From Escherichia phage TM1, in the sequence record MT808983.1: a stretch of 39,817 bases of DNA. The stretch is one strand, 5' to 3'. The position numbers and the translations under genes were made by a program. Shown piece after piece: positions 1-39,817 of the stretch (positions within the stretch are counted from its first letter, which is position 1; each line of letters starts with the position of its first letter). The notes under the pieces were generated by a model that had not been told where the DNA came from, ran no database searches, and worked only from the letters and a program-made list of their open reading frames with translations.

Positions 1-179
1 TCACAGTTCAAGAACCTCAAGTCTCCCCATAGGCCCTCTTTTAGTCCAGACCAAAGGCCCTACCCCAGTCTATCATAAGGTGGGACCGATGGTCAAGACT
101 TCAGGTCAACGATAGGTTGAGGCTATGGCTGGAGGTCGGGACGATAGGTAGGGACTATGGGTCTGCCTCTAAGTCCCTA
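1..179. repeat. Left direct terminal repeat (DTR), identical to 39639-39817
   Basis: First 179 nt (tcacagttcaagaacctcaag...ctaagtcccta) recur at the extreme 3' end of the window; T7-like phages have terminally redundant linear genomes. Confidence 0.85.
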
Positions 180-215
180 TCTGTATAGTGTTATAGTATA
201 ACATTACGTCCTACA

Positions 216-299
216 CCTACAGTCTCACTAACCTACAGTCTCACTAACCTACAGTAACAACCATAAGACACTCACATCCTACAGTCATAGACCTACAGT
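216..299. repeat. Array of 5 copies of the octamer CCTACAGT just inside the left DTR
   Basis: CCTACAGT at 216-223, 232-239, 248-255, 278-285, 292-299; a matching array lies just inside the right DTR. T7 carries short-repeat arrays in and beside its terminal repeats. Confidence 0.7.
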
Positions 300-410
300 T
301 AATAGACACAAAGCTATAGACTTAAGGTCAAAGAAATGTTAGTCAAAGACTATATCCTCTTACACCATGAGGCCGACGATAGCTTAATCAATATTATTTC
401 AAATTACCTA

Positions 411-440
411 TTGACTATAGGTCTAGACTATGGCTTAATA
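411..440 (+). promoter_or_regulatory. Candidate host sigma70 early promoter (TTGACT, 17-18 nt spacer, TTAATA)
   Basis: TTGACT at 411-416 followed by an AT-rich -10-like hexamer; located in the non-coding early leader where T7 has promoters A1-A3. Judged by eye only. Confidence 0.3.
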
Positions 441-551
441 GCTTCCGTCAACACGACACGGCAACAACCGGATAGTGAAGACGCCGGGTCATCCCGGTTA
501 AGTAGACAGCCTGATAAGTCATACGAACAACAGGCAGATGACAGAAAGTAG

Positions 552-581
552 TTGACAAGATGTACCGACTTAAAGTAGTAT
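552..581 (+). promoter_or_regulatory. Candidate host sigma70 early promoter (TTGACA, 18 nt spacer, TAGTAT)
   Basis: Perfect -35 TTGACA at 552-557 and a -10-like TAGTAT at 576-581; the downstream context (cttaaagt) resembles T7 A-promoter regions. Confidence 0.35.
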
Positions 582-775
582 GTACCACATCAACACGAAA
601 CAACGGTGAGTCCCAACACTGAAACGGGATAGCACGGCGACGACAGCCAACGCAAATGCTCTTTAACAATCTGGATAAACTCTTAATGTGCGCCGATAGC
701 GACTAACTACAGGGTCTTTGAGTCTACATCTGAGGTCCCTGACTGATAGTCACTAACAACCTAAGAGGAATCATT

Positions 776-1057
776 ATGAGACTGAACAAAACTACGGCAG
801 AAGCCTTCCGCAAGGAGCTAGACTCAAGATTATTGCGTGGAGTGGAAGAAGAAGCAAAGCGCTATAAAGAGAATGGTCTAACGTTCAAACGATTTATGTG
901 GGATTGCTATCACGGGGTGGGTCATAAAAGGTCTCAGGAGATAATCACCAGCAACAATGCGGAAGTGCAAGTGATAGGAGGATATATGGCTAACGTGAAG
1001 GATTCTCACATAGAGACCATGCTTAAGAATGCACTTAAAGATGTAGCCTACGAGTGA
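776..1057 (+). CDS. Early protein of unknown function (93 aa), first early gene
   Basis: ATG at 776 preceded by AAGAGGAA; sits at the start of the early region upstream of the Ocr-like gene; no recognised motif. Confidence 0.6.
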   Translation: MRLNKTTAEAFRKELDSRLLRGVEEEAKRYKENGLTFKRFMWDCYHGVGHKRSQEIITSNNAEVQVIGGYMANVKDSHIETMLKNALKDVAYE

Positions 1058-1123
1058 TTAACTACAGGTCGTTAGCTTATAGCGGCCTGACTGATAGTCA
1101 CTAACAACTGAGAGGATATAACT

Positions 1124-1459
1124 ATGGAACGTAACGCTAACGCATACTATGACCTGCTGGCTGCAACTGTGAAAGCATTCAACGAGCGCATCCAGTACGA
1201 CCAACTGACTCAAGATGATGACTACTACGATGCACTGCATGAGGTTGTCGATGGAATGGTTCCGCACTATTACCACGAGATTTTCACGGTGATGGCCGCT
1301 GATGGTATAGACCACGAGTTCGAAGACTCTGGGCTGATGCCTGAGACCAAGGACGTAACGCGTATATTACAAGCTCGCATCTATGAGGCGCTTTACAACG
1401 ATGTGTCTAATAGCTCAGATGTGGTCTGGTTTGAGCCTACTGAGGAGGACTGCGAGTGA
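1124..1459 (+). CDS. ocr: Ocr-like anti-restriction DNA mimic (T7 gp0.3 homolog, 111 aa)
   Basis: Acidic protein containing [43 protein letters not shown], which closely matches the recalled core of T7 Ocr ([43 protein letters not shown]); SD GAGAGGA before the ATG. Confidence 0.85.
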   Translation: [111 protein letters not shown]

Positions 1460-1620
1460 TGGTAACTTATGGTCTCTGCCAGCACCACGTCACCAACGCC
1501 CGGCTTATGGTCAAGACCGGGCAGTTAAACCACGATGCGACTATGCGTTACCTGAAAGCGGTCTATGAGGGCCGCAAGCGAATACACGACAGCTTACACG
1601 CTGAGGACAAACCACAATGA
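1459..1620 (+). CDS. Small early ORF (53 aa), unknown function
   Basis: ATG overlaps the Ocr stop (TGATG); ends 1618-1620 overlapping the next start. Below the 60-aa cut-off of the supplied ORF track; supported only by tight gene packing. Confidence 0.35.
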   Translation: MVTYGLCQHHVTNARLMVKTGQLNHDATMRYLKAVYEGRKRIHDSLHAEDKPQ

Positions 1621-1808
1621 TAACTGAAGGTTCAATCATAGAATACAGATGTGACCACGGGTATATCCTGAAGGGTAAAGTAACGCAGGTATACACGTCT
1701 GTAACTGGTAAGCGATGCGTTGAGTTAACTAGCGGTGTGCGCTTAGGTCTGCATGAGTGTAGGCTGTTAAACGAGACGCAAGCGCCTACACGACAGCTTA
1801 CACACTGA
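1617..1808 (+). CDS. Small early protein (63 aa), unknown function
   Basis: ATG at 1617 preceded by the repeated leader ctgaggacaaaccacaATG; lies in the T7 gene 0.4-0.7 position. Confidence 0.5.
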   Translation: MITEGSIIEYRCDHGYILKGKVTQVYTSVTGKRCVELTSGVRLGLHECRLLNETQAPTRQLTH

Positions 1809-1820
1809 GGACAAGTAAAC

Positions 1821-1946
1821 ATGTACCAGATAACTTATAGCAGTGAACAGGCGTTCTACGATGGATGCTACGAGATGATGAAGCGCGGGGCTTGCTACGT
1901 GGCTAACCACCATAGCTTGACCATAACGCTGACAGGTGGATACTGA
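1821..1946 (+). CDS. Small early ORF (41 aa, MYQITYSSEQAFYDGCYEMMKRGACYVANHH...), unknown function
   Basis: ATG at 1821 preceded by a second copy of the repeated leader (ctgaggacaagtaaacATG); stop TGA at 1944-1946. Confidence 0.35.
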   Translation: MYQITYSSEQAFYDGCYEMMKRGACYVANHHSLTITLTGGY

Positions 1947-2103
1947 GTGATAAACGAGAGGTCATCTTTCTGATAGGTGGCCTCAAAGATTATCACTTAC
2001 ATTGATAGGGGTTAACTATGAGTATTGGACATTGGGTATGCCTAGCGCCAGTTATCTTGATGATAGGTTATGGGATATACGATTGTATTAAACGGAAATC
2101 ACT

Positions 2104-2301
2104 ATGAGTAGCGCACTATTGACAGCCATAGGCTATGGACTTATCGCCTACGTGCTGATGAGAGACATCAACAAGGCACGTAAAGTCTACAAATTCAACT
2201 ATGTACGTCTGGGTCGCTGGACTGTACGTCAACCTAACGGACGATTCATGCGTAACTTAGCGAACGTCTGGGATATAGCAACTCTTGGGAGCAAACTGTA
2301 A
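2104..2301 (+). CDS. Small early protein (65 aa) with hydrophobic N-terminus, unknown function
   Basis: ORF with N-terminal LLTAIGYGLIAYVLM hydrophobic stretch; weak RBS; stop overlaps the next start (TAATG). Confidence 0.45.
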   Translation: MSSALLTAIGYGLIAYVLMRDINKARKVYKFNYVRLGRWTVRQPNGRFMRNLANVWDIATLGSKL

Positions 2302-2561
2302 TGAAAACCGTATACACTCACAAATCATCAAGCCGTAGCCGCATGGAGCAAGCCCAGCGTGATATGTTCTTACATCGTCGAATGATGGCAGAGGGGCATG
2401 AGTCTGAGCTGATGTACCTGCTGTATGGTGGACGACCAATCACCGACGATGGTAAACTTCTGGTCTCAGGCTGGAAGGCGATATACCAACGGTCAACCAT
2501 CAAGCACACGACTCACGGTGACTTCAGCCATCTTCACGCTAACCAACTGATATGCAAGTAA
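2301..2561 (+). CDS. Early protein (86 aa), unknown function
   Basis: ATG overlaps the preceding stop; last early ORF before the RNAP gene. No kinase motifs, so it is not a T7 gp0.7 homolog. Confidence 0.5.
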   Translation: MKTVYTHKSSSRSRMEQAQRDMFLHRRMMAEGHESELMYLLYGGRPITDDGKLLVSGWKAIYQRSTIKHTTHGDFSHLHANQLICK

Positions 2562-2566
2562 TTCTG

Positions 2567-2590
2567 ACTTAACTATCACTATAGGACTCA
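2567..2590 (+). promoter_or_regulatory. Phage-RNAP promoter (ttaACTATCACTATAGGact) immediately upstream of the RNAP gene
   Basis: Matches the 11-member promoter family of this genome (core ACTATCACTATAGG); predicted +1 G at 2584. Confidence 0.7.
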
Positions 2591-2658
2591 AGGTCTAAGA
2601 CTCCAAGTGAAAGACCAAAGAGACTTTAAGTGAAAGACTAATAACAAGGACTTTAAGT

Positions 2659-5340
2659 ATGAGCGTCATCTCTATTGACAAACACGACTTCTCTGATGTG
2701 TCGAACGCCATTGAGCCGTTTAACCTGCTGGCTGACCACTACGGGCAAGACCTTGCAGTCAAGCAGCTTCAGCTTGAGCATGAGGCATACACTGAAGGCG
2801 AGCGACGTTTCATCAAGAACCTTGAGCGCCAGACCGAGCGCGGTGAGATGGCAGACAATCAGGTCGCCAAGCCTTTGATGCAGACTCTGGTCCCTAAGAT
2901 TGCGCAAGCCGTCAAGGAGTGGCATGAAGGCCCAGACGGGAAGCTGTCAACCTCTCGTCCTAGCGTAGCGTTCACCATGTTGAGCACTGAAGATAAGGCC
3001 GTCAAGGACCGCTCTCTGCGCATCTCCTGTGAGTCTGCTGCGGTTATCATACTGAAGGTCATCCTCTCCAAGCTGGTAAAGCCTGAAGGGATACCGATTA
3101 CACCTATGGCCTCCGCGATAGGTCGCACACTTGAAGATGAGATCCGCTTCGGTCGAATCAGAGACAAGGAGCAGGAGCACTTCAAGAAGGCGATAGCTGA
3201 TAACCTGAACAAGCGAGCTGGGGCATCCTATAAGAAAGCCTACATGCAAGCGGTTGAGACCTCCATGCTGGAGCAAGGTCAACTGGAAGATGCGTGGGGA
3301 ACTTGGAGTCCGACAGAGGCGGTACACGTTGGCATCAAGATGCTTGAGATTGTCATACAGTCTACACAACTGGTCGATATTAAGCGTTATGGTGCTGGCA
3401 ATGCAGCGGCTGATGTTGAGATGGTCCACCTGTCAGACTTCTGGGTCAAGAAGATGGCACAACGTGGGTTCAGCCTTGCGGGTATCGCACCAGTCTATCA
3501 GCCTTGCGTAGTTCCACCTAAGCCGTGGACGGGTGTCGTAGGCGGTGGGTACTGGGCCAAAGGTCGCAGACCGTTACCATTGATTCGCTTAGGGTCTAAG
3601 TCTGCGGTAGCACGTTACGAAGACGTGTACATGCCGGAAGTCTATGACGCTGTGAACATCATCCAGAATACACCTTGGAAAGTTAACAAGAAGGTTCTGG
3701 ACGTGGTGAACATGGTCGAGAAGCTGAACAACACGCCTATTGACGACATCCCTCAGATGGAGCCACTAAAGCCTGAGGACTATGCGGGTGAGACCGATGA
3801 AGAACTGAAGGCATGGAAGAAAGCTGCTGCTGGTATCTATCGACGCGAGAAGGCCAGACAGTCGCGCAGATTGTCACTGAGCTTTATCGTCAACCAAGCG
3901 AACAAGTTCTCTCAGTTCAAGGCCATCTGGTTTCCATACAACATGGATTGGCGAGGTCGTGTCTACGCTGTCCCGATGTTCAACCCTCAGGGTAACGACA
4001 TGCAGAAGGGTCTCCTGACTCTGGCAGTCGGCAAGCCTATTGGTGCTGACGGTTTCAAATGGCTGAAGGTACACGGTGCAAACTGCGCGGGTGTTGATAA
4101 AGTCACCTTCGAGGAGCGAATCAAGTGGGTGGAAGACAATCACGACAACATTATGGCTGCTGCTAAGGCACCGATGGATAGTATTGAGTGGTGGGGCAAG
4201 TTAGACTCTCCGTTCTGCTTCCTTGCGTTCTGCTTCGAGTATGCTGGCGTAATGCACCACGGCCTGTCTTACTCCTGCTCGCTGCCGATAGCGTTCGATG
4301 GGTCCTGCTCTGGTATTCAGCACTTCAGCGCGATGCTTCGTGACCACATCGGTGGACATGCAGTAAACCTAACTCCATCCGGCAAGGTTCAAGACATCTA
4401 CCGCATCGTGTCTGACCGCATCGCGGAGGAACTCAAAGTCCTGCTTGTTAACGGTACGGATAACGAGATGGTGACTCACGAGGACAAGAAAACTGGTGAG
4501 ATTACCGAACGTCTCAAGCTGGGGACACGAGAGCTGGCCCGTCAGTGGCTGACCTACGGTATGTCACGTAAGGTCACTAAGCGTTCGGTCATGACTCTGG
4601 CCTACGGGTCGAAAGAGTATGGCTTCGCAGACCAAGTATACGAGGACATCGTGATGCCAGCGATTGACTCAGGGTCTGGCGCTATGTTCACTGAACCAAG
4701 CCAAGCGTCTCGCTTCATGGCTAAGATGATTTGGGAAGCTGTGAGTGTGACCGTGGTTGCTGCGGTTGACGCGATGAAGTGGCTTCAAGGTGCTGCCAAG
4801 CTGCTGGCTGCTGAGGTGAAGGACAAGAAGACTGGAGAAATCCTGAAGCCTTGCCTTCCGGTACACTGGGTAACACCTGATGGTTTCCCGGTCTGGCAGG
4901 AATACCGCAAGAAGGATACAACCCGTCTGAACCTGATGTTCTTAGGGTCATTCAACCTTCAGCCTACAGTCAACAAAGGCACGAAGAAAGAGCTGGACAA
5001 GCACAAGCAGGAGTCAGGCATTAGCCCGAACTTCGTCCACTCACAAGATGGCAGCCACCTGCGGAAGACTGTAGTCCACACTCATCGCAAGTATGGCGTG
5101 ATGTCATTCGCAGTGATTCACGATAGCTTCGGGACCATCCCGGCTGACGCTGAGTATCTGTTCCGTGGTGTCCGTGAGACGATGGTAGAGACATACCGCG
5201 ACAACGATGTGCTGCTTGACTTCTACGAGCAGTTTGAATACCAGCTTCACGAGAGCCAGCGCGACAAGCTGCCTGAGCTTCCGAAGAAAGGTAAACTAAA
5301 TATCGAAGACATCTTGTCTTCAGACTTTGCATTCGCTTAA
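2659..5340 (+). CDS. gp1: Single-subunit DNA-directed RNA polymerase (T7 gp1 homolog, 893 aa)
   Basis: Collinear similarity to recalled T7 RNAP along the whole length (e.g. PYNMDWRGRVYAVPMFNPQGNDM, DGSCSGIQHFSAMLRD, HDSFGTIPADA, C-terminal SDFAFA). Confidence 0.97.
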   Translation: MSVISIDKHDFSDVSNAIEPFNLLADHYGQDLAVKQLQLEHEAYTEGERRFIKNLERQTERGEMADNQVAKPLMQTLVPKIAQAVKEWHEGPDGKLSTSRPSVAFTMLSTEDKAVKDRSLRISCESAAVIILKVILSKLVKPEGIPITPMASAIGRTLEDEIRFGRIRDKEQEHFKKAIADNLNKRAGASYKKAYMQAVETSMLEQGQLEDAWGTWSPTEAVHVGIKMLEIVIQSTQLVDIKRYGAGNAAADVEMVHLSDFWVKKMAQRGFSLAGIAPVYQPCVVPPKPWTGVVGGGYWAKGRRPLPLIRLGSKSAVARYEDVYMPEVYDAVNIIQNTPWKVNKKVLDVVNMVEKLNNTPIDDIPQMEPLKPEDYAGETDEELKAWKKAAAGIYRREKARQSRRLSLSFIVNQANKFSQFKAIWFPYNMDWRGRVYAVPMFNPQGNDMQKGLLTLAVGKPIGADGFKWLKVHGANCAGVDKVTFEERIKWVEDNHDNIMAAAKAPMDSIEWWGKLDSPFCFLAFCFEYAGVMHHGLSYSCSLPIAFDGSCSGIQHFSAMLRDHIGGHAVNLTPSGKVQDIYRIVSDRIAEELKVLLVNGTDNEMVTHEDKKTGEITERLKLGTRELARQWLTYGMSRKVTKRSVMTLAYGSKEYGFADQVYEDIVMPAIDSGSGAMFTEPSQASRFMAKMIWEAVSVTVVAAVDAMKWLQGAAKLLAAEVKDKKTGEILKPCLPVHWVTPDGFPVWQEYRKKDTTRLNLMFLGSFNLQPTVNKGTKKELDKHKQESGISPNFVHSQDGSHLRKTVVHTHRKYGVMSFAVIHDSFGTIPADAEYLFRGVRETMVETYRDNDVLLDFYEQFEYQLHESQRDKLPELPKKGKLNIEDILSSDFAFA

Positions 5341-5354
5341 CAGGAGAGAGAGTT

Positions 5355-5555
5355 ATGGAATTTGCACACAAGCAGACTGGCGTTAAGGGTGGTACTCAAA
5401 TCGTGACCGTAACAGAACACAACGGCAAGGGTCTGGTGAAGACCACTGTCATCCCTACCGAGATGTCAAAGCAGCTTAACGTCCAGTTCAAGTGGCTGGT
5501 TAAGCAGGTGGAGCAGACGCACGAGCAAGTCCTTAAAGAGGCGGCAACCAAATGA
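5355..5555 (+). CDS. Hypothetical protein (66 aa) between RNAP and gene 1.1
   Basis: ATG with SD AGGAGAGAG; T7 has no gene at this position. Confidence 0.5.
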   Translation: MEFAHKQTGVKGGTQIVTVTEHNGKGLVKTTVIPTEMSKQLNVQFKWLVKQVEQTHEQVLKEAATK

Positions 5556-5629
5556 CATACCTACAGTTACTGGCCCTGTGGCTGGGAGCACTAGCAGTAT
5601 TCACTCTAATCCAACGCAGAAGAGGTTAA
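5552..5629 (+). CDS. Possible small hydrophobic peptide (25 aa, MTYLQLLALWLGALAVFTLIQRRRG)
   Basis: ATG overlaps the upstream stop (ATGA); predicted single transmembrane helix followed by a basic tail; very short, so tentative. Confidence 0.2.
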   Translation: MTYLQLLALWLGALAVFTLIQRRRG

Positions 5630-5633
5630 CCAT

Positions 5634-6113
5634 ATGTTCGGTAAGTCAAAACTTAAGGCACAAATCAAAGAGTTGAGCATGAAGGTGGCATACTTGGAGC
5701 GAGTCGTAGAGGTCCGGGACAAGGACAACGAGCGGCTGAAGGTTAAACTTGCTGAATCAGAGCGTAAGCGCCTAACGCCACCAGCTGCTGTAACTGTCAA
5801 GCGTATGGTAGGCATCAAGTTCAAGGCTCTATTCAACGGTATGTACCAACCGGCTGAGTTCAAGACTGGGCCGGGTAACTGTGGGAAGAACGTTAAGCAC
5901 TTCACCATCTCGAAGACTGAACGCACACTGACCATCCACCAGCACCACATAGACGGGTCTCAGAAAGACTTTGAGTACCGACTGAGCGACATCGACGGTA
6001 GAATCCAGTATGACTATGAGCTGGTTAAGGTATACGGTGAGGAGGCTGAACAGGAACGTATAGTCCAAGCCTTCCGCAACAGACACGATTCGTACCCTAA
6101 ACTATCACTATAG
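5634..6113 (+). CDS. Hypothetical protein (159 aa) with coiled-coil-like N-terminus, accessory gene
   Basis: ATG with SD GAAGAGG; its stop codon TAG lies inside the following phage promoter; no recognised motif. Confidence 0.6.
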   Translation: MFGKSKLKAQIKELSMKVAYLERVVEVRDKDNERLKVKLAESERKRLTPPAAVTVKRMVGIKFKALFNGMYQPAEFKTGPGNCGKNVKHFTISKTERTLTIHQHHIDGSQKDFEYRLSDIDGRIQYDYELVKVYGEEAEQERIVQAFRNRHDSYPKLSL

Positions 6114-6119
6114 GATTAG
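6096..6119 (+). promoter_or_regulatory. Phage-RNAP promoter (taaACTATCACTATAGGatt), phi1.1 position
   Basis: Family consensus; predicted +1 G at 6113; overlaps the 3' end of the upstream ORF. Confidence 0.8.
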
Positions 6120-6160
6120 ACTCAAGGTCATGACTCAAAGTCGTGGCCTTCATGATTAAC
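6118..6160 (+). ncRNA. Conserved leader hairpin, candidate RNase III processing site (R1.1 position)
   Basis: agactcaaggtcatgactcaaagtcgtggccttcatgattaa; one of three copies of a conserved AGACTCAAGGTCAT...GGCCTTTATGATTA element. Confidence 0.5.
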
Positions 6161-6195
6161 CCTAACCTAACGTAAACTACTGGAGATTTAACAAC

Positions 6196-6375
6196 ATGTA
6201 TCAGAACACTATCAACTTCGAGCGCATCCGTGAACGTCAACAGACTGAAGATTATATTCCGAAGGGCCGCAAGCTGAACAAGACCAAGCGTGGCGGTGGT
6301 GTCAAGGGTGCTTTCCGTAACGCTGAAGGCAAAGACTCTCTGGTCAACCAAGAGAAATACTTCGTAGGAGCATAA
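6196..6375 (+). CDS. gp1.1: gp1.1-like small basic protein (59 aa)
   Basis: Contains GRKLNKTKRGGG, matching the GRKLNKTKR motif recalled from T7 gp1.1; position after RNAP and the phi1.1 promoter. Confidence 0.7.
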   Translation: MYQNTINFERIRERQQTEDYIPKGRKLNKTKRGGGVKGAFRNAEGKDSLVNQEKYFVGA

Positions 6376-6378
6376 GCC

Positions 6379-6630
6379 ATGAGTAAACGTTGGTTATTCG
6401 ACGCATCACCGAGCCAGTGGTCATCGTTAGGCCGGACCCACAGAGAGATGAGCGAGGCAGGACTTGAGGTCAGAATGGATGACCTGCCGTGCTCCGGAAA
6501 GACTCTGGTCCAAATCATTGAAGCAGACGATGGGAGGATTCTGGTCACGCGCAAATTTAACGAACACGAAATCTTTAGCTGTGAGCAATGGTGCTTGCAG
6601 CAACTGAATGCTTACAGGAGCTGGAAATAA
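6379..6630 (+). CDS. gp1.2: gp1.2-like protein (83 aa; the T7 homolog is a dGTPase inhibitor)
   Basis: Position between gp1.1 and ligase, similar length and C-terminal WK as recalled for T7 gp1.2; internal similarity is weak. Confidence 0.55.
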   Translation: MSKRWLFDASPSQWSSLGRTHREMSEAGLEVRMDDLPCSGKTLVQIIEADDGRILVTRKFNEHEIFSCEQWCLQQLNAYRSWK

Positions 6631-7670
6631 TGACAACTATCAAGACTAACCCTCACCGCGCTGTAGACTACTCTGAGTCTGGCGTTAAGAAAGCGCTCGA
6701 AGCTGCCGGGTCACTGGAAGCTGAAGTGAAGTATGACGGTGTGCGGTTGAACCTTCCGGTGCTGCGAGAGGGTGAGACTTATTGGTTAAGCCGTGAGTCG
6801 AAACCTCTGCCTGCCTTGGAGTGGATGAACTCTGAGCTAGGTAATGCGTGGACCCAAGCTGACTGGCGATGGTTCCTGCGGCAAGCTGGATACGAAGGTG
6901 TGGGCCTGATGATCGATGGCGAGGTCATGATCAAAGGTGTGGACTTCAACACCTCCTCAGGTCTCATCCGAACGAAGTGGCTCAAGCCTAACAATGAGGA
7001 GGTCGCTGAATGCTATCCGGGCCGTGGCAAGAAGGTCCCGTTCTTGGTCTCCCGGTCACGACTTCAGGTTGTGGTATATGGCGTTGTCGATATGACAACC
7101 ATAGCAGACCCGAAAGCCGAAGGTCCTATCCATAGCGTCACACGCCTGAAGGCCGAAGCCATCGTCCCTCTCCTCCAGAAATACTTCCCGGAAATCGACT
7201 GGGTATTATCTGAGAGTCATACAGTGTATGACCTTGAGTCGCTCAACTCCCTGTACGAAGAGAAGCGTCTGGAAGGACACGAGGGTCTGGTAGTCAAGGA
7301 CCCACTTGGTAAATACAAGCGTGGCAAGAAGTCAGGCATGTGGAAAATGAAGCCTGAGGAGACAATCGACGGGACAGTGTGTGGCCTCGTGTGGGGGACT
7401 CCGGGTAAGGCTAACGAAGGTAAGGTGATTGGCTTTGAGGTGCTGCTTGAGGATGGCATGGTGGTTAATGCTTGTGGTCTGACTGAAGAACAGAAGGATG
7501 AGTTTACGGAAGCCTGTAACACTGATACATATATTCTCGGTGGAATCAATCCATACGAAGGCTGGCAGTGTGAAGTCCTTTTCATGGAGCGGTTCCCTGA
7601 TGGCTCACTCCGTCACCCTAGCTTCAAGTGCTGGCGAGGGACGGAAGACAACCCGACCGTTAAGAGTTAA
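6630..7670 (+). CDS. gp1.3: ATP-dependent DNA ligase (T7 gp1.3 homolog)
   Basis: MTTIKTNPHRAV...EVKYDGVR (KxDG adenylation motif) ...GHEGLVVKDP...KRGKKSGMWKMKPE...SLRHPSF, collinear with T7 ligase; start taken at ATG 6630 (T7-like MxxIKTNP) rather than the upstream alternative start in the ORF track. Confidence 0.92.
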   Translation: MTTIKTNPHRAVDYSESGVKKALEAAGSLEAEVKYDGVRLNLPVLREGETYWLSRESKPLPALEWMNSELGNAWTQADWRWFLRQAGYEGVGLMIDGEVMIKGVDFNTSSGLIRTKWLKPNNEEVAECYPGRGKKVPFLVSRSRLQVVVYGVVDMTTIADPKAEGPIHSVTRLKAEAIVPLLQKYFPEIDWVLSESHTVYDLESLNSLYEEKRLEGHEGLVVKDPLGKYKRGKKSGMWKMKPEETIDGTVCGLVWGTPGKANEGKVIGFEVLLEDGMVVNACGLTEEQKDEFTEACNTDTYILGGINPYEGWQCEVLFMERFPDGSLRHPSFKCWRGTEDNPTVKS

Positions 7671-7678
7671 CTAAACGT

Positions 7679-7720
7679 CAACCCAGTGGTCTTCGGACTG
7701 CTGGGTTTCTTTGCTTTATG
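7679..7720 (+). terminator. Rho-independent terminator, analog of T7 early terminator TE
   Basis: GC-rich hairpin (aacccagtggtcttcggactgctgggtt) followed by a T-rich tract tctttgcttt directly after ligase, where T7 has TE. Confidence 0.7.
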
Positions 7721-7753
7721 CTAGCAAGCTATCGTCTGGTCAACCAGCCTGAC

Positions 7754-7777
7754 CCTAAGCTATCACTATAGGACAAC
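7754..7777 (+). promoter_or_regulatory. Phage-RNAP promoter (taagCTATCACTATAGGaca)
   Basis: Family consensus with one upstream substitution; predicted +1 G at 7771. Confidence 0.7.
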
Positions 7778-7803
7778 CATAACTTCGACCTAAGGAGGCC
7801 GAC

Positions 7804-8064
7804 ATGTTTAAGAACTTAATGTTCAACCGTTATACCAGTACCTTCCACCTGTCCCACAACCCGTTCGCTTGCATTAAGCGCAACGAGAAGCTGGGATACT
7901 TCGGGAAGGCCGTTAAGCTGTCACCTACAGTCTTCGCTCTGATTACTCCGGGCAAAGCTGAAGAGGCTCGCCAGAAGCGTGAGACCAACGTACCTGTGGT
8001 CTACACTAAGTGGCCCCGCGTTCGTCTGTTCGTTGAGCTCGTGAAGGAGGTGGTAAATGGTTAA
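7804..8064 (+). CDS. Class II hypothetical protein (86 aa)
   Basis: Strong SD (AAGGAGG) before ATG 7804; first gene after the TE-like terminator. Confidence 0.6.
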   Translation: MFKNLMFNRYTSTFHLSHNPFACIKRNEKLGYFGKAVKLSPTVFALITPGKAEEARQKRETNVPVVYTKWPRVRLFVELVKEVVNG

Positions 8065-8392
8065 GCACAAGGAGTGGTGCCGCTGGGTCCTTAGGTTCGG
8101 TTCGTGCGACTGCGGCGCTGTTACCATCATCCCCGCCCCGAGCAGTAAAGATGACGGGGTACGCAAGCCATCCCACTATCAGGTCTTTGATGGCGTGGAA
8201 TCCATTGAGATTATCGCCCGGTCCATGACTGTCAGTGAGTTCCGTGGTTTCTGCATGGGTAACGTCCTGAAGTATCGACTCCGAGCTGGTAAGAAGTCAG
8301 AGCTGGCGACTATGGAGAAGGACCTGAACAAAGCAGCCTTCTATCAGGAGCTGTTCGACCTGCATAAAGGTAAGTGCTATGCTGCCGAGTGA
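8057..8392 (+). CDS. Hypothetical protein (111 aa); tentatively related to the C-terminal region of T7 gp1.7 nucleotide kinase (DUF3310-like)
   Basis: SD GGAGG before the ATG; motif NVLKYRLRAGKK...DLNKAAFY recalled as typical of the DUF3310/gp1.7 family. The assignment is from memory and unverified. Confidence 0.55.
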   Translation: MVKHKEWCRWVLRFGSCDCGAVTIIPAPSSKDDGVRKPSHYQVFDGVESIEIIARSMTVSEFRGFCMGNVLKYRLRAGKKSELATMEKDLNKAAFYQELFDLHKGKCYAAE

Positions 8393-8470
8393 GTGGTGCC
8401 TGGAGATGTACGAGAAGACTCTCAACCCGGACTACATTACGTTATACAACCAATGGAAGGAGCGTGGTTT

Positions 8471-8629
8471 ATGACTGAGGTTGAGAAGAAATACATCGTG
8501 GAGCTTGAGGGTCGCGTTCAGTCCTTCGAGGTTCCGGTGTACGCAAAGTCTCTTGAAGAGGCTGCCCTGAAGTCCCAAGAGTATGAGGACGCTGGGTTTG
8601 TGGTCGGACGGATTCGTCCTGAGACCTAA
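8471..8629 (+). CDS. gp2: gp2-like inhibitor of host RNA polymerase (52 aa)
   Basis: [33 protein letters not shown] parallels T7 Gp2 ([34 protein letters not shown]); start placed at ATG 8471 with SD AGGAGCG rather than the upstream alternative start. Confidence 0.75.
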
Positions 8630-8648
8630 ACTATCACTGTAGGACAGA
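8625..8648 (+). promoter_or_regulatory. Phage-RNAP promoter variant (taaACTATCACTgTAGGaca)
   Basis: Family consensus with A to G at -3; precedes the SSB gene. Confidence 0.6.
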
Positions 8649-8686
8649 CGTCCAGTTCGTAACTTTAAAATAGGAGATTTACACCG

Positions 8687-9385
8687 ATGGCTAAAGAGCA
8701 ACTGAAGACTTTCACCACTCCGGTAGCTGGTATCGTTGAGCCTTACGCATGGCTGAACAAAGCAGACACCAAGTTTAACGAGCGTGGTGAGCATAAGGTT
8801 AACCTGACATTCGACCTGAGCAACCCGAAGGTCCGTAAGATGATTGATGTCTTACAGAAGATTCACGACGATGCGTATGCGAAAGCACTCGCAGACCACG
8901 AGAAGAACCCACCTCAGGTTCAGCGTGGCAAGAAGCCTATTGAACCACGAGAAGGCGACATGCCGTGGATTGAGAATGGTGACGGTACTGTTACCCTGAA
9001 GTTCAAATGCTTTGCGTCTTACCTTAAAGACGGCAAGTCCGAGCCTATCGTATTACGGTTCTACGGCACTGATGCTAAACTCATCCGTGACGTCCCGAAT
9101 ATTGGCGCTGGGTCTAAGCTGAAGGTCAAGTTTAAAGTCCTGCCGTTCAAGTGGAACGCTGCGACTGGTGCAAGCGTTAAGCTCCAGCTTGAGTCCTGCC
9201 TTCTGGTAGAGCTGAAGGAGTGGAAAGGTGATGGTGCTGGTGGTGATGGTGGCTGGGGTGATGATGAAGACCTCGGTACTGGCTACAAAGCGTCAACCGA
9301 TGGTGACTTCGGGTCTGATGACTTCGGTGACGATGGCTCCGATGGCGCTGACGACTCTAACTCTGGTGGCGATTACGACTTCTAA
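8687..9385 (+). CDS. gp2.5: Single-stranded DNA-binding protein (T7 gp2.5 homolog, 232 aa)
   Basis: MAKEQ...GDMPWIENGDGTVTLKFKC...GSKLKVKFKVLPFKWNAATGASVKLQLESCLLVEL, with an acidic C-terminal tail ending DYDF, as in T7 gp2.5. Confidence 0.92.
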   Translation: MAKEQLKTFTTPVAGIVEPYAWLNKADTKFNERGEHKVNLTFDLSNPKVRKMIDVLQKIHDDAYAKALADHEKNPPQVQRGKKPIEPREGDMPWIENGDGTVTLKFKCFASYLKDGKSEPIVLRFYGTDAKLIRDVPNIGAGSKLKVKFKVLPFKWNAATGASVKLQLESCLLVELKEWKGDGAGGDGGWGDDEDLGTGYKASTDGDFGSDDFGDDGSDGADDSNSGGDYDF

Positions 9386-9831
9386 TGAAACTTAAAGAGA
9401 AACTGGAGGTTTACTCTGAGGTTTCTCCTACTGGGTGCTGGGAGTGGCAACTCTCCCGGTTCCCTGCTGGATATGGTCGAATATCAATAGGACGTCAGAA
9501 ACAGGACTACGCTCACCGAGTTTCATACAGGGAGTACAAAGGTCCGATACCTGATGGATTGGTTGTTAGACATAAATGTGATAACCCCTGCTGCTGTAAC
9601 CCTGAGCACCTTGAATTAGGTACGCAGAAGGACAACATGAGGGACTGCATGGAGAGAGGACGAAAGTCCAACCCTCCCGTATTCAAAGGAGAAGCTAATC
9701 ATAAGACTAAGCTGACCAAGGAAAACGTAGAGTTCATCTTAGAGTCGATGCTGCCAGCTACAGAACTAGCCAAGATGTTTGGAGTCACACCAGCAGCTAT
9801 AAACTGGAGGAGACAACATGGCTGGACGTAG
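9385..9831 (+). CDS. HNH homing endonuclease (148 aa)
   Basis: H-N-H core HRVSYREY...VVRHKCDNPCCCNPEHLELGTQKDN; ATG overlaps the SSB stop (TAATG). Confidence 0.85.
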   Translation: MKLKEKLEVYSEVSPTGCWEWQLSRFPAGYGRISIGRQKQDYAHRVSYREYKGPIPDGLVVRHKCDNPCCCNPEHLELGTQKDNMRDCMERGRKSNPPVFKGEANHKTKLTKENVEFILESMLPATELAKMFGVTPAAINWRRQHGWT

Positions 9832-10270
9832 CATAAGCAGAGGACATCAAGTAGGGGCCTACCGCTCAGGACTTGAAGCAAAGAACCAAGAGTGGCTTGA
9901 GAAGAACGGCGTGAAGGCTGAATACGAGGCTTATAAAATAGGCTACGTAGTACCGTCCAGCGACCATTTCTACACGCCAGACTTTGTGTTGCCTAACGGT
10001 ATCATCGTGGAGACCAAAGGTATCTTCGATAGTGATGACCGTAAGAAGCACCTTCTGGTACGAGAACAGCACCCAGAGTTAGACATTCGGTTCGTGTTCT
10101 CAAGTTCCCGCTCCAAGTTATACAAAGGGTCTCCGACCACGTATGGCGCATGGTGCGAAAAGAACGGCTATAAGTATGCCGATAAGTTCATCCCGGTTGA
10201 GTGGCTTCGAGAGGCGACTGTACGTCTGCCTTCGGGCATACTCATCCCCAAGAAGAAAGGAGTTAAGTAA
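9818..10270 (+). CDS. gp3: Endonuclease I, Holliday-junction resolvase (T7 gp3 homolog)
   Basis: AYRSGLEAKNQEWLEKNG...YTPDFVLPNGIIVETKG...DDRKKHLLVREQHPELDIRFVFSSSRSKLYKGSPTTYG, collinear with T7 gp3. Confidence 0.92.
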   Translation: MAGRSISRGHQVGAYRSGLEAKNQEWLEKNGVKAEYEAYKIGYVVPSSDHFYTPDFVLPNGIIVETKGIFDSDDRKKHLLVREQHPELDIRFVFSSSRSKLYKGSPTTYGAWCEKNGYKYADKFIPVEWLREATVRLPSGILIPKKKGVK

Positions 10271-10725
10271 TGACTACCTGTAAAGACCTTGAAGTTGGAA
10301 CACGTTACAGATTCTCAAAGAACACCCTGCTGAATAACCCCGGATTCACTGATGCTGTTTTCGAAAAGCGAGAAGACCATAGCGTACTTGTGGAGAAGGG
10401 GTGGCATCCTGAGGATTACATCGGTGAGATTACAAGCTGGAATGGTCACGATACCTACAGTGTAGAAGTTGTTGACCAGCCTCAGGTCCTGCCAGCTTCG
10501 AGCGTACCACCTGTGACTGTGAAGCGTGAAGTCCTGACCATCGACAAGATTGGTGTAGGCCAGACGTTCATCGTCCACGGAAAGCCTGAAGAAGTTTACG
10601 TGAAGATTAGCAACTCACACGTCTTCAACCATAAGCGTCTCCAGATGCACACCACGGACGCACAACGCTTCACCCAGCACCTGAATCTGGTGGTCGTAGA
10701 ATTGGTGGTGTACAATGGTAAGTAA
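10270..10725 (+). CDS. Hypothetical protein (151 aa) between endonuclease I and lysozyme
   Basis: SD AAGGAG; start and stop overlap the neighbours; no counterpart at this position in T7. Confidence 0.6.
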   Translation: MTTCKDLEVGTRYRFSKNTLLNNPGFTDAVFEKREDHSVLVEKGWHPEDYIGEITSWNGHDTYSVEVVDQPQVLPASSVPPVTVKREVLTIDKIGVGQTFIVHGKPEEVYVKISNSHVFNHKRLQMHTTDAQRFTQHLNLVVVELVVYNGK

Positions 10726-11173
10726 GGTACAGTTCAACCCACGGTCCCGGACTGACGCTATCTTCGTTCACTGTTCGGCTACCAAGCCAGATATGGACAT
10801 CGGGGTAGAGACCATCCGTATGTGGCACAAGCAGCAAGGATGGCTGGACGTAGGCTACCACTTTATCATCAAGCGCGATGGTACTGTGGAAGAGGGTCGC
10901 CCGGTCAATGTCGTAGGGTCACATGTTAAGGACTGGAACTCAAAGTCCGTAGGCGTCTGCCTTGTAGGTGGAATCAACGCTAAGGGTCAGTTTGAAGCTA
11001 ACTTCACTCCAGCCCAGATGAACTCCCTTCGCAACAAGCTGGCTGACCTGAAGGCCTTGTATCCTCAGGCAGAAATCAAAGCACACCATGACGTAGCACC
11101 TAAGGCGTGTCCAAGTTTCGACTTGCAACGCTGGTTGACTACCAACGAACTGATCACTTCCGACAACGGTTAA
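10715..11173 (+). CDS. gp3.5: N-acetylmuramoyl-L-alanine amidase / T7 lysozyme homolog (gp3.5)
   Basis: VQFNPRSRTDAIFVHCSATKP...WLDVGYHFIIKRDGTVEEGR...AHHDVAPKACPSFDL, near-collinear with T7 lysozyme. Confidence 0.93.
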   Translation: MVSKVQFNPRSRTDAIFVHCSATKPDMDIGVETIRMWHKQQGWLDVGYHFIIKRDGTVEEGRPVNVVGSHVKDWNSKSVGVCLVGGINAKGQFEANFTPAQMNSLRNKLADLKALYPQAEIKAHHDVAPKACPSFDLQRWLTTNELITSDNG

Positions 11174-11197
11174 TAAATTCTAAAGGAGAACAACTCA

Positions 11198-11413
11198 ATG
11201 ATTAAACTTATCGAATTTCTTGGTCGTCTGGTGGTGCGTGGTTATCGTCGTGCTGCGGTACTGGAACGAAAGGTAGAAAAGAAGAATGCTGACGGTGCGA
11301 CTGATGCTGCTGCTCTGGCTGACAAGCTGACCATCGCGTCACTGGAAGCTGGCATGAAGGCACGTCAAGCTGACACCAAAGCTGACCAGTTGGCTCAGTT
11401 CTTCAAAGCCTAA
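11198..11413 (+). CDS. Small alanine-rich protein (71 aa), unknown function
   Basis: Strong SD AAAGGAGAA; its stop codon TAA lies inside the next promoter. Confidence 0.55.
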   Translation: MIKLIEFLGRLVVRGYRRAAVLERKVEKKNADGATDAAALADKLTIASLEAGMKARQADTKADQLAQFFKA

Positions 11414-11431
11414 ACTATCACCTTAGGGATG
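11408..11431 (+). promoter_or_regulatory. Phage-RNAP promoter variant (taaACTATCACcTtAGGGat)
   Basis: Two substitutions in the -4/-3 region; upstream of the tRNA-like element and the primase-helicase gene; probably weaker. Confidence 0.45.
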
Positions 11432-11476
11432 GGACCATGAGTCCTTTCCCTTTGTTCGCATTTGTGATTAAGAAAT

Positions 11477-11555
11477 GTCTCCATAGCTCAAACGGTAGAG
11501 CGGCGGGTCATGATGGCCTATTGCGATTAGGGTTCGAATCCCCGTGGAGACGCCA
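11477..11555 (+). tRNA. tRNA-like element (possible degenerate tRNA, candidate anticodon CAT; anticodon arm ambiguous)
   Basis: Perfect 7-bp acceptor stem (gtctcca/tggagac), T8, D-arm gctc-aaacggta-gagc with GG, T-loop GGTTCGAATCC, discriminator G and encoded CCA; but 26 nt between the D- and T-arms with imperfect anticodon stem pairing. Confidence 0.4.
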
Positions 11556-11566
11556 ATAAGGAGTGA

Positions 11567-13270
<1,704 letters not shown>

Positions 13271-13281
13271 GGAGGAGTACA

Positions 13282-13446
13282 TTGCTAAGAAAACTTAAAG
13301 CTCGCTACCATCGGTTCATGTACAAATGGTGGAGTGATGAAGCAACCTGCCTGTCCAACATTCTGGGAGACCAGAGGTTCTACTCTAAGGCATGGAAGAA
13401 AGCTAACCGGAAGTTTATGTATCACTTCTTGCGTACAGACTTCTAG
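13282..13446 (+). CDS. Small basic protein (about 54 aa), unknown function
   Basis: TTG start 7 nt after AGGAGG (alternative GTG at 13249, as in the ORF track); lies between the helicase and DNA polymerase genes. Confidence 0.35.
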   Translation: MLRKLKARYHRFMYKWWSDEATCLSNILGDQRFYSKAWKKANRKFMYHFLRTDF

Positions 13447-13450
13447 GTCT

Positions 13451-13498
13451 AGACTCAAGGTCATTCACATCGATTGGCCTTTATGATTAGACTAAACG
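13451..13498 (+). ncRNA. Conserved leader hairpin, candidate RNase III site (R4.7 position, upstream of DNA polymerase)
   Basis: agactcaaggtcattcacatcgattggcctttatgattagact; second copy of the conserved element. Confidence 0.5.
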
Positions 13499-13510
13499 CG
13501 GAGGATTAAC

Positions 13511-15679
13511 ATGGACTTAAGTAACGTATATGGGTCTGACATCGAGACCAACGGTCTCCTTGATACAGTCTCCCAGTTCCACTGCGGGGTCCTGATTAAC
13601 GCCGAGTCGAATGAGACCCTTAAGTATGGGGTAGCTCCGATGGTCGGTATCGTCGGTGGCTTCAAAGAGTATGTGCATAAAGTGGAAGAGATTGCCGCAT
13701 CGCCTGATGGTATGCTTGTCTTCCATAATGGTATCAACTACGACGTCCCGGCTATAGACAAGCTGAAGCGTCTGTACTTTGGGAAACGCTTTAACTTCCC
13801 GAAACACAAGATGATTGATACCTTGGTGCTGGGCCGCTTGATGTATCCAAACATTAAGTTCTCAGACATGGGCGCGGTGAAAGCTGGTCGTCTGCCACCT
13901 AATATGATGGGACGTCAGTCTCTTGAGGCTTGGGGCTATCGTCTCGGTGAGATGAAAGGTGAGTACAAACACGATTACATTGCCAAGTGCAAGGCTGAAG
14001 GTATCGAATATAAGGCTGGGGACGAATGGTTGTTCCCGTCTCAGGAGATGCTGGACTATAACGTTCAAGACGTTGTGGTCACGCTGGCGTTGTTCAAGAA
14101 GTTCCTGACTGACAAGTATTACTTCCAGTCTGAACAGTTCGCTTTCGACCAGATTTATGCGTTGCGTCTGGAACATGATGCTGCGTGGACCTGCGCGAAG
14201 ATGGAACGTAACGGCTATCCGATGAACACCGAGATGGTCGAAGGCTTATATCGTGAACTCACCGTCAAACGTGCAGAGCTGCTGGACAAGCTGCGTTCGA
14301 CTTTCGGTAGCTGGTATGCACCGAAGGGAGGCAAGGAGTTCTTCAAGCATCCACGTACAGGTAAGGACCTTCCGAAGTATCCGCGAGTCGTGTATCCTAA
14401 GGTCGGTGGCATCTTTAAGAAGCCGAAGAACAAAGCTCAACGCTTAGGTCTGGAGCCTTGCGAGTTCGACTCACGAGACACGATGGAGGGAGCACCGTTC
14501 ACACCTATCACTTACATTGAGTTCAATCCAGGGAGCGGAGACCACTTAGCGAAAGTCTTGATGGAGCGTGGCTGGGAGCCTGTGGACTTCACTGACACCG
14601 GGAAACCTGTAGTCGATGACGAGACGTTAGAGCACGTTAAGTTGCCAGACGCAGAGGCTCAGGCTTGCGTAGAGCTGGTTCGTGAGTATCTGGTAGTCCA
14701 GAAGCGCATCGGTCAGGCGGCTGAAGGTAAGAACGCATGGTTGAAACTTGTAGGTCCAGACGGACGTATGCACGGTTCAATCAACCCATGCGGGGCAGTA
14801 ACCGGACGTGCGACTCATAGTTCACCAAACATGGCTCAGGTCCCTGCTAACGGTGCTCCGTATGGTGAGACTTGCCGTGGTGCTTTCGGTGCAGCATGGA
14901 ACAAGAAGGACGGTAAGCCAGACCCTTGGATTCAAGTGGGTGTGGATGCCTCAGGTCTTGAGCTTCGTTGTCTGGGGAACCGAGCAGCTCCGTTTGATGG
15001 TGGTGCCTATGCGAAGACTGTGGTCGAAGGTGACATCCACTGGGCCAACGCAGTCAACGCTGGGTTAGCACCTAACGTCCCACGCGATAAGTCGAACCAC
15101 GACCATGATGCTTTCCGTAACAACGCTAAGACGTTCATCTATGCGTTCCTGTATGGTGCAGGGGCCGCTAAGATTGGACTGATAGTCGGAGGCGGTAAGA
15201 AGGAAGGTTCAGCTCTCATGAAGAAATTCATTGAGGGTACACCAGCCATCAAAGACCTCAGGGAAGCTGTGAGTAATACGTTAATATCAGACTCTAAGTG
15301 GGTGGACGGAGAGAACATCGTCAAGTGGAAACGCCGTTGGTTGCGTGGACTTGACGGTCGCCGTATCCACATCCGGTCGCCACACTCAGCACTTAACGCC
15401 TTACTTCAAGGCGATGGTGCGGTAGTCTGTAAAACGTGGTTCACTTGGCTTGAGAGGAACCTAGAAGCTAAAGGCTACGTTCACGGCTGGGATGGTGACT
15501 TTGCGATTATGGCTTTTGTCCATGACGAAGTTCAGGTTGCCGCAAGGACTATGGAAATAGCTGAGGACATAGTTAGGGTGGCGCAGTCTACAATGCGAGA
15601 GGTTGGAGAGTTCTACCAGTTCAAGTGTGTGCTTGACACCGAGGGGAAGATAGGACCTACGTGGCGCGAATGTCACTAA
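13511..15679 (+). CDS. gp5: DNA polymerase (T7 gp5 homolog, 722 aa)
   Basis: N-terminal exonuclease motif SDIETNGLL, FHCGV, LVFHNGINYDVPA, LEAWGYRLGEMKGEYK and C-terminal polymerase motifs, collinear with T7 gp5. Confidence 0.97.
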   Translation: MDLSNVYGSDIETNGLLDTVSQFHCGVLINAESNETLKYGVAPMVGIVGGFKEYVHKVEEIAASPDGMLVFHNGINYDVPAIDKLKRLYFGKRFNFPKHKMIDTLVLGRLMYPNIKFSDMGAVKAGRLPPNMMGRQSLEAWGYRLGEMKGEYKHDYIAKCKAEGIEYKAGDEWLFPSQEMLDYNVQDVVVTLALFKKFLTDKYYFQSEQFAFDQIYALRLEHDAAWTCAKMERNGYPMNTEMVEGLYRELTVKRAELLDKLRSTFGSWYAPKGGKEFFKHPRTGKDLPKYPRVVYPKVGGIFKKPKNKAQRLGLEPCEFDSRDTMEGAPFTPITYIEFNPGSGDHLAKVLMERGWEPVDFTDTGKPVVDDETLEHVKLPDAEAQACVELVREYLVVQKRIGQAAEGKNAWLKLVGPDGRMHGSINPCGAVTGRATHSSPNMAQVPANGAPYGETCRGAFGAAWNKKDGKPDPWIQVGVDASGLELRCLGNRAAPFDGGAYAKTVVEGDIHWANAVNAGLAPNVPRDKSNHDHDAFRNNAKTFIYAFLYGAGAAKIGLIVGGGKKEGSALMKKFIEGTPAIKDLREAVSNTLISDSKWVDGENIVKWKRRWLRGLDGRRIHIRSPHSALNALLQGDGAVVCKTWFTWLERNLEAKGYVHGWDGDFAIMAFVHDEVQVAARTMEIAEDIVRVAQSTMREVGEFYQFKCVLDTEGKIGPTWRECH

Positions 15680-15688
15680 GGAGGTAAG

Positions 15689-16003
15689 ATGGGAGGTGTA
15701 GCAACCTTACGCTTCCATAAGATGCCTACTGGATGTATCGTCTGTGTATCTCACAAGAGGAACCAAGATGGATACTTTCGGTACACGGTAGGATCTGCCC
15801 GTAAGCCAGGACGCAAGGCGTTTATGTTTCACCGATGGGTGTGGGAACAGAAGCGCGGGCCTATACCAGATGGCTATGAGATAGACCATTTGTGTTTGAA
15901 TCGTGGGTGCTGTAACGTAGAGCATCTGCAATGTATTCCAAAGCGTGAGCACGTCATCAAGACGAACCGTGAGCGCAAACTTGTCAAGAAGGAGTGTCAC
16001 TAA
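15689..16003 (+). CDS. HNH homing endonuclease (104 aa)
   Basis: FHRWVWEQ...IDHLCLNRGCCNVEHLQCIPKREH (H-N-H motif); SD AAGGAGG; occupies the T7 gene 5.3 position. Confidence 0.85.
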   Translation: MGGVATLRFHKMPTGCIVCVSHKRNQDGYFRYTVGSARKPGRKAFMFHRWVWEQKRGPIPDGYEIDHLCLNRGCCNVEHLQCIPKREHVIKTNRERKLVKKECH

Positions 16004-16320
16004 TGGCTATGACAAAACGTATGCGAGTTTCGTTCTCGCTGTGTACTGTATTATCAACTAAAGACATCGAGGGCCTCAATGGGGCTCTCTGCAAGCTGAG
16101 TCGTAAGGTTCTGAACGGAGAGAAGACCACTGGCTTCGAGCGTAAGATGGTAGAGGTAGGTGTTACAGAGGGTATGGAAGCTGTGGTAGAGCTTGTCTTA
16201 AAGAAAGGCATTGTTGACGGGCTGAAAGAAGATCTTACGTCCTACTCAAATAAGCCCAGCTTCGGAGATTTCAGAGTGGAGTTCAAGCTATCTCCTGCTA
16301 CTGTACGGGAGGTGTTCTAA
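16003..16320 (+). CDS. gp5.5-like protein (105 aa)
   Basis: Starts MAMTKR, as recalled for T7 gp5.5; position after DNA polymerase and HNH; ATG overlaps the upstream stop. Confidence 0.55.
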   Translation: MAMTKRMRVSFSLCTVLSTKDIEGLNGALCKLSRKVLNGEKTTGFERKMVEVGVTEGMEAVVELVLKKGIVDGLKEDLTSYSNKPSFGDFRVEFKLSPATVREVF

Positions 16321-16439
16321 TGGCTATCAAGCGTATCAAGAATAAGAAGGAGTGCGACCACTCTTTCGTAGTTAAAGGTGTCATTGGTTTTGCTGCCGAG
16401 AGTGTATTAAATGTGGATATTTTGAGGTTCAAGCAATGA
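16320..16439 (+). CDS. Small ORF (39 aa), unknown
   Basis: SD GGGAGGTG 7 nt upstream; ATG overlaps the previous stop (TAATG); very short. Confidence 0.3.
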   Translation: MAIKRIKNKKECDHSFVVKGVIGFAAESVLNVDILRFKQ

Positions 16440-16645
16440 GTGAATACTTACGGGTCCTAGCGGCCCTTAAGTCCTGCCCGAAGACATTTCAGTCCAACTA
16501 TGTGCGCAACAACGCTGCACTTGTGGCTGAGGCTGCGAGTCGTGGACATCTAAGCTGCCTGTCTATGGATGGGCGTAACAACGGTGCGTGGGAGATTACC
16601 GCTGCTGGCACCAAGTTCCTGAACCAACACGGAGGCTGTCTATGA
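16436..16645 (+). CDS. gp5.7: gp5.7-like protein (69 aa)
   Basis: MSEYLRVLAALKSCPKTFQSNYVRNNAALVAEAASRGHLSC...GAWEITAAGTKFL, near-identical in pattern to recalled T7 gp5.7. Confidence 0.85.
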   Translation: MSEYLRVLAALKSCPKTFQSNYVRNNAALVAEAASRGHLSCLSMDGRNNGAWEITAAGTKFLNQHGGCL

Positions 16646-16770
16646 GCCTGAAAGGTCTATTTGCATCTAGGTTAAAGTGTAAAAAGTGTGGACAACATCC
16701 TATGCTGGAGGGATATGCTGGCAGCTCATACTGGTGGTGTCTCAAATGCAACAAGGAGGTGAAAGAATGA
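16642..16770 (+). CDS. Small zinc-ribbon-like protein (42 aa, CxxC...CxxC)
   Basis: MSLKGLFASRLKCKKCGQHPMLEGYAGSSYWWCLKCNKEVKE; SD GGAGG; overlaps its neighbours by 4 nt at each end. Confidence 0.45.
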   Translation: MSLKGLFASRLKCKKCGQHPMLEGYAGSSYWWCLKCNKEVKE

Positions 16771-17636
16771 CTTCGAATAAGAAGATAGCTATGGTGCTGG
16801 ATGGTGACTATCTGGTCTTCTCTTCTATGGCTGCTGCTGAGGACGAGACAGATTGGGGCGATGATATTTATACCCTTATCTGCGATCATGCCAAGGCTCG
16901 TCGTATCCTTGAGAACACCATCGCTGAAATCGTTAAGAAGCGCAAGGCGTGGAAAGACGCTAAGATTGTGATGTGCTTTACTGACGATAACAACTGGCGT
17001 AAGGACGTTCTGCATACCTATAAGGCCAACCGTAAAGGTTCTCGCAAGCCTGTAGGTTACAAGAAGTTCGTAGCCGAAGTGATGGCTGACCCACGGTTCA
17101 ACAGCTTCCTACGTCCTACGCTTGAGGGCGATGACTGTATGGGTATCATCGGGACCCGACCTCAGATTGTTGGCTGTGACCATGCGGTTCTGGTGTCCTG
17201 TGACAAGGACTTCAAGACAATCCCGAACTGTGAGTTCTACTGGTTGACCACTGGTGAAATCCTGAGTCATACTACTGCCGAGGCAGACTACTGGCACATG
17301 GAGCAGACCATCAAGGGTGACCCTACAGATGGCTATGGTGGCATTCCGGGGATGGGTGAGGACACCACTCGTGCGTTCCTTGACGAGCCGTACTACTTCG
17401 TGCAGGAGAGCCGTGAGCTTAAGACTGGCAAGAACAAAGGCCAGATTAAGACTGAGTGGAAGAAGTATCCGAAGCGTGAAGACATGACGCTGTGGGACTG
17501 CATGGTTACACTGGCTGCGAAGGCTGGCATGACCGAGGAGGAACTTCTGGTCCAAGCTCAGGTCGCTCGTATATGTCGAGCCTCCGACTATGACCCTAGG
17601 TCCAAGGAGGTCATCCTGTGGACACCATCCATGTAA
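16767..17636 (+). CDS. gp6: 5'-3' exonuclease (T7 gp6 homolog)
   Basis: CDHAKARRILE, KANRK, PVGY, LEGDDCMGII, SCDKDFKTIPNC, HMEQTIKGDPTDGY, LWDCM...AKAGMTEEEL, collinear with T7 gp6; start taken at ATG 16767 (SD AGGAGG). Confidence 0.93.
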   Translation: MTSNKKIAMVLDGDYLVFSSMAAAEDETDWGDDIYTLICDHAKARRILENTIAEIVKKRKAWKDAKIVMCFTDDNNWRKDVLHTYKANRKGSRKPVGYKKFVAEVMADPRFNSFLRPTLEGDDCMGIIGTRPQIVGCDHAVLVSCDKDFKTIPNCEFYWLTTGEILSHTTAEADYWHMEQTIKGDPTDGYGGIPGMGEDTTRAFLDEPYYFVQESRELKTGKNKGQIKTEWKKYPKREDMTLWDCMVTLAAKAGMTEEELLVQAQVARICRASDYDPRSKEVILWTPSM

Positions 17637-17710
17637 TCTACTGGGCCGGACTTCTGGCCCTTTACTGCATGTACAAGTGGTTCGGGTCGAACAACCGTCC
17701 TAAACACTGA
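17618..17710 (+). CDS. gp6.3-like small membrane peptide (30 aa)
   Basis: GTG start 7 nt after AAGGAGG; VIYWAGLLALYCMYKW resembles the hydrophobic T7 gp6.3 as recalled. Confidence 0.35.
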   Translation: MDTIHVIYWAGLLALYCMYKWFGSNNRPKH

Positions 17711-17762
17711 GTCTAACCGATAGTCATATCCTATCAATCCAACAGTCATCCATAGGTGAAAC

Positions 17763-17786
17763 ACTAAACTATCACTATAGGGACTT
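17763..17786 (+). promoter_or_regulatory. Phage-RNAP promoter (taaACTATCACTATAGGGac), phi6.5 position
   Basis: Family consensus; predicted +1 G at 17780. Confidence 0.8.
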
Positions 17787-17846
17787 TAGGACCTAAGATA
17801 TGACTATAAGATAGACTTTAGTCTTAACTTAAAGAGGAGATTCAAG

Positions 17847-18119
17847 ATGGCGCTTAATGCTATTGAAAACGTTGTTAAGCAGTTACAGGAAGAAAGACTT
17901 GATGTCCCGAACATCTCCCAGTCTGCTATCCAGTTCCTGCACGTATTGTTCAACGCAAGCTACGCTGAGAAGATGGGAGCTATTAGTCTCCTCAAGCAGC
18001 AGGGCTACAGCGATGCGTTCATTGCCGGATTCATCAAGGGTCTCCAGTATTGCTCTGACACTCTCGACTCTGCGATTGCTATGCGTCGTGAGCTGAAAGA
18101 TACCGTTCAGTTCGATTAA
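17847..18119 (+). CDS. gp6.5-like protein (90 aa)
   Basis: SD AGAGGAG; first gene after the phi6.5-like promoter. Confidence 0.55.
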   Translation: MALNAIENVVKQLQEERLDVPNISQSAIQFLHVLFNASYAEKMGAISLLKQQGYSDAFIAGFIKGLQYCSDTLDSAIAMRRELKDTVQFD

Positions 18120-18133
18120 CTGTAGGAGGGACT

Positions 18134-18358
18134 ATGTGTTTCAGTCCAAAGATTAGCACTCCGAAGCCTTCGGTCCAAGCGCCTGAACCAGCACCTCTGA
18201 GTGAGGAAGTTGCGTCAGTTGACATCGGGGCTGAATCGGATGTTGATACCAACGAGACCAAAGGTATCAAAGACCTTAAGGTTAAGAAGGAGTCTGCAAC
18301 TAAAGATAAATCGTCAGTAAGTCGCGCTATGCGAGCCTCTGGCGTCAACATGGGGTAA
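18134..18358 (+). CDS. gp6.7: gp6.7-like virion protein (74 aa)
   Basis: Begins MCFSPKI, as recalled for T7 gp6.7; low-complexity basic/acidic composition. Confidence 0.8.
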   Translation: MCFSPKISTPKPSVQAPEPAPLSEEVASVDIGAESDVDTNETKGIKDLKVKKESATKDKSSVSRAMRASGVNMG

Positions 18359-18362
18359 GACA

Positions 18363-18767
18363 ATGCTACCATATCTCAACTCACGCGAAGGTCGCCACAT
18401 GTGCGCTTGTCGCCTCTGGGAAGACGGGCAGTCTAACTTCAAGTCATTCGAGGACTTCAAGGCTCATACTTACCGTATGGCTGACGAGTTCGACGGTGAA
18501 GAATACACAATCTACGATGTCTCAGGTCAACCAGTAGCGTATCTCTACATGCTGGCTACCGCATCTTGGCACCGACCGACTCCCGGTCTTGACCTTTCAA
18601 TCGTCGCTGTTCGTCGTGACTCGCAGTCCTCCCGCAAGGTTCTTGAGACTGTCAGGCACATCGTAAACGAAGAGTGCAAGCGTTGGGGTCTTGACTGGTA
18701 TTCTCGTGTCAAGCATGTTTCTGGGTCGGTAGACATCGTAACAACTAAGGAGATTAATCGTGGGTAA
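18363..18767 (+). CDS. gp7-like protein (134 aa)
   Basis: Position between the 6.7 and 7.3 homologs and length similar to T7 gp7 (about 133 aa); sequence similarity not verified from memory. Confidence 0.5.
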   Translation: MLPYLNSREGRHMCACRLWEDGQSNFKSFEDFKAHTYRMADEFDGEEYTIYDVSGQPVAYLYMLATASWHRPTPGLDLSIVAVRRDSQSSRKVLETVRHIVNEECKRWGLDWYSRVKHVSGSVDIVTTKEINRG

Positions 18768-19008
18768 ATCAATCAGTAAGGCTTTCAAGAAAGTGGTGAA
18801 AAGTACGCTAGGGACCGTTGGTCTTGGCTCTGATGACGCGCCTAAGGTTGTTGAGGCTCAGACCCCAGCAGCACCAGTGGAAGTACCGAACGACAAAGTG
18901 GAGGATGTGGATACTGAAACAACAGCATCTGACGAGAAGAAAGTGAAGCGTTCCGGTAAGCGTAGCCTTCAGGTCTCTCGCACCTCTGGTGGCGGTATTT
19001 CTATTTAA
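18760..19008 (+). CDS. gp7.3: gp7.3-like tail/virion protein (82 aa)
   Basis: MGKSISKAFKKVVK...KRSGKRSLQVSRTSGGGISI parallels T7 gp7.3 (MGKKVKKAVKKV...SLSVARSSGGGINI); GTG start after AAGGAG. Confidence 0.8.
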   Translation: MGKSISKAFKKVVKSTLGTVGLGSDDAPKVVEAQTPAAPVEVPNDKVEDVDTETTASDEKKVKRSGKRSLQVSRTSGGGISI

Positions 19009-19019
19009 GGAGGTGACGA

Positions 19020-20588
19020 ATGGCTGAACGTGAAGGGTTCGCTGCTGAAGGCGCGAAGGCAGTTTATGATAGACTGAAGAACGGTAGACAGCCATATGAG
19101 ACACGCGCTCAGAACTGCGCTGCTGTCACTATCCCGTCACTGTTTCCTAAGGAGTCAGACAACTCGTCTACGGAATACGTGACGCCGTGGCAAGCTGTAG
19201 GTGCTCGCTGTTTGAACAACTTGGCTGCAAAGCTGATGCTGGCATTATTCCCTCAGTCACCGTGGATGCGACTTACAGTCTCCGAATATGAGGCCAAGAC
19301 CTTGAGTCAGGACTCAGAGGCTGCTGCTCGTGTTGACGAAGGTCTGGCTATGGTCGAGCGTGTGTTGATGGCCTACATGGAGACTAACAGTTTCCGTGTG
19401 CCATTGTTCGAAGCTCTGAAGCAGCTTATCGTCTCCGGTAACTGTCTGCTCTACATTCCAGAGCCTGAACAGGGAACCTACAGTCCTATGCGAATGTACC
19501 GCTTAGTGTCCTACGTTGTTCAACGTGATGCTTTCGGTAATATCTTGCAGATTGTAACTCTCGACAAGGTAGCGTTTAGTGCTCTACCGGAAGACGTTAA
19601 GTCCCAACTCAACGCAGAAGACTATGAGCCTGACACCGAGCTGGAAGTGTATACGCACATCTACCGTCAGGACGACGAGTATCTGCGCTACGAGGAGGTG
19701 GAAGGAATTGAGGTAGCAGGGACCGAGGGTTCTTACCCACTGACTGCCTGTCCGTACATCCCGGTGCGAATGGTTCGACTGGATGGTGAAGACTATGGTC
19801 GTTCTTACTGCGAGGAGTATCTGGGAGACCTGAACTCGCTGGAGACGATTACAGAAGCTATCACCAAAATGGCTAAGGTAGCCTCCAAGGTGGTGGGCCT
19901 CGTTAACCCGAACGGTATCACGCAACCTCGTCGTCTGAACAAGGCGGCTACAGGTGAGTTCGTGGCTGGTCGCGTTGAGGACATCAACTTCCTGCAACTG
20001 ACGAAAGGTCAGGACTTTACGATTGCCAAGTCGGTGGCTGATGCTATCGAGCAACGTTTAGGCTGGGCCTTCCTTCTTAATAGTGCTGTTCAGCGTAATG
20101 CCGAGCGAGTCACTGCTGAAGAGATTCGTTATGTTGCTGGCGAACTGGAGGCGACCTTAGGTGGCGTGTACTCAGTACAATCCCAAGAGCTTCAGCTACC
20201 TATCGTCCGTGTACTGATGAACCAGCTTCAGTCTGCTGGCATGATTCCTGACCTTCCGAAAGAAGCGGTAGAGCCTACGGTCTCCACAGGTCTTGAAGCG
20301 TTAGGTCGTGGTCAGGACTTGGAGAAGCTGACTCAGGCAGTCAACATGATGACAGGTCTACAGCCTCTGCAACAGGACCCGGACATTAACTTGCCTACCC
20401 TGAAGCTGCGACTGCTGAATGCCTTAGGCATTGATACTGCGGGTCTTCTGCTGACTCAGGACGAGAAGATTCAGCGCATGGCTGAGCAGTCGTCTCAACA
20501 GGCAGTTGTCAAAGGTGCTAGTGCTGCTGGTGCTAACATGGGCGCTGCTGTAGGTCAGGGAGCTGGTGAGGACATGGCTCAAGCCTAA
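19020..20588 (+). CDS. gp8: Head-to-tail connector / portal protein (T7 gp8 homolog, 522 aa)
   Basis: Position, size and acidic C-terminus as in T7 gp8; SD AAGGAGG. Confidence 0.9.
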   Translation: MAEREGFAAEGAKAVYDRLKNGRQPYETRAQNCAAVTIPSLFPKESDNSSTEYVTPWQAVGARCLNNLAAKLMLALFPQSPWMRLTVSEYEAKTLSQDSEAAARVDEGLAMVERVLMAYMETNSFRVPLFEALKQLIVSGNCLLYIPEPEQGTYSPMRMYRLVSYVVQRDAFGNILQIVTLDKVAFSALPEDVKSQLNAEDYEPDTELEVYTHIYRQDDEYLRYEEVEGIEVAGTEGSYPLTACPYIPVRMVRLDGEDYGRSYCEEYLGDLNSLETITEAITKMAKVASKVVGLVNPNGITQPRRLNKAATGEFVAGRVEDINFLQLTKGQDFTIAKSVADAIEQRLGWAFLLNSAVQRNAERVTAEEIRYVAGELEATLGGVYSVQSQELQLPIVRVLMNQLQSAGMIPDLPKEAVEPTVSTGLEALGRGQDLEKLTQAVNMMTGLQPLQQDPDINLPTLKLRLLNALGIDTAGLLLTQDEKIQRMAEQSSQQAVVKGASAAGANMGAAVGQGAGEDMAQA

Positions 20589-20607
20589 ACTATCACTATA
20601 GGAACAA
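20584..20607 (+). promoter_or_regulatory. Phage-RNAP promoter (taaACTATCACTATAGGaac), phi9 position
   Basis: Family consensus; the portal stop codon TAA lies at promoter positions -17 to -15. Confidence 0.8.
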
Positions 20608-20677
20608 CGTCTGGTCTACAATTTGTAGGTTTCTAGTCCCGTTGTTCCTACCATTTCAATCAAAGGAGAATGACTCA

Positions 20678-21562
20678 ATGTCTCAATCAGTTTATGCCGA
20701 GTTCGGCGTTAGCTCTAATGCAATCACTGGTTCCGTTGAGGACCTGAACGAACACCAGAAGTCTATGCTTGAACAGGACGTAGCTGTTCGTGATGGCGAT
20801 GACGCTATTACCTTCAAGCAACTGGAAGCCGAAAACGAAGAGGCGACCGAAGAAGACGAGAACGTCGAAGAGACTGAAGGTGAAGAAGACCACGAGTCCG
20901 ATGACGAAGAGTCTGAGACCGATGGCGATCAACCTGAGTTCGTCGAACTTGGTGATGCACCTAAAGAGCTGACCGAAAGTGTCACCGCTCTGGATGAAAA
21001 CGAAGCTGCATTCGACGACATGGTGTCTTCTGCTGTAGAAGCTGGCAAGGTCACTGCTGATGAAATTACCGCTATCAAGGCTGAATACGCCAAGGACGGT
21101 AAGCTGTCTGACGCATCCTACGCTAAGTTGCAGGAAGCAGGTTACACCAAGCGTTTCGTAGATTCGTTTGTCCGTGGTCAGGAAGCTCTGGCTGAACAGT
21201 ATGCTGCTGGTGTGGTTCGCTACGCTGGTGGTGCTGAGCAGTTTAATCGCATCTTGTCACACCTTGAGTCCAACGACCCGTCAACTCGTGAAGCACTGGA
21301 AGCTGCTATCGTTCGTAAGGACATTGCGACTACCAAGGCTCTGCTGAATCTGGCTGGCAAGACTCTGGGTAAAGCTGTAGGTATTAAACCTCAGCGTACC
21401 ATCACAACTCAGGCTAAACCTGTGGTTGCACCTAATGCTCCTCAGACCGAAGCATTCAGCTCAAAGGCTGACATGATTAAGGCTATGAGTGACCCGCGAT
21501 ACCTGCGTGACGCTAAGTACACGATGGAAGTTCGCGCTAAGGTAGCTGCCTCAAGCCTGTAG
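20678..21562 (+). CDS. gp9: Capsid assembly/scaffolding protein (T7 gp9 homolog)
   Basis: Highly acidic N-terminal region (EEATEEDENVEETEGEEDHESDDEE); position between portal and capsid; start taken at ATG 20678 (SD AAAGGAGAA). Confidence 0.8.
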   Translation: MSQSVYAEFGVSSNAITGSVEDLNEHQKSMLEQDVAVRDGDDAITFKQLEAENEEATEEDENVEETEGEEDHESDDEESETDGDQPEFVELGDAPKELTESVTALDENEAAFDDMVSSAVEAGKVTADEITAIKAEYAKDGKLSDASYAKLQEAGYTKRFVDSFVRGQEALAEQYAAGVVRYAGGAEQFNRILSHLESNDPSTREALEAAIVRKDIATTKALLNLAGKTLGKAVGIKPQRTITTQAKPVVAPNAPQTEAFSSKADMIKAMSDPRYLRDAKYTMEVRAKVAASSL

Positions 21563-21563
21563 G

Positions 21564-21587
21564 ACTAAACTATCACTATAGGGAGAC
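21564..21587 (+). promoter_or_regulatory. Phage-RNAP promoter (taaACTATCACTATAGGGAGACC), phi10 position
   Basis: Longest match to the T7 class III consensus downstream region (TATAGGGAGACC); precedes the major capsid gene. Confidence 0.9.
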
Positions 21588-21689
21588 CAATAGACAGGCT
21601 CAAGGTTTCCCCTATTACTTCAGTCCATACGGATTGGGCATACAGTAAGTAATAAACTTTATCTTTCAATTGAATAGGAGAATTATCAT

Positions 21690-22733
21690 ATGGCAAACGT
21701 TCCGGGTCAGAAAATTGGTACAGACCAAGGTAAAGGCAAATCTGGTTCCGACGCTCTGGCGTTGTTCCTGAAGGTCTTTGCTGGTGAAGTCCTGACCGCA
21801 TTCACTCGCCGCTCTGTAACTGCCGACAAGCATATTGTCCGTACCATTCAGAACGGTAAGTCTGCTCAGTTCCCGGTCATGGGTCGCACCTCTGGTGTGT
21901 ATCTGGCTCCGGGTGAGCGACTGTCCGATAAGCGTAAAGGTATCAAACATACCGAGAAAGTGATTACCATTGATGGTCTGCTGACTGCCGATGTGATGAT
22001 TTTCGACATTGAAGACGCGATGAACCACTACGACGTGGCTGGCGAGTATTCCAACCAGTTGGGCGAAGCTCTGGCTATCGCTGCTGATGGTGCTGTTCTG
22101 GCTGAAATGGCTATCCTGTGTAACCTCCCGGCTGCATCCAACGAGAACATCGCTGGTCTGGGTACTGCGTCCGTACTGGAAGTTGGTAAGAAAGCTGACC
22201 TCGACACCCCGGCTAAACTGGGTGAAGCAATCATCGGTCAACTGACCATTGCTCGCGCGAAGCTGACCTCCAACTACGTTCCTGCTGGCGACCGTTACTT
22301 CTACACCACGCCTGACAACTACTCTGCAATCCTCGCGACTCTGATGCCGAACGCTGCTAACTATGCTGCTCTGATTGACCCAGAGACTGGTAACATCCGT
22401 AACGTGATGGGCTTCGTTGTTGTTGAAGTTCCGCATCTGGTACAGGGCGGTGCTGGTGAGACCCGTGGTGCTGATGGTATCACTATCGCTTCCGGCCAGA
22501 AACACGCATTCCCGGCAACTGCTGGTGACGACGTTAAAGTTGCTATGGACAACGTTGTTGGTCTGTTCTCTCACCGTTCTGCTGTGGGTACTGTGAAGCT
22601 GCGTGACTTGGCGCTGGAACGTGACCGTGACGTCGATGCTCAGGGCGACCTGATTGTTGGTAAGTACGCTATGGGTCACGGTGGTCTGCGTCCTGAAGCG
22701 GCTGGCGCACTGGTTTTCAGCCCAGCGGCGTAA
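21690..22733 (+). CDS. gp10A: Major capsid protein (T7 gp10A homolog, 347 aa)
   Basis: GTDQGKG...LALFLKVFAGEVLTAF...KSAQFPVMGRT...HTEKVITIDGLLTADVMIFDIEDAMNHYDV...AMGHGGLRPEAAG, collinear with T7 gp10A. Confidence 0.96.
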   Translation: MANVPGQKIGTDQGKGKSGSDALALFLKVFAGEVLTAFTRRSVTADKHIVRTIQNGKSAQFPVMGRTSGVYLAPGERLSDKRKGIKHTEKVITIDGLLTADVMIFDIEDAMNHYDVAGEYSNQLGEALAIAADGAVLAEMAILCNLPAASNENIAGLGTASVLEVGKKADLDTPAKLGEAIIGQLTIARAKLTSNYVPAGDRYFYTTPDNYSAILATLMPNAANYAALIDPETGNIRNVMGFVVVEVPHLVQGGAGETRGADGITIASGQKHAFPATAGDDVKVAMDNVVGLFSHRSAVGTVKLRDLALERDRDVDAQGDLIVGKYAMGHGGLRPEAAGALVFSPAA

Positions 22734-22864
22734 GCACCTTTAGCCAACCTAACGTCGCTACAGTAGCGGCTGCACCTGAAGAGGAGACTCTAACTCCTCA
22801 ACAGAAAGCTGCGCGTACTCGTGCTGCGAACAGGGCCGCTAAACTGGCTGAGTCCAACAACTAA
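22712..22864 (+). other. gp10B: Putative -1 frameshift extension of the capsid gene (gp10B-like minor capsid C-terminus)
   Basis: U-rich stretch GGTTTTC at 22712-22718, 5 codons before the 10A stop; the -1 frame stays open for about 50 codons (GFQPSGVSTF...KLAESNN) and stops at 22862-22864, just upstream of the Tphi-like terminator. Confidence 0.55.
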
Positions 22865-22865
22865 T

Positions 22866-22908
22866 TGAAACCCCTTGGGTGCCTTCGGGTGCTTGAGGGG
22901 TTTTTTGC
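22866..22908 (+). terminator. Late terminator, analog of T7 Tphi
   Basis: aaccccttgggtgccttcgggtgcttgaggggttttttg; close resemblance to T7 Tphi (AACCCCTTGGGGCCTCTAAACGGGTCTTGAGGGGTTTTTTG). Confidence 0.85.
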
Positions 22909-22927
22909 TTAAAGTGAGAGGAGACTT

Positions 22928-23494
22928 ATGGCTCAATACATTCCACTGAATGCTAACGATGACTTAGACGCCATCAACGATATGTTAGCAGCTATCGGTG
23001 AACCAGCAGTCCTACAGCTTGACGAGGGGAACGCTGACGTCTCGAACGCTCAACGTATCCTGCATCGTGTCAATCGTCAGGTCCAAGCTAAAGGCTGGAA
23101 CTTTAACATCAACGAAGCTGCTGTCCTGACACCTGATGTCCAAGACAATAGGATTCGATTCTTGCCGTCATACCTTCGTGTAATGACCGCTGGGGCCACC
23201 AGCTACTACAGCAACATGGGTGGATACCTGTACGACCTGTCCACTCAGTCAACCACTTTCACCGACCCCATCACGGTAGAGCTTGTGGAGATGAAGCCAT
23301 TCTCCGAGATGCCTGTGGTCTTCAGGGACTACATCGTCACTAAAGCTAGCCGTGAGTTCAACGCTAAGTTCTTCGGTAGCCCAGAGTCAGAGCTATACCT
23401 TCGTGAGCAGGAAGCAGAACTCTATCAGCAGGTTATGGAGTACGAGATGGACACTGGTCGCTACAACATGATGTCTGACATCGGGAGGGACTAA
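22928..23494 (+). CDS. gp11: Tail tubular protein A (T7 gp11 homolog)
   Basis: ANAQRILHRVNRQVQAKGWNFNINE...YIVTKASREFNAKFFGSPE...MEYEMDTGRYNMM, collinear with T7 gp11. Confidence 0.9.
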   Translation: MAQYIPLNANDDLDAINDMLAAIGEPAVLQLDEGNADVSNAQRILHRVNRQVQAKGWNFNINEAAVLTPDVQDNRIRFLPSYLRVMTAGATSYYSNMGGYLYDLSTQSTTFTDPITVELVEMKPFSEMPVVFRDYIVTKASREFNAKFFGSPESELYLREQEAELYQQVMEYEMDTGRYNMMSDIGRD

Positions 23495-23721
23495 TGGCTA
23501 GTCACAACCTGAAGATTCACCGCCAGCACTTTGGTCCGGTACAGCTAGGTCTAAAGACAGCAGAGCTGAGACTTAACGACCGGGACTTTAAGGTTGGCGA
23601 TTGGCTTATCCTGAATGAGTGGGACAACGGGTATACCGGACAACAGGTAGCGCGTAAGGTTGTCCACATTGCTGACGTTGGTGACATCTCTGAAGGATAC
23701 GTCCTAATGAGTATGATTTAA
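23494..23721 (+). CDS. ASCH/DUF3850-like small protein (75 aa) inserted between the tail tubular genes
   Basis: LKIHRQHFGPVQLGLKTAELRLNDRDFKVGDWLILNEWD...YTG...EGYVLMSMI matches the recalled DUF3850 (ASCH-like) pattern; ATG overlaps the gp11 stop. T7 has no gene here. Confidence 0.65.
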   Translation: MASHNLKIHRQHFGPVQLGLKTAELRLNDRDFKVGDWLILNEWDNGYTGQQVARKVVHIADVGDISEGYVLMSMI

Positions 23722-23730
23722 GGAGGGCCT

Positions 23731-26088
23731 ATGCCACTAATTACTCAATCAATCAAGAACCTTAAAGGTGGCATTAGCCAGCAGCCTGATATACTGAGGT
23801 TCTCAGACCAAGGCGAGGCACAGGTTAACTGCTGGTCATCCGAGAGTGATGGCCTCCAGAAGCGCCCACCTACAGTCTTCAAGAGACGTCTTAACATCGA
23901 CGTTGGGAGCAACCCTAAGTTCCACCTGATTAACCGTGACGAGCATGAGCAGTATTACATCGTGTTCAATGGGTCAAACATTCAGGTAGTTGACTTGAGT
24001 GGTAATCAATACTCAGTGTCAGGTGAGGTAGACTACGTTGAGTCCTCCAACCCACGAGATGACATCCGTGTCGTTACCGTGGCAGACTATACGTTCGTCG
24101 TTAACCGTAAGGTTGTCGTCAAAGGTGGAAACGAGAAGTCACACTCTGGTTATAACCGCAAAGCACGAGCTTTAATTAACCTGCGTGGTGGGCAGTATGG
24201 TCGAACCCTTAAGGTGGGAATTAATGGTGGCGTTAAGGTCTCGCATAAGCTACCAGCAGGTAATGATGCCGAGAATGACCCGCCTAAGGTGGACGCTCAA
24301 GCCATTGGTGCAGCTCTTAGAGACCTTCTTGTTCAGGCCTATCCTGACTTCACGTTCGACCTTGGGTCTGGATTCCTGCTAATCACAGCTCCTTCAGGGA
24401 CTGACATTAACTCAGTTGAGACGGAGGATGGCTACGCTAACCAGCTAATAAGCCCAGTCCTAGACACTGTGCAGACAATCTCTAAACTACCTCTTGCAGC
24501 TCCTAACGGGTATATCATTAAGATTCAAGGTGAGACAAACAGTAGCGCCGATGAATACTACGTGATGTATGACTCCAACACTAAGACGTGGAAGGAGACA
24601 GTGGAGCCGGGAGTTGTTACTGGGTTCGATGTCGCCACAATGCCACATGCTCTGGTCAGAAAGTCTGATGGCTCCTTTGAGTTCAAGACTCTGGATTGGT
24701 CCAAGCGTGGTGCTGGTAACGATGACACAAACCCTATGCCTAGCTTCGTGGATGCTACGATTAACGATGTGTTCTTCTACAGGAACAGGCTAGGGTTCTT
24801 GTCAGGCGAGAACGTAATCATGAGCCGTTCAGCCAGCTACTTTGCGTTCTTCCCTAAGAGTGTGGCTACACTGAGTGATGATGATCCTATTGATGTAGCT
24901 GTAAGTAACCCTCGTATCTCAATCCTTAAGTATGCCGTTCCGTTTAGCGAGCAGCTACTACTTTGGTCGGATGAGGTTCAGTTCGTGATGACAAGCTCTG
25001 GGGTACTTACCTCGAAGTCTATCCAGCTTGATGTAGGCTCAGAGTTTGCCTTAGGTGATAATGCCAGACCGTTCGCTGTAGGACGCTCCGTCTTCTTCTC
25101 AGCTCCTCGTGGGTCATTCACCAGCATTAAGCGATACTTCGCTGTAGCTGATGTGTCTGATGTGAAGGATGCCGATGATACAACTGGTCACGTACTGTCC
25201 TACATCCCTAACGGGGTGTTTGATATTCAAGGTACAGGTACTGAGAACTACATCTGCGTCAACTCTACAGGTGCATACAACCGAATCTACATCTACAAGT
25301 TCTTGTTTAAGGACGGCGTACAGCTTCAATCCTCTTGGTCACACTGGGAGTTCCCTAAAGATGATAAGATTCTGGCGTCTGCTTCTATTGGCTCTACCAT
25401 GTTCATCGTTCGTCAGCACCAAGGAGGGGTAGACATTGAGCACCTTAAGTTCATCAAGGAGGCAACTGACTTCCCGTCAGAGCCATATAGACTACACATT
25501 GACTCCAAGGTGTCTATGGTAATTCCAATTGGCTCATATAATGCTGACAACTATAAGACTACGGTTGACATTGGTGCTGCTTATGGCGGCAACGCTCCGT
25601 CTCCCGGTCGGTACTATCTGATTGACAGTCATGGTGCTTATGTGGACCTTGGGGACTTGACCAGTATCTCTACTGTGGTTATCCTCAACGGCGATTGGTC
25701 AGGACGCACAGTGTTCATCGGACGGTCTTATCTGATGTCCTACAAGTTTTCACGGTTCCTGATTAAGATTGAAGACGATAGTGGTACTCAGTCTGAAGAC
25801 ACGGGTCGTCTACAGCTTCGTCGGGCTTGGGTAAACTACAAAGACACTGGCGCTCTGAGACTCATTGTCAGAAACGGTGAGCGGGAGTTCGTGAATACCT
25901 TCAACGGGTACACCCTTGGTCAGCAAACCATCGGGACTACAAACATCGGTGACGGGCAGTATCGCTTCGCTATGAATGGTAACGCATTAACCACGAGTCT
26001 AACCTTAGAGTCCGACTATCCTACCCCAGTGTCAATCGTTGGGTGTGGCTGGGAGGCGTCATACGCTAAGAAAGCTCGTTCCGTTTAA
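23731..26088 (+). CDS. gp12: Tail tubular protein B (T7 gp12 homolog, 785 aa)
   Basis: Size and position after gp11; SD AAGGAGGG. Confidence 0.9.
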   Translation: MPLITQSIKNLKGGISQQPDILRFSDQGEAQVNCWSSESDGLQKRPPTVFKRRLNIDVGSNPKFHLINRDEHEQYYIVFNGSNIQVVDLSGNQYSVSGEVDYVESSNPRDDIRVVTVADYTFVVNRKVVVKGGNEKSHSGYNRKARALINLRGGQYGRTLKVGINGGVKVSHKLPAGNDAENDPPKVDAQAIGAALRDLLVQAYPDFTFDLGSGFLLITAPSGTDINSVETEDGYANQLISPVLDTVQTISKLPLAAPNGYIIKIQGETNSSADEYYVMYDSNTKTWKETVEPGVVTGFDVATMPHALVRKSDGSFEFKTLDWSKRGAGNDDTNPMPSFVDATINDVFFYRNRLGFLSGENVIMSRSASYFAFFPKSVATLSDDDPIDVAVSNPRISILKYAVPFSEQLLLWSDEVQFVMTSSGVLTSKSIQLDVGSEFALGDNARPFAVGRSVFFSAPRGSFTSIKRYFAVADVSDVKDADDTTGHVLSYIPNGVFDIQGTGTENYICVNSTGAYNRIYIYKFLFKDGVQLQSSWSHWEFPKDDKILASASIGSTMFIVRQHQGGVDIEHLKFIKEATDFPSEPYRLHIDSKVSMVIPIGSYNADNYKTTVDIGAAYGGNAPSPGRYYLIDSHGAYVDLGDLTSISTVVILNGDWSGRTVFIGRSYLMSYKFSRFLIKIEDDSGTQSEDTGRLQLRRAWVNYKDTGALRLIVRNGEREFVNTFNGYTLGQQTIGTTNIGDGQYRFAMNGNALTTSLTLESDYPTPVSIVGCGWEASYAKKARSV

Positions 26089-26111
26089 CTTATTGAATGG
26101 CCTATAGATTT

Positions 26112-26135
26112 ACCTTAACTATCACTATAGGGACT
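26112..26135 (+). promoter_or_regulatory. Phage-RNAP promoter (ttaACTATCACTATAGGGac), phi13 position
   Basis: Family consensus; predicted +1 G at 26129. Confidence 0.8.
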
Positions 26136-26174
26136 ATAGGCCCTTTAAGTTATAATACTTTAATAGGAGACTTT

Positions 26175-26657
26175 ATGTATATTCGTAAAGCTACGGAACC
26201 AGATGTCCACTACTTTCTCTGGCATCTTTCGGCAGATGATGTTAATGAGTGCAAAGCAAACTATGGGTCAACCGTGGGTCTCTCTGAAAGACTGCTTAAG
26301 CACCTATCTCCGTCATCTGTGGTTTTAACGAACGGTGTAGGCGAAGTGTTTGCCTATGGTGGCAGCCAAGGGGATAACGTATGGTTTTTGACTTCAGGTC
26401 TGGTCAACAAGCTGAGACCTAAAGAGAAGCGAGAGTTCATAAAGCGTATCTCTGAGTACAGGGACTTAATGTTAGACCAATACGGGACCATCTGGAACTA
26501 CGTGTGGTCAGGCAATAAGTCTCACATTAAATTCTTGAAGTTGCTTGGCGCTAAATTCCATGATGATTGGACTATCAGTCCGGTAACTGGTGAGCGTTTT
26601 CAATTATTTACTATCTCTAAGGAGGACGTATGTGTGAACCAGTATCCATCGGTCTAG
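26175..26657 (+). CDS. gp13-like internal virion/assembly protein (160 aa)
   Basis: ATG 26175 with SD AGGAG downstream of the phi13-like promoter (the longer track ORF from 26097 would span the promoter); position between gp12 and gp14. Confidence 0.6.
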   Translation: MYIRKATEPDVHYFLWHLSADDVNECKANYGSTVGLSERLLKHLSPSSVVLTNGVGEVFAYGGSQGDNVWFLTSGLVNKLRPKEKREFIKRISEYRDLMLDQYGTIWNYVWSGNKSHIKFLKLLGAKFHDDWTISPVTGERFQLFTISKEDVCVNQYPSV

Positions 26658-27217
26658 GAGTCATGTCTGTAGCCGGGGCCACTATGTCCTCATCCATGCA
26701 GGCCAAGGCCGAAGGTGCAGCAATTGACGCTCAGAACCGACAGGCTCAGGAGATGATTAAGCAGATGAACTACTCTGACGCCAACCTGAAGATGCAGGAG
26801 CGAGACCTGAAGGAGCAGCAGATGGCTGAACTGACAGAGACCACGCTCAACGGTATACGCAATCAAGGTATGGTCCGAGCTGCGGTGGCTGAGTCCGGTC
26901 TGGAAGGTAACTCTATGGACAGGATTGAACGTCAGGTCGAAGGAGATACAGTCAAGGAGCGAGCAGGGATTACCGAAAGTTACAACCGCGACTATGCAGC
27001 TATCTTCGGAAACCGTATCGCCAACATTGAGAACACCAAGTCTGCTATCCGTGGTCAGGGTAAAATCATCAAGACCAGCCCACTGGCTCATGCACTTAAT
27101 GTTGCTACAGCAGGGATGCAAGGTTACGCCGCTGGTAAGTCAATGTCTGGGACTTCAGGCTCTGGTGGTGCTGCACCAATTAGTGCTGCTAAAGGCACAC
27201 CGACAGGTCATAGATAA
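26630..27217 (+). CDS. gp14: Internal virion protein B (T7 gp14 homolog, 195 aa)
   Basis: Position between the gp13-like and gp15 genes; length as in T7 gp14 (about 196 aa); SD GGAGGA. Confidence 0.85.
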   Translation: MCEPVSIGLGVMSVAGATMSSSMQAKAEGAAIDAQNRQAQEMIKQMNYSDANLKMQERDLKEQQMAELTETTLNGIRNQGMVRAAVAESGLEGNSMDRIERQVEGDTVKERAGITESYNRDYAAIFGNRIANIENTKSAIRGQGKIIKTSPLAHALNVATAGMQGYAAGKSMSGTSGSGGAAPISAAKGTPTGHR

Positions 27218-27228
27218 GAGGAGGACTA

Positions 27229-29511
27229 ATGGCTAGTAATATTCAATCAGCTCTGGCTAATCGGACTATGGGTCGTGGCAGAGCGCCGGGTAAAACTATC
27301 GCCGTCAACTACCAAGCAGCCAACGTTCAGGCTCCGACTGGGGACTCCGGGCTGGCTCGTGCATTGACTAACTTCGTTGAGTCTGGGACAGGATTGTACA
27401 AGCAGTTCAAGGACGAGGAGAAGACACGGGCCGACGAGCGGTCTAACGAGATTATCCGTAAGCTGACACCTCAGCAAAGACGTGAGGCTATCCAGAACGG
27501 CACATTGCTGTATCAGGATGACCCTTACGCTATGGAAGCACTTAGAGTCAAGACTGGTCGTAATGCTGCCTTTGCTGTAGACGACGAGATTAACGTTAAG
27601 ATTCAGAACGGTGAGTTCCGTACACGTCAAGACATGGAAGAGTATCGCCACCAGCGACTTCAGGATGCAGCCAAGTCCTATGCTGAAGAGGCGGGTATTA
27701 ACCCTACCGACGAGTTCTTCCAGCGTGGGTTCAACGATAACATCACGGACCGAAACATCGCTATCTACGGGTCCTTCAATAAGTATTTCAGCAAGCAGTC
27801 TGAAGAGACAGCAATGTTGAACACTCGTATTGAGCTGAACTCGTTCCTTAACGATGGGGACCTGATGCGTTCGCCTGAGTCTGGAAAGACCTTCATGGCC
27901 TACCTTCGGGATGGACTGACGACTGCTGCTATACCTTCGGACCAGAGAGCACGAGAGGTCATCACACAGACGGTCCGTGACGCAATCCAGAAGTCAGGAG
28001 GCTCAAACTTCCTACAGCAAGTGCGAGGAGAGCGAATCACCCTTAACGGTGTGGATGCTACAGTCGAAGAGATTGTAGGACCTGATGTCTTCAATGCTGC
28101 TATGGTTGAGGCCCAAGGTACTGAGTATAAACTGGTAGCTAAGTATCAGGAAGACTTGGCGTTAGGCGTTCAGTCTGCGATTCTTCAGGATGACCCAACC
28201 ATCGGTCTGGCCCAGATTCAAAAACTCAAGGAGCAGAACAACCTGCTTCAACCGGGTGAAGAACTCACACCCCAGCGTCAGATGCTTATTAATGCCGAAG
28301 CCAGCTTACTGGAAGCGGTCAAGCGTAAGTCTGCTGAACAGGCGAAGGAGAACACTAAGTTAATCCAGACCCAGAACAAGCAACTGGTCATTGACCAAGT
28401 GTATCAGCGACGTCTGGCTGGGGACAACGTGTCCACCAACTATGAGGACCTTCCGGTCTCTGACGCTACAGGTGAGTTCAAGCGTTCAGATATGAACAAC
28501 TACGCGTCTGCCAAGCTGCAGCAGATTGACCAGATGGACATCCCTGAGGCTGCTAAAGACGCTCAGAAGGTGGCATTGTTAAGAGCTGACACTAACAACG
28601 GTCCGTTCCGTAATGCCTTCCAGACTCTAACTCAGGACGCTGCTGGCGAGTGGCAAGCTGCGGTCATCCGTGGACAGTACGACCCAGACAAGATGCAACG
28701 CTTCGAGTCTCTTCGTCGTGCCTACACTCAGGACCCTTCAAGTTTTGCTGCTCTGTATCCTGACCAAGCTCAGTTGTTCTCTACGTTCGACCAGATGGAC
28801 AAGATGGGTCTGGACCCTCAGACGATGATTGAAGCTGATAAGCAAGCTGCAAGTCAAAGCCGTGAGATGCGCATGGAGTCAGACAAGGCGTGGCAGGAGT
28901 TGAAGAACGACTCTCGGAATAAGGACCTTTCGCGTCTTCCTACGTCTCTGGACGCAAGTGCTCGTAAGGTCTGGGACTCATGGTACTATCGTACAGGTAA
29001 CGCTGACGCTGCAACTCAGCAGACTCAACGCTGGCTGAATGAGAACACCGTAACGTTCCAGTCTGAAGGTTCTGATGGTAAGTCCATCGGCATGGTGTCC
29101 AAACACCAGCTTATGGTCGGGGATAACCCAGAGTCGTGGCAGGTTGGTCGAGACATTATCGACACCGCTCGTAAGCAGCTCATTAAGGCCAACCCTTGGG
29201 TAGTGAACTCTCAGTTGTCCGTTGTTGAACAGAACGGCTCTATCTTCCTCCAAGACGCTACAGGGACTATTCGTATTCGTTACGATAAAGAACTTGTAGG
29301 TAAACTCTACCGCGAACAGCAGCAGAAGGCACAAGATGCCGCATACGCTCAGGCAGAACGTGACGCTAACAAGCGAGCGCGTATCGTCGGGACTAAAGCT
29401 GCTGGTGACAAACGTCGAGCTGACCGAGAGGCCAACATCGAGAAGCGCGGAGGGATGTACAATGACGTCTCATTGGAGGGTATCGCAAACGTACTAATCG
29501 GTAAGGAGTAA
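27229..29511 (+). CDS. gp15: Internal virion (ejection) protein C (T7 gp15 homolog, 760 aa)
   Basis: Size and position as T7 gp15 (747 aa); SD AGAGGAGG. Confidence 0.85.
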   Translation: MASNIQSALANRTMGRGRAPGKTIAVNYQAANVQAPTGDSGLARALTNFVESGTGLYKQFKDEEKTRADERSNEIIRKLTPQQRREAIQNGTLLYQDDPYAMEALRVKTGRNAAFAVDDEINVKIQNGEFRTRQDMEEYRHQRLQDAAKSYAEEAGINPTDEFFQRGFNDNITDRNIAIYGSFNKYFSKQSEETAMLNTRIELNSFLNDGDLMRSPESGKTFMAYLRDGLTTAAIPSDQRAREVITQTVRDAIQKSGGSNFLQQVRGERITLNGVDATVEEIVGPDVFNAAMVEAQGTEYKLVAKYQEDLALGVQSAILQDDPTIGLAQIQKLKEQNNLLQPGEELTPQRQMLINAEASLLEAVKRKSAEQAKENTKLIQTQNKQLVIDQVYQRRLAGDNVSTNYEDLPVSDATGEFKRSDMNNYASAKLQQIDQMDIPEAAKDAQKVALLRADTNNGPFRNAFQTLTQDAAGEWQAAVIRGQYDPDKMQRFESLRRAYTQDPSSFAALYPDQAQLFSTFDQMDKMGLDPQTMIEADKQAASQSREMRMESDKAWQELKNDSRNKDLSRLPTSLDASARKVWDSWYYRTGNADAATQQTQRWLNENTVTFQSEGSDGKSIGMVSKHQLMVGDNPESWQVGRDIIDTARKQLIKANPWVVNSQLSVVEQNGSIFLQDATGTIRIRYDKELVGKLYREQQQKAQDAAYAQAERDANKRARIVGTKAAGDKRRADREANIEKRGGMYNDVSLEGIANVLIGKE

Positions 29512-29515
29512 CATA

Positions 29516-32500
29516 ATGGCGACTCGTGGTATTCGCAATAACAATCCGGGTAACATCCGGGTAAGTAAGGACCAATGGGAAGGAATGACTGGAGATGATG
29601 GCGCATTCGTCACCTTCGATAGTCCAGAGTCTGGCGTCCGAGCTTTAGGTAAAAACCTGCTGTCCTACGGTCGCCAAGGTTATGATTCCATCGAGAAGAT
29701 TATCAACAGATGGGCACCTCCTAACGAGAACGACACTCAGGCTTATATTAACTCAGTGGTGGCTGCGACTGGTATTCCAGCTACCCAGAGTCTCGACCTC
29801 TCGAACCCGGACACCCTGTCTTCTCTGGCACAAGCTATCAGCTTCCATGAGACAGGCTCCCGGTACGACCCTGAAGTCTATCAGAAGGGAGTCGCACGAG
29901 CACTCAACGGCATTAGCCCAAAGACTCCACCAGTAAGCGCTAACGTATTTGACTCACTCACGGAAGGACTCAAGGCTAAACCTAAAGTAGCTCTGGGCGA
30001 GAATCTTCCGACCGCTGCTGGTCTAAACATTGAGGGTCAAGCACCTGAAGCTCCCAACGAATCGTTCGGTGAGATGTTCTATAAGGCTACTGGCGAGACC
30101 ATGCAGGAACGAGAGGACCGCTCTACGTGGTTCGGTTTCGGTGCGGCTACAGAAGCTGAAGTGAAGAACTCTATGGTCGGCGTGGCTATCCGAGCTGGCC
30201 AGACTGAGGATTCACTGGATGTCATTGGCGATGTGTTCAACCCAACCAGATGGAACAACCATAAGTGGTCTCGTGAGGAGCTGGACCAGATTCGTAACGC
30301 TGGGGTTTTGCCTCAGTATTACGGAGTCATTACTGGTGGTTCTCCTCAGAATCTGACAGAGCTGATCAACTTGGCGCTGGAGAACCAGAAGTTAGACGCT
30401 GAGAAGGCCAAGGCTGGTACTGGCGCTCAGTTAGCCGCTGGTGTGATTGGAGCTGGAGTTGACCCTCTGACTTACGTTCCTATTGCTGGACAGGTAGGTA
30501 AAGGTGGTAAGCTGGTAAACAAGATGTTCACCGTGGCTGCGCAATCTGGAGCGTTGGCTGGTGTGTCTGAGATGTCCCGTACCTCAGTGGCTGGTGGCGA
30601 TGCTCATGTGGCTGAAGCTATCCTTGGTGGTGCTCTCTTCGGTGGTGGTATGACTGCTATTGCTGATGGACTAGGCAGAGCCTTAGGCCGAAACACTAAT
30701 GAGTTTGCTGGTCCAGCCACACGTCTGGAAGCCCGTGAGACTGCACGTAATGTTGATGGTCAGGACCTGTCTCGTCTACCTATTCAGGAAGGTGAGCAGA
30801 CCTTTAGTCACCAAGGCGTTAAGTTCGCTGACGTTCCGAACGAGCCTGGTAGTGTACGACTTGAAGATGGTTCAATCCTGATTGGTGAGAACCCTCTGAA
30901 CCCTAAGACACGTAAAGTCTTTGACGAAGTGATTGAGCCTGAACGTGCCGCTGCTGGTGTGAACCTTGGTGGGCTGACTGAGATTGGCCTGAAGCTGCTT
31001 CGGTCCGAGAACCCTGAGATTCGTGGAGTCGCTGCTGACTTAGTGCGTTCACCAACTGGTATGCAGTCAGGGGCCACAGGTAAAATAGGGACCACTGCGT
31101 CAGACGTATTCGAGAGACTTCGTGCTGTGGACCATCGGTTCTACAACGACATCGACGATGCAGTTAGAGAGGCACTCAAGGACCCATACTTCCAAACAGC
31201 ATTCTGGCGAGACTCTGGCGCATTCCGTCAGGACATCTATCAGCGTGTGTCTATGGCTATCGAAGACGGTAGTGGGAACCTGAAGGCTGAACTGACTCCG
31301 GGAGAACTGAAAGTCTATGACCTGCTGAAGAACCAGTTTGACGCCAAGCGTGAGATGATGGAGAACCCATCTATGTTCGGGCGTCCAGACGCTCAGTCTA
31401 TCTTTCCGGGTAGCCGCTTCAAGGGAACCTACGTCCCGCATGTGTATAGTAACCAGATGAAGGAGCTGTACATCAAGGAGCTTGGGAGTCCAGAGGCGTT
31501 GCAGGAGGCAATCAAGAAGTCATGGCTTACCAGCTATGCGTCTCGACCTGAAGTAAAGAAACGTGTGGACGAGGCACTATTAGAGGCGGACCCTACGTTG
31601 ACTCCAGAGGGACTTGCGGCTGCGGTCGATAAGTACGCCAACGATAAGGCTTACGGTATCTCCCATACAGAGCAGTTCGAGCGTTCATCCGTAATGGAAG
31701 AGAACATCAACGGTCTGGTAGGTCTGGAGAACAACAGCTTCCTTGAGGCGCGCAACCTGTTCGATAGCGATATGTCAATCGTCCTGCCTAACGGTCAGAC
31801 CTTCAGTGTCAATAACCTACGTGAGTGGGATATGGACAAGATTGTCCCGGCCTACAACCGTCGAGTTAATGGTGATATTGCTATCATGGCTGGTACAGGA
31901 AAAACCACGAAGGACATGAAGGACTTGGTTGAGACCATGATGAACAAGGCTGGGGATGACGGTAAGTTGAAAGGTGAGGTATCTACCTTACGTGACACCT
32001 TGAAGATTCTCACTGGTCGTGCTCGACGTGATGGTGCTGATGATGCAGCACTCAATACCGTGCTACGCACAATGACAGACCTATCGTTCTTCGCTAAGAA
32101 TGCCTACATGGGTGTTCAGAACTTAACGGAGATTGGTGGTATGCTGGCCCGTGGTAACGTCCGTGCAATGCTGCATGGGGTCCCGATTTTCCGTGACCTA
32201 GCCTTCCGTAACAAGAAGGTAGGGGCCTCAGAGATTAAGGACCTGCACAATGTTATATTCGGTAAGGAACTGGATGACTCAATCCGTCCGTCTAAACAGG
32301 ATGTCATTGACCGTCTGCGGTCTTACAGTGACCTCGGTCGTGGTACGGCTACAGCTCTGGGGACTGCCAAGTATTACACTGGTGAACTTGCAGTACGCTC
32401 TCCGCTCACTAAAGTCCTCAACGGTACGACCAACTACCTGTTAGATGCTGGACGTCAAGGATTCCTGTCTGACATCGTGGAACATAGTCTGACTGGTAGT

Positions 32501-33403
32501 AAGCGTCGGTTCGATGACCGCTGGCTTAAGACCGCTGGTATCTCCGAAGAGCAGTGGAAGGGCATTAAGTCATTAATCCGTGAGTCAGTGACTCGTGGTC
32601 CAGACGGGAAGTATACCATCAAGGATAAGAAGGCGTTCAGTCAGGACCCAAGGGCTATGGACCTGTGGCGTATGGGTGACACCATCGCTGACGAAACGTT
32701 ACTCCGTCCTCATAAGCTGTCCAACATGGACGCCAAGGCTTATAGTCCCCTCGCTAAGACTGTCCTTCAGTTTAAGAACTTCGTCATCAAGTCCATCAAC
32801 GGGCGAACCATGCGAACCTTCTACAACGCCACGAAGAACAACCGAGCGATGGACGCTGCACTGTCTACTGTGATGTCTATGGGTCTGGCTGGTATCTACT
32901 ACATGGCTCAGGCGCACGTCAAGGCTTACGCTATGCAGGACGGTCGAGACAGAGATTACCTCAAGCAAGCTCTGGACCCGACGATGATTGGCTATGCGGC
33001 TCTGTCCCGTAGCTCACATCTGGGTGGCCCACTTGGGGTCGCTAACATTCTGGGCGGCATCGCTGGGTATGAGGACACTAAGATGCTCCGCTCGTCTATC
33101 CTCCCTCGTTCACCTACAGAGAAGCCTGAACGTGCCATCTCGTATGGTGCGGCTACAAGTGACCCTGTGATGAATGTCGTCGGTAACTTCTTGGAGCAGG
33201 TTCCAGCTTTCGGCTATGCTGCTAACGTTGGTGCTTCGGCTTACAACTTGGCTGGCTACCTCAAGGCTGATACTCGTGTCAACGAGCGAGACTACATGAC
33301 CGGGATGTATAACACGTTCCGTGAACTGGTCCCGAACGACCCGATTACCCAGAAGTTGCTGCTTGGAACGTTTGAGGAGCATGGTATCCACATCAAGGAC
33401 TAA
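29516..33403 (+). CDS. gp16: Internal virion (ejection) protein D (T7 gp16 homolog, 1295 aa)
   Basis: Middle and C-terminal regions collinear with T7 gp16 (FGFGAATEAEVKNSMVGVAIRAG, KGTYVPHVY, AYGISHTEQF, NNSFLEARNLFDSD, TNYLLDAGRQG, AMDLWRMGD...LRPHK); the N-terminal about 120 aa diverge. Confidence 0.92.
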   Translation: MATRGIRNNNPGNIRVSKDQWEGMTGDDGAFVTFDSPESGVRALGKNLLSYGRQGYDSIEKIINRWAPPNENDTQAYINSVVAATGIPATQSLDLSNPDTLSSLAQAISFHETGSRYDPEVYQKGVARALNGISPKTPPVSANVFDSLTEGLKAKPKVALGENLPTAAGLNIEGQAPEAPNESFGEMFYKATGETMQEREDRSTWFGFGAATEAEVKNSMVGVAIRAGQTEDSLDVIGDVFNPTRWNNHKWSREELDQIRNAGVLPQYYGVITGGSPQNLTELINLALENQKLDAEKAKAGTGAQLAAGVIGAGVDPLTYVPIAGQVGKGGKLVNKMFTVAAQSGALAGVSEMSRTSVAGGDAHVAEAILGGALFGGGMTAIADGLGRALGRNTNEFAGPATRLEARETARNVDGQDLSRLPIQEGEQTFSHQGVKFADVPNEPGSVRLEDGSILIGENPLNPKTRKVFDEVIEPERAAAGVNLGGLTEIGLKLLRSENPEIRGVAADLVRSPTGMQSGATGKIGTTASDVFERLRAVDHRFYNDIDDAVREALKDPYFQTAFWRDSGAFRQDIYQRVSMAIEDGSGNLKAELTPGELKVYDLLKNQFDAKREMMENPSMFGRPDAQSIFPGSRFKGTYVPHVYSNQMKELYIKELGSPEALQEAIKKSWLTSYASRPEVKKRVDEALLEADPTLTPEGLAAAVDKYANDKAYGISHTEQFERSSVMEENINGLVGLENNSFLEARNLFDSDMSIVLPNGQTFSVNNLREWDMDKIVPAYNRRVNGDIAIMAGTGKTTKDMKDLVETMMNKAGDDGKLKGEVSTLRDTLKILTGRARRDGADDAALNTVLRTMTDLSFFAKNAYMGVQNLTEIGGMLARGNVRAMLHGVPIFRDLAFRNKKVGASEIKDLHNVIFGKELDDSIRPSKQDVIDRLRSYSDLGRGTATALGTAKYYTGELAVRSPLTKVLNGTTNYLLDAGRQGFLSDIVEHSLTGSKRRFDDRWLKTAGISEEQWKGIKSLIRESVTRGPDGKYTIKDKKAFSQDPRAMDLWRMGDTIADETLLRPHKLSNMDAKAYSPLAKTVLQFKNFVIKSINGRTMRTFYNATKNNRAMDAALSTVMSMGLAGIYYMAQAHVKAYAMQDGRDRDYLKQALDPTMIGYAALSRSSHLGGPLGVANILGGIAGYEDTKMLRSSILPRSPTEKPERAISYGAATSDPVMNVVGNFLEQVPAFGYAANVGASAYNLAGYLKADTRVNERDYMTGMYNTFRELVPNDPITQKLLLGTFEEHGIHIKD

Positions 33404-33422
33404 ACTATCACTATAGGAAACT
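33399..33422 (+). promoter_or_regulatory. Phage-RNAP promoter (taaACTATCACTATAGGaaa), phi17 position
   Basis: Family consensus; the gp16 stop codon TAA lies at -17 to -15. Confidence 0.8.
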
Positions 33423-33468
33423 GGAGGCGCTACCATAGGTCTCCCTTTAATTCATAACAGGAGGCATA

Positions 33469-35772
33469 ATGTCCACGATTACACAATTCCCTTCAGGAAA
33501 CACTCAGTACAGGATTGAGTTCGACTACCTAGCCAGAACGTTTGTTGTTGTTACGCTGGTGAATAGCTCTAACCCTACCCTGAACCGTGTACTGGAAGTT
33601 GGTCGAGATTACCGATTCCTTAATCCAACGATGATTGAGATGTTGGTTGACCAATCAGGTTTCGACATCGTTCGTATTCACCGTCAGACTGGAACTGACT
33701 TAGTGGTAGACTTCAGGAATGGCTCAGTGTTGACAGCTAGTGACCTGACCAATGCAGAGCTTCAGGCTATCCATATTGCAGAAGAAGGTCGAGACCAAAC
33801 TGTTGACTTAGCGAAGGAATATGCCGATGCTGCTGGTAGCTCTGCTGGCAACGCTAAGGATAGCGAGGACGAAGCACGACGACTCGCTGCGAGTATCAAG
33901 GCAGCTGGTCTAATTGGCTATATTACCCGTCGCTCCTTCGAGAAAGGCTTCAACGTTACAACATGGAACGAGGTCCTGCTATGGGAAGAGGATGGTGGTT
34001 ATTACCGCTGGGATGGTACGCTACCTAAAGAAGTTCCTGCTGGTTCAACCCCTTCGACAACTGGTGGCGTTGGTCTGGGTGCATGGGTGAGTGTTGGTGA
34101 CGCCTCTTTGCGTTCAAATCTTATTAGTGACAATTCAACTAATGGAGATGCACTGATAACCGTCAAGCAGCCATTTGCTAATTCCACGCCAAGAACGCAG
34201 CATGATAAAAACTCGGACATCATAAATATCCGTGATTTTGGTGCTGTTGGTGACTGGGACCCAGTCACAGACACCGGAACTGACAGCACACAAGCACTTA
34301 TTAACGCGGTTAATGCCGCCGTTTCGTTAGGAGGGGCTGAAATTGTTGTCCCTGAGGGGGTGTTCTGTACTACAAAGCCGTGGTATATACCAAGCGGCAT
34401 CGTTGTCAGAGGTAGTGGGTATAATTCTGTTATTTACAATCATCAGGTTTCTGGTTCAGTTTTCCCGCAAACTAACTGCATTCACGTTGGATATAGCACC
34501 GAGTGGGGAAACAGCGGTGAGCCAATGCCGACGGCCCCTGATGCAAAAATGGCTGAAATTCTGGCAAATAATTTCAGTAACATTACAACAAGGAATTCTC
34601 GTGTAACTAATATCCGCGTAATGAATAAGGGGTTTGGTCTTGGTATTTGGTTCATGAATGCTATGGATTGCTCTTGCGACAATATATGGGCTACTAATAC
34701 TACCACACCAATTAACATAGCCAATGATAACCCCTCGGCAGAAATGGCGTGCAAAAATATATCCGTTGATAATATATTTCAAGATGACGGTACGTTAGGC
34801 GAATGGTACGACCTGGCTTTCTTAGGTTCAGCGCTGGACTGTTCTTTATCTCGTCTATACAATAACCCGAACACAAAAAGTAAATTGGCAGAAATGATTG
34901 CTGTCAACGGTGCTCGTCGTTGCAAACTGTCAAAACTATCCCTTTGCGGTAATGAGGACGGTGTGGACCTGCAAATCGCCACCGGGGTGCTTATTTCTGG
35001 TTCATCTACAGGGAACTCTGTAACTAACTCAACATTCTCTAAGATGTCCAATGGGGTGAGTATCACCGGCACTGGCGGCAACACAGTAAAAGATTGTCGA
35101 GGCGAAAACATTTACACGACAGTATATCTTAACTCACCGAAGAACAAGATTTCCGGATTATCTGGTATTGATGTTGTTAACGACATTAGAGGTAATGTAG
35201 ACGCAATCAAAAATGACATAAATAATTGTAATATAAATTCCGTTAATATTTTCGATGTAAACCCTCCAGCTATGTATAATAGATTCAGAGATAACTCAAA
35301 AGATGATTCTATTCTTTTTAATAACTACAATAGCTATGCTGGGCTTCGTGCGAGAAAGATAGCAATGTTCCCCGCCGACGCTGCCATGCTCGCGTCGGAT
35401 AGAGAAGCAACGACAAATAACCTTGCGCGCATAACCAGAAATTCTAACGGAATATTTTCGTTATATTACAAAATACCTAATAACGTTAAGCAATTAACTA
35501 ATGTTACAGTTTACGGATACGGCGCACAATCCGGTGAAGCTGTAGACATAAGCATTGTTGGCATTGACTCCGATAACAACATAAATGGATTCCCAACATT
35601 TCAGTCACTAGGCACAAAAACTACAACTTCCACCGCCGATTTTGCTTTTGTATTCGGACCAACTAACCCTTTTTATGCTGCGGGTAGTTATTATGTGAAA
35701 GTAACGGTGACAATAGGTAATACTGCGACACAAATAAGGAGTGTTATGCTTGAATGTCTGTGTGATGACTAA
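33469..35772 (+). CDS. gp17: Tail fibre / tailspike (gp17 homolog, 767 aa) with T7-like N-terminal adaptor and a predicted beta-helix depolymerase-like C-terminal domain
   Basis: N-terminus (FDYLARTFVVVTL...DLVVDFRNGSVLTASDL...IHIAEEGRD) parallels the T7 gp17 tail-attachment domain; from about residue 240, INIRDFGAVGDWD...TDDT...ALINAVNAA is a pectate-lyase-3/beta-helix-type start followed by N/S/T-rich repeats; the DNA turns AT-rich from about 34100. Confidence 0.9.
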   Translation: MSTITQFPSGNTQYRIEFDYLARTFVVVTLVNSSNPTLNRVLEVGRDYRFLNPTMIEMLVDQSGFDIVRIHRQTGTDLVVDFRNGSVLTASDLTNAELQAIHIAEEGRDQTVDLAKEYADAAGSSAGNAKDSEDEARRLAASIKAAGLIGYITRRSFEKGFNVTTWNEVLLWEEDGGYYRWDGTLPKEVPAGSTPSTTGGVGLGAWVSVGDASLRSNLISDNSTNGDALITVKQPFANSTPRTQHDKNSDIINIRDFGAVGDWDPVTDTGTDSTQALINAVNAAVSLGGAEIVVPEGVFCTTKPWYIPSGIVVRGSGYNSVIYNHQVSGSVFPQTNCIHVGYSTEWGNSGEPMPTAPDAKMAEILANNFSNITTRNSRVTNIRVMNKGFGLGIWFMNAMDCSCDNIWATNTTTPINIANDNPSAEMACKNISVDNIFQDDGTLGEWYDLAFLGSALDCSLSRLYNNPNTKSKLAEMIAVNGARRCKLSKLSLCGNEDGVDLQIATGVLISGSSTGNSVTNSTFSKMSNGVSITGTGGNTVKDCRGENIYTTVYLNSPKNKISGLSGIDVVNDIRGNVDAIKNDINNCNINSVNIFDVNPPAMYNRFRDNSKDDSILFNNYNSYAGLRARKIAMFPADAAMLASDREATTNNLARITRNSNGIFSLYYKIPNNVKQLTNVTVYGYGAQSGEAVDISIVGIDSDNNINGFPTFQSLGTKTTTSTADFAFVFGPTNPFYAAGSYYVKVTVTIGNTATQIRSVMLECLCDD

Positions 35773-35834
35773 AGCAGACTAACGTATGGTAACAACTTTG
35801 GGTCACGGACGACCCGCTTTAAACTGGAGGTTTT

Positions 35835-36029
35835 ATGATTGAGTTAGACTTCAAGAATGAGGTCCTTAAAGCCTCTCCTATCGTCGGGACCGCTGCGGCT
35901 GATGGTGCCAGTCGGTTCTTCTTCGGACTCACACTGAACGAATGGTTCTACGTTGCAGCTATCGCGTACACCGTTGTCCAGATTGGTGTGCTGGTCTACA
36001 AAACGATTAAAGGAGGCGGTAAAACATGA
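35835..36029 (+). CDS. gp17.5: Class II holin (T7 gp17.5 homolog, 64 aa)
   Basis: FFGLTLNEWFYVAAIAYTVVQIG matches T7 holin (FFGLSLNEWFYVAAIAYTVVQIG). Confidence 0.9.
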   Translation: MIELDFKNEVLKASPIVGTAAADGASRFFFGLTLNEWFYVAAIAYTVVQIGVLVYKTIKGGGKT

Positions 36030-36289
36030 CGCAGATGGACTTAGAGAAGTTCCTCTTGATGCTGGATACTGAACGTGCTCGACTCATGCTGCAAGACCTG
36101 CGGGATGACTCTAAGCGTTCACCTCAGCTCTACAACGCCATTGAGAAGCTACTGGCTCGTCACAACTTTGTGTTAAGCAAGGTGTCTGTGGACGAGAAGA
36201 CGCTCGCTGATATGGAGGCCCTGAACGCAGAGTACGATAAGGTGCTTTCAGAGACTGAGGATAATGACACCGGTTATGGTATTCAATAA
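36026..36289 (+). CDS. gp18: Terminase small subunit (T7 gp18 homolog, 87 aa)
   Basis: LMLDTERA...SKRSPQLYNAIEKLLARHNF parallels T7 gp18 (EMLDTAMA...RRSPQLYNAINKLLDRHKF). Confidence 0.85.
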   Translation: MTQMDLEKFLLMLDTERARLMLQDLRDDSKRSPQLYNAIEKLLARHNFVLSKVSVDEKTLADMEALNAEYDKVLSETEDNDTGYGIQ

Positions 36290-36290
36290 G

Positions 36291-36345
36291 TGTTAGACTC
36301 AAGGTCATTACTATATGTAGTGGCCTTTATGGTTAACACTAAGGA
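36291..36345 (+). ncRNA. Conserved leader hairpin, candidate RNase III site (R18.5 position)
   Basis: tgttagactcaaggtcattactatatgtagtggcctttatggttaacac; third copy of the conserved element. Confidence 0.5.
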
Positions 36346-36351
36346 GGTTAC

Positions 36352-36753
36352 ATGAAAGATTCATACATAAGTGGCGGTTACTGGAAGGTTACTCGTAATG
36401 GTAAGGTTCATGGAGTTCATAGATTACTATGGGAGGAAGCCTACGGTCCTATCCCAGATGGTTACGTCATAGACCACATTGATAGGAATCCTATGAATAA
36501 CGAACTGTCAAACCTTAGGTGCATACCTAAAGGCGCAAACAAGGCTAACACGGTATCCTCTAGGGAACTGCCTAAAGGCGTATACTCTAGGTTTGCTAAA
36601 CGTCAAGGTGTAACTGTGTACTATGGTGACATTAGGATGGGAGGTAAGAAAGAAACTCATGCGCCTACTGAGAATCTGAAGGAAGTCGTGGAATGGGCTA
36701 AGTCAACTCATAGCAGAATGCTAAAGGAGACATATGGTATTTCAAATGTTTAA
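36352..36753 (+). CDS. HNH homing endonuclease (133 aa) inserted between gene 18 and the spanin genes
   Basis: VHRLLWEEAYGPIPDGYVIDHIDRNPMNNELSNLRCIPKGAN (H-N-H/N motif); SD AAGGAGG; locally AT-rich. Confidence 0.85.
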   Translation: MKDSYISGGYWKVTRNGKVHGVHRLLWEEAYGPIPDGYVIDHIDRNPMNNELSNLRCIPKGANKANTVSSRELPKGVYSRFAKRQGVTVYYGDIRMGGKKETHAPTENLKEVVEWAKSTHSRMLKETYGISNV

Positions 36754-37186
36754 GAGAGCGGCTCCGTGGTTACTTGCAGCAGTGATGTTTGCTGGTGGCT
36801 ACCACACCGCTAACAGTAAGTGAGAGGCTAAGGTAAATGCAGAATACACCTCGAATCTTAAGGCATCGGAAGATACAAGGCTTGCTGTCCAAGCTGAAGT
36901 CAACAAAGTGTCCAAACGTTTTCAGGACGAAATGTCCTCGCTGGAAGGCAGCACTGATAGGATTATTGCTGACCTTCAGTCTGACAATAAGCGGTTGCGC
37001 ATCCGAGTCAAACCAACGAGTGGAACCACGCAAAGTGACGGTCGATGCGTCATTGATGATTTCGCCGAACTTGACGAACGAGATGCTAAACGTCTTATCG
37101 CCATCGGACTGAAAGGGGACAAGTGGATTAAGGCCCTTCAGGACACTGTGAGAGCCTTGCAGCAAGATAAGGAGGTGAAGCATTGA
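36746..37186 (+). pseudogene. gp18.5: Rz-like i-spanin (T7 gp18.5 homolog) interrupted by an in-frame TGA at 36821-36823
   Basis: N-terminal 25 codons (MFKRAAPWLLAAVMFAGGYHTANSK, TM anchor) then TGA, then the same frame continues EAKVNAEY...SSLEGSTDRIIADLQSDNKRLRIRVK...DERDAKRLIA...KWIKALQDTV, collinear with T7 gp18.5 on both sides of the stop. Confidence 0.6.
36837..37112 (+). CDS. gp18.7: Rz1-like o-spanin lipoprotein (T7 gp18.7 homolog), embedded in the +1 frame of the i-spanin gene
   Basis: PRWKAALIGLLLTFSLTISGCASE (signal peptide with lipobox ISGC) ...MISPNLTNEMLNV parallels T7 gp18.7 (PRWKGALIGLFLICVATISGCASE...MVEPNLTTEMLNV). Confidence 0.8.
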   Translation: MQNTPRILRHRKIQGLLSKLKSTKCPNVFRTKCPRWKAALIGLLLTFSLTISGCASESNQRVEPRKVTVDASLMISPNLTNEMLNVLSPSD

Positions 37187-38946
37187 GTAAAGACTTAGTG
37201 GCGCGTCAGGCGCTAATGACTGCACGTATGAAGGCAGACTTCGTGTTCTTCCTGTTCGTCCTGTGGAAAGCTCTGTCACTCCCAGTCCCGACTCGCTGTC
37301 AGATTGACATGGCGAAGAAACTATCGGCTGGGGACAACAGGCGTTTCATCCTACAGGCGTTCCGTGGTATCGGGAAGTCCTTCATTACGTGTGCCTTCGT
37401 GGTCTGGAAACTATGGAACAACCCAGACTTGAAGTTCATGATTGTGTCGGCCTCAAAGGAACGAGCCGATGCTAACTCCATCTTCATCAAGCGAATCATC
37501 GACCTCATGCCTCAGCTTCAGGAACTCAAACCTAAGCAGGGCCAACGAGATGCGGTTATCAGCTTCGACGTTGGACCAGCCAAACCAGACCACTCACCTT
37601 CGGTTAAGTCCGTTGGTATCACTGGTCAGTTGACTGGTAGTCGTGCTGACATACTGATTGCCGATGACGTGGAGGTTCCGAACAACTCAGCGACTCAGGC
37701 TGCTCGTGACCGTCTGTCAGAGCTTGTGAAAGAGTTCGACGCTATCCTGAAGCCTGGAGGTACAATCATCTATCTGGGTACTCCTCAGAACGAGATGACC
37801 CTGTATCGTGAGCTGGAAGGTCGTGGGTACACAACTACTATCTGGCCAGCTCGTTATCCACGCGATAAGAAGGACTGGCAGTCCTACGGCGACCGTCTGG
37901 CTCCTATGCTTCAAGCAGAGCTGGAAGAGGACCCTGAGTCCTTCTACTGGCGTCCTACTGATGAAGTACGCTTCGATGATACTGACCTGAAGGAACGTGA
38001 GCTGTCCTATGGTAAAGCTGGCTTCGCTCTCCAGTTCATGCTTAACCCGAACCTGAGTGATGCCGAGAAGTACCCTCTGAAGCTACGTGACCTTATCGTA
38101 GCAGACTTGGACCCAGCGTCAAGCCCAATGGTCTACCAATGGTTGCCGAACCCTCAGAACAAGCGTGAGGACGTTCCTAACGTTGGACTCATGGGTGACT
38201 CATACCACACGTATCAGACTGTAGGTTCTGCCTTCAGTTCGTACACCCAGAAGATTCTGGTCATTGACCCTAGTGGTCGTGGTAAGGATGAAACTGGTTA
38301 TGCGGTACTGTATCAGCTCAACGGCTACATCTTCGCTATGGAAGTTGGCGGTATGCGGGGTGGTTATGAAGACTCTACGCTTGAAGCCTTGGCTAAGATT
38401 GGTCGTAAGTGGAAGGTCAACGAATACGTCATTGAGGGTAACTTCGGTGATGGTATGTACCTTGAGCTATTCAAGCCTGTAGCGGCCCGTATCCATCCTG
38501 CGGCTGTAACTGAAGTGAAGAGTAAGGGTCAGAAAGAACTCCGCATCTGTGACGTTCTGGAGCCTATCATGGGGTCTCACCGACTTATCGTCAACGCTGC
38601 TGCTATCGTCCAAGACTACCAGACAGCCTCTGACAAGGATGGTGTTCGTAACCCTATCTACTCTCTCTTCTATCAGATGACCCGTATCTCTCGTGAACGT
38701 GGAGCCTTGGCACACGATGACCGACTTGATGCGCTGGCTATCGGTGTACAGTTCTTCGTTGAGTCTATGGCTAAGGATGCCAACAAAGGAGAACGTGAAG
38801 TCACTGAGGAGTGGCTGGAGGAACAGATGGAGAACCCACGGAAAGGCTTCGAGTCCATCCACACTGAGTTCTGGGACAATGGGGTCCGGGTAACTCACGA
38901 TACGGACGACGAGATGGGTCTAGGGTCCTACGTTACGTTCCACTAG
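37183..38946 (+). CDS. gp19: Terminase large subunit (T7 gp19 homolog, 587 aa)
   Basis: [29 protein letters not shown]...[20 protein letters not shown]...[17 protein letters not shown]...[11 protein letters not shown], collinear with T7 gp19; apparent TTG start 7 nt after AGGAGG, overlapping the spanin stop. Confidence 0.96.
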
Positions 38947-39040
38947 CTGAATGAATAACTATGGGTGAAAGCTGCATGAATACGCAGTTAGTAACCTATA
39001 GTTACTACCAGTCTAACCTACTGTTTTACAAGGAGTTTGG

Positions 39041-39064
39041 ACTTAACTATCACTATAGGGAAGA
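39041..39064 (+). promoter_or_regulatory. Phage-RNAP promoter (ttaACTATCACTATAGGGaag) near the right end (phiOR position)
   Basis: Family consensus; predicted +1 G at 39058; T7 has a promoter at the equivalent right-end position. Confidence 0.8.
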
Positions 39065-39242
39065 CCCCCGGTTACTTATAGTATTACTGTAGTGAATATA
39101 CATATGCAGACTTTATGCAAGACCTTAGGAGGCAGACTCCGAGTTCTTACCTAAGGCTTGCACCGATGGAAGGAGGTGATATTAATCATAATACCTCCAA
39201 TACAGATAGTCACCGACCATAGATACAGGAGGTATGTAGCAT

Positions 39243-39401
39243 ATGGCAAAGACCAAAGCTGTACTTAAAGCTCTGGCGACCAATCGAGCTACATACAGGT
39301 TTCTTGCTGCTGTTCTACTTGCTGCTGGCGTTACTGCTGGAAGTCAGTGGGTCGGGTGGGTCGAGACTCTCGTATGTTCTCTGGTGTCTGAGTGTCATTA
39401 A
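39243..39401 (+). CDS. Small hydrophobic protein (52 aa), gene 19.5 position
   Basis: ATG after AGGAGG (long spacing); MAKTKAVLKALATNRATYRFLAAVLLAAGVTAGSQWVGWVETLVCSLVSECH; last ORF before the right DTR. Confidence 0.45.
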   Translation: MAKTKAVLKALATNRATYRFLAAVLLAAGVTAGSQWVGWVETLVCSLVSECH

Positions 39402-39551
39402 CGCCGTAATGGTAACAATCAACGAAAGTAAGACCTAAGGTCAGTTCATAGCTGACGCTACTCTACTGACCTTAGCTACTGTAGTCAAGGACTTTAGGTA
39501 ACACCTTAAGAGAAGCTCACTTAGGGTCATCCTACTTATTGGTCTATCCTA

Positions 39552-39589
39552 GTGTCACCTGACCTACGGTCCTTGACCTACAGTAGCTG
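39552..39589. repeat. Array of 3 CCTAC(A/G)GT octamers just inside the right DTR
   Basis: CCTACGGT at 39552-39559, CCTACAGT at 39566-39573 and 39582-39589; same motif as the left-end array. Confidence 0.65.
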
Positions 39590-39638
39590 CCACCTACAGT
39601 CTTCGATGAGTTTTGGACCAAAAGTTTGAGACCACATC

Positions 39639-39817
39639 TCACAGTTCAAGAACCTCAAGTCTCCCCATAGGCCCTCTTTTAGTCCAGACCAAAGGCCCTA
39701 CCCCAGTCTATCATAAGGTGGGACCGATGGTCAAGACTTCAGGTCAACGATAGGTTGAGGCTATGGCTGGAGGTCGGGACGATAGGTAGGGACTATGGGT
39801 CTGCCTCTAAGTCCCTA
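39639..39817. repeat. Right direct terminal repeat, identical to 1-179
   Basis: Sequence tcacagttcaag...ctaagtcccta matches the first 179 nt of the window. Confidence 0.85.

Follow-up and report, generated by a model that had tools for sequence, protein, structure and literature searches.

Three probable HNH homing endonuclease genes between essential genes of Escherichia phage TM1

HNH genes and their neighbours in the TM1 genome

The window analysed here is the whole 39,817-nt stretch of Escherichia phage TM1 (MT808983.1), a complete Kayfunavirus (K1F-like, T7-family) genome. Three HNH-motif ORFs, HNH1, HNH2 and HNH3, are present on its + strand at exactly the coordinates reported in a first-pass annotation (Table 1), and the neighbours named there, SSB gp2.5, DNA polymerase, small terminase gp18 and the spanins Rz/Rz1, were confirmed. 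The profile search proposed in that annotation placed all three ORFs far above the gathering cut-off of Pfam HNH_3 (PF13392; 24.8 bits), with scores of 62.7, 67.9 and 65.2 bits and E-values of 2.5e-17, 5.7e-19 and 4.1e-18 for HNH1, HNH2 and HNH3, respectively; several PHROG HNH families were matched by each. A custom HMM, built from HNH1-3 and the T7, T3 and K1F homologues and run against six-frame stop-to-stop segments of the whole genome, recovered the same three ORFs (E 1e-36 to 1e-53), and no fourth HNH ORF was found with it in all six frames (nothing else below E 0.04). No intron RNA family was found in the genome by Rfam search.

Table 1. Features of the three HNH slots in the TM1 genome
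Feature	Position	Strand	Basis or remark
Gene 2.5 (ssDNA-binding protein, SSB)	8687..9385	+	95-100% nt identity to annotated gp2.5 of Pipis, pO91, K1F
HNH1, 148-aa HNH_3 endonuclease	9385..9831	+	T7 gp2.8/gp7.7 family; C-terminal HTH-like tail
Inserted segment, slot 1, vs HNH-free relatives	9388..9850	+	blastn break-points vs Pipis, K1F, YZ1; alignment
Gene 3 (endonuclease I)	9818..10270	+	annotation of relatives; tblastn
Diverged gene 3 tract, codons 12-63	9851..10006	+	tracks HNH occupancy
Gene 5 (DNA polymerase), uninterrupted	13511..15679	+	
Diverged gene 5 3' tract, allele A	15420..15679	+	spans motif C (VHDE) and K1F intron insertion site
Direct repeat, left copy	15668..15679	+	gene 5 terminus E-C-H-stop; read from sequence
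HNH2, 104-aa HNH_3 endonuclease	15689..16003	+	orthologue of T3 gp5.3
Direct repeat, right copy	15992..16003	+	
Gene 5.5 (H-NS inhibitor)	16003..16320	+	PHROG 1452; sliding identity
Gene 18 (small terminase subunit)	36026..36289	+	annotation of K1F, YZ1, BUCT788
RNase III-type hairpin	36289..36340	+	MFE -23.4 kcal/mol, z -4.25, 0/200 shuffles as stable
Inserted segment, slot 3, vs HNH3-free relatives	36343..36741	+	K1F and 22/23 IMG/VR Kayfunavirus contigs
HNH3, 133-aa HNH_3 endonuclease	36352..36753	+	I-HmuI-like H-N-N type; T7 gp3.8 family
Rz i-spanin gene (18.5)	36734..37186	+	start codon inside HNH3 3' end
Rz1 (o-spanin)	~36837-37112	+	embedded in Rz; open

At slot 1, the HNH1 start and the SSB stop share 1 nt (TAATG); the insert takes the place of ~30 nt, among them the opening ~10 codons of gene 3, and the gene 3 start and its Shine-Dalgarno sequence are located within the 3' end of HNH1. 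HNH2 begins 9 nt after the polymerase stop, with a Shine-Dalgarno sequence within these 9 nt. An imperfect direct repeat of 12 nt has GAATGTCACTAA as its left and GAGTGTCACTAA as its right copy, and the latter codes for the last four residues of HNH2; the right copy mirrors the native junction of gene 5 end and gene 5.5 start (…KECH-stop, TAATG) in the 8 empty alleles and K1F compared. At slot 3, gp18 and HNH3 are separated by 62 nt that fold into the hairpin, HNH3 has a strong Shine-Dalgarno sequence of its own, AAGGAGGT, the original Rz start is among the ~30 nt that the insert replaces, and the HNH3 3' end overlaps Rz by 20 nt. Tight coupling to the upstream gene, claimed beforehand for all three, thus holds for HNH1 and HNH2 and not for HNH3. 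The hairpin belongs to a repeat family (D5, D11) with other members at ~1950, 6116 and 13444; it stops where the HNH3 insert starts, and its position is one that we take to be that of R18.5 on the T7 map (Dunn & Studier 1983).

Loss of the catalytic H-N-H residues had been named as fatal to the first-pass reading; on alignment they are kept in all three ORFs, at H62, N72/H74 and N84 in HNH1, at D66-H67, N76/H78 and H87 in HNH2, and at D41-H42, N54 and N63 in HNH3, which align to I-HmuI D74-H75, N87 and N96. Pairwise dN/dS is 0.06-0.21 for HNH1, 0.04-0.20 for HNH2 and 0.09-0.14 for HNH3 (0.04-0.21 overall, with many synonymous changes); therefore, the three are intact genes under purifying selection. 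The short length of HNH2 (104 aa, lacking the C-terminal HTH of the K1F intron-borne paralogue), its last four codons, which duplicate the gene 5 end, and the Arg of HNH1 at the position of the I-HmuI metal-binding Asp could indicate that one or more ORFs are inactive relics, fixed homing endonuclease genes (HEGs) that cut nothing and are heading for decay. This is very improbable, given that every catalytic position is kept, that Arg, Leu or Met at the metal-binding position is a family trait shared by T7 gp2.8 and gp7.7, that the 101-104 aa length of HNH2/gp5.3 is conserved from T3 to Kayfunavirus, and that the dN/dS values are low. The C-terminal half of HNH3 is AP2-like by eye only; its structural model is poor, and no Pfam domain matched this half.

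Slot occupancy and adjoining alleles among relatives

The slot of each of the three genes is empty in most close collinear relatives, and comparison with HNH-free relatives, as the first-pass annotation had advised, found all three slots polymorphic. Of 14 IMG/VR Kayfunavirus contigs, 11 have an empty slot 1, 1 has an HNH1-type gene there and 2 have a second HNH lineage with just 41% identity to HNH1. Among 23 contigs, slot 2 is empty in 11 and holds an HNH2-type gene in 4, an intron-borne HNH in 1, a PD-(D/E)XK nuclease (a T7 gp5.3 homologue, unrelated to HNH2) in 3 and a 53-aa ORF in 4. HNH3 was found in none of the 23 contigs: slot 3 is empty in 22 and contains an unrelated 160-aa ORF in L236. 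HNH1 is 98% identical to its counterpart in SHAK9454 and 80% to that in pO91; HNH2-type genes occur in ~112 GenBank records at an identity of at least 80%; only ~4 records contain HNH3 at an identity of at least 90% (97.7% PDP351P3, 95% BUCT788, 92% YZ1).

Next to HNH1 and to HNH2, part of the adjoining essential gene is sharply diverged and is inherited together with the nuclease gene. In the gene 3 tract, a single allele is common to all 13 empty-site genomes (95-100% nt identity), and the 6 occupied genomes have one or the other of two further alleles, at 63-74% identity to the first. In ZG49, a deletion has left the first 15 HNH1 codons, which continue in frame into gene 3, and this footprint retains the gene 3 allele of TM1. 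HNH1 may have its target in the tract, or the tract may be co-converted with it.

At ~15410, gene 5 identity to other Kayfunaviruses falls from 90-100% to 55-80%. All 11 empty-site genomes have allele C, and all 8 nuclease-occupied ones a non-C allele. The TM1 version, allele A, is shared among the 23 IMG/VR contigs only by L258 and L278 and is co-inherited with a 96-97% HNH2 allele; the block of both is contiguous in ~21 GenBank records. HNH2 variants of 86-89% identity accompany allele B, which is also used by carriers of the PD-(D/E)XK nuclease, so the tract may be a general recombination boundary rather than an enzyme-specific immunity marker. In the larger GenBank set the association is not absolute: LS3 and CHRF_10023.2 have allele A-like gene 5 ends with no HNH2 match contiguous to them, and in several phages only the HNH2 portion of the query is matched. 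The gene 5.5 allele changes at the HNH2 boundary, beyond which TM1 resembles L260/L270 and not the HNH2-sharing L258/L278. The proposal that the insertions mark recombination hot spots is therefore supported for HNH1 and HNH2, with sharp mosaic boundaries in genes 3 and 5, and not supported for HNH3, the flanks of which are 95-100% identical in carriers and non-carriers, with no diverged tract.

The position of HNH3 between the small terminase gene and, beyond Rz, the large terminase gene might suggest that it acts with the terminase in packaging, as the HNH protein HK97 gp74 does, and is required for DNA maturation. Such a role is extremely unlikely and effectively refuted by the close relatives without HNH3: the gene is missing from all 23 IMG/VR Kayfunavirus contigs and K1F, in which the terminase genes are near-identical. 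Moreover, HNH3 is a Pfam HNH_3 protein of the T7 gp3.8/I-HmuI type, the genome is bounded by direct terminal repeats of the T7 type (~179-181 nt) and not by cos ends, and viable phages carry frameshifted (Yersinia fPS-54-ocr) or remnant copies (Pectobacterium PcCB251, with only the last 41 codons left ahead of Rz).

A possible link of HNH3 to the interrupted spanin gene was not borne out. One in-frame TGA interrupts Rz, at codon 30 (36821-36823); this codon is TGG in every relative compared. The YZ1 HNH endonuclease (YP_009798560) and the BUCT788 'homing endonuclease' are HNH3 orthologues that sit in exactly this slot and likewise overlap Rz by 20 nt, and Rz is intact in both of these carriers, in contrast to TM1; the defect is thus a point nonsense mutation unique to the TM1 genome and unrelated to HNH3.

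Homing and its alternatives

HNH1-3 are very probably free-standing HNH_3 (beta-beta-alpha-metal) homing endonuclease genes that have settled between essential genes in the genome of a K1F-like phage. The earlier description as selfish insertions agrees with presence and absence at all three slots, with HEG identity far above flank identity, with decay footprints and with purifying selection. HNH2 is 87% identical to its T3 counterpart, with only 54% for the polymerase and 31% for gp5.5, and HNH3 is 77% identical to a gene in the same slot of Klebsiella phage 175014 (Przondovirus), with 49% for gp18; these contrasts across Studiervirinae genera support horizontal transfer of both genes. Every stage of a homing cycle, namely empty site, deletion footprint, frameshifted copy and 41-residue remnant, is represented among the relatives.

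During co-infection with a HEG-less relative, each enzyme would nick or cut the HEG-less allele near its own gene. For HNH1 this site is likely to lie in the first ~190 nt of gene 3, for HNH2 within the last ~260 nt of gene 5, where motif C and the intron insertion point are found, and for HNH3 at the gp18-Rz junction. The phage recombination machinery (gp2.5, gp3 and gp6 are encoded in the genome) would then mend the break from the HEG-carrying genome, copying in the HEG and a flanking tract that renders the allele resistant. Each HEG would be harmless to its host phage through co-transcription with its neighbours; HNH1 probably takes over the translational coupling of the upstream gene, HNH2 and HNH3 would use their own Shine-Dalgarno sequences, and the HEG 3' ends would provide the ribosome-binding site and start codon of gene 3, gene 5.5 and Rz. 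These target sites are deduced from allele association only, and linkage alone could yield such an association because the tracts adjoin the HEGs. The lack of a diverged flank at HNH3 and of a C-terminal HTH in HNH2, a gap for site specificity, weigh against homing.

It is also conceivable, though unlikely, that the HNH genes are domesticated and kept for a benefit, such as excluding competitor phages or satellites or degrading host DNA, with spread as a by-product. The low dN/dS values indicate selection on the proteins, HNH2-type genes are common in GenBank, and the repeated filling of slot 2 by two unrelated nuclease folds would fit usefulness there. However, each gene is missing from many viable close relatives, decay and deletion footprints are found, and purifying selection is equally expected of an actively homing element; marker exclusion is the homing mechanism itself, and so this explanation overlaps with homing rather than replacing it.

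Comparison with known systems

Homing endonucleases of this kind are already well known in T7-like phages, and the identification of HNH1-3 is correct but ordinary. T7 gene 2.8, like HNH1, lies between genes 2.5 and 3 with its 3' end overlapping the gene 3 start, and gp2.8 and gp7.7 share with HNH1 the H-x-C-D-N-P-x-C-C-N-P-E-H-L core and C-terminal HTH-like tail (38% identity, E 6e-28, for gp2.8 and 41% for gp7.7; E range 1e-25 to 1e-28). HNH1 is, however, a distinct and much diverged allele, and the Kayfunavirus slot is polymorphic and also used by the second HNH lineage.

HNH3 is 34% identical to T7 gp3.8 (E 9e-15), the gene of which lies between genes 3.5 and 4 rather than between gp18 and Rz. 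The D-H…N…N catalytic pattern of HNH3 and its N-terminal fold signature recur in I-HmuI (PDB 1U3E; residues 36-109 align), which, unlike HNH3, is intron-encoded in a Bacillus phage. Both gp5.3-type and gp3.8-type HEGs are variably present among T3/T7-like phages, and gp5.3 is a mobile HEG present or absent among T3-like phages (PMC4925675).

The known counterpart of HNH2 is gp5.3 of T3, with which that of phiYeO3-12 is grouped. T3 gp5.3 aligns over 101 residues (E 4e-71) and is encoded right behind the gene 5 stop with a similar Shine-Dalgarno and start context of its own; the T3 backbone belongs to a different genus, and HNH2 differs from T3 gp5.3 in that its end (…KECH) duplicates the terminus of gene 5 and in that it runs into the start of gene 5.5. 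An experiment relevant to HNH2-type cutting at an intron insertion site is said to have been described by Bonocora and Shub in 2009. K1F gene 5 contains a group I intron with an HNH ORF at a position equivalent to ~15513, inside the diverged tract that travels with HNH2. The intron-encoded protein is a paralogue of HNH2 associated with the same gene (48% identity, E 5e-33), whereas HNH2 is free-standing downstream of an uninterrupted gene 5. Free-standing endonucleases are reported to cut at intron insertion sites ('collaborative homing') with co-conversion of the flanks (PMC3984707, PMC2790892, PMC2988022), and I-TslI is cited as a nicking intron homing endonuclease; by analogy, HNH2 may cut at the K1F intron insertion site.

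Three HNH genes with conserved catalytic residues

HNH1, HNH2 and HNH3 are insertions with mapped boundaries (see the table). The three HNH reading frames listed in a first-pass annotation were recovered at the same coordinates, and their description there as selfish insertions is supported by sporadic occupancy of their slots in collinear relatives, by the mapped boundaries and by footprints of a homing cycle. With its 39,817 nt, the window represents a K1F-like phage of the genus Kayfunavirus (Studiervirinae, T7 supergroup) by its complete linear genome; all genes are on the + strand in the order of T7, and the ends have T7-type direct terminal repeats of ~180 nt. Most of its length is ~93-96% identical to many GenBank Kayfunaviruses, among which no identical record was found.

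Each ORF exceeds the gathering score of Pfam HNH_3 (PF13392), 24.8 bits, by roughly 40 bits, with 62.7 bits for HNH1 (E 2.5e-17), 67.9 for HNH2 (E 5.7e-19) and 65.2 for HNH3 (E 4.1e-18), and each matches several PHROG HNH families. A custom HMM built from the three window proteins, T7 gp2.8, gp3.8 and gp7.7, T3 gp5.3 and the K1F intron ORF was run against all six-frame segments of the window; it returned exactly HNH1, HNH2 and HNH3 (E 1e-36 to 1e-53) and no further HNH gene. In a sequence search of the PDB, HNH3 matched I-HmuI alone (E 9e-4), as did HNH1 (E 0.58); the matches of HNH2 (TCR beta, VEGF) were spurious and were set aside. A single-sequence AlphaFold model of HNH3 (mean pLDDT 63.5) gave nothing below E 0.98 when compared with the PDB by Foldseek. 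The C-terminal half of HNH3 gives the impression of being AP2-like.

The catalytic H-N-H residues, whose loss on proper alignment had been named as evidence against the assignment, are kept in all three genes. D41-H42, N54 and N63 of HNH3 align with D74-H75, N87 and N96 of I-HmuI, and the catalytic positions are H62, N72/H74 and N84 in HNH1 and D66-H67, N76/H78 and H87 in HNH2. By their predicted roles, the general-base His, the structural Asn/His and the metal-binding Asn/His are retained in each; the roles of the I-HmuI residues are reportedly those described by Shen et al. in 2004. The residue preceding the catalytic His is Arg in HNH1 and Asp in I-HmuI; since T7 gp2.8 and gp7.7 have Leu and Met there, respectively, the variation is a family trait. 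Pairwise dN/dS is low (0.06-0.21 for HNH1, 0.04-0.20 for HNH2, 0.09-0.14 for HNH3), which points to purifying selection on the intact copies; together with the intact motifs, this speaks against the alternative that these genes are inactive relics.

Tight coupling to the upstream gene, claimed for all three, holds for HNH1, whose start overlaps the stop of the SSB gene (TAATG), and for HNH2, which starts 9 nt past the polymerase stop and is preceded by AAGGAGGT, but not for HNH3, which starts 62 nt 3' of gp18, the small terminase gene. HNH3 is coupled to the downstream spanin gene Rz, because the Rz start codon sits 20 nt inside the HNH3 3' end. The spacer between gp18 and HNH3 contains a stable hairpin (folding energy -23.4 kcal/mol, z -4.25), one of a four-member repeat family, at the position of the R18.5 RNase III site on the T7 map. 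A promoter serving the HNH genes was sought; all 10-11 copies of the phage-RNA-polymerase promoter CTAAACTATCACTATAGG in the window are located elsewhere, and sigma-70 and terminator scans around HNH3 gave only background levels.

Positions of features in the window and in fetched relative loci
Feature	Locus	Position	Remark
HNH1	window	9385-9831 (+)	between gene 2.5 (SSB) and gene 3
Slot 1 insert	window	9388-9850	replaces ~30 nt including the first ten gene 3 codons
Diverged gene 3 tract	window	9851-10006	first ~190 nt of gene 3
HNH2	window	15689-16003 (+)	between gene 5 (DNA polymerase) and gene 5.5
Slot 2 insert	window	15680-16003	clean; between copies of an imperfect 12-nt direct repeat
Left direct repeat	window	15668-15679	GAATGTCACTAA; gene 5 terminus
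Right direct repeat	window	15992-16003	GAGTGTCACTAA; encodes the last four HNH2 residues, KECH
K1F intron insertion site	window	~15513	immediately 5' of VHDE motif C
HNH3	window	36352-36753 (+)	between gp18 and Rz
Slot 3 insert	window	36343-36741	replaces ~30 nt, among them the original Rz start
Rz	window	36734-37186
Rz codons 28-30	window	36815-36823	N28S and TGA
Rz codon 30	window	36821-36823	TGA
T3 gene 1.05-domain ORF	window	5634-6113	159 aa
Mosaic ORF	window	10270-10725	151 aa; between genes 3 and 3.5
tRNA-like gene	window	11477-11555
CxxC ORF	window	16642-16770	42 aa
DUF3850/ASCH-domain ORF	window	23494-23721	75 aa; between tail genes 11 and 12
HNH1 remnant	L143 (ZG49)	2456-2520	fused to gene 3
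PD-(D/E)XK cassette	L268, L276, L277	about 2951-3320	slot 2
HNH in Rz-large terminase slot	L281 (BUCT788)	2881-3264
HNH in Rz-large terminase slot	L282 (fPS-54-ocr)	2340-2735
HNH in Rz-large terminase slot	L228, L229, L234	about 3380-3730

Slots 1 and 2 and the alleles beside them

The boundaries of slot 1 were mapped against relatives free of the homing endonuclease gene (HEG) there, namely K1F, YZ1 and Pipis, and the occupancy of all slots was counted in IMG/VR Kayfunavirus contigs that had been retrieved by way of the genes on either side. Of 14 contigs scored for slot 1, 11 are empty; an HNH1-type gene (80% identity) is present in one, and the remaining two have an HNH of another lineage (41% identity). 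Only 2 GenBank records have HNH1 at >=80% identity, and its nearest relatives outside the genus are ~40-50% identical. For HNH2 and HNH3, identity to the gene in the same slot of another genus is far higher than the identity of the flanking genes.

In sliding-window comparisons all relatives match the SSB gene, which precedes HNH1, at 85-100% identity. At the start of gene 3 identity drops to 45-80% and then returns to 95-100%. This tract exists as three discrete alleles among the compared genomes. One of them (95-100% nucleotide identity) is common to all 13 empty-site genomes, and carriers of either HNH lineage have one of the two others, whose identity to the allele of the empty sites is 63-74%; within gp3 the substituted residues are clustered at ~37-51. 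For one record marked UNVERIFIED, SHAK9454, the annotation is mis-registered with the sequence and the DNA alone was used. In ZG49, the first 15 HNH1 codons are joined in frame to gene 3 after a deletion of ~390 nt, and the gene 3 allele of the window is still present beside this remnant. The fusion is a natural footprint of HEG loss that alters the N-terminus of endonuclease I, an essential recombination nuclease.

Slot 2 is more variously filled. Among 23 contigs it is empty in 11, holds an HNH2-type gene (86-97%) in 4, a 53-aa ORF in 4 and, in 3, a 369-nt cassette homologous to T7 gp5.3 (Pfam PDDEXK_5, E 2e-10) in which no ATG start was found; one contig has a K1F-type intron with its HNH. 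About 112 GenBank records contain HNH2-type genes at >=80% identity. The right copy of the direct repeat bordering the insert is the exact native junction of gene 5 end and gene 5.5 start in empty-site phages (…AAGGAGTGTCACTAATGGCTATG…). Our initial expectation that HNH2 was a homologue of T7 gp5.3 was ruled out, T7 gp5.3 being a PD-(D/E)XK protein, and a search of the window for a gene of that type found none. An intron-encoded HNH of the I-TslI/K1F type was ruled out as well: gene 5 is a single uninterrupted ORF of 722 codons, HNH2 lies past its stop codon rather than within it, and an Rfam search found no intron family in the window.

Against other Kayfunaviruses, gene 5 falls from 90-100% identity to 55-80% at ~15410 and stays low until its end. 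The last 246 nt occur as three alleles. Allele A is found in the window and in two contigs with 96-97% identical HNH2; allele B in carriers of 86-89% identical HNH2, in the three PD-(D/E)XK carriers and in one other contig; and allele C in all 11 empty contigs and three of those with the 53-aa ORF. The insertion site of the K1F intron falls within this tract, and the codons immediately around it differ among the alleles. GenBank holds exceptions, in which allele A-like gene 5 ends lack a contiguous HNH2 match or HNH2 is matched by itself. At the right border, gene 5.5 of the window resembles that of two contigs, L260 and L270 (90-95%), and not that of the contigs sharing the HNH2 of the window. 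The three-allele structure of gene 5, with its link to occupancy by two nuclease folds and an intron-borne paralogue, is suggestive and may reflect target-site immunity.

The three genes had also been proposed to mark recombination hot spots. The diverged tracts agree with this for sites 1 and 2; HNH3 does not, its flanks being 95-100% identical to non-carriers on both sides with no diverged flank. When the whole genome is compared with K1F and YZ1, the region from 8.4 to 39 kb shows some eight or nine mosaic patches, two of which are the gene 3 and gene 5 tracts. Hot spot is therefore a fair term for sites 1 and 2, but HEGs are not the sole breakpoints. The jumps in genes 3 and 5 are recombination mosaics, and these regions should therefore be excluded from phylogenies and primer design.

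Other segments of the window also vary among relatives. The 151-aa ORF, without a Pfam match, is highly mosaic; many relatives lack its first ~210 nt or have unalignable sequence there, and it forms a further recombination patch without an associated nuclease gene. The tRNA-like gene (ARAGORN tRNA-Met, anticodon CAT; Rfam tRNA 36.5 bits) is preceded by a phage promoter (about 11410) and followed by the primase/helicase gene; compared with K1F and YZ1 it is an insertion of ~84 nt. At least 80% of a 261-nt query over it was matched in about 32 of 182 related GenBank records, in some of which it is annotated tRNA-OTHER or tRNA-Thr. The DUF3850/ASCH-domain ORF (Pfam E 1.6e-19) separates tail genes that abut directly in K1F and YZ1. 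The 159-aa ORF matches the Pfam domain 'phage T3 gene 1.05' (E 2e-24) and PHROG 8103 (function unknown); these two phages lack it at the corresponding position. The 42-aa ORF has two CxxC pairs and is zinc-ribbon-like (MSLKGLFASRLKCKKCGQ…CLKCNKEVKE); genes 5.7 and 6 flank the 132-nt segment that it fills, which is missing from K1F, and YZ1 has a different, 149-aa ORF there.

Slot 3 and the interrupted spanin gene

HNH3 is rare within the genus. None of 23 IMG/VR Kayfunavirus contigs has it in slot 3, which is empty in 22 and in L236 holds an unrelated 160-aa ORF without a Pfam match; only about 4 GenBank records contain it at >=90% identity. A packaging role for HNH3, as a terminase partner like HK97 gp74, is excluded: the gene is absent from K1F and from all 23 contigs, although their gp18 is 90-98% identical, and the phage ends are of the T7 type. 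In other genera, Klebsiella phage 175014 (Przondovirus) has in the same slot a protein 77% identical to HNH3 beside a gp18 of only 49% identity; the homologue of Yersinia phage fPS-54-ocr (Helsettvirus) is split by a frameshift at residue ~75; and in Pectobacterium phage PcCB251 (Berlinvirus) the last 41 HNH3 codons remain, the segment that supplies the Rz start. With ZG49, fPS-54-ocr and PcCB251 as examples, the relatives appear from their sequences to represent every stage of the homing cycle. Several relatives have another HNH gene, 36-51% identical to HNH3, in a further slot, bounded by Rz and the large terminase gene; this slot is empty in the window.

The original Rz start was lost to the slot 3 insert, and Rz therefore begins MVFQMF, not MLEFL. 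Downstream, Rz is collinear with that of K1F and YZ1 and about 93% identical (137/149 aligned residues), and the embedded Rz1 frame is open. Codon 30 is TGA in the window and TGG in all relatives examined; a second private change, N28S, lies 6 nt 5' of it. A relation between HNH3 and this interruption, which the first-pass annotation had left undecided, is rejected. The substitution lies 68-70 nt 3' of the HNH3 stop, and Rz is intact in YZ1 and BUCT788, which also have HNH3. The TGA is therefore a point mutation private to this genome, which could have arisen in laboratory passage, or an error of sequencing, rather than an effect of the insertion. Readthrough of the UGA by tRNA-Trp, if it occurs, would give back the wild-type residue. 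Phages defective in spanins are classically reported not to lyse their host when divalent cations are present.

Homing in relation to known systems

Presence and absence of such HEGs among T7/T3-like phages have been documented (PMC4925675), and published accounts describe homing of free-standing HEGs in T4 and also 'collaborative homing' (PMC2988022, PMC2790892, PMC3984707). The pattern seen for HNH1-3 matches these accounts, and we infer free-standing homing as the mechanism. In a mixed infection the enzyme would cut or nick the allele that lacks the HEG, at a site near its own gene, and phage recombination would repair the break from the HEG-bearing genome, co-converting the flanks. The occupancy-linked alleles suggest that HNH1 targets the 5' part of gene 3 and that HNH2 targets gene 5 in the region of motif C and the intron insertion. 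The diverged tracts of both genes track nuclease occupancy, an association that linkage alone could produce. Further caveats are that allele B is common to carriers of two unrelated nucleases, that GenBank holds the exceptions given above and that HNH2 has no HTH tail. The HNH genes may also have a beneficial or competitive role, which would overlap with homing.

It is conceivable, though we consider it rather improbable, that the last ~260 nt of gene 5 around motif C are a shared battleground of three mobile nucleases, with A, B and C as resistance or susceptibility alleles whose substitutions are clustered within ~10 nt of the intron insertion site. The players would be the free-standing HNH2 (T3 gp5.3-type), the unrelated PD-(D/E)XK protein of T7 gp5.3 type that fills its slot in other contigs, and the HNH encoded by the K1F intron. 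The rare allele A of the window would be an escape allele travelling with its own HNH2 variant. If true, 'collaborative homing' as a route to mobile introns would have a natural counterpart with several players.

For annotation, HNH1-3 are accessory mobile genes outside the replication and packaging machinery. In engineering and in phage cocktails, HEGs of this kind can cause marker exclusion and gene conversion when K1F-like phages co-infect a cell. The comparison gives three testable target regions, and the slot between genes 5 and 5.5, with two unrelated nuclease folds and discrete polymerase alleles, is a compact natural system for HEG competition.

Among known systems, HNH1 is 38-41% identical to T7 gp2.8 and gp7.7 and occupies the gene 2.8 slot. 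HNH3 is of the T7 gp3.8/I-HmuI type, 34% identical to gp3.8, but lies in a different slot, which in YZ1 and BUCT788 is already annotated with HNH or 'homing endonuclease'. The orthologue of HNH2 is T3 gp5.3, in the same slot (87% identity over 101 residues, E 4e-71), compared with 54% for the flanking polymerase and 31% for gp5.5. The HNH ORF of the group I intron in K1F gene 5 is 48% identical to HNH2 (E 5e-33) and has an HTH tail that HNH2 lacks; this identity fits the published idea of a convergence of free-standing and intron-borne enzymes on one conserved site, on which Bonocora and Shub are said to have reported a direct experiment in T7-like phages in 2009. All three HNH families and all three slots are already present in annotated records; the window genes are new alleles of them, and the current understanding of T7-like phages is unchanged.

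Follow-up and report, generated by a model that had tools for sequence, protein, structure and literature searches.

A small gene lying next to endonuclease I has been catalogued in several T7-like phages related to K1F. In the records of phages K1F and EcoDS1 it carries the annotation '3.2: gp3.2 protein', in Citrobacter phages CR8 and CR44b the same gene is annotated as 3.01, and in about 200 deposited genomes it is present as a separate CDS labelled 'hypothetical protein'. The genome table of Cronobacter phage Dev2 also names gp3.2 (PMC4925675). The literature searched contains genome-table mentions of this protein only, and no functional study. As the sequence-only reading of the DNA described here had stated, T7 lacks such a gene at this place: in its record, gene 3 (10257-10706) abuts gene 3.5 (10706-11161), with nothing in between.

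The DNA analysed in this study (the window) is the 39,817 bp sequence of Escherichia phage TM1 (MT808983.1), in which gene 3.2 occupies positions 10270..10725 (+). Exact terminal direct repeats of 179 bp (1-179 and 39639-39817) indicate that the sequence is a complete, linear, T7-like genome. The gene begins with ATG and encodes a protein of 151 aa (17.2 kDa, pI 6.2) belonging to the K1F gp3.2 family. It is real but not new, being already catalogued as a K1F-like (Kayfunavirus) gene, and over its whole length it shows 96-97% nucleotide identity to its counterparts in the Kayfunavirus phages Vec13, BDX03P1 and Pipis. The gp3.2 of K1F, EcoDS1 and Dev2 and the gp3.01 of CR8 and CR44b are members of the same family at the same locus; they differ in their N-terminal part, as K1F and EcoDS1 carry a domain of another type (type B) than TM1 (type A), and Dev2 has the core domain only.

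Gene 3.2 and its neighbours in phage TM1

The sequence-only reading had described an extra 151-aa ORF of unknown function, with a good Shine-Dalgarno sequence, wedged between endonuclease I and an amidase gene and overlapping both, and the present analysis confirmed this arrangement. The upstream neighbour, gene 3 (9818..10270 (+), 150 aa), matches the Pfam family Phage_endo_I (E=5.2e-76) over profile positions 1-147 of 149, and the downstream neighbour, gene 3.5 (10715..11173 (+), 152 aa), encodes an N-acetylmuramoyl-L-alanine amidase that matches Amidase_2 (E=1.9e-16) and PHROG 822 (E=5e-80). The putative Shine-Dalgarno sequence of gene 3.2, AAAGGAG (10256..10262 (+)), was read from the sequence 7 nt 5' of the ATG, and the record of phage Pipis has an annotated RBS at the equivalent position. 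The TAA stop of gene 3 and the ATG of gene 3.2 have one base in common (TAATG; 1-nt overlap), and the stop of gene 3.2 (10723-10725) is located 11 nt within the gene 3.5 ORF. The last codons of gene 3.2 contain the ATG of gene 3.5, preceded by an RBS-like GGTGGTG (10704..10717 (+)); for related Citrobacter phages, GCTGGTGGTgtacaATG is listed as the RBS of the amidase gene (PMC4925675). A mis-called boundary, in which the ORF would be a terminus of gp3 or gp3.5, was ruled out, since both neighbours align end to end with their T7 counterparts (gp3 over residues 1-150 of 150 with 63% identity, gp3.5 over 1-152 of 152 with 67% identity). Comparison of gp3.2 with gp3, gp3.5 and positions 9100-11700 of T7 gave no significant match.

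The nearest upstream copy of the putative phage-RNA-polymerase promoter lies 5' of gene 2.5 (8622..8643 (+)). It belongs to a family of 11 copies of a 22-nt repeat with the core CTAAACTATCACTATAGG, recovered in a genome-wide repeat search, whose promoter function we infer from the T7-like consensus. The next copy in the 3' direction is found at 11406-11427, before gene 4, and the repeat search detected none inside 10270-10725. As 8622..8643 is the nearest upstream copy, gene 3.2, within the class II block, is probably co-transcribed from it together with genes 2.5, 3 and 3.5; judging from the overlaps, it is probably also translationally coupled to genes 3 and 3.5. No Rfam match was obtained inside gene 3.2, and by-eye inspection of its internal GTG codons revealed no Shine-Dalgarno-like sequence ahead of them.

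A tRNA-Met(CAT)-like gene was detected by ARAGORN at 11477-11555 (+), between the promoter copy at 11406-11427 and gene 4, with an Rfam tRNA score of 36.5 bits, the gathering score being 29. The 142-nt stretch that includes it is present in 40 Kayfunavirus records, mostly unannotated among those listed, and three Salmonella phage records label it 'tRNA-OTHER'. To our knowledge, T7 has no tRNA gene.

On the other side of the locus, an HNH homing-endonuclease ORF (9385-9831 (+); Pfam HNH_3, E=2.5e-17) is inserted between gene 2.5 and gene 3, in the position that gene 2.8 has in T7, and shares 14 nt with the start of gene 3. This ORF is absent from Pipis and LM33_P1. Endonuclease I (9818-10267) shares 85-90% amino acid identity with close relatives (loci L001-L028; dS ~0.5), compared with mostly 95-100% identity (dS ~0.15-0.2) for the flanking gene 2.5 and gene 4 of the same relatives. 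The greater divergence of endonuclease I suggests that gene 3 has a separate recombination history, possibly tied to the adjacent HNH insertion.

Conserved core and exchangeable N-terminal domains

The C-terminal core of gp3.2 (aa 85-151; 10522..10722 (+)) is its constant part. It contains a family signature (10597..10671 (+)) composed of Y110, S114-N115-S116-H117, F119-N120, (Q125)-M126-H127-T128-T129 and R133-F134, which follows the pattern Y..x..SNSHxFN..QMHTT..RF. The signature columns are invariant in 40 sequences, including those of a Providencia-phage branch with 30-35% identity, Q125 being nearly invariant. In a tblastn comparison, the TM1 core was 96-99% identical to the gp3.2 of K1F and EcoDS1. 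The core is basic, with a pI of 9.5 in TM1 and of 9.5-9.8 in every branch, in contrast with the N-terminal domains, which are acidic to neutral. Presence or absence in related genomes and structure prediction had been proposed as checks in the sequence-only reading. As to the first of these, the core was found in 219 phage records, as against 212-244 records with the Kayfunavirus primase, and it is therefore carried by essentially every Kayfunavirus. Among the 44 fetched loci carrying gene 3.2, 19 have a core-only gene of 74-76 aa.

The position of the core is always directly after endonuclease I. The order gene 3 - 3.2 - gene 3.5 is shared by TM1, Pipis, LM33_P1 and Esher7, gene 3.2 of PH1061 and SD6 is also directly 3' of endonuclease I, and the homologue of Providencia phage PSTRCR_120 likewise comes after endonuclease I, the two genes overlapping by 4 nt. 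Gene 3.2 and gene 3.5 are separated in some genomes by an HNH gene or a different ORF. The PH1061 and SD6 loci (L025 and L026, both at 2946-3317) have at this place a 123-aa ORF whose annotation reads HNH endonuclease in PH1061 and hypothetical protein in SD6, so both flanks of gene 3.2 can take insertions. In the PSTRCR_120 locus (L046), an extra 117-aa ORF without NCBIfam match was observed at 1659-2012, between the gp3.2 homologue and the endolysin.

Searches of larger collections recovered only relatives of the same family. A collection of 5.8 billion proteins yielded 254 homologues of gp3.2, and when 1.84 billion representative proteins were searched exhaustively with an HMMER profile, 14 clusters were obtained, all of them gp3.2 relatives. 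The homologues all reside on contigs of about 39-40 kb, and no relative was detected in 185,579 bacterial and archaeal genomes (one per species). With only 14 clusters and none in prokaryotic genomes, the family is confined to lytic T7-like phages, namely Kayfunavirus and a sister clade of Providencia phages. The family matches PHROG 16385 (E=3.5e-51, aa 67-151) and PHROG 15211 (E=5e-40, aa 82-151), both of 'unknown function'. The earlier remark that the protein has no recognisable motif also held in profile searches: gp3.2 had no Pfam match at E<=1 and no NCBIfam match, three gp3.2 profiles had no match among PDB sequences at E<=10, and five architecturally different members had no match among the PADLOC-DB defence profiles. 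An identity as HNH or homing endonuclease was rejected, given that gp3.2 lacks a Pfam match and the adjacent ORF 9385..9831 matched HNH_3 in the same search.

Structure prediction, the second of the two checks, gave confident models of both domains. According to AlphaFold2, gp3.2 is predicted to have two small SH3-like beta-barrels with a proline-rich linker between them. The core was modelled as a six-stranded barrel with a pLDDT >90 once the divergent branch had been added to the alignment, and the type A N-terminal domain as a barrel of five strands plus a short helix, with a pLDDT of 81-93 over residues 1-70; the linker had a low pLDDT in both models. At the level of the predicted fold, the barrels may be compared with FeoA, the C-terminal SH3-like domain of DtxR/IdeR, domain I of EF-P/eIF5A, KOW domains, ribosomal protein L2, Tudor/Sm domains and HspQ. 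Sequence profiles from Pfam, NCBIfam and the PDB gave no membership in the SH3-like families (FeoA, DtxR-SH3, KOW, Tudor).

The N-terminal part of gp3.2 is an exchangeable cassette. In TM1 it comprises codons 2-70 (10274..10479 (+)) and encodes an acidic (pI 4.8) type A domain. It is followed by the proline-rich linker PQVLPASSVPPVTV (aa 71-84; 10480..10521 (+)), which is conserved in alignments of types A, B, C and D and forms their common recombination junction. Nucleotide similarity to phages with other N-terminal types ends at ~10273-10276 and restarts at ~10477-10481, and in every type the cassette has its edges at codon 2 and at the linker, with the reading frame preserved. At least five types (A, B, C, D and E) were distinguished, in addition to the N-termini of the Providencia branch. 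Comparisons by hhalign detected no homology among the types or between them and the core, all probabilities being <=50%, and an internal duplication is consequently unsupported. Type A was found in 26 records, type B in 56, type D in 11, type C in 2 and type E in 4, with ~120 others core-only or untyped. Most type D records are from phages of Enterobacter and most type B records from phages of Escherichia, although the link with host genus is loose. None of types A-E was found outside this locus in a tblastn search of 50,697 phage records, all copies adjoining endonuclease I. When the 5.8-billion-protein collection was searched with a type B profile, the only matches listed were five truncated alleles (41-80 aa) from this locus; full-length proteins were not listed, and the search thus says little on other fusion partners.

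The number of N-terminal domains also varies. About half of the isolates carry none, from which it follows that the N-terminal domain is not generally required. Others have two in tandem before the same core (P0117; P0121, 226 aa; P0133, 227 aa; P0186, 222 aa), in the combinations B+A, C+A, or another type with A. Natural truncated alleles of gene 3.2 were also recovered (L047 at 2501-2716 and proteins P0190-P0194), one of which encodes a 71-aa product consisting of a type B N-terminal domain only. In P0193 and P0194, an internal deletion has fused the N-terminal part to the final ~40 nt of the gene, in a different reading frame. Such deletion alleles lose the core and retain exactly the 3' end that holds the RBS and ATG of the amidase gene. 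Since the core or most of the gene is lost in these rare natural deletions, gene 3.2 is dispensable in some settings. The modular cassette architecture was not found in the literature searched, and it is this architecture that is now better described.

Codon-level comparisons (pairwise Nei-Gojobori omega) across 27 related loci showed that the core is under strong purifying selection. Its omega values were 0.00-0.17, typically ~0.06, with dS reaching 0.7-1.4, and these low values despite a dS of up to 1.4 indicate that gene 3.2 encodes a translated, constrained protein. In the N-terminal domains of types A and B, omega was mostly ~0.2-0.6. Within type A, mean column entropy was 1.24 bits for the N-terminal domain versus 0.21 bits for the core, and it was similar outside and inside predicted strands (1.26 vs 1.19 bits), with no loop enrichment; type A entropy thus gives no support to a picture of conserved scaffold and variable loops. 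Omega exceeded 1 only in N-terminal domain pairs with <10 substitutions, so that positive selection is undemonstrated for this domain and relaxed constraint would also fit. Synonymous divergence was discordant on the two sides of the linker, TM1 and PH1061 (L025) having a dS of 0.05 in the N-terminal domain and of 0.77 in the core, which shows that the two halves have separate histories. The N-terminal domains are kept as folded proteins, but they are reassorted, and their rate of evolution is 5-10 times that of the core.

Comparison with LM33_P1, a genome 93% identical to TM1 over 86%, placed this exchange in the context of the whole genome. About 14 islands in TM1 had no nucleotide match to LM33_P1, one of which coincides with the cassette (10274-10480). 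The others include 758-1051, 1617-1910, 5635-6093, 6376-6625, 7878-8151, 11165-11406, 16020-16422, 34107-35776 and 36341-36741. Outside gp3.2, the islands cover small early and middle ORFs, the HNH gene, the ORF at 11198..11413, which comes after the amidase gene, and the C-terminal part of ORF 33469..35772. Only two of the islands are intragenic, that of gp3.2 and that at 34107-35776, the latter corresponding to the C-terminal part of ORF 33469..35772, whose matching gene in LM33_P1 is annotated 'tail fibers'.

Candidate roles of gp3.2

We tentatively read gp3.2 as a modular host-takeover or counter-defence protein that binds or serves as an adaptor, a role that appears possible on the present evidence. 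Binding rather than catalysis, a conserved partner and a part in host conflict are what we infer here. The protein would be a small, soluble middle (class II) product without catalytic signature that acts by binding, as suggested by the lack of any sign of catalysis together with two tethered small barrels. Its constant core would dock on one conserved partner, which could be a phage or host hub protein or a nucleic acid, the latter being considered because of the charge and the predicted fold of the core. The exchangeable N-terminal module would add a strain-specific target. This adaptor role is proposed because a frozen core that can stand alone is combined with a bounded, exchangeable, fast-evolving N-terminal module that may be doubled or lost.

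Several T7 proteins contribute to host takeover, such as the dGTPase inhibitor gp1.2, the RNAP inhibitor gp2, the Lon inhibitor gp4.5, the H-NS binder gp5.5, gp5.7 and the RecBCD inhibitor gp5.9. By analogy, gp3.2 resembles the class II takeover proteins in being short, non-structural, restricted to a lineage and encoded among DNA-metabolism genes, and it could likewise act by binding a host protein, as these proteins do. However, gp3.2 has no sequence similarity to them, the exhaustive HMMER search having recovered gp3.2 relatives only, and we know of none among these takeover proteins that has an exchangeable-domain architecture.

A second likeness is found with the tailspike or tail fiber (gp17) of T7-like and K1-type phages, in which, as proposed for gp3.2, a constant anchor is combined with a bounded, horizontally exchanged specificity part, in their case a receptor-binding or enzymatic domain. 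Unlike the tail fiber, gp3.2 is encoded in the non-structural class II block and its variable part is N-terminal, reversing the polarity; moreover, its modules have ~70 aa versus hundreds in the tail fiber, and no receptor function is implied.

A more specific form of the takeover proposal is a modular counter-defence system, in which the shuffled cassettes of at least five types would each neutralise a different strain-specific immunity factor and the core would tether them to a hub, either phage DNA or a host hub protein, with the cassettes recombining at the proline-rich linker. We regard this form as unlikely.

The main rival, ranked below the adaptor reading and in our view doubtful, is that gp3.2 is a nucleic-acid-binding accessory of phage DNA metabolism that works with endonuclease I or modulates it, with the N-terminal domains tuning its activity. 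In this case the core could bind either DNA or RNA, as do Sso7d, the C-terminal domain of integrase, and KOW or Sm barrels, and the basic charge of the core, its predicted fold neighbours and the invariant synteny with endonuclease I are all consistent with such a role. However, gene 3.2 is missing from T7, T3 and most other Studiervirinae, in which the same pathway operates, and the locus with a core-deleted allele (L047) has an intact endonuclease I. Core-less alleles next to an intact gene 3 indicate that the core is not an obligatory partner or antidote of this enzyme. The adjacency itself is weak evidence, as gene order is generally conserved in T7-like phages, and housekeeping DNA binding would leave at least five unrelated, exchangeable N-terminal domains unexplained.

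It is also conceivable, though quite improbable, that the N-terminal diversity is functionless and results from a recombination hot spot, relaxed constraint or HNH-driven gene conversion, with the core having a minor conserved role. The HNH genes at 9385..9831 and between genes 3.2 and 3.5 in PH1061 and SD6 would fit this explanation, as would the N-terminal omega of ~0.2-0.6, which is compatible with relaxed constraint, the equal variability of predicted strands and loops, the half of the records without an N-terminal domain and the few truncated genes. Nevertheless, the type A domain is modelled with a pLDDT of around 90 from only 22 sequences, and type B retains 16 invariant and 14 nearly invariant positions among alleles that are 55-70% identical. 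Omega remains clearly <1 at dS above 0.5, and such values over a long divergence argue that the N-terminal domains are maintained as folded proteins. The in-frame cassette boundaries in every type also speak against a neutral origin, as does the observation that the type B profile matches listed were the five short truncated alleles of this locus.

That the ORF is no independent gene, being a mis-called extension or a chance ORF, has practically no probability and is refuted, as nothing but the tight overlaps on either side speaks for it, while gene 3.2 has its own Shine-Dalgarno sequence and ATG, is under purifying selection in its own frame and is a CDS in over 200 genomes, and both neighbours are full length against T7 and Pfam and share no similarity with it.

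Implications for Kayfunavirus biology

Many phages of Salmonella Typhi, Enterobacter and E. coli belong, with K1F and LM33_P1, to the Kayfunaviruses, a group that is widely isolated for therapeutic use and whose host range is usually ascribed to the tailspike alone. Within this genus, gp3.2 is encoded by one of the few genus-wide genes that have neither a T7 counterpart nor an assigned function. In the comparison with LM33_P1 it is also the only locus, besides the tail-fiber gene, with a cassette-like exchange of domains inside a gene. For an accessory gene of a phage, these findings hold no great surprise, and the cassette architecture is modestly interesting. If the core proved to be an accessory of DNA metabolism, gene 3.2 would represent a modification, particular to this lineage, of the replication and recombination module known from T7. 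If the cassettes act in counter-defence, host range would depend in part on the type of cassette, separately from the tailspike. More generally, if the adaptor reading holds and the variable domain targets strain-specific host factors, gp3.2 would help, from inside the cell, to determine the strains that a phage can kill, as a second factor beside the tailspike, and its compact scaffold could also be used in the search for new interactions between phage and host proteins.

Follow-up and report, generated by a model that had tools for sequence, protein, structure and literature searches.

A 79-nt sequence in the leader of the primase/helicase gene of Escherichia phage TM1 has the outward appearance of a tRNA gene. 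Is it a functional tRNA of unusual form, the decayed remnant of one, or a tRNA-like RNA that serves as an RNase P/processing signal? The initial annotation of this DNA listed these three options and read, by eye, a CAT anticodon (Met or Ile2-type). The window analyzed here is a 39,817-nt stretch (one strand) from the TM1 record MT808983.1, and all coordinates refer to it.

Genomic context

The features of the locus that bear on this question are the following.

11413-11429, + strand: phage-RNA-polymerase promoter, variant AACTATCACCTTAGGGA, driving the leader, the element and gene 4 (consensus match; invariant in relatives except at one position in SEA1f)
11431-11445, + strand: small 5' leader hairpin GGGACCATGAGTCCT (terminator-pattern scan)
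11477-11555, + strand: tRNA-like RNA gene, 79 nt including the encoded CCA (ARAGORN; Rfam RF00005, 36.5 bits; RNAalifold consensus cloverleaf; present in 34 related phage records)
Subparts of the element, + strand: acceptor stem 11477-11483 / 11545-11551; D arm 11486-11501; T arm 11528-11544; discriminator G11552; CCA 11553-11555; U at position -1, 11476
11558-11563, + strand: Shine-Dalgarno sequence AAGGAG of gene 4 (sequence; alignments and repeat search)
11570-13270, + strand: primase/helicase gene (T7 gene 4 equivalent), co-transcribed downstream of the element (ORF list; so annotated in all relatives)

The proposed location between a phage promoter and the primase-helicase gene is borne out by the promoter matches and by the annotation of related phages. 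The promoter variant AACTATCACCTTAGGGA is one of seven + strand copies of the consensus AACTATCACTATAGGGA in the window, where 0.09 copies are expected by chance. By analogy with T7 promoters, transcription probably starts at G11426, and the element begins 50 nt downstream of this promoter-derived start. The small hairpin of the leader stays pairable despite changes in relatives (e.g. GAGACCACGGGTCTT in the alignment with 22664UKE3-2) and is presumably a 5' stabilizing stem. On the other side, the Shine-Dalgarno sequence follows the CCA of the element by 3 nt, within TAAGGAG.

A tRNA-like element below the tRNA standard

The element is laid out as GTCTCCA-TA-GCTC-AAACGGTA-GAGC-G…TAGGG-TTCGAAT-CCCCG-TGGAGAC-G-CCA. 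The acceptor stem is a perfect 7-bp helix (GTCTCCA / TGGAGAC) and is followed by T8, A14 and a D arm, GCTC-AAACGGTA-GAGC, with G18G19; the T loop lies within GGGTTCGAATCCC. The sequence, the covariance alignment and RNAalifold agree on the upper part of a cloverleaf, with a 7-bp acceptor stem, a G18G19 D arm, a TPsiC-type T arm, U8 and A14. ARAGORN calls a tRNA-Met (cat) at exactly 11477-11555 and finds no second tRNA in the 39.8-kb window. The Rfam tRNA model RF00005 matches 11477-11552 with 36.5 bits, above its gathering score of 29 (E = 3.3e-4 for the whole window and 2.2e-6 locally), and a permissive Rfam scan of 11380-11640 matched no family other than tRNA. These scores, with no other family coming close, place the element beyond chance, and the description of a 79-nt sequence with most tRNA invariants is confirmed.

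By covariance score, the element is tRNA-like, but clearly below the tRNA standard. Nine bona fide tRNAs from the loci of this analysis score 54-70 bits with RF00005, and the orthologue in Kosakonia phage Kc166A scores 27.2 bits, under the threshold of 29. The covariance model leaves the anticodon arm unaligned, treating it as a 21-nt insertion instead of the expected 17 nt. The initial annotation had noted an excess of about 3 nt between the D and T arms; this excess is real, the spacing being 26 nt compared to 22-23 in a standard tRNA. The T stem of the window element contains an A x C mismatch (pair 53-67). The low scores, the malformed anticodon arm and this mismatch all favor the view that the element is a functionless relic, i.e. 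a captured tRNA gene that is decaying and persists by linkage and recombination in a variable slot of the genome.

Distribution and the cassette site

The window represents a K1F-like, T7-type phage of the genus Kayfunavirus, whose best relatives are ST31 (97%) and pO91 (95%). The element is present in 34 of ∼210 related GenBank phage records (about one in six K1F-like records), and the carriers include phages of Escherichia, Enterobacter, Salmonella Typhi, Klebsiella, Citrobacter and Kosakonia. Its identity to the window is 92.7-97.8% in 33 records and 83% in Kc166A, and it is located at the same position in all of them. Over 11470-11560, the closest GenBank phage record reaches 97.8% identity to the window, and none is identical. 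When the divergent Kc166A copy served as the query, the same 34 records were recovered. Thus, the element is conserved in a subset of related phages and, because a tRNA-like element in the gene 4 leader has been found together with conservation in some relatives, the initial annotation stands in these respects.

The slot occupied by the element, which is that of the kayfunavirus pseudo-tRNA family, lies after the promoter that trails the amidase and small-ORF genes and before the primase/helicase module. In most relatives (MopsHU1 type) the slot is empty, with the ribosome-binding site directly after the leader. A few relatives (IMEP24 type) carry a 58-aa ORF in the slot, between two 16-nt direct repeats of TAAGGAGTGACCAATG. 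The AAGGAG of gene 4 belongs to this same module, which flanks every cassette found in the slot by alignments and repeat search (seen at 11460-11572 in the window, at 970 and 1150 in locus L005 and at 388 in locus L009). The gene after the element is gene 4 in most carriers, an HNH endonuclease gene in SH5 and a nucleotidyltransferase gene in Kc166A. Among the phages closest to the window in the flanks, some carry the element and others lack it, and we therefore regard it as an exchangeable 88-bp cassette. Most relatives lack it, which is in keeping with a relic and implies that any benefit would be conditional.

The labels that the element carries in GenBank are varied: tRNA-Thr, tRNA-OTHER, tRNA-Pseudo(GTG), "tRNA", or none. 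The tRNAscan-based annotations among them (pseudo or OTHER) also agree with a relic. A "pseudo-tRNA gene" at this position has been mentioned for Kc166A, DY1, ST31 and LM33_P1 (PMC8402661). Our literature search found the element treated nowhere beyond that one sentence, earlier mentions being one-line annotations. The element was therefore already noted, in annotations that include no structural, evolutionary or functional analysis. On sequence grounds, the window copy is a further member of the kayfunavirus pseudo-tRNA family: it is the same element at the same position and is at least 97% identical to most copies, but it alone has a G-to-A change that turns an apparent CGT into CAT.

Beyond GenBank phages, pattern scans of IMG/VR and metagenomes detected only ST31 itself and two more members of the family (loci L026 and L032); the remaining matches are ordinary tRNAs (Glu, Thr, Ile, Lys) or unrelated sequences. 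The L026 copy (metagenome contig CYGL01000127.1, 5152-5229) has CCC instead of CCCC in the 3' strand of the T stem. This 1-nt loss reflects either a sequencing error or a damaged copy; if the latter, it would fit a decaying gene. Two other metagenome contigs (L029, 1141-1230, and L031, 130-220) contain a D arm TAGCTCAAT[T/C]GGTAGAGCGG, a T loop GGTTCGATTCC and a long, irregular middle, with no ARAGORN call; these sequences may represent another aberrant tRNA-like element, unrelated to the kayfunavirus family. A further contig (L033, 3173-3250) contains an unrelated tRNA whose anticodon loop is abnormal; the ARAGORN call is a "tRNA-???" with a two-base anticodon (tc).

The apparent CAT anticodon is private to the window

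11510, + strand: private G-to-A substitution making the apparent CAT anticodon (alignments; no identical GenBank phage record)

In the alignments, CAT is found only in the window, while most copies read CGT in this register, and none of the 33 close GenBank copies matches the window. The site equivalent to 11510 is G in the copies read, except for T in pO91; the majority sequence around the loop is …GGGTCGTGATGGCC…, where the window has A. Other loop variants are TCTTTAT in pO91, TCGTTAT in PDP21P1, and TCGTGAAGA in L032 and Kc166A, and further changes in the arm (element numbering) are G40A in SH5, T32C in Seyj3-1 and C28T in 101120B1-2. The near-identical copies thus include five loop variants (GTGAT, ATGAT, TTTAT, GTTAT and GTGAA), and the isotype that ARAGORN assigns to orthologous copies flips between Met, Thr, Ser and Stop with single-base changes; no anticodon is conserved among them. 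Because gene finders give these orthologues four isotypes, the element should be labeled as a tRNA-like RNA or pseudo-tRNA rather than tRNA-Met. Substitutions in the seven close variant lineages are concentrated in this part of the molecule, with 9/13 in the 19-nt anticodon arm (p = 7e-4) and 5/13 at the five loop positions (p = 8e-4), which is the opposite of the pattern of a decoder.

The discriminator of both tRNA-Met and tRNA-Ile in E. coli is A, and the element has G11552 in place of the A73 of these identity sets. As a result, the Met or Ile2-type reading is rejected: A11510 is private, the isotype calls are unstable, the CAT register is poorly paired and the discriminator is G. A methionine tRNA is very unlikely.

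A GNRA- or boxB-like pentaloop was also considered as a conserved motif of the loop and was discarded, as GTGAA (Kc166A and L032) fits GNRNA, whereas GTGAT, ATGAT and TTTAT do not.

A non-canonical anticodon arm

11505-11509 / 11515-11519, + strand: stem of the non-canonical anticodon-arm hairpin (element positions 29-33 / 39-43), with the 5-nt loop ATGAT at 11510-11514 (RNAalifold, pair counts, energies)

The RNAalifold consensus of the nine distinct copies is a cloverleaf with a 29-33/39-43 hairpin and a 5-nt loop, and this hairpin is kept in every copy. Across the family, 85.7% of the cells are paired in the 5-nt-loop hairpin (counted on the extended 27-33/39-45 helix, in a model partly chosen on the same sequences used to score it), compared to 68.9% in the 7-nt register of ARAGORN and 37.8% in the Rfam/tRNAscan register. 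The energies of the nine variants follow the same order: -5.5 to -8.2 kcal/mol for the 5-nt-loop hairpin, -4.0 to +1.7 kcal/mol for the ARAGORN register and +4.2 to +10.5 kcal/mol for the Rfam/tRNAscan register. Under the 5-nt-loop model, the changes at positions 29, 32 and 40 all convert G.U pairs to Watson-Crick pairs; under the ARAGORN register, which gives CAT, they break pairs in SH5, L032 and Kc166A. In the structural model, additional pairs could lengthen the hairpin, either G27.U45 or, across a bulge, G27-C48 and C28-G47. The longer hairpin explains why the D and T arms lie 3 nt further apart than usual. The initial annotation had described a poorly paired anticodon stem closing the loop gTCATga. 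The poor pairing of that register holds (68.9%), but the loop itself gives way to the longer hairpin with its 5-nt loop. Pair counts, energies and the bases at positions 33 and 37 speak against a standard 5-bp stem with a 7-nt loop, U33 and a purine at 37.

These observations bear directly on the possibility that the element is an atypical but working decoder, with an identity set by its anticodon (Thr-CGU in most phages, Met-CAU in the window and Lys-CUU in pO91), which might replace tRNAs lost to PARIS-like anticodon nucleases. ThrRS, MetRS and LysRS all read the anticodon. The 7-nt loop drawn by ARAGORN has U33 and CAT or CGT, and the majority loop UCGUGA resembles the loop of E. coli tRNA-Thr(CGU), UCGUAA. 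Moreover, phage T7, which lacks tRNAs, is rescued by those of T5, and the element has neither the UAAU motif recognized by AriB nor the D-loop U16U17 (PMC12409363). However, the CAT register contains a G x G mismatch, has no nucleotide 26, requires a 9-nt variable loop and is disrupted in the three copies named above. With the ARAGORN register, the base at position 37 is U in pO91 and PDP21P1 and otherwise G, and U33 is changed to C in Seyj3-1. tRNAs reading ANN codons carry A37/t6A, and in E. coli neither Met nor Lys nor Thr identity goes with a discriminator G. No part of the element is less conserved than the anticodon and, compared to the anti-PARIS tRNAs of the T5 type, no stable Lys, Thr or Asn anticodon exists across the copies. 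A single tRNA would also be insufficient for the three main PARIS targets (PMC12409363). We consider a working decoder highly improbable.

Selection on the folded RNA

The 13 substitutions in the seven lineages include G.U-pair transitions, which are easily preserved, and cause the loss of not a single base pair (P = 0.001-0.012, simulation). A compensatory change is found in pO91, where pair 2-74 changes from UA to CG. In Kc166A, pair 55-65 changes from GC to AU and the A x C mismatch 53-67 is repaired to A-U, while both partners of 7-69 are lost. The genome of Kc166A is 68.8% identical to that of ST31 (PMC8402661). Its D arm and T loop are identical at 25/25 positions, against a flank identity of about 70-80% (72-82% in the local flanks). 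Similarly, the element of 22664UKE3-2 is 98.7% identical, compared to 74.6% for the adjacent small ORF and 90.5% for the leader. Every close copy read retains the encoded CCA.

Judging from these alignments, the acceptor, D and T arms and the helix of the anticodon arm evolve so as to keep the structure, while the bases of the loop drift freely. It is quite likely that the element is under selection as a folded RNA. Covariation statistics are weak, since the family is shallow (nine distinct sequences, eight of them at least 92% identical), and the mosaic recombination typical of these phages could have inflated the apparent conservation. With that reservation, structure-preserving evolution argues against a freely decaying pseudogene: the absence of broken pairs, the compensatory double changes in pO91 and Kc166A, the invariant D arm and T loop of Kc166A and the retained CCA are not what a relic would show. 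We therefore rate a functionless relic as improbable.

Origin

A blastn search against 5,426 complete E. coli genomes gave no match even at E ≤ 10, and the family-specific pattern had no match in 100,044 species-representative genomes. A host origin was rejected on this basis, in the absence of any E. coli match or any genome match to the architecture of the family. The pattern of the acceptor stem and D arm was found only in Firmicutes, Mollicutes and archaeal tRNAs, mostly of the Lys type; these matches reflect generic similarity among ANN-box tRNAs and do not identify a donor. The element probably descends from a real tRNA. Most copies still have UCGU as in the anticodon loop of Thr-CGU, and the likeness of UCGUGA to that loop makes descent from a Thr-type tRNA plausible.

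A nucleotidyltransferase next to the Kc166A copy

In locus L008 (Kosakonia phage Kc166A), the element lies at 1500-1577 and a nucleotidyltransferase gene at 1594-2133. This copy ends in …GGAGACAACCT and has no complete CCA. The adjacent gene encodes a 179-aa protein with the nucleotidyltransferase motif GG-x-x-RD…D-x-D, which matches phrog_1614 "nucleotidyltransferase" (E = 1.5e-28); its match to the Pfam poly(A) polymerase/CCA-adding head (PolyA_pol) is weak (E = 0.028, below the cut-off), and no relative was detected in the PDB at the sequence level. Phages of Ningirsuvirus, Troedvirus, Warsawvirus and Pifdecavirus carry homologues in the same slot, promoter-driven and flanked by the amidase and primase/helicase genes; the nucleotidyltransferase-bearing phages of these four genera contain no tRNA-like element, and the window contains no homologue of the enzyme. 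A review of the Autographiviridae describes the phrog_1614-type protein as the tRNA nucleotidyltransferase-like "TRNT" (PMC8472413).

The presence of the element and of nucleotidyltransferase homologues at the same site indicates that the slot repeatedly holds cargo related to the 3' end of tRNA. In other genera of Studiervirinae TRNT fills the slot that the element has here, and it adjoins the element in Kc166A, but it is a protein rather than an RNA and is absent from the window, and its functional link to the element is hypothetical. The arrangement suggests, circumstantially, that a mature CCA end matters for the element, in a link that comes from one genome and involves an enzyme common in phages without the tRNA-like element.

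Proposed function

Taken as a whole chain, the best explanation of the locus is a non-decoding, structure-constrained tRNA mimic that is excised from the gene 4 leader and acts in trans, to which we give a probability of roughly 0.4. The links of this chain differ in strength. That the element is not a conventional decoder is very likely. Processing by RNase P, predicted from sequence, is somewhat favored. Action in trans as a mimic or decoy is the single likeliest role and, considered separately, a tentative one. Of the three options initially proposed, a functional decoding tRNA is thus the least supported and simple decay is opposed by the structure-preserving evolution, while a tRNA-like processing or mimic RNA fits best.

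We propose that the phage RNA polymerase would make the element abundantly within the gene 4 leader and that the RNA would fold into an L-shape. Host RNase P would then cleave on the 5' side of G11477. The determinants of bacterial RNase P are the acceptor/T helix, the D/T elbow, the -1 base and the 3' RCCA, and the anticodon loop is ignored; the element has U at 11476, a 12-bp acceptor/T helix (7 + 5), G18G19 with the elbow sequence TTCGAAT, and GCCA at 11552-11555. Host 3' processing would trim the RNA to its CCA, yielding a stable species of ∼76-79 nt, and the excision would part the leader from the gene 4 message. The released RNA would read no codons. Instead, its top half and CCA end would mimic tRNA or compete for a host factor that binds it, such as a tRNA-targeting defense nuclease or toxin, or the tRNA 3'-end machinery. 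There is precedent for phage tRNAs in defense, as T5 tRNA-Lys, tRNA-Thr and tRNA-Asn neutralize PARIS (PMC11464382, PMC12409363) and some viral tRNAs have been suggested to be competitive inhibitors (PMC12409363).

A more specific version of this role, which we consider unlikely, is a dedicated decoy that is made in bulk by T7-type transcription and soaks up or inhibits a tRNA-attacking factor (such as a PARIS/PrrC-type nuclease or a CCA-end toxin); the slot would then be a counter-defense slot, filled in other Studiervirinae by the CCA-adding-like nucleotidyltransferase, and the element would team up with the nucleotidyltransferase in Kc166A. For a decoy, the drifting loop could reflect either irrelevance or an arms race with the recognition site of a nuclease.

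The same RNase P determinants would also serve a purely cis-acting signal for processing or stability, in which RNase P and a 3' endonuclease cut the leader and set the 5' end, stability or translation of the gene 4 mRNA, the excised RNA being a by-product. tRNAs and tRNA-like structures are known to punctuate mRNAs, as in the t-elements of plant mitochondria, MALAT1 mascRNA and E. coli metY-nusA. The element is always located between the promoter-plus-leader and the Shine-Dalgarno sequence of the next gene, 3 nt from TAAGGAG, and its conserved parts are those that RNase P would recognize, while the loop drifts. However, the gene downstream varies between phages (gene 4, HNH endonuclease or nucleotidyltransferase), which makes a gene-specific role in cis unlikely, and ∼85% of the close relatives do without the element while expressing gene 4 from this promoter. 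The helix of the anticodon arm is kept although it is dispensable for RNase P, and the CCA-less copy of Kc166A beside a CCA-adding-like enzyme points to a matured, free 3' end. Overall, we judge a purely cis-acting signal to be a minority possibility, weaker than a role in trans and stronger than a relic.

Relationship to known tRNA-like RNAs

Like the phage tRNAs of the T5 type, the element is phage-borne, tRNA-shaped, accessory and patchy in its distribution, likewise without the features recognized by AriB and, by analogy, presumably expressed. Those tRNAs, however, are canonical, have conserved anticodons and restore decoding, whereas the element has a non-canonical arm, a drifting loop and about half the covariance score. 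A second comparison is with tRNA-like processing signals, which are also tRNA-shaped and define the ends of the longer transcript that contains them. Examples are the t-elements of plant mitochondria, MALAT1 mascRNA and the tRNA-like transcripts of the gammaherpesvirus MHV68, which are recognized by RNase P or RNase Z and do not decode. These signals are eukaryotic, organellar or animal-viral, and the processing of the element is predicted; we know of no tRNA-like processing signal in the leader of a T7-type phage gene. The RNAs of the T4 tRNA cluster (species 1 and 2, rnaC/rnaD) and tRNA-Other of Bacillus cereus are stable and tRNA-related without being ordinary decoders, with roles that, where known, are regulatory, but T4 species 1 and 2 and tRNA-Other have no sequence kinship with the element and belong to another genomic setting.

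T7-type coliphages are usually described as having no tRNAs, and here is a tRNA-shaped RNA whose body, but not whose "anticodon", appears to be kept by selection. tRNAs are now seen as a major point of attack for bacterial immune systems, which phages counter with tRNAs of their own. Since natural, isogenic-like variants with and without the element exist, a non-decoding mimic in a 40-kb phage of a model type would be an easy system in which to test decoys. If the element is merely a processing signal or a relic, it is a minor point of annotation. Its moderate interest lies chiefly in offering a tractable candidate for a phage tRNA mimic that does not decode.

Other features of the locus

A 40-aa ORF (11437-11559) overlies the element. 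A protein-coding reading was rejected, as the start is lost in 22664UKE3-2 (ACG) and the frame is lost in pO91 and SH5. Antisense pairing of the loop with the start of gene 4 was likewise dismissed, with only 6 nt complementary, not above chance.

The promoter copy at 11413-11429 reads CACCTTAGGGA where the other six read CACTATAGG[G/A]A. The near-invariance of this variant among relatives, with one position differing in SEA1f, suggests from sequence a distinct strength or class of promoter. Upstream of it, a 71-aa ORF (11198-11413) matches phrog_1950 (E = 3e-25) and, weakly, Pfam DUF5471. This ORF is far more divergent in 22664UKE3-2 (74.6%) than its neighbors.

Follow-up and report, generated by a model that had tools for sequence, protein, structure and literature searches.

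Evidence for a mobile zinc-ribbon accessory gene, distinct from gene 5.9, in Escherichia phage TM1 and other T7-like phages

In Escherichia phage TM1 a very small open reading frame separates the gene for a gp5.7-like protein from that for the gp6 exonuclease, the slot that in T7 and T3 holds gene 5.9. Does this ORF encode a protein, does that protein stand in for gp5.9, and what might it do? The window analysed here, a stretch of 39,817 nucleotides (record MT808983.1), is a complete T7-type genome nearest to Kayfunavirus (the K1F-like group), with 179-nt direct terminal repeats and a phage promoter, CTAAACTATCACTATAGG, repeated about 11 times. A preliminary description of the locus had placed a 42-aa ORF with the motifs CKKC and CLKC at 16642-16770, between the gp5.7 and exonuclease genes. 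Coordinates and translation (MSLKGLFASRLKCKKCGQHPMLEGYAGSSYWWCLKCNKEVKE, 42 aa, with CKKC at residues 13-16 and CLKC at 33-36) proved exact, and PHROG matches upstream (1334 and 17900) and downstream (107) confirmed the identity of the two neighbours. The locus has the following features.

16436-16645, plus strand: gp5.7-like gene, 69 aa (PHROG 1334, 7e-39, and PHROG 17900)
16631-16635, plus strand: Shine-Dalgarno sequence GGAGG of the ribbon gene, 6 nt 5' of its ATG
16642-16770, plus strand: zinc-ribbon coding sequence, 42 aa, stop included (ATG 16642-16644, TGA 16768-16770)
16678-16689, plus strand: predicted first zinc knuckle C13-K-K-C16 (C-x-K-C with invariant K; C13, K15 and C16 invariant)
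16729-16749, plus strand: Y30-W31-W32 followed by the predicted second knuckle C33-L-K-C36 (invariant alignment columns)
16753-16761, plus strand: codons of K38-E39-V40, AAGGAGGTG, which form the Shine-Dalgarno sequence of gp6, 7 nt before its ATG
16767-17636, plus strand: gp6 5'-3' exonuclease (PHROG 107, 3e-78; Pfam 5_3_exonuc_N)

The upstream ORF is annotated as gp5.7 in CLB_P1 and ST66, to which it is 99-100% identical. Both of its borders tie the ribbon gene to its neighbours: the gp5.7-like stop TGA (16643-16645) overlaps the ribbon ATG as ATGA, and the gp6 ATG (16767) overlaps the ribbon stop in the same manner. The GGAGG at 16631-16635 serves gp6 in relatives that lack the insert, the empty site of ST31 having an identical left flank. 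Rfam contained no RNA family matching the ribbon locus, and the only other C-x2-C...C-x2-C motif on the TM1 plus strand belongs to the zinc-binding domain of the gp4 primase.

Homologues of the ribbon protein were detected by tblastn in 31 phage records at E <= 2e-7, and further copies occur in protein collections and in several metagenome contigs. Each of the 20 copies inspected is an intact ORF, 40-46 aa long and preceded by a Shine-Dalgarno sequence, and the full length is kept in three genomic contexts. Nine diverse members share 20 invariant positions, namely the four cysteines and 16 others (in full: M1, S2, L3, G5, L6, C13, K15, C16, P20, L22, G24, G27, Y30, W31, W32, C33, K35, C36, E39 and V40). 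In a Nei-Gojobori analysis synonymous sites were saturated and dN ranged from 0.07 to 0.45; for pairs with a finite dS, dN/dS was 0.09-0.29, and the TM1 and PGX1 copies differ by 22.5 synonymous versus 10.5 non-synonymous changes. Across the copies the cysteine codons TGT and TGC are used 43:44, and Leu3 is written with five different codons while the MSLxGL motif is kept. Conservation therefore acts at the protein level, and that of the N-terminal MSLxGL appears to do so purely. Judged from the sequences, these comparisons show that the ORF is evidently translated and kept by selection, as an accessory gene of the T7-like phages that infect Enterobacterales. We regard it as very probably a real, mobile zinc-ribbon gene that is not an analogue of gene 5.9.

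The assignment to the C4 zinc ribbons, made at the outset from the cysteine pairs, is borne out by the invariance of these cysteines and by the predicted topology. AlphaFold2, run on an alignment of eight sequences, gave a model (pLDDT 73.6) consisting of an N-terminal helix and a three-stranded zinc ribbon: helix 4-9, knuckle C13-C16, strands 21-25 and 28-33, knuckle C33-C36 and strand 38-40. With its two C-x2-C knuckles and three-stranded topology the modelled protein falls in the C4 zinc-ribbon class, and motif and model together suggest that a single zinc would be held by C13, C16, C33 and C36, stabilising the mini-domain. Foldseek searches of the PDB returned ribbon folds only, none of them significant (E >= 0.28): the N-terminal ribbon of the NUDIX protein 3cng, eL43, small subunits of RNA polymerase, eIF2-beta, YfgJ and HVO_0758. 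The best fold match was 3cng, with a TM score of 0.58 and an rmsd of 2.4 A over 33 residues. The sole significant match in BFVD was the family's own uncharacterised protein from PHB19. A sequence-profile search of the PDB likewise found generic ribbons only, and Pfam, PHROGs and NCBIfam yielded no family-level match, just scattered sub-threshold ribbon families (HMM E >= 0.001 for generic ribbons). The family is thus new to these three collections, although its structural kind is familiar. The TM1 protein shares the two knuckles and the three-stranded ribbon with generic C4 ribbons (eL43/L37ae, RNA polymerase subunit P/Rpo12, TFIIB, the N-terminal domains of NUDIX/NudC proteins, YfgJ and the Haloferax micro-protein HVO_0758), whereas its MSLxGL N-terminus and YWW signature set its own family apart. 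All members are basic, with a net charge of +1 to +5 and a pI of 7.7-9.3. We rejected the IS1595-type transposase ribbon PF12760 as a relative: two or three members reached at best 16-18 bits (E 0.0002-0.01) against a cut-off of 25.4, and the surroundings are not those of a transposase.

Members of the family are few, and all of them belong to phages. In the large protein databases, three word-indexed searches and an exhaustive HMMER run that covered 1.84 billion representatives recovered seven family proteins, in four clusters; among 185,579 species-representative genomes of bacteria and archaea none contained a relative. A bacterial origin was considered for the sole 'Enterobacter asburiae' protein and rejected, as that protein sits on a T7-like phage contig. 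Beyond the family, the database searches returned only P0008 and P0010, which we discarded as repeat-translation junk, and three weak multi-ribbon matches, P0009, P0011 and P0012. In P0011 three tandem ribbons with the signature GS[FY]WWC..C are joined to an RNase_T/DnaQ exonuclease; the ribbon of P0012 is N-terminal, and the gene for P0012 lies between those for a Rad52-like annealase and for an AAA_25 helicase plus PolB. Both share [FY]WWC..C with the TM1 ribbon, over matches that span only some 30 residues (library-wide E 3e-4 and 7e-4); the ribbons of P0011 are acidic. A single-sequence AlphaFold2 model of P0012 was confident only over the ribbon (pLDDT 85-93). A literature search on the ribbon family and on accessory hot-spots of T7-like phages found nothing specific.

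Within T7-like phages the ribbon gene occupies three different junctions, here called A, B and C.

Site A, after gp5.7 or gp5.9 and before gp6 or another cargo ORF: TM1, 216Ecol046PP, metagenome contig L026, Ninurta, PHB19, PGX1, Citrof5, Przondovirus KpV763, L016, L019, L029 and L030
Site B, between gp13 and gp14 (flanks so labelled by Pfam) in other Kayfunaviruses: SH5, EclP26, Dev2, ESh23 and L031-L034
Site C, in Molineuxvirinae-type Klebsiella phages, flanked by a dATP/dGTP-pyrophosphohydrolase-like gene on one side and a 64-aa ORF plus ligase on the other: F5M1D, L015, L027 and L028

In ESh23, whose record is poorly annotated, the gene at first seemed to lie on the opposite strand, but it occupies the usual gp13/gp14 site. 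About 246 records share the TM1 flanks, and 216Ecol046PP is the only other one that carries the ribbon gene here. ST31, CLB_P1 and ZG49 are without it, their gp5.7 and gp6 being 99-100% and 95-98% identical, respectively, to those of TM1; in ST31 nothing at all lies between genes 5.7 and 6. Such near-isogenic pairs, one phage carrying the gene and the other lacking it (TM1 versus ST31), offer a cheap natural test of a host-dependent benefit. Empty and occupied alleles could be aligned at two of the sites (slashes mark the cassette borders).

26619-26632, plus strand: unoccupied site B of TM1, comprising the gp14 Shine-Dalgarno sequence and ATG, AAGGAGGACGTATG, as located by the junction comparison
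Site A, empty, ST31: ...CACGGAGGCTGCCTGTGA / GCGAAAAG
Site A, occupied, TM1: ...CACGGAGGCTGTCTATGA / GCCTG...AAGGAGGTGAAAGAATGA / CTTCG
Site B, empty, TM1: ...AAGGAGGACGTATG / TGTGAACC (gp14 ATG at 26630)
Site B, occupied, SH5: ...AAGGAGGACGTATG / AGCCTT...CGGGAGGTGAAAGATG / TGTGAACC

In SH5, EclP26, ESh23 and Dev2 the cassette sits exactly at the gp14 Shine-Dalgarno-ATG. The comparisons are clean and therefore define a unit of about 125 nt that begins at the resident start codon and ends before the restored one. The cassette uses the resident Shine-Dalgarno sequence for its own start, and in 20 of 20 copies it carries a GAGGT within its [KR]EV codons, the Glu codon always being GAG; the start codon of the displaced gene follows this GAGGT by 5-8 nt. 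Since GAGGT acts as a Shine-Dalgarno sequence, the C-terminal conservation of KEV is at least partly a constraint at the nucleotide level. The flanking SD-N6-ATG repeats may in addition have provided microhomology for gain and loss of the cassette. Borrowing the upstream Shine-Dalgarno sequence and supplying a replacement in its own last codons makes the gene a tidy example of accessory swapping in packed, translationally coupled lytic genomes, and the design of the cassette could be copied for phage engineering.

The TM1 ribbon shares 81-86% identity with the copies of Ningirsuvirus and T3-like phages, while the DNA polymerase and gp6 of these phages match those of TM1 at only 50-59%; with the site-B copies of its own genus its identity is just 71%. 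The DNA match to Ninurta ends exactly at the 3' end of the cassette, and the GC content of the cassette is 43%, as against 50% for the genome. Because the gene is present or absent between flanks of 95-100% identity, and because of this mismatch of identities, the Ninurta boundary and the low GC, the data support what would be lateral exchange of the cassette between T7-like phages. The 5.7/6 slot of Kayfunaviruses is moreover a cargo hot-spot with unrelated fillings.

CLB_P1: gp5.8, 78 aa, PHROG 6163, distantly gp5.9-like
ST66: acidic protein, 110 aa, PHROG 18166
ZG49: protein of 150 aa, PHROG 4382
LS2: decayed remnant

The cargo proteins of CLB_P1, ST66 and ZG49 share with the ribbon cassette the insertion slot and the ATGA-coupled style, but they are unrelated to it, acidic and longer.

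The position of the gene relative to the promoters bears on when its product would be made. The relevant elements of TM1 are two.

11410-11427, plus strand: phage-type promoter, variant CTAAACTATCACCTTAGG (repeat family D1/D2), which opens the class II unit gp4-gp6 including the ribbon gene
17764-17781: next promoter copy after gp6

The TM1 ribbon gene thus lies within a class II unit that extends from the promoter at about 11410 to that at 17764. Site B is found just behind a promoter at 26114, among late virion genes, and in none of the contexts found does the gene lie in the early region. Its genomic position suggests that the product would be needed in the middle or late phase of infection and not at DNA entry.

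What, then, could the protein do? With 42 residues around one predicted zinc it is probably too small for catalysis and would therefore have to act by stoichiometric binding. We propose that it would bind nucleic acid, or an enzyme complex that processes DNA, in the replication and recombination phase, and that it might confer a conditional, host-dependent benefit. The lysines of both knuckles (K15 and K35) are invariant, the invariant Tyr-Trp-Trp strand must be partly exposed in so small a domain, and two of the three contexts of the gene are replication or repair modules. A nucleic-acid or DNA-machinery partner is favoured because of the positive charge, the knuckle lysines, the exposed aromatics, the placement in middle and late units and the remote relatives. 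Taken as a whole, a mobile zinc-ribbon accessory gene whose product binds nucleic acid or the DNA machinery is our best explanation, which we put close to an even chance but on the doubtful side of it; non-catalytic binding of such a partner, as the mode of action by itself, is a tentative proposal. The suggestion first made for this ORF, a small nucleic-acid-binding or host-interfering factor, is plausible as a candidate role. Current understanding is not overturned by any of this, and the significance would be modest unless an anti-defence or replication role emerges.

The products of the T7-like genes 5.5, 5.7 and 5.9 inhibit host factors, and anti-restriction genes are located in the early region of these phages. 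Several observations can be set against a DNA binder: the gp13/gp14 location is a structural module and not one of DNA metabolism; the remote matches to P0011 and P0012 are short, with acidic ribbons in the former; a patchy occurrence at hot-spots is just as characteristic of anti-defence genes; and genes 5.5, 5.7 and 5.9 nearby all act on proteins of the host. The ribbon might instead be an anti-defence or host-takeover inhibitor that blocks a host protein, for example one of a late-acting abortive-infection or nuclease defence, a reading that we take seriously and yet judge somewhat unlikely. It would fit the sporadic distribution, with presence and absence between near-identical flanks, the use of the slot as a cargo hot-spot common to gp5.9-type and other acidic accessory proteins, and the host-factor inhibitors encoded next to it; it fits poorly with a gene that is never early, where anti-restriction genes sit, and with a basic charge unlike that of DNA-mimic inhibitors. 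There is a precedent in Enki of Vibrio phage 1.080.O, a 52-aa zinc-ribbon protein that inhibits AbiH and a retron and so shows that very small zinc-ribbon accessory proteins of phages can neutralise defences (10.1101/2024.06.14.598830). Enki comes from a different phage family and host; it resembles the TM1 ribbon in being a very small accessory protein of a phage with a zinc ribbon. In a bolder form, the ribbon gene would be a self-contained plug-in counter-defence cassette of 125 nt, able to land on any SD-ATG junction of a T7-like genome while leaving the essential gene behind it normally translated, and its product would neutralise a late defence or nuclease in the manner of Enki through its basic and aromatic face. 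We consider this version rather unlikely; if true, it would add a new anti-defence family together with a minimal rule of design by which genes can move among strictly lytic phages.

A link to priming was also weighed, in which the ribbon would be a zinc-binding domain of the primase type that has become detached and acts in trans, modulating or complementing the gp4 primase-helicase. The knuckle spacing is indeed that of the T7-type zinc-binding domain (PF08273) encoded by gp4 in the same genome (C-x2-C-G, then 15-16 residues ending in an aromatic, then C-x2-C), one of 13 members matches Pfam Zn_Ribbon_Prim (PF08273) at E 0.019, there are weak matches to phage proteins labelled 'toprim-like' and 'twinkle', and P0012 is encoded directly upstream of a replicative helicase. 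That helicase, however, has no recognisable primase domain, the family HMM scores the zinc-binding domain of TM1 gp4 at just 2.7 bits (E 6.3), and the top 50 PDB fold matches do not include a primase structure. The TM1 ribbon further differs from the gp4 domain in being free-standing and in its N-terminal extension. These results make the reading improbable.

We hold a Lar-like restriction-alleviation protein to be very improbable. Lar proteins (PF14354/TIGR03655) are also small, phage-borne C4 ribbons of the pattern C-x2-C-G...aromatic-C-x2-C, and sub-threshold matches to Pfam Lar_restr_allev were obtained for two members and for P0012 (E 0.001-0.02), as was a TIGR03655 match for one of 13 members (E 0.036); the weak relative P0009 even passes the Pfam cut-off (29.3 versus 28.6 bits). 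All matches of the ribbon family itself fall below the curated cut-offs, the best member reaching E 0.0012-0.008 and less than 18 bits against the 28.6 of PF14354, and the TM1 protein has no Lar match at E <= 1. Moreover, the matches cover the ribbon half of the model only (positions 4-33 of 58), with the C-terminal half of Lar missing, a dozen unrelated ribbon families match equally well, and the ribbon gene would be expressed in the middle or late phase and not early.

The slot itself had prompted the suggestion that the ribbon takes the place of gp5.9, which as a functional replacement would make it a RecBCD inhibitor. It does fill the 5.7/6 slot, as the small, translationally coupled accessory gene 5.9 does in T7 and T3, and no reading frame of the whole TM1 window encodes anything like gp5.9. 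An analogue would be expected to occupy the 5.9 slot exclusively, but the two genes coexist: a gp5.9-type gene stands directly before the ribbon gene in PHB19 and PGX1 (PHROG 4790 at 1.5e-17, also 6234 and 9014) and directly after it in KpV763 (PHROG 6234, 1.9e-24), the three PHROGs being those annotated as 'RecBCD nuclease inhibitor'. Other homologues lie at two different loci, between gp13 and gp14 or upstream of ligase, and the slot is empty in siblings such as ST31. The statement that the two proteins are unrelated in sequence holds, as the ribbon matched none of PHROG 4790, 6234 and 9014 at E <= 1 and BLASTP found no match between it and the 5.9 proteins of PHB19, PGX1 and KpV763. The gp5.9 proteins have a strongly acidic composition with many D and E residues, and those of T7 and T3 are free of cysteine; the TM1 ribbon, by contrast, is basic with four cysteines, and its family does not have the composition of an acidic DNA mimic. 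The implied gp5.9 role is therefore hardly credible, and these gene orders show the ribbon gene to be, by all appearances, an extra accessory gene independent of gp5.9.

That the ORF might be spurious, the remnant of a larger gene (e.g. an HNH endonuclease) or a mere spacer for translational coupling, with no function as a protein, appears essentially excluded by the selection signature, since its tiny size, its lack of annotation in several GenBank records and the Shine-Dalgarno sequence of the next gene in its 3' end have to be set against a dN/dS of 0.09-0.29 with dS saturated, invariant cysteines with free codon choice, an MSLxGL motif kept through five Leu codons, a full length preserved in three genomic contexts and the lack of resemblance to HNH or to a larger protein of any kind. 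As a separate check on an HNH homing endonuclease remnant, no HNH family of Pfam or PHROGs was matched, and the family HMM misses the HNH ORF of TM1 itself (15689-16003). Finally, half of the GenBank records that carry the ribbon gene have no annotation for it, among them SH5, Ninurta, KpV763, Citrof5 and 216Ecol046PP; recognition of the family would improve the annotation of therapeutic phages of Escherichia, Klebsiella, Enterobacter and Citrobacter.

The junction between genes 5.7 and 6 of Kayfunavirus genomes (window 16436-16770; comparison loci L010-L014), which in TM1 holds the gene for the 42-aa C4 zinc-ribbon protein, is a cargo hot-spot. Phage ST31 carries nothing at this position, and other genomes carry the following:

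Cargo found at the 5.7/6 junction in other phages
CLB_P1: gp5.8, 78 aa, distantly gp5.9-like (PHROG 6163)
ST66: acidic protein, 110 aa (PHROG 18166)
ZG49: protein of 150 aa (PHROG 4382)
LS2: frame-broken remnant of the ZG49 type

When we searched with four gp5.9-type queries in tblastn, a gp5.9-like RecBCD inhibitor was not found anywhere in the window genome (all E > 0.1). In Dickeya phage Ninurta (L006 1626-1988), an acidic protein of the ST66 type is encoded 3' of the ribbon gene. This protein has an additional Cys-rich N-terminus (MSHYDCKKCGAYPTCDC...), similar to the first knuckle of the ribbon, that may be either a scar left by recombination or a further mini zinc site.

Between the DNA polymerase gene and gp5.7 lie two additional reading frames:

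15689-16003, plus strand: HNH homing-endonuclease gene (Pfam HNH_3, 6e-19; PHROG 1872)
16320-16439, plus strand: 39-aa ORF between gp5.5 and gp5.7

The HNH gene, an insertion between the DNA polymerase gene and gp5.5, is missing in several close relatives, which cover 15689-16003 incompletely. The 39-aa ORF is contained in an insertion of ~150 nt relative to ST31 and to L026, a metagenome contig with the ribbon gene in its 5.7/6 region, and the two copies of a direct repeat lie on either side of this insertion: GAGTTCAAGC at 16281-16290 and GAGGTTCAAGC at 16425-16435. Since relatives, found in the 5.5 region of 10 phage records, match only its first 25-30 residues, the ORF may be what is left of a different accessory gene after truncation.

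The mobile ribbon cassette is also found at the gp13/gp14 junction. In the window, gp13 overlaps gp14 by 28 nt (window 26097-26657 compared with L002 1046-1504); in phages with the cassette at this junction, gp13 stops at ATGA. The last 8 gp13 codons are thereby lost, and cassette insertion therefore changes the gp13 C-terminus. In the record of Shigella phage ESh23 (L003, ON528733.1), which stops 66 nt inside gp14, a minus-strand feature is labelled 'nonfunctional terminase'; this span is really the gp12, gp13, ribbon and gp14 region, on the plus strand.

A remote relative of the ribbon, P0011 (metagenome contig L024, 4001-5425), fuses three tandem CK[KT]CG...GGS[FY]WWCSHC ribbons to an RNase_T/DnaQ-type exonuclease. 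An IS3-type transposase adjoins it on the same contig.

Exact direct terminal repeats of 179 nt (window 1-179 and 39639-39817) show that the genome in the window is complete. It also contains about 11 copies of a phage-RNA-polymerase promoter family, together with a tRNA-like gene:

2568, 6097, 7755, 8626, 11410, 17764, 20585, 21565, 26114, 33400 and 39042: phage promoters, core CTAAACTATCACTATAGG
11477-11555, plus strand: tRNA-like gene (tRNA-Met, CAT, by ARAGORN; Rfam tRNA, 36.5 bits)

The tRNA-like gene sits directly 5' of the gp4 primase-helicase gene and shortly 3' of the promoter at ~11410. In 144 phage records this stretch is conserved with at least 95% identity, and a few of these records label it 'tRNA-OTHER'.

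Follow-up and report, generated by a model that had tools for sequence, protein, structure and literature searches.

Does gene 10A of Escherichia phage TM1 end where its annotated stop codon ends, or do some ribosomes leave the reading frame just before it and produce a longer, second capsid protein? A reading of the DNA made from the letters alone (hereafter the sequence-only reading) had proposed the latter: a U-rich heptamer, GGTTTTC, near the end of gene 10A would shift ribosomes into a −1 frame that stays open for about 50 codons and stops shortly before a Tphi-like terminator, as in the synthesis of minor capsid protein 10B by phage T7. We examined this proposal in the TM1 record (MT808983.1) and in related loci. 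The window referred to throughout is the whole stretch of DNA analyzed, 39,817 nt in length; the promoter, gene 10A, the slippery heptamer, the extension, and the terminator lie on its + strand.

Genomic setting of gene 10A

On the basis of nucleotide identity, the TM1 stretch, which has the size of a complete genome, is assigned to Kayfunavirus, the K1F-like relatives of T7 within the Studiervirinae. The gene 9-10-11 region is 96 to 98% identical to many Kayfunavirus records, and the closest record matches the first 25 kb at ~94% identity across ~90% of that length. Gene 10A, taken from the list of ORFs, occupies 21690–22733 in frame 0, encodes the 347-aa major capsid protein, and terminates with TAA at 22731–22733. 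Its product matches the Pfam family Gp10A-like (PF21703) over residues 60 to 342 (E 2.5e-104), and the annotated capsid genes of Kayfunavirus records are 96 to 98% identical to it. Because this domain stops at residue 342, one residue short of the proposed shift, a 10B tail would be appended to a complete capsid subunit.

Upstream of gene 10, a phi10-like promoter for the phage RNA polymerase (ACTAAACTATCACTATAGGGAGA) is located at 21564–21586. It matches the consensus for K1F promoters that the annotation of MZ726794 quotes at the homologous place, and a promoter is annotated at the same place in EcoDS1. Directly 3′ of the promoter, at 21581–21612, the leader can form a hairpin (GGGAGACC...GGTTTCCC) that resembles the stem-loop of the T7 gene 10 leader; its homolog in MZ726794 is annotated as a terminator. 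Downstream of the capsid region, genes 11 and 12 are separated by a 75-aa ORF (23494–23721) with an ATG that overlaps the gene 11 stop. An ORF of equal length at the equivalent position in EcoDS1 is annotated as an RNA-binding protein. T7 is not known to have a gene in this position.

A slippery heptamer and an open −1 frame at the end of gene 10A

Gene 10A closes with the codons CTG GTT TTC AGC CCA GCG GCG TAA. The slippery heptamer G GUU UUC, of the T7 gene 10 type, spans 22712–22718 and is identical to that of T7 in the same register: CTG ends on G 22712, GTT (Val342) occupies 22713–22715, and TTC (Phe343) occupies 22716–22718. As in T7, the heptamer sits on a conserved ...GHGGLRPEAAGA(L/V)VF motif. 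Four sense codons (AGC CCA GCG GCG) separate TTC from the stop, and the position given to GGTTTTC by the sequence-only reading is thus confirmed. Its estimate of the open frame was also accurate: counted from 22712, the −1 frame comprises exactly 50 sense codons (GFQPSGVSTFSQPNVATVAAAPEEETLTPQQKAARTRAANRAAKLAESNN) followed by TAA at 22862–22864. Because the −1 frame is closed upstream by a TGA at 22694–22696, a productive shift is confined to the 37-nt interval 22697–22733, which ends with the frame-0 TAA, and GGTTTTC is the only conserved slippery motif within this interval. Past the 10A stop, frame 0 encounters three more stops (APLANLTSLQ*), and the +1 frame is closed 10 nt farther on.

A shift at the heptamer is predicted to yield a 10B protein of 391 aa (343 + 48), 44 residues longer than 10A. 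The 10B-specific extension (22718–22864), delimited by translation and by homology to the T7 tail, comprises 48 codons (QPSGV...AESNN) and the TAA. The junction is predicted to read ...GALVF|QPSGV..., since the slip follows the decoding of Val and Phe in frame 0; the junction peptide offered earlier, ...ALGFQPSGV..., has to be corrected accordingly to ...GALVF-QPSGV.... Predicted tail-derived peptides are QPSGVSTFSQPNVATVAAAPEEETLTPQQK and AANR/AAK/LAESNN; the predicted junction peptide is ...PEAAGALVFQPSGV..., and its tryptic form has ~48 aa.

GGTTTTC occurs twice in the window when both strands are counted (3.9 expected), with a single copy on the + strand, and by our own estimate a random frame stays open for 50 codons with a chance of ~9%. 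Neither the heptamer alone nor the open frame alone is significant. Its frame and position, together with conservation among relatives, place the feature far above chance.

The extension evolves as coding sequence in the −1 frame

By BLASTP, the TM1 tail and the T7 10B tail are 60% identical (E 1e-11) and share the core ETLTPxQxAARTRAAN. Differences between the two fall on the first, second, and third −1-frame codon positions in the proportion 11/12/28, such that the third position carries 28 of 51. In this comparison, pS in the −1 frame is saturated and pN is ~0.3. Across six diverged comparisons, T7 included, the −1 frame shows pS of 0.66 to 0.88, pN of 0.22 to 0.45, and no stops, whereas the other two frames give dN/dS >1 and 3 to 12 stops over the same columns; the protein-guided alignment used somewhat favors the −1 frame, and a DNA alignment gives the same register in the core. 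These substitution patterns, measured against diverged relatives, show the tail to be under purifying selection and to behave as a coding sequence in no frame but −1. The sequence-only reading had proposed conservation of the −1 frame in related phages as a test of itself, and the frame is indeed conserved. Within Kayfunavirus, the tail is too conserved for an estimate of selection; relative to locus L028 it has 10 differences, with dN/dS ~1. At the nucleotide level, the TM1 tail is identical to that of locus L003.

The tail is rich in Ala, Arg, Lys, and Glu. Pfam gave no match to the 48 aa at E 0.01, in the same scan in which tails of relatives matched Big_2. With this result and a length too short for an Ig fold, we classify the TM1 tail as not Ig-like.

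Slip site, extension, and terminator co-occur among relatives

The comparison took in 81 distinct related loci, drawn from 80 IMG/VR loci plus GenBank records. The motif NGTTTT(C/T/A) is present at the conserved Val-Phe in 55 of them, and the other 26 carry GTC, GTG, or GTA at Val; these loci are not phylogenetically independent, and the pattern recurs across several genera and tail types. All 55 relatives that have an extension downstream of this site carry the motif, compared with none of the 26 others; among the 55, the extension of L009 is out of frame. A −1 ORF of at least 50 codons is found in 54/55 loci with the slippery site and in 9/26 without it (Fisher p = 4e-10). Of these nine, three continue by accident into gene 11, another three read across the terminator, and the last three have an alternative A_AAG site. 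Codon bias was considered as the cause of GTT TTC and rejected: GTT is used at this Val in 55/55 loci with the site versus 0/26 without, but only at 46% versus 34% of the other Val codons of gene 10. Five relatives in which the first base of the heptamer is A or C still keep their tails, and in L068 GGTTTTC is followed by a tail of the T7 type.

The L009 locus (IMGVR_UViG_2974615076_000001) has a 1-nt deletion (TAAG to TAG) at the position that corresponds to window 22731–22735, which places an otherwise intact tail in the +1 frame. The same locus has an extra T in the U-run of its terminator; for this reason, the frame break probably reflects an error in sequencing homopolymers, and L009 is unlikely to be a natural knockout of 10B.

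The position of the terminator follows that of the stop codon in use. In TM1, the Tphi-like intrinsic terminator, a hairpin with a U-run, lies at 22867–22906 and has a G+C-rich stem of 17 bp (−25.2 kcal/mol) with CCCC at 22871–22874. It starts 2 nt past the −1 stop, in agreement with the few nucleotides noted previously. The records of EcoDS1, MZ726794, and T7 list the homologous element as a terminator. In relatives, the terminator starts 6 to 14 nt past the last translated stop. Where both a slippery site and a terminator were found, this distance of 6 to 14 nt is measured from the −1 stop and amounts to 136 to 1424 nt from the 10A stop, with the exception of L009. In loci without a slippery site, the terminator starts a median of 13.5 nt past the 10A stop, mostly directly after it. 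Comparison of the two groups implies that a spacer separates the 10A stop from the terminator only in loci where that spacer can be translated.

Search for a stimulatory RNA element

The sequence-only reading had named frameshift-site and downstream pseudoknot prediction as a check of its proposal. The site is as described above; we detected no local stimulatory RNA. Folding of 22719–22800 and of the 60 nt 3′ of the heptamer gave z scores of −0.9 and −0.3 relative to shuffles, with no excess stability. In a search that explicitly covered hairpins, none was found at the usual spacing of 5 to 9 nt, the nearest stable one starting ~36 nt 3′ of the heptamer. The other extension classes have hairpins that differ in position and sequence. 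No Shine–Dalgarno-like element was detected 10 to 14 nt 5′ of the heptamer, the sole such sequence being GGTGG ~30 nt upstream, and a scan of the region with Rfam returned no match at E up to 1.

We also considered, and rejected, a long-range interaction between the shift region and the terminator. The 45 nt following the site were tested for duplex formation with the terminator; the energies are at chance level in TM1 (z −0.5), and likewise in K1F, T7, and 14 other loci. A fold of 216 nt has a z score of −2.4, with most of its stability coming from the 17-bp terminator hairpin. The CCCC element 3′ of the 10B stop is present in TM1 as in T7, a likeness of sequence. In T7, CCCC in a terminator >200 nt downstream is involved in frameshifting in a mode that is unexplained (PMC5009743).

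Among relatives, the distance between slip site and terminator ranges from ~150 to ~1440 nt. If the T7 terminator effect holds for all of them, this variation would rule out RNA pairing with the shift region at a fixed distance as its basis. A speculative proposal, to which we assign a low probability, is that the stretch from slip site to terminator is an exchangeable decoration cassette and that the terminator, if stimulatory throughout, would have to act by way of the short distance that separates the 10B stop from the mRNA 3′ end. The contents of this stretch do vary: on nearly identical Kayfunavirus capsid genes it holds either the 48-aa tail of the T7 type or a beta-rich module of ~95 aa, and in more distant relatives it holds Big_2 domains or a 477-codon ORF.

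Proposed mechanism and alternative explanations

We propose that TM1 very probably makes 10B by a −1 ribosomal slip at G GUU UUC, and that the product is a co-assembling minor capsid protein. A minority of the ribosomes translating gene 10 would slip back by one base at 22712–22718, the P-site tRNA-Val re-pairing from GUU to GGU and the A-site tRNA-Phe from UUC to UUU. Retention of tails by the five relatives with A or C as first base leads us to infer that the A-site slip on U_UUC would carry most of the weight. Slipped ribosomes would bypass the 10A stop and translate 48 further codons in the −1 frame to the TAA at 22862–22864. The resulting 391-aa 10B would co-assemble with the 347-aa 10A, its Ala/Arg/Lys/Glu-rich tail exposed on the surface of the head. 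By analogy with T7, Kvp1, and K1F, the shift would be ribosomal, its efficiency would be near the ~10% of T7, and 10B would be found in virions.

It is barely conceivable that the −1 ORF goes untranslated, as a relic or as a frame open by chance, and that the 130 nt from the 10A stop to the terminator are a 3′ UTR. The ~9% chance of a 50-codon open frame, the lack of heptamer enrichment, the restriction of most Kayfunavirus GenBank records to a 1044-nt CDS, and the out-of-frame tail of L009 would all suit such a relic. However, its differences from T7 would not then be distributed as 11/12/28, with the −1 frame alone showing a pN far lower than pS, and relatives without the slippery site would not lack the spacer and place the terminator a median of 13.5 nt past the 10A stop. 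The extra T in the L009 terminator run takes the force from that locus as a counterexample, and fusions to this very ORF in K1F are expressed on virions (PMC6277420).

Translation of the tail by a route other than ribosomal slippage is highly improbable, although the site does contain a run of four T, and the folding, pairing, and Rfam searches found no ribosomal stimulator. Independent initiation is excluded, as the −1 ORF (22697–22864) contains no in-frame ATG, GTG, or TTG and no + strand ORF of at least 30 aa starts within it; readthrough of the 10A stop is excluded by the further frame-0 stops downstream of the TAA. As for slippage by RNA polymerase, the runs known to cause it are much longer than four T. 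Moreover, the shift at this motif in Kvp1 and T7 has been attributed to ribosomal slippage (PMC2579914, PMC5009743). A ribosomal shift elsewhere in the 37-nt interval receives almost no weight from us. The candidate is a slip of a single tRNA-Pro on C AGC CCA (22718–22724), which lies inside the permitted interval, where C_CCA would allow A-site re-pairing to CCC and give the junction ...VFSP|SGV.... Yet this motif is missing from T7, from the Kayfunavirus loci with Ig-like tails, and from the majority of the other relatives with a retained extension, whereas NGTTTTY/A is present in all 55, and mass spectrometry of Kvp1 places the shift at TTTTCA (PMC2579914).

Diversity of extensions behind the slip site

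A group of Kayfunavirus-like loci (L007, L010, L015–L026, and L029; ~locus positions 1626–1913, corresponding to window 22718–22864) has a different −1 extension behind the same GGTTTTC. Their 10A C termini are 81 to 100% identical to that of TM1, and the extension is a beta-rich module of 93 to 96 codons (...DVTDWSLL...SRRTNSLYFKA...) with the terminator 6 nt past its stop. Pfam returned only a chance-level match for the ~96-aa module. The relationship of these loci to TM1 looks like the exchange of a cassette between slip site and terminator. One of them, L024, departs from the others from ~locus position 1800–1910 onward: the ~96-codon extension turns midway into hydrophobic sequence (EWFFLLKVRMIMFYLL...), and no terminator was found at the usual place, which suggests an insertion or rearrangement inside the tail.

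Ig-like extensions are found behind the same heptamer. In L032, L060, L064, L078, and L081, GGTTTTC is followed by extensions of 89 to 92 codons; those of L032 and L060 match Big_2 in Pfam (E 1e-8 and 8e-20), and the tails of L064, L078, and L081 are nearly identical to that of L060. One slip site thus serves both Ig-like and non-Ig tails. In L040 and L041 (L040 positions 964–2394), GGTTTTT precedes a −1 ORF of 477 codons with the terminator 12 nt past its stop. This ORF comprises a Big_2 domain and ~390 aa more, in which a GDS-like motif is discernible by eye only; Pfam found no match for the distal 387 aa of the L040 extension. If translated, it would be an unusually large frameshift-appended capsid decoration.

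Three loci (L034, L038, and L063; ~locus positions 1626–1925) have a nonslippery GTG TTC or GTG TTT and yet a −1 ORF of 92 to 100 codons. The L034 extension, the one scanned of the three, is Big_2 by Pfam. ACA AAG or GCA AAG is found 1 to 3 codons downstream of the Val-Phe in these loci, which suggests relocation of the shift to a lysyl A_AAG like that reported for T3 and phiYeO3-12.

Annotation and prior knowledge

Judged by its homologies, the feature represents the 10A/10B system of T7 within a K1F-like phage and is as such already well known; the TM1 10B site raises no new biological question. The GenBank record of EcoDS1 states that the region "may be translated via slippery sequence" and notes a "region of similarity to gp10B". 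We found no literature on capsid frameshifting under the genus name Kayfunavirus. The value of the present analysis lies in annotation, as most deposited Kayfunavirus genomes give just the 1044-nt capsid CDS. In OM867676, PQ133619, and the PRF-SP/STP-SP/CRW-SP series (L001, L002), the 1044-nt 10A CDS is labeled "minor capsid protein (10B)", with no joined CDS. This label on the 10A CDS is a systematic misannotation in automated Kayfunavirus submissions. The 391-aa TM1 10B should be annotated as a joined CDS (21690..22718, 22718..22864).

Comparison with known systems

Bacterial ribosomes perform a −1 tandem slip on a heptamer in E. coli dnaX and in IS911, as proposed here for TM1. Those systems use a canonical heptamer of the A AAA AAG type, with a Shine–Dalgarno-like element upstream and, on the 3′ side, a hairpin or a three-way junction. 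Neither flanking element was detected in TM1. The TM1 heptamer also departs from the strict X XXY YYZ form of the dnaX/IS3 type, with G_GU in place of X_XX; G_GU has been described as an intermediate case in this respect (PMC5009743). The TM1 site belongs neither to this class nor to the Ig-like T3 type.

In T3 and phiYeO3-12, as proposed for TM1, 10B arises by a −1 shift close to the 3′ end of gene 10 and carries a surface-exposed C-terminal extension. Their extension is Ig-like and their shift codon lysyl, whereas TM1 has a Val-Phe site and a 48-aa tail without an Ig-like decoration domain (Big_2 or similar, ~80 to 100 aa). Two phages of other genera, Kluyvera phage Kvp1 and Yersinia phage phiA1122, carry a tail of the T7 subtype; their poly-U/Phe site, TTTTCA, is like that of TM1. 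For Kvp1 10B, mass spectrometry showed the −1 shift at TTTTCA (PMC2579914).

Every defining feature of the T7-type 10A/10B family that is testable in sequence is found in TM1. The −1 programmed ribosomal frameshift of T7 was described by Condron, Atkins, and Gesteland in 1991, as cited in PMC5009743 and PMC1635266: ~10% of ribosomes shift at GGTTTTC, and the larger gp10 species, ~10% of gp10, has been shown in virions (PMC1635266), as also for Kvp1 (PMC2579914). G_GU is accepted there as the X_XX part, and the T7 10B tail is not Ig-like (PMC5009743). The T7 record annotates 10B as a joined CDS. TM1 and T7 have the identical G GUU UUC on the conserved Val-Phe, 3 to 4 codons before the 10A stop; homologous tails with the core ETLTPxQxAARTRAAN+A; and a Tphi-type terminator with CCCC in its 5′ arm just past the 10B stop. 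The arrangement does not merely mirror that of T7, as the sequence-only reading had put it, but is homologous to it. The tail has 56 aa in T7 and 48 aa in TM1, and the differences are found in its N-terminal half and last ~10 residues (STFSQPNVA and LAESNN in TM1; MLGVAS...EEASVTSTE and EAELAAATAEQ in T7). The distance from shift site to terminator is ~150 nt in TM1 and ~180 nt in T7, and the GGGGG run 3′ of the T7 10A stop is missing in TM1.

The nearest characterized system is that of K1F, the type species of Kayfunavirus. From the heptamer to the terminator, K1F gene10b and TM1 are identical at 191 of 194 nt. Two of the three differences are synonymous in the −1 frame, and the tails differ by one residue (A to D). 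K1F 10A ends ...SPAE and TM1 10A ...SPAA; in addition, K1F has no equivalent of the −1-frame TGA at 22694–22696, and its −1 frame is open further upstream. The −1 frameshift in K1F gene10 adds 44 triplets (PMC6277420), a number that equals the difference between the 391 residues of TM1 10B and the 347 of 10A. K1F g10b::gfp, with GFP at the end of gene10b, forms stable fluorescent virions (PMC6277420), and gene10b has since served as a display locus by which some of the capsid subunits carry adhesins (PMC13370021). The engineering of K1F for display of GFP and adhesins on a subset of capsid subunits should transfer to TM1.

Follow-up and report, generated by a model that had tools for sequence, protein, structure and literature searches.

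ZmASCH, a characterised relative in the ASCH superfamily, is an RNase. The YqfB-type N4-acylcytidine amidohydrolases employ Lys21, Thr24 and Glu74 for catalysis, are highly efficient on free ac4C and caused no nucleic-acid gel-shift (PMC9599836). According to a preprint of February 2026, each of 19 tested ASCH proteins, including those of the Glu type, deacetylated ac4C34 of E. coli tRNA in vitro (10.64898/2026.02.27.708502). The Lys and Glu residues of the octapeptide were essential in the mutated Glu-type proteins TthASCH, EOLA1 and TRIP4, and the 19 proteins included neither a DUF3850 nor a viral one (10.64898/2026.02.27.708502). An ASCH-like fold has also been reported for a 5hmC DNA glycosylase (bioRxiv 2026.02.25.707755), and ASCH proteins are usual partners of (PIN)-GNAT-EVE toxin-antitoxin-like operons (PMC7641849).

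For the DUF3850 domain itself, fusions with ParB-CTPase, which binds CTP, occur in phages and prophages and are enriched there (PNAS 2025, PMC12704722). The literature mentions DUF3850 only in passing, with no member characterised experimentally, and nothing was found on the gene of the genus Kayfunavirus described here or on orf91 of P2.

Location of the gene and local signals

The window, i.e. the whole stretch of DNA analysed, represents the entire genome of a T7-like phage of the genus Kayfunavirus (K1F/EcoDS1 group), 39,817 bp long and bounded by direct terminal repeats of 179 bp. A stand-alone DUF3850 (minimal ASCH/PUA-like) gene is located on the + strand at 23494..23721, exactly where an earlier note on this DNA had placed it. 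It starts with ATG and encodes a protein of 75 aa (MASHNLKIHRQHFGPVQLGLKTAELRLNDRDFKVGDWLILNEWDNGYTGQQVARKVVHIADVGDISEGYVLMSMI). As also claimed in that note, it lies between the genes for tail tubular proteins A and B. Based on ORF calls and the annotation of relatives, these are gene 11 (tail tubular protein A / adaptor, 22928..23494, + strand) upstream and gene 12 (tail tubular protein B / nozzle, 23731..26088, + strand) downstream. The ORF is real and already known: it is annotated in EcoDS1 (EU734172; protein YP_002003774), in CR44b (gene '11.05') and in more than 100 other Kayfunavirus records.

The stop codon of gene 11 (TAA, 23492-23494) and the start codon of the ORF (ATG, 23494-23496) have 1 nt in common. 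The junction is hence TAATG (23492..23496, + strand) and not the 4-nt ATGA overlap described previously. Through this overlap, translation of the ORF is probably coupled to that of gene 11. A strong Shine-Dalgarno sequence for the ORF, GGGAGGG, is found within the 3' end of gene 11 (23483..23489, + strand), and GGGAG[G/A]GACTAATG is kept in 18 of 18 relatives examined. In K1F, a GGGAGGG-type signal drives gene 12 instead. The Shine-Dalgarno sequence of gene 12 in the window, GGAGGG (23722..23727, + strand), ends 3 nt ahead of the gp12 ATG (23731) and shows small variations among relatives.

An antisense ORF at 23517..23687 (56 aa) was regarded as spurious, being unsupported and located inside a gene under purifying selection. 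No Rfam match pointed to a hidden RNA element within the ORF. Its RNA folding z-score of -1.65, with 3 of 100 shuffles folding equally well or better, is not compelling.

Transcription and expression

Five sites match the EcoDS1 phi10 promoter consensus (17763, 20584, 21564, 33399 and 39041), with none expected by chance. The nearest phage-RNA-polymerase promoter upstream of the ORF (21564..21586, + strand) agrees with the EcoDS1 phi10 promoter at every position. No phage promoter was detected between 21586 and 33399 in a pattern search allowing up to 3 mismatches. Sequence inspection and a terminator scan revealed a Tphi-like terminator hairpin with a T-run upstream of gene 11 (22869..22906, + strand), and EcoDS1 has 'terminator phiTE' annotated at the equivalent place. 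In T7, genes 11 and 12 are transcribed late by terminator read-through, and the arrangement of promoter and terminator is the same as in the window. Given this layout, gene 11, the ORF and gene 12 would depend on late read-through transcription, as in T7. These signals, together with the purifying selection reported below, suggest late expression of the ORF coupled to gp11.

The CR44b record carries mass-spectrometry match notes on gp10, gp11 and gp12, and none on 11.05, which is weak evidence that the ORF product is not part of the virion. A core structural gene of the T7 group would be expected in all relatives with the same tail, and its product in virions; the ORF does not follow this pattern.

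Distribution, alleles and selection

Comparison of the junctions identified a presence/absence cassette of 237 bp relative to K1F (23494..23730, + strand). Gp11 and gp12 of K1F are joined directly via the same GGGAGGGACTAATG, and gene 12 of K1F starts at the ATG of this junction. The window contains the extra 237 bp, which bring their own Shine-Dalgarno sequence for gene 12 at the 3' end. The term 'inserted', used in the earlier note, is thus appropriate, although the boundaries of the cassette are ambiguous owing to the repeated ATG. The proposed comparison of synteny gave the same picture: Pipis, K1F, Dev2 and CR8 match both flanks (96% identity of the flanks in Pipis) and lack the middle. 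That T7 has no gene here is likewise correct, with gene 11 at 24228-24818, gene 12 at 24842-27226 and nothing in the 23-nt gap between them. Since it is absent from K1F, Pipis, Dev2, CR8 and T7, the ORF is dispensable.

A homologue at the DNA level is present in about 164 phage records, compared to about 205-215 records that share the flanks. The gp11-gp12 stretch is 97-98.5% identical to many records of Escherichia, Salmonella, Enterobacter and Klebsiella phages. Protein identity is 95-99% in most of the about 164 Kayfunavirus-type records, with the same gene position and TAATG coupling, and public databases hold proteins 96-99% identical to the ORF product. The window allele has S66, while the alleles of 95-99% identity that were examined mostly have A66.

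For diverged alleles (63-84% protein identity), dN/dS values of 0.08-0.25 were obtained at dS of about 1 or more. These values are similar to those of gene 11 in the same genome pairs; gp11 served as the comparator, and gp12 was left out for diverged pairs because of unaligned indels. Such low values, like those of gene 11, indicate that purifying selection has acted on the gene while it diverged together with its neighbours. The cassette is old within the genus, and the GC content of the ORF equals that of its flanks. The length of the reading frame is identical in 17 of 17 non-CR44b alleles examined and the expression signals are conserved in 18 relatives. The counterpart in CR44b is only 45% identical (26.6 bits), carries E24D and has SIPE in place of NDRD. 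Two metagenomic alleles show single changes at otherwise invariant positions, one R30L and the other D31G.

In Hafnia phage yong1, an extra gene of the endonuclease VII family lies between the ORF and gene 12, so that the gp11/gp12 junction appears readily open to insertions.

Family membership, fold and conserved residues

The ORF protein matches the Pfam family DUF3850 (PF12961) with 70.3 bits (cut-off 22.9, E=1.6e-19), residues 4-73 aligning to model positions 2-76 of 77. The Pfam ASCH model (PF04266) is matched with 27 bits (cut-off 21.2, E=7.7e-6). Both scores are above the cut-offs, in agreement with the DUF3850/ASCH assignment for which a Pfam check had been suggested. We consider the identity of the gene and its assignment to DUF3850 virtually certain. 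The ASCH match is limited to model positions 2-63 of 103, the ORF protein ends at residue 75, and the C-terminal helical part of the full-length ASCH domain is absent from it in the Pfam ASCH alignment. DUF3850 is a separate Pfam family because it is a truncated, minimal version of the ASCH domain.

In PHROGs, the protein falls into phrog_986 'RNA-binding protein' (9e-35). Of the 253 profile positions, only 95-171 are matched, indicating that many members of phrog_986 carry additional parts. A search of NCBIfam with the ORF protein yielded nothing. The sole sequence match in the PDB is 3IUW (E=1e-10), the structural-genomics prototype of DUF3850, and the ORF protein shares the fold of this structure. 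An AlphaFold2 model built with 86 homologues has a mean pLDDT of 97.1. The ORF product is a bare domain with a minimal ASCH/PUA-like fold, a beta-barrel of five strands plus one helix. The description 'putative RNA binding' in the earlier note is a label taken from the fold only.

The residue pattern noted previously is present in the protein, but two of its spacings were wrong by one residue. The octapeptide GxKxx[E/T/S]xR is found in its Glu form (G19-L-K21-T-A-E24-L-R26), and the Lys/Glu dyad of Glu-type ASCH deacetylases is thereby present as K21 and E24. Both residues are invariant in the 86 homologues, as are L6, K7, R26, D29, R30, G35 and L40, while conservation reaches at least 90% at H4, N28, F32, K33, V34, D36, E42, Y47, T48, G49 and V70. 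All family-invariant residues (K21, E24, R26, N28-D29-R30, G35, D36, L40 and E42) are intact in the window protein. Codons 21-36, KTAELRLNDRDFKVGD (23554..23601, + strand), encode the conserved core of the octapeptide (K21, E24, R26) and the NDRDFKVGD loop.

The homologue alignments were seeded with patterns including NDRDFKVG, which may have introduced a bias, and conservation was therefore checked independently by an exhaustive phmmer search. Among 1.84 billion representatives, 5,319 proteins were found at E<=1e-3. The motif K..E.R.[ND]DR is kept in 141 of 149 proteins retrieved from the best 150 of these 5,319 matches. The NDRDFKVGD loop, which directly follows the octapeptide, is specific to DUF3850 and has no counterpart in the characterised ASCH enzymes. 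Judged from this conservation, the octapeptide core and the NDRDFKVGD loop are presumed to form the ligand or active site.

The pI of the ORF protein is 6.4 at a net charge of -1, close to the family median pI of 6.7. Fourteen polar residues are invariant or nearly so (H4, K7, K21, E24, R26, N28, D29, R30, D31, K33, D36, E42, Y47 and T48). Such a number in 75 residues is better explained by a dedicated pocket or active site than by a generic nucleic-acid-binding surface, and the neutral to acidic charge also favours a defined pocket.

Genomic context of DUF3850 in other phages and bacteria

By tblastn, the domain was detected in 561 phage records from many groups, including Kagunavirus-like and DS8-like siphoviruses, T1-like and P2-like phages (orf91), Enterococcus, Listeria and Gordonia phages, cyanophages and others. 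The DUF3850 gene lies between helicase and primase in DS8, directly after the P2-type replication gene A in L-413C (orf91) and in the early region of JMPW1. In a Listeria phage and in T1-like phages it belongs to replication/recombination modules.

A Pfam survey covered 129 neighbours at 47 distinct viral-contig loci and 150 neighbours at 78 bacterial-genome loci. Dominant neighbours are Phage_GPA, primase zinc ribbons, REP_ORF2-G2P, NinB/NinG, Dam and N6_N4 methyltransferases, PAPS_reduct, RNase_T, YopX and HNH. Tail genes were not found among the 25 most frequent neighbour families listed for either the viral or the bacterial survey. Since other DUF3850 genes reside in replication, early or non-structural modules, the position in the tail operon of Kayfunavirus is atypical for the family. 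It probably reflects simply where a small cassette is tolerable.

Of the 149 closest non-Kayfunavirus relatives retrieved from the best 150 of 5,319 matches, 86 comprise at least 120 aa, usually with the domain at the N-terminus. In 20 multi-domain relatives scanned, the partner regions mostly had no Pfam match. Partner domains were set aside as a functional clue, the scan having yielded only one DnaA_C HTH, one DUF551 and a sub-threshold Rv2632c-like match.

Some other possible links were rejected. A combined Rfam/ARAGORN scan detected, at 11477-11555, an element resembling a tRNA gene, with CAT as its anticodon. This seemed of interest because ac4C of E. coli is located on tRNA-Met(CAU). A connection with the ORF was dismissed, as the anticodon is CGT (Thr) in 32 of 32 near-identical relatives, from which the window departs by a single base. 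Moreover, the element occurs in 34 of about 203 related records as against about 164 with the ORF, and its anticodon and T stems are imperfect. A writer/eraser partnership with a GNAT acetyltransferase was also discarded. Acetyltransferases are absent from the 25 top neighbour families listed per survey (129 viral and 150 bacterial neighbours), and no GNAT acetyltransferase was found in the window. For a role in defence or anti-defence, PADLOC gave a partial match of 14 bits only.

Possible functions of the gene product

We tentatively propose that a Kayfunavirus lineage acquired the 237-bp cassette between gp11 and gp12. The ORF would be a functional accessory gene whose late transcription passes through the Tphi-like terminator and whose translation is coupled to that of gp11. 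Its product, a bare DUF3850 domain, would not be a part of the virion. A pocket formed by the Lys21-Glu24-Arg26 octapeptide and the Asn28-Asp29-Arg30-Asp31 loop could accept a flipped-out or free pyrimidine base, with an N4-acylated cytosine, e.g. ac4C of host tRNA, as the best guess. The acyl group might be hydrolysed via the Lys/Glu dyad in the manner of the Glu-type ASCH deacetylases, or the base might simply be read, and host RNA would be altered late in infection as a result. Ligand, chemistry and target are what we infer here, by analogy with other ASCH proteins, and a nucleobase-pocket protein acting as hydrolase or reader of N4-acylated cytosine in RNA or tRNA is the best-supported reading, though one that we hold with considerable doubt.

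The Glu-type octapeptide and the removal of ac4C34 by Glu-type ASCH proteins reported in the preprint cited above support an N4-acylated cytosine as ligand, by analogy only, because the assayed set included no DUF3850 or viral member. Several observations argue against ac4C. The C-terminal helical part, which holds Glu74 of YqfB, is missing from the ORF protein, the NDRD loop is without counterpart in characterised ASCH enzymes, and the CR44b allele is still kept as an ORF despite E24D and the loss of NDRD. In addition, we know of no benefit for a phage from de-acetylating tRNA-Met. In its most far-reaching form, which we regard as improbable, the proposal describes a minimal 'eraser' enzyme that would act late in infection and strip nucleic acid of the host or the phage of N4-acetyl or other N-acyl groups. 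Such an enzyme could reprogramme decoding by de-acetylating C34 of elongator tRNA-Met. It could also serve counter-defence by undoing acetyl marks of GNAT-type toxins or defence systems.

A role directed at DNA is almost as probable as the hydrolysis or reading of N4-acylcytosine in RNA or tRNA, though in itself also doubtful. The protein would then read or process a modified or flipped base (for example N4-/N6-methylated or damaged) in replicating DNA of phage or host and could assist replication, modification or anti-restriction, and the tail operon would be a chance landing place. This is consistent with the gene positions in DS8, L-413C, the Listeria phage and T1-like phages, with the replication and modification families next to DUF3850 genes at the 47 viral-contig and 78 bacterial-genome loci, and with fusions of the domain to DnaA_C HTH and ParB-CTPase (PMC12704722). 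These neighbours and DNA-binding fusions indicate DNA at least as much as RNA. A reading of modified DNA bases has, moreover, been predicted for ASCH domains (PMC4738411, PMC7641849), and the 5hmC DNA glycosylase has an ASCH-like fold (bioRxiv 2026.02.25.707755). A nucleic-acid target would not be needed if the protein hydrolysed modified pyrimidines in the form of free nucleosides or nucleotides, either as a salvage enzyme feeding cytidine/dCTP pools or by destroying a nucleotide signal. YqfB-type ASCH proteins do act on free ac4C and gave no gel shift with RNA (PMC9599836), deacetylation of free ac4C is also reported for EOLA1 (bioRxiv 2026.08.01.741249), the ORF product has a similarly acidic to neutral charge, the fusion partner ParB-CTPase binds CTP, a cytosine nucleotide (PMC12704722), and kinase-like AAA_17/AAA_18 genes account for 3 of the 150 bacterial neighbours. 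The ORF product lacks, however, Thr and Glu74 of YqfB, free ac4C is a very minor pool, and genes of nucleotide metabolism are not consistently nearby in the viral and bacterial surveys. We consider a small-molecule enzyme unlikely.

Structural and 'junk' readings are unlikely. An accessory protein of tail assembly or of the virion, whose position between gp11 and gp12 would reflect a structural role, appears highly improbable. Still less probability is assigned to a functionless, decaying passenger that persists only to preserve translational coupling and spacing of gp12. The dispensability in relatives, the degenerate CR44b allele and the single R30L and D31G alleles would fit such a passenger, but the gp11-like dN/dS at high dS, the family-invariant residues kept in the window and in most alleles, and the equal frame length of the non-CR44b alleles speak against it.

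DUF3850 is a large, phage-enriched family, with 5,319 cluster representatives (50% identity) and 561 phage records. The locus is of value as a test bed: a T7-like phage that is small and amenable to genetics carries the domain on its own, in 75 residues, and relatives lacking the gene (K1F and Pipis) serve as natural knock-outs. The ac4C reports on Glu-type ASCH proteins provide a concrete assay, and a clear result either way would improve the label 'RNA-binding protein'. If the eraser reading were true, the about 5,300 clusters of DUF3850, mostly from phages and prophages, would make up an extensive group of viral enzymes that deacylate nucleic acids.

Comparison with known systems

Glu-type ASCH proteins reported as tRNA ac4C deacetylases (TthASCH 2DP9, EOLA1, TRIP4-ASCH and archaeal Pku/Afu; 10.64898/2026.02.27.708502) have the same beta-barrel core and octapeptide as the ORF product. 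They comprise 110-160 aa with C-terminal helices, whereas the ORF product is without these helices and adds the NDRD loop. Sequence similarity is marginal, as reflected by the 27 bits obtained with the ASCH model. YqfB (PDB 1TE7/9KYF) resembles the ORF product in its near-neutral to acidic charge, but has Thr24 at the position of Glu24, and its general acid Glu74 lies in a C-terminal region of which the ORF product has no equivalent. The hhalign alignment to YqfB covers residues 10-47 only. As neither Thr24 nor Glu74 is present, we conclude from the sequence that the ORF product is no YqfB-type enzyme.

The ParB-CTPase fusions contain the same DUF3850 domain, while the window protein is bare, without ParB fold or a neighbouring parA. 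With respect to the prototype 3IUW (E. faecalis EF_0920-type 'activating signal cointegrator', 83 aa), the ORF product is a plain member of the family. Elsewhere, DUF3850 genes reside in replication or early modules or in nin-type regions of prophages, in contrast to the T7-like tail operon of the window.

The Kayfunavirus orthologues of EcoDS1, CR44b, JSS1 and EFA-1 occupy the same position between genes 11 and 12 as the window ORF. They are labelled 'RNA-binding protein' in EcoDS1 (YP_002003774), 'activating signal cointegrator' in JSS1 and 'DUF3850 domain containing protein' in EFA-1. The CR44b allele, at 45% identity, has lost the NDRD loop, whereas the window allele has this loop intact.

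Genome ends

The first and last 179 bases of the window (1-179 and 39639-39817) are identical direct terminal repeats, indicating that it represents a complete linear T7-like genome.

Variation at the gene 11/gene 12 junction

In Citrobacter phage CR44b, the DUF3850 gene between genes 11 and 12 is represented by gene 11.05 (L083:1407-1631 in the related record L083), a highly diverged allele whose product shows 45% identity to the window protein and scores only 26.6 bits against DUF3850. The product carries the substitution E24D and has SIPE in place of the family-specific NDRD loop. Despite this divergence, the frame is intact and the stop/start coupling with gene 11 is the same as in other alleles. 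The gene is either decaying or altered in function. Family-invariant positions are also hit in two alleles from IMG/VR contigs, R30L (L012:4001-4225) and D31G (L008:589-813), which are otherwise near-identical; these changes may stem from errors in sequencing or represent loss-of-function variants that are tolerated.

In Hafnia phage vB_HpaA_yong1 (MK610268), a further gene separates the DUF3850 gene from gene 12. Its 146 aa product (L092:1134-1574, record L092) belongs to the endonuclease VII family (Pfam Endonuclease_7, 2.6e-20). This gene is a second insertion at the gene 11/gene 12 junction and probably encodes a mobile or homing-type nuclease.

Host labels

Three related records carry names of hosts unrelated to the enterobacterial Kayfunavirus. 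Enterococcus phage EFA-1 (MT350292) shares 97.7% DNA identity with the window over the gp11-gp12 stretch, Acinetobacter phage vB_Aba_01KA (PV615262) matches it at 97.4% in the region upstream of gene 4, and the DUF3850 protein of Staphylococcus phage MBBL139 (OR786095) shows 82.7% identity to that of the window. The host labels of all three look doubtful.

tRNA-like gene

A tRNA-like gene was detected on the plus strand at 11477-11555 (Rfam tRNA, 36.5 bits), flanked by a promoter-like site at about 11409-11431 and the primase/helicase gene. tRNAs are usually absent from T7-like phages. Comparison of related records showed that the element is an insertion, roughly 85 bp long and present in only 34 of about 203 records. 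ARAGORN assigned the window copy to tRNA-Met with anticodon CAT, whereas all 32 near-identical copies have the anticodon CGT and are labelled tRNA-Thr, tRNA-OTHER or pseudo in their records. The window differs from these copies by a single G>A change, located within the anticodon. In our reading of the sequence, the predicted gene has one mismatch in the anticodon stem, another in the T stem, and a variable loop of 9 nt.

Gene 13 start and the putative gp10B-like region

The mechanically called gene 13 (26097-26657, plus strand, 186 aa) starts 8 nt past the gene 12 stop. In relatives, the gene is annotated as shorter, with about 156-159 aa and a start about 77 nt past gene 12, and the true start in the window is probably an internal ATG. 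A phi13-type promoter could lie between gene 12 and the internal start; a search against the phi10 consensus with up to three mismatches found none there.

The stretch from the gene 10A stop to the Tphi-like hairpin (22734-22866, plus strand) is the counterpart of a segment annotated in the Kayfunavirus relative EcoDS1 as a 'region of similarity to gp10B', which, according to that annotation, is reached via a frameshift at a slippery sequence.

Follow-up and report, generated by a model that had tools for sequence, protein, structure and literature searches.

The best overall explanation of gene 17 in Escherichia phage TM1 is that it very probably encodes a single receptor-binding tailspike (gp17) with four modules and an exchanged, putatively polysaccharide-cleaving cassette. 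From the N terminus, the modules are a T7-type anchor, a Tail_spike_N domain, a right-handed parallel β-helix and a CBM-like β-sandwich (Table 1). The 39,817-nt stretch analyzed here (sequence record MT808983.1, hereafter the window) is a full-length T7-like genome of an E. coli podovirus of the genus Kayfunavirus (Autographiviridae, Studiervirinae). Over its first 25 kb, nucleotide identity to many Kayfunaviruses is ∼94%, and the phage collection contains no genome identical to it. Both the architecture and the mechanism of exchange were known before, as was a 95%-identical protein, EcoDS1 gp17. TM1 gp17 is a standard, uncharacterized modular Kayfunavirus tailspike of the type described by Pas et al. 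(2023), combining a conserved anchor, a variable receptor-binding domain (RBD), a joint motif and occurrence of the RBD in other genera, and it adds no new principle.

Gene order around the tailspike gene is T7-like, running from gene 16 through a phage promoter to gene 17, the holin and the terminase. The reading frame is exactly that given in the first-pass annotation of this DNA, and an AGGAGG ribosome-binding site lies upstream at 33460–33465. The product matches PHROG 14442 (“tail protein”) with an E value of 1.5e-198; the label “tail fibre” that it had first received should be replaced by tailspike. All 23 nt of the phi17 promoter agree with the phi17 promoter annotated in EcoDS1, and the sequence also matches the EcoDS1 phiOR promoter. 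A search after gene 17 for an intrinsic terminator or a downstream “motif three” gave no terminator-like site in 35773–35834. Several open reading frames of 50–132 aa lie within gene 17 on the minus strand or out of frame; we judge them spurious because backbone transcription uses a single strand and because it is the gp17 frame that is conserved.

Table 1. Features of the tailspike locus, in window coordinates
Feature	Position	Strand	Residues of gp17	Remarks
Gene 16, internal virion protein	29516–33403			precedes gene 17
phi17 phage RNA-polymerase promoter	33399–33421	+		drives gene 17; overlaps gene 16 end
Gene 17, tailspike (gp17)	33469–35772	+	767 aa	ATG start; from ORF list
T7-type N-terminal tail-attachment (anchor) domain	33469–33918	+	1–150	PF03906
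Tail_spike_N domain (TSP1/Gp66-type)	33931–34101	+	155–211	PF18668
Conserved DNA joint	34000–34115	+		TATTACCGCTGGGATGG…GCATGGGTGAGTGTTGGTGACGC; 3′ end of anchor, 5′ cassette border; blastn, alignment A4
Exchangeable AT-rich receptor-binding cassette	34111–35772	+	215–767	1.66 kb
Second conserved joint	34150–34215	+	228–249	GDALITVKQPFANSTPRTQHDKN; blastn, alignment A4
Right-handed parallel β-helix, putative polysaccharide-binding/cleaving domain	34216–35268	+	∼250–600	
C-terminal β-sandwich, CBM-like	35350–35769	+	628–767	ends in conserved ...LCDD
T7-type holin (17.5)	35835–36029			PF10746; 3′ of gene 17
Small terminase subunit	36026–36289			PF11123; after holin

The first ∼150 residues had been likened to the T7 tail-fibre attachment domain, and both profile and structure comparisons bear this out. 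PF03906 (Phage_T7_tail) matches residues 10–115 of gp17 with 58.7 bits (Pfam gathering cut-off 25.2), and T7 gp17 (PDB 7boz) aligns to residues 6–115 with an E value of 2.8e-16. The Kayfunavirus-type tail spike of PDB 9vvr (843 aa) is near-identical to gp17 over residues 1–215 and divergent beyond; its entry contains 18 chains, consistent with six trimers, and we found no functional data on it in the literature. Because of this near identity, we would expect the N-terminal domain to dock gp17 at the gp11/gp12 tail junction. By analogy with the biology of T7, P22, Sf6, HK620 and K1F, gp17 would be a homotrimer present in six copies per virion.

Between this adaptor and the β-helix sits a Tail_spike_N domain, absent from the first-pass annotation, which scores 72.2 bits against PF18668 (cut-off 25). 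This domain is common to siphovirus and Ackermannviridae tailspikes. The CBA120 tailspikes TSP3 and TSP4 align to residues 151–268 of gp17, and CBA120 TSP1 to residues 151–223. The AlphaFold2 model is unreliable over residues 1–249 (pLDDT <50, shallow alignment), and we claim nothing from it in that region.

Comparison with four other Kayfunaviruses by blastn gives the cassette sharp borders. At the 5′ side, homology to Bas105, PSK1 and ST0223 ceases at 34107–34115; at the 3′ side, backbone homology is back at 35764–35781, at the stop codon (35770–35772). The 5′ border falls at a conserved DNA joint that encodes ...YYRWDG...GAWVSVGDA and corresponds to the 3′ end of the Tail_spike_N domain. 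Skatevirus Bas77, with an unrelated RBD, has only 34000–34112 in common with the window, at 76% identity. Matched by its description, this joint is probably the cross-genus “motif one/two” of PMC10408124. In Kayfunaviruses, according to Pas et al. (2023), receptor-binding proteins have a modular build, conserved motifs mark the points at which RBDs are exchanged with Kaguna-, Kutter- and Lederbergviruses, and motif one/two was proposed as a recombination hotspot (PMC10408124). The cassette was probably acquired through homologous recombination at this joint. The second joint, with the peptide ...VKQPF...RTQHDKN, is the fusion point where the cassette joins a head-binding domain of the P22/Sf6 type: homology to an E. 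coli prophage tailspike (locus L002) begins at 34192, and homology to the Klebsiella Kayfunavirus SAKp10309 extends to 34217. Cassette limits placed this exactly (34108/34116 to the stop codon), along with the conserved joint, provide a recipe for host-range swaps in a Kayfunavirus chassis.

Across the whole of gene 17, the only phage record with a DNA match is EcoDS1, another Kayfunavirus (94.8%); ∼160 further records match nucleotides 1–640/692 of the gene only, with 92%–96% nucleotide identity over the anchor. The EcoDS1 protein (YP_002003781, annotated as “tail protein”) has equal length and is identical at 731 of 767 residues (95%) without gaps, the 36 substitutions lying mostly in residues 500–660. 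Promoter, position and domain order are as in the window, whereas the HNH insertion found downstream of gene 17 in the window is missing from EcoDS1. The literature yielded no study of the function or structure of EcoDS1 gp17. The two genomes diverge by ∼5.5% both inside and outside the cassette, and acquisition therefore predates their split.

The cassette family is small and has no solved structure. Relatives number 12 proteins among 5.8 billion. When 1.84 billion representative proteins were searched, only ∼26 clusters (50% identity) aligned over most of the module; the other ∼620 hits have only the cap region of the β-helix in common with it. One relative (P0002, 89% amino acid identity) carries a Tail_spike_N-type anchor only. 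Its gene follows that of the central tail protein in a 47-kb siphovirus contig (L004) that is ∼89%–90% identical to the Skatevirus-like phages HC6 and Bas77, and the cassette DNA is 85.7% identical there over window positions 33985–35782. Another (P0003, 82% amino acid identity) bears the P22-type head-binding domain PF09008 and belongs to the L002 prophage, an E. coli argW prophage that adjoins an integrase and tRNA-Arg(CCT), with flanking genes 98.8% identical to E. coli intS-yfdC-mlaA-fadL. Here, the cassette DNA is 82.2% identical over 34192–35768. E. coli assemblies in ERR11595356 and JGI 3300076468 carry this prophage copy, and the siphovirus comes from SRR13517659. More distant relatives (36%–49% amino acid identity) occur in two further phage backbones. 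Megablast did not find the cassette in 5,426 complete E. coli genomes, and the prophage version matched complete E. coli genomes via its head-binding domain only; a peptide-pattern scan of 185,579 species-representative genomes likewise returned no cassette relative, so that these searches pointed to no serogroup or receptor.

One cassette on three different anchors, together with the sharp homology borders, shows horizontal exchange directly and supports the horizontal acquisition of the receptor-binding module proposed from base composition at first pass. That virions of three unrelated types carry it is a further clean case of cross-family RBD exchange.

The body of the cassette adopts the right-handed parallel β-helix fold of the pectin-lyase-like superfamily. 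From 11 family members, AlphaFold2 gives a model of high confidence over residues 250–767, with pLDDT mostly 80–93. Fold scores for the β-helix do not separate lyases from hydrolases. At residues 251–289 lies the cap motif “INIRDFGAVGDWDPVTDTGTDSTQALINAVNAAVSLGG,” which the first-pass annotation had singled out; the motif is present, but the literal “TDDT” given for it is not. In alignment A1, the canonical cap DFGAxGDG..DDT..A spans residues 256–284 and is interrupted by a six-residue insertion that distant family members lack. Cap matches to the family profile come from GH55, the Sf6 tailspike, AlgE and PfbA (E values 1e-18 to 1e-13), and the cap region matches the Sf6 tailspike at 5e-15. 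Among solved structures (family profile against PDB sequences), similarity is confined to this cap, the N-terminal ∼100 residues of the module, and no catalytic residues can therefore be transferred.

A match to Pectate_lyase_3 had been expected for the β-helix. None was found on gp17 directly: PF12708, PF13229 and PF05048 give no match at E ≤ 1, and Pfam and NCBIfam searches with gp17 and with residues 211–767 return no significant β-helix or enzyme family. Weak matches to alpha-D-galacturonidase (E = 0.003) and to a YPYG domain (E = 0.004) were treated as noise. However, 6 of 11 homologs (33%–41% identity to gp17) match PF12708, and some match NosD or Beta_helix. The link to β-helix families is therefore one of transitive homology and fold, and in that form the expectation holds.

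The most conserved block of the family, residues 338–470, includes the invariant residues E345, W346, D358, N419, D420, Q438, W446, Y447 and D448, a polar and acidic pattern in the β-helix that persists down to 33% identity. The substrate groove is probably formed by this block, with two of its four carboxylates (E345, D358, D420 and D448) as likely candidates for a catalytic pair.

We propose that the β-helix attaches to a polysaccharide on the host surface and cleaves it, by which the virion would reach the outer membrane, with catalysis by two of these four carboxylates. The receptor-binding module would set host range and thus decide the strain range of TM1. On balance we lean toward O-antigen rather than capsule as the target, because the other carriers of the cassette are of the P22/Sf6 and Skatevirus types and because Sf6 has the closest tailspike by sequence. 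Studied phages of both these types are O-antigen-dependent (PMC11990801). For Kayfunaviruses, the targets described in this paper on the BASEL collection are the K1 capsule, O104 or O16 (PMC11990801).

The same observations bear on whether the module could instead act as a depolymerase, perhaps a lyase, of capsule (K-antigen), with TM1 capsule-dependent like K1F and the Klebsiella podoviruses. We consider this conceivable but doubtful: the tailspike nearest in sequence is an O-antigen endorhamnosidase, that of Sf6, and the cassette also occurs in a prophage of the P22/Sf6 type and in a Skatevirus-like siphovirus, groups whose characterized members depend on O-antigen. It is unlikely, though conceivable, that the cassette family has an undescribed specificity or cleavage chemistry directed against an uncommon E. 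coli O- or K-antigen. The features behind this suggestion are the small size of the family and its lack of a solved structure, the atypical six-residue cap insertion, the invariant C-terminal ...C-D-D and the absence from 5,426 complete E. coli genomes; if it were true, the cassette would represent a depolymerase family not described before, with uses in serotyping or host-range engineering. Finally, the β-helix might bind its glycan or modify it, for example by deacetylation or epimerization, without cleaving the chain. This we regard as very unlikely, given that the invariant polar and acidic block is the pattern expected of an active-site groove and that characterized podovirus β-helix tailspikes are nearly all depolymerases (PMC10408124, PMC11990801).

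Comparison with known systems places gp17 among the modular Kayfunavirus tailspikes. Those of K1F (an endosialidase), CLB_P1 (O104), Bas105 (O16) and PDB 9vvr have near-identical anchors over residues 1–∼214 and share with gp17 the joint motif and the cassette logic (PMC10408124, PMC11990801), but their receptor-binding cassettes are unrelated to that of the window beyond the cap. K1F combines an endosialidase β-propeller with a C-terminal chaperone, and gp17 has neither. A K1F-like endosialidase was rejected: no β-propeller or Peptidase_S74 chaperone was matched in Pfam, and DNA and protein similarity are lacking past the anchor. The tailspikes of Sf6, HK620, P22 and Det7, which are O-antigen endoglycosidases, are 10%–16% identical to gp17 over the helix body, and their catalytic residues cannot be aligned with gp17 by sequence. 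The C-terminal domain also differs, being a CBM-like sandwich in gp17 and of another kind in these four proteins. The T7 gp17 tail fibre has a homologous N-terminal attachment domain and an equal gene position. In T7, however, this domain leads into a coiled-coil shaft and a small tip domain, which binds rough LPS and is not an enzyme; TM1 gp17 has the Tail_spike_N domain, the β-helix and the β-sandwich in place of shaft and tip.

The base composition of the cassette sets it apart from the rest of the genome. The GC content of 34111–35772 is 41.8%, and no other 1662-nt window of the genome goes as low. The mean over non-overlapping windows of this size is 50.4% (sd 1.6), which gives the cassette a z score of −5.4, a drop far beyond chance. 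The first-pass annotation had seen AT-richness from ∼34100 to 35770 and had named a GC content uniform across the gene as one of two results that would speak against it; the sliding-window analysis instead yields this genome-wide minimum, although a finer profile starts the drop at ∼34370. By codon position, GC3 of the cassette is 0.38 versus a gene mean of 0.554 (sd 0.061), and GC1 is 0.436 versus ∼0.57 in other genes. Recoding the cassette protein with backbone codon usage gives 48.4% GC rather than the actual 41.8%. About two-thirds of the 9.9-point deficit (6.6 points) is therefore due to codon choice, and the other 3.3 points come from amino acid composition. The low GC thus reflects composition in part and foreign codon usage in part.

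The cassette lies 5–9 GC points under its flanks in all five backbones examined, distant relatives included, and low GC is also seen in four of the five other RBD types sampled from Kayfunaviruses (41.7%–45.4% versus ∼51%). AT-richness is therefore partly a property of such modules in general, not one peculiar to TM1, and it is not proof of recent transfer into this phage. That it arises from the Asn/Ile/Ser/Thr-rich composition of the β-helix alone, with no horizontal acquisition, would agree with the low GC1, the 3.3 points traced to amino acids and the deficit in every backbone, but this explanation is largely refuted by GC3, by the recoding result and by the sharp borders of one cassette on three different anchors, and we hold it to be extremely improbable.

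The module had also been described as rich in N/S/T repeats. At the DNA level, Tandem Repeats Finder detected 0 arrays in gene 17, and these “repeats” are the structural coils of the β-helix only. The enrichment itself is borne out: Asn, Ser and Thr together make up 29.1% of residues 215–767 versus 21.0% of residues 1–214, with Asn alone at 11.6% in the cassette.

Downstream of the shared joint motif, the conserved DNA that forms the 5′ border of the cassette, Bas105 from position 5143 onward has the same sequence as Bas77 from position 3869 onward (alignment A4). This common sequence corresponds to the O16-specific receptor-binding module of the two phages, which are unrelated, a Kayfunavirus and a Skatevirus respectively. 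Judged from the aligned sequences, the pair is a second instance of the cassette-swap pattern found for the window's own module.

The GC content of the module lies 5–9 points below that of the flanking genome in all five unrelated phage backbones (window 34111–35772, the E. coli prophage L002, the Skatevirus-like siphovirus contig L004, and L011 and L013). In L013, it remains below the flanks although GC3 has converged on the backbone. Together, these observations suggest an amino-acid-driven floor to the GC content of the module's fold.

L013 (region 6001–11436) is a metagenomic, podovirus-like contig with SU10-type adaptor genes, and encodes P0009, a distant relative of the window's module (36% amino acid identity). 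A second PF12708 beta-helix protein is encoded two genes downstream of P0009, suggesting a phage with dual tailspikes.

Elsewhere in the window, an insertion flanked by gene 18 (small terminase) and gene 18.5 (spanin) carries a GC-poor HNH_3 gene, which looks like a free-standing homing endonuclease. Besides the tailspike module, the only other clearly GC-poor gene of the structural region has the tail-tube gene on one side and the genes for the internal virion proteins on the other.

Insertion and GC-poor genes in the window
Feature	Position	Strand	Size	GC	GC3	Basis
Insertion	36343–36741		399 bp			Extra relative to EcoDS1 and PSK1
HNH_3 endonuclease ORF	36352–36753	+	133 aa	42.6%	0.39	PF13392, E 4e-18
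Structural-region gene	26097–26657	+	186 aa	42.7% (unusually low)	0.46

Follow-up and report, generated by a model that had tools for sequence, protein, structure and literature searches.

A premature opal codon interrupts the i-spanin gene in the genome sequence of Escherichia phage TM1

In the genome sequence of Escherichia phage TM1, the gene for the i-spanin (gp18.5/Rz-like) is interrupted at codon 30 by a TGA, which stands where all the relatives examined have a codon for tryptophan. It is probable that this TGA is a real nonsense mutation, private to TM1 and of recent origin, in a conditionally dispensable gene, and that the resulting allele is possibly leaky. The window analyzed here is the whole stretch of 39,817 nucleotides of record MT808983.1, and the features of the region are listed in Table 1. 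TM1 is a Kayfunavirus, a genus that comprises the K1F-like members of the T7 group (Studiervirinae). Its spanin region is 94-98% identical to that of many Kayfunavirus genomes, and the closest records over the right 25 kb (EcoDS1, ST31, pO91, and others) are about 94-95% identical.

Table 1. Features of the lysis region of phage TM1 (positions in the window; all on the + strand)
Feature	Position	Strand	Details
Holin gene (gp17.5)	35835..36029	+	Intact, 100% identical to EcoDS1 holin
HNH homing-endonuclease gene	36352..36753	+	133 aa; PF13392, 65 bits; identical to QNH91757.1 'homing endonuclease'
i-spanin Shine-Dalgarno AAGGAG	36724..36729	+	Within the 3'-terminal part of the inserted HNH gene
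5' part of i-spanin gene (gp18.5/Rz-like)	36734..36823	+	29-codon ORF MVFQMFKRAAPWLLAAVMFAGGYHTANSK plus premature TGA; from the ORF list
Second private substitution	36816	+	A>G (AAT>AGT, Asn>Ser), located 7 nt 5' of G36823A
Premature opal codon TGA	36821..36823	+	G36823A, TGG (Trp30) to stop; +4 base is G
o-spanin Shine-Dalgarno	36823..36827	+	AGAGG here, GGAGG in relatives
Rest of i-spanin frame, predicted periplasmic coiled-coil domain	36824..37186	+	120 codons plus natural TGA
o-spanin gene (gp18.7/Rz1-like predicted lipoprotein)	36837..37112	+	Embedded in the +1 frame, intact

Read from 36746 to 37186 on the + strand, the i-spanin frame translates as MFKRAAPWLLAAVMFAGGYHTANSK, a stop, and then EAKVNAEY...KEVKH, followed by the natural TGA at 37184-37186, 120 sense codons after the premature one. 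That an in-frame TGA splits this gene had been claimed in an earlier note on the same DNA, and the translation confirms it. The note also described the frame as collinear with T7 gp18.5 beyond the stop, which agrees with the protein alignments, as these run across it both to gp18.5 of EcoDS1 (91% identity, query residues 1-147) and to the i-spanin of Pipis (94% identity, query residues 1-149). The part of the gene downstream of the TGA is untranslated unless the stop is misread.

The start codon assumed in that note (ATG 36746) has to be revised. A second ATG, at 36734, is found 12 nt upstream in the same frame, and the sequence AAGGAG lies 4 nt 5' of it, with an anti-Shine-Dalgarno pairing energy of -8.7 kcal/mol; ATG 36746 would stand 16 nt from this same element. 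Moreover, ATG 36734 (or its equivalent) is the annotated start in the records of YZ1, BUCT788, and TM1. The i-spanin is likely to start at ATG 36734 rather than at 36746, and in that case the truncated product (hereafter, the stump) would most likely be a peptide of 29 aa (MVFQMFKR...NSK) instead of one of 25 aa. This peptide is identical to QNH91758.1, a protein annotated as 'endopeptidase [Escherichia phage TM1]'.

The sole hydrophobic stretch of the i-spanin (approximately residues 10-24) is located inside the stump, while the remainder of the protein is hydrophilic. According to this distribution, the stump is predicted to consist only of a cytoplasmic tip and the single transmembrane segment, and the claim that the periplasmic domain would be made without its membrane anchor unless the stop is read through proves correct. 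It had also been stated that no in-frame ATG with a Shine-Dalgarno sequence immediately follows the stop. In fact, no usable in-frame restart was found after the TGA, since the first two candidates, GTG 36908 and ATG 36932, show pairing energies of only -0.5 and -4.0 kcal/mol, respectively, and products initiated at either of them would in any case be devoid of the membrane anchor.

Comparison with other phages reveals which codon has been lost. The codon at 36821-36823 is TGG in 20 out of 20 relatives, which include PDP351P3, YZ1, BUCT788, Pipis, Peacock, SH3, EcoDS1, eleven relatives from IMG/VR, and an ENA metagenome contig, and none of them has a gene boundary at the position of the stop. 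These data answer the two questions that the earlier note had addressed to close relatives, i.e., whether the TGA replaces TGG or another codon, and whether a gene simply ends at this point. At the protein level, a database search with the i-spanin retrieved 263 homologues (E<=1e-3), nearly all of them with a length of 144-153 aa, and many with a precomputed PF03245 domain. In an alignment of 29 of these 263 proteins, spanning identities from 94% to 48%, a Trp occupies the column of the stop in all 28 full-length homologues, even at 48% identity and including T7/T3-type sequences. Judged from these alignments, the lesion consists of one transition, G>A at 36823, which hits a conserved Trp codon just past the predicted membrane anchor.

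A protein of 82 aa (P0080) was considered as a second natural truncation of this gene, and was rejected because it results from a gene call past a run of Ns in a contig of 1.5x coverage that still carries TGG. The Ns lie inside the i-spanin gene at about positions 1400-1500 of the ENA contig ERZ22336865 NODE_2618 (L020), and the 'short spanin' called there is artefactual.

The locus shows most of the features that define a two-component spanin of the T7 type. The predicted i-spanin combines one N-terminal transmembrane segment with a periplasmic helical domain, is collinear with the 28 full-length homologues, and exhibits 91-94% identity to annotated Kayfunavirus i-spanins. When scored directly against PF03245, the frame reaches 23.2-23.5 bits, below the cut-off of 25.4, so that it is the protein search, and not Pfam, that supports its homology. 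The o-spanin gene is wholly embedded in the +1 frame and encodes 91 aa with no stops, which are 97.8% identical to the Pipis o-spanin and match PF17531 (O_Spanin_T7) with 90 bits. This protein contains the motif TISGC, which in phage Peacock is a lipobox according to LipoP, and is accordingly predicted to be a lipoprotein with a lipobox Cys. What the locus lacks is an uninterrupted i-spanin frame reaching the o-spanin, due to the TGA at codon 30. It can be described, from its sequence, as a T7-type embedded two-component spanin by descent, which as written encodes a disrupted i-spanin.

The o-spanin had been reported as intact in the earlier note. This holds for its coding sequence, but not for its expression signal, as base 36823 is also the first (5') G of the GGAGG that serves as the o-spanin Shine-Dalgarno sequence. 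A ribosome-binding site has been annotated at the equivalent position in Pipis (683-687 of L004) by the Center for Phage Technology. The mutation removes one pair, and the computed anti-Shine-Dalgarno pairing energy changes from -10.2 kcal/mol in a relative to -7.2 kcal/mol in TM1. In addition, the stop lies 13 nt upstream of the o-spanin start (ATG 36837), where ribosomes ending at the TGA could in principle reinitiate. Translation of the o-spanin may consequently be affected by the change in its Shine-Dalgarno sequence, and its output could go down, go up, or stay level.

The similarity to the T7 pair gp18.5/gp18.7 extends to the arrangement of the genes, which follow the holin gene (17.5) and gene 18 and precede the large terminase gene, as well as to the N-terminal transmembrane domain, the periplasmic helical domain, and the lipoprotein gene in the +1 frame, as far as these can be predicted for TM1. 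TM1 differs from T7 in that its i-spanin is broken at codon 30 and its o-spanin Shine-Dalgarno sequence is one base weaker, and also in that the terminal part of the inserted HNH gene now stands in place of the native Shine-Dalgarno sequence and the first i-spanin codons.

On the evidence of public data, the TGA allele appears to be private to TM1. A 71-nt megablast query carrying the TM1 allele was compared with 50,697 phage records, and the best match (97.2%) mismatched at both private bases (36816 and 36823); the exact allele pattern was also absent from IMG/VR and from the JGI metagenome collection. In a set of about 15 billion proteins, the 29-aa stump stands as a singleton cluster, and its only exact-protein match is the TM1 record. 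A literature search on phage TM1 found no paper.

The fact that no second occurrence has been found in phage records, IMG/VR, or metagenome contigs counts against a real mutation. It could instead be that the phage really carries TGG, and that the deposited A at 36823 stems from a wrong base call or from a minority variant taken into the consensus. Such an artefact would require just one wrong base, it would fit an allele unique among the collections searched at a residue that is otherwise always Trp, and the other private change only 7 nt away could hint at a locally poor sequence. In the stretch 36754-37900, seven bases out of 1,147 nt are private to TM1 in comparison with 18 relatives (36816, 36823, 36919, 37542, 37653, 37833, and 37884). 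This density fits ordinary divergence, which argues against a local error, and about 0.26 pairs of private bases within 7 nt are estimated to occur by chance, so that the closeness of 36816 to 36823 is not significant and says little about the quality of the sequence. One of the remaining private bases, the G>T change at 36919, is synonymous in the i-spanin (CGG>CGT); in the o-spanin, it replaces Gly28 by Val within the N-terminal extension that precedes the signal-peptide core.

The integrity of the rest of the genome also bears on this question. All annotated proteins of EcoDS1 and Pipis were compared with the TM1 genome by tblastn, and each of the core genes (RNA polymerase, primase/helicase, DNA polymerase, portal, capsid, and tail genes) was recovered as one HSP without stops, as were those for the internal virion proteins, the holin, and both terminase subunits. 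Relative to EcoDS1 and Pipis, a premature stop or broken frame is seen in the i-spanin gene alone, a result that does not correspond to a generally error-prone assembly. Stop flags raised in 0.38 and ocr were discarded as disruptions, because they are natural length variants that are matched cleanly by the other relative. The genome ends in an exact direct terminal repeat of 179 bp (1-179 and 39639-39817), indicating a complete linear genome in which the two copies match over their whole length. The terminal repeat of EcoDS1 has 178 bp.

Furthermore, the change from TGG to TGA is a clean substitution (a transition) and not an indel in the GGG run, unlike the homopolymer insertion/deletion errors, and the 29-aa ORF is also found in the public TM1 record. 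As no other gene of the genome is disrupted, a real mutation is favoured over a base-call error. The artefact is a possibility to be kept in mind, although a clearly less probable one, and two of the three options raised in the earlier note, a nonsense mutation and a sequencing error, are therefore still standing in this order of preference.

The third of those options, programmed readthrough, is not supported. At a site of this kind, the stop is expected to be conserved in relatives and to be accompanied by a favourable context or a stimulatory structure. Here, the relatives have TGG and the full-length homologues have Trp, as described above, and the context is UGA-G, which falls outside the contexts described as leaky in E. 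coli, UGA-C and UGA-A (PMC5289835). Regarding structure, a search of Rfam over 36600-37300 yielded no family even at E<=1, and no SECIS; the 101-nt fold around the stop has a z value of +0.49 against shuffled sequences, i.e., no stable structure; and no slippery heptamer was found near the stop.

Nor is it credible, except at the very margin, that TM1 or its host reads this TGA as sense, either through a code in which TGA means Trp, as selenocysteine, or by means of an opal suppressor encoded by the phage or the host. The codon replaced is indeed Trp, which an organism using code 4 would write with TGA. Under that code, however, TGA would be unused as a terminator and would appear in frame in many genes, while in TM1 it ends 11 of the 53 genes, including those of the holin, the o-spanin, and the i-spanin itself, and a TGA=Trp code is thereby excluded. 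E. coli and other enterobacteria, the hosts of the relatives, use the standard code. Selenocysteine insertion would call for a bacterial SECIS hairpin just 3' of the UGA, where neither an Rfam match nor a stable structure exists. Finally, no suppressor tRNA was found in the genome, whose sole tRNA-like element has the anticodon CAT.

A different proposal is that the opal codon has been selected as a leaky attenuator. In this model, readthrough would lower the i-spanin dosage to a few percent and/or termination-reinitiation would feed ribosomes to the o-spanin ATG, offsetting its weaker Shine-Dalgarno sequence and retuning the i/o-spanin ratio or lysis. Several data could be accommodated by it: in E. 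coli, no stop is leakier than UGA, whose misreading would bring in the native Trp (PMC10570021, PMC5289835), the o-spanin ATG is the first start after the stop that opens a real frame, and the mutation also changes the o-spanin Shine-Dalgarno sequence, so that the expression of both genes would shift together. If true, the attenuator would retune spanin stoichiometry or delay rupture of the outer membrane in the host. Conservation, however, is the hallmark of recoding sites, and none of the 20 relatives or of the full-length homologues has the stop; G, and not C or A, occupies the +4 position, and neither a stimulatory structure nor a slippery sequence accompanies it. We consequently regard a programmed or adaptive stop as very improbable, both as a general mechanism and in the particular form of a selected attenuator.

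If, as we prefer, the TGA is a genuine nonsense mutation, translation from ATG 36734 would stop after 29 residues, leaving only the inner-membrane anchor, and no periplasmic coiled-coil domain would be made to contact the o-spanin. Without the periplasmic domain, the spanin complex would be unable to bridge and fuse the inner and outer membranes. By analogy with the nonsense alleles of lambda Rz, the truncated i-spanin should be non-functional. In lambda Rz, 82 such alleles, distributed over 34 positions along the whole periplasmic domain, are lysis-defective, and only the loss of the last residue is tolerated (PMC5295617). Holin and endolysin would still act in TM1, and the weakened cells would break anyway in shaken or low-cation culture. 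In fact, shaker flasks have been shown to mask the spanin defect, as the fragile spherical cells break mechanically (PMC6139136). TM1 would survive because spanins are only conditionally required.

That the phage probably tolerates this knock-out is also suggested by lesions in T7. A 2-bp frameshift at H38 of gene 18.5 appeared in one laboratory-adapted population (PMC8923235), and in genome-reduced T7 that is still viable, gp18.5 and gp18.7 count among the deleted or disrupted genes (PMC9825161). On the other hand, the allele may be a leaky one and not a null. In E. coli K-12, UGA is read through at about 2% at 37 C and 4% at 25 C, as Trp-tRNA competes with RF2 (PMC10570021). With the UGA decoded as a near-cognate codon by Trp-tRNA, the ancestral residue would be restored, giving a few percent of wild-type protein, and it is this identity between the misread product and the ancestral protein that makes leakiness plausible. 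The overlap of the mutated base with the o-spanin Shine-Dalgarno sequence and the restoration of the ancestral residue by tRNA-Trp were both missed when the three options were drawn up.

Three known systems help to place the TM1 lesion. The nonsense alleles of lambda Rz (e.g., Rz Q100am; Cahill et al. 2017, PMC5295617) share with it a stop that removes periplasmic-domain sequence while the embedded o-spanin coding sequence stays intact, and by analogy, infected cells would be expected to become spherical and fail to lyse if the outer membrane is stabilised. However, those alleles were selected in the laboratory and tested for phenotype, whereas the TM1 allele is a spontaneous opal codon in the deposited genome of a virulent T7-like phage. 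The lesions in 18.5 of laboratory T7 lines, whether spontaneous or engineered (PMC8923235; the genome-reduced T7 CiPGr, PMC9825161) are likewise early losses of function in the same gene of a viable phage, but frameshifts and deletions are beyond rescue by misreading, while misreading of the TM1 opal codon in place of Trp would regenerate the wild-type protein.

The third system is the readthrough of the Q-beta coat gene into A1, in which tRNA-Trp of E. coli likewise reads an in-frame UGA with a frequency of a few percent. In Q-beta the stop is conserved and the extended product (A1) is essential. The TM1 stop, in contrast, is private to one genome and interrupts a conserved gene with a single product.

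The TM1 lesion represents a further instance of a well-known kind of lesion and matters little beyond this genome. Nevertheless, it has some practical implications. Regarding annotation, the 29-aa 'endopeptidase' of TM1 should be labelled as a disrupted i-spanin, and the o-spanin should be annotated. In therapy or biocontrol, a TM1 stock may release its progeny poorly when the outer membrane is stabilised by divalent cations and there is no shear. Lastly, the combination of a lost Trp codon with a UGA stop, whose misreading would regenerate the wild-type protein, would make TM1 usable to ask how little i-spanin suffices for lysis.

The HNH gene upstream of the i-spanin is an insertion between gene 18 and the i-spanin gene, as deduced from comparison with Pipis and with the ENA contig L020. 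Its 3' end overlaps the i-spanin start, providing the new Shine-Dalgarno sequence and changing the first codons from MLEFLKR to MVFQMFKR. The insertion is common to YZ1, PDP351P3, and BUCT788, all of which have TGG, and it therefore did not cause the stop. The private substitutions at 36816 and 36823 lie 63-70 nt past the end of the HNH gene, and a link between them and break repair during homing would be pure speculation. Two more HNH-type ORFs were detected by tblastn, one at approximately 9397-9831 (+), between genes 2.5 and 3, with 40% identity to a Pipis HNH protein, and the other at approximately 15695-16003 (+), similar to T3 gene 5.3 and with 89% identity to a Pipis HNH protein, which raises the number of HNH genes in the genome to three.

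T7-group phages are not known for carrying tRNAs. The tRNA-like element mentioned above is located at 11477-11555 (+), just upstream of the primase/helicase gene; ARAGORN calls it as tRNA-Met (CAT), and it scores 36.5 bits against Rfam RF00005, with a gathering score of 29. ARAGORN did not call any tRNA in EcoDS1 or Pipis. Conservation of the 181-nt stretch that contains the element amounts to 93-98% across 33 Kayfunavirus records, and in three Salmonella phage records this site has the annotation 'tRNA-OTHER'. From its sequence features, it can be considered a candidate tRNA or structured RNA site.
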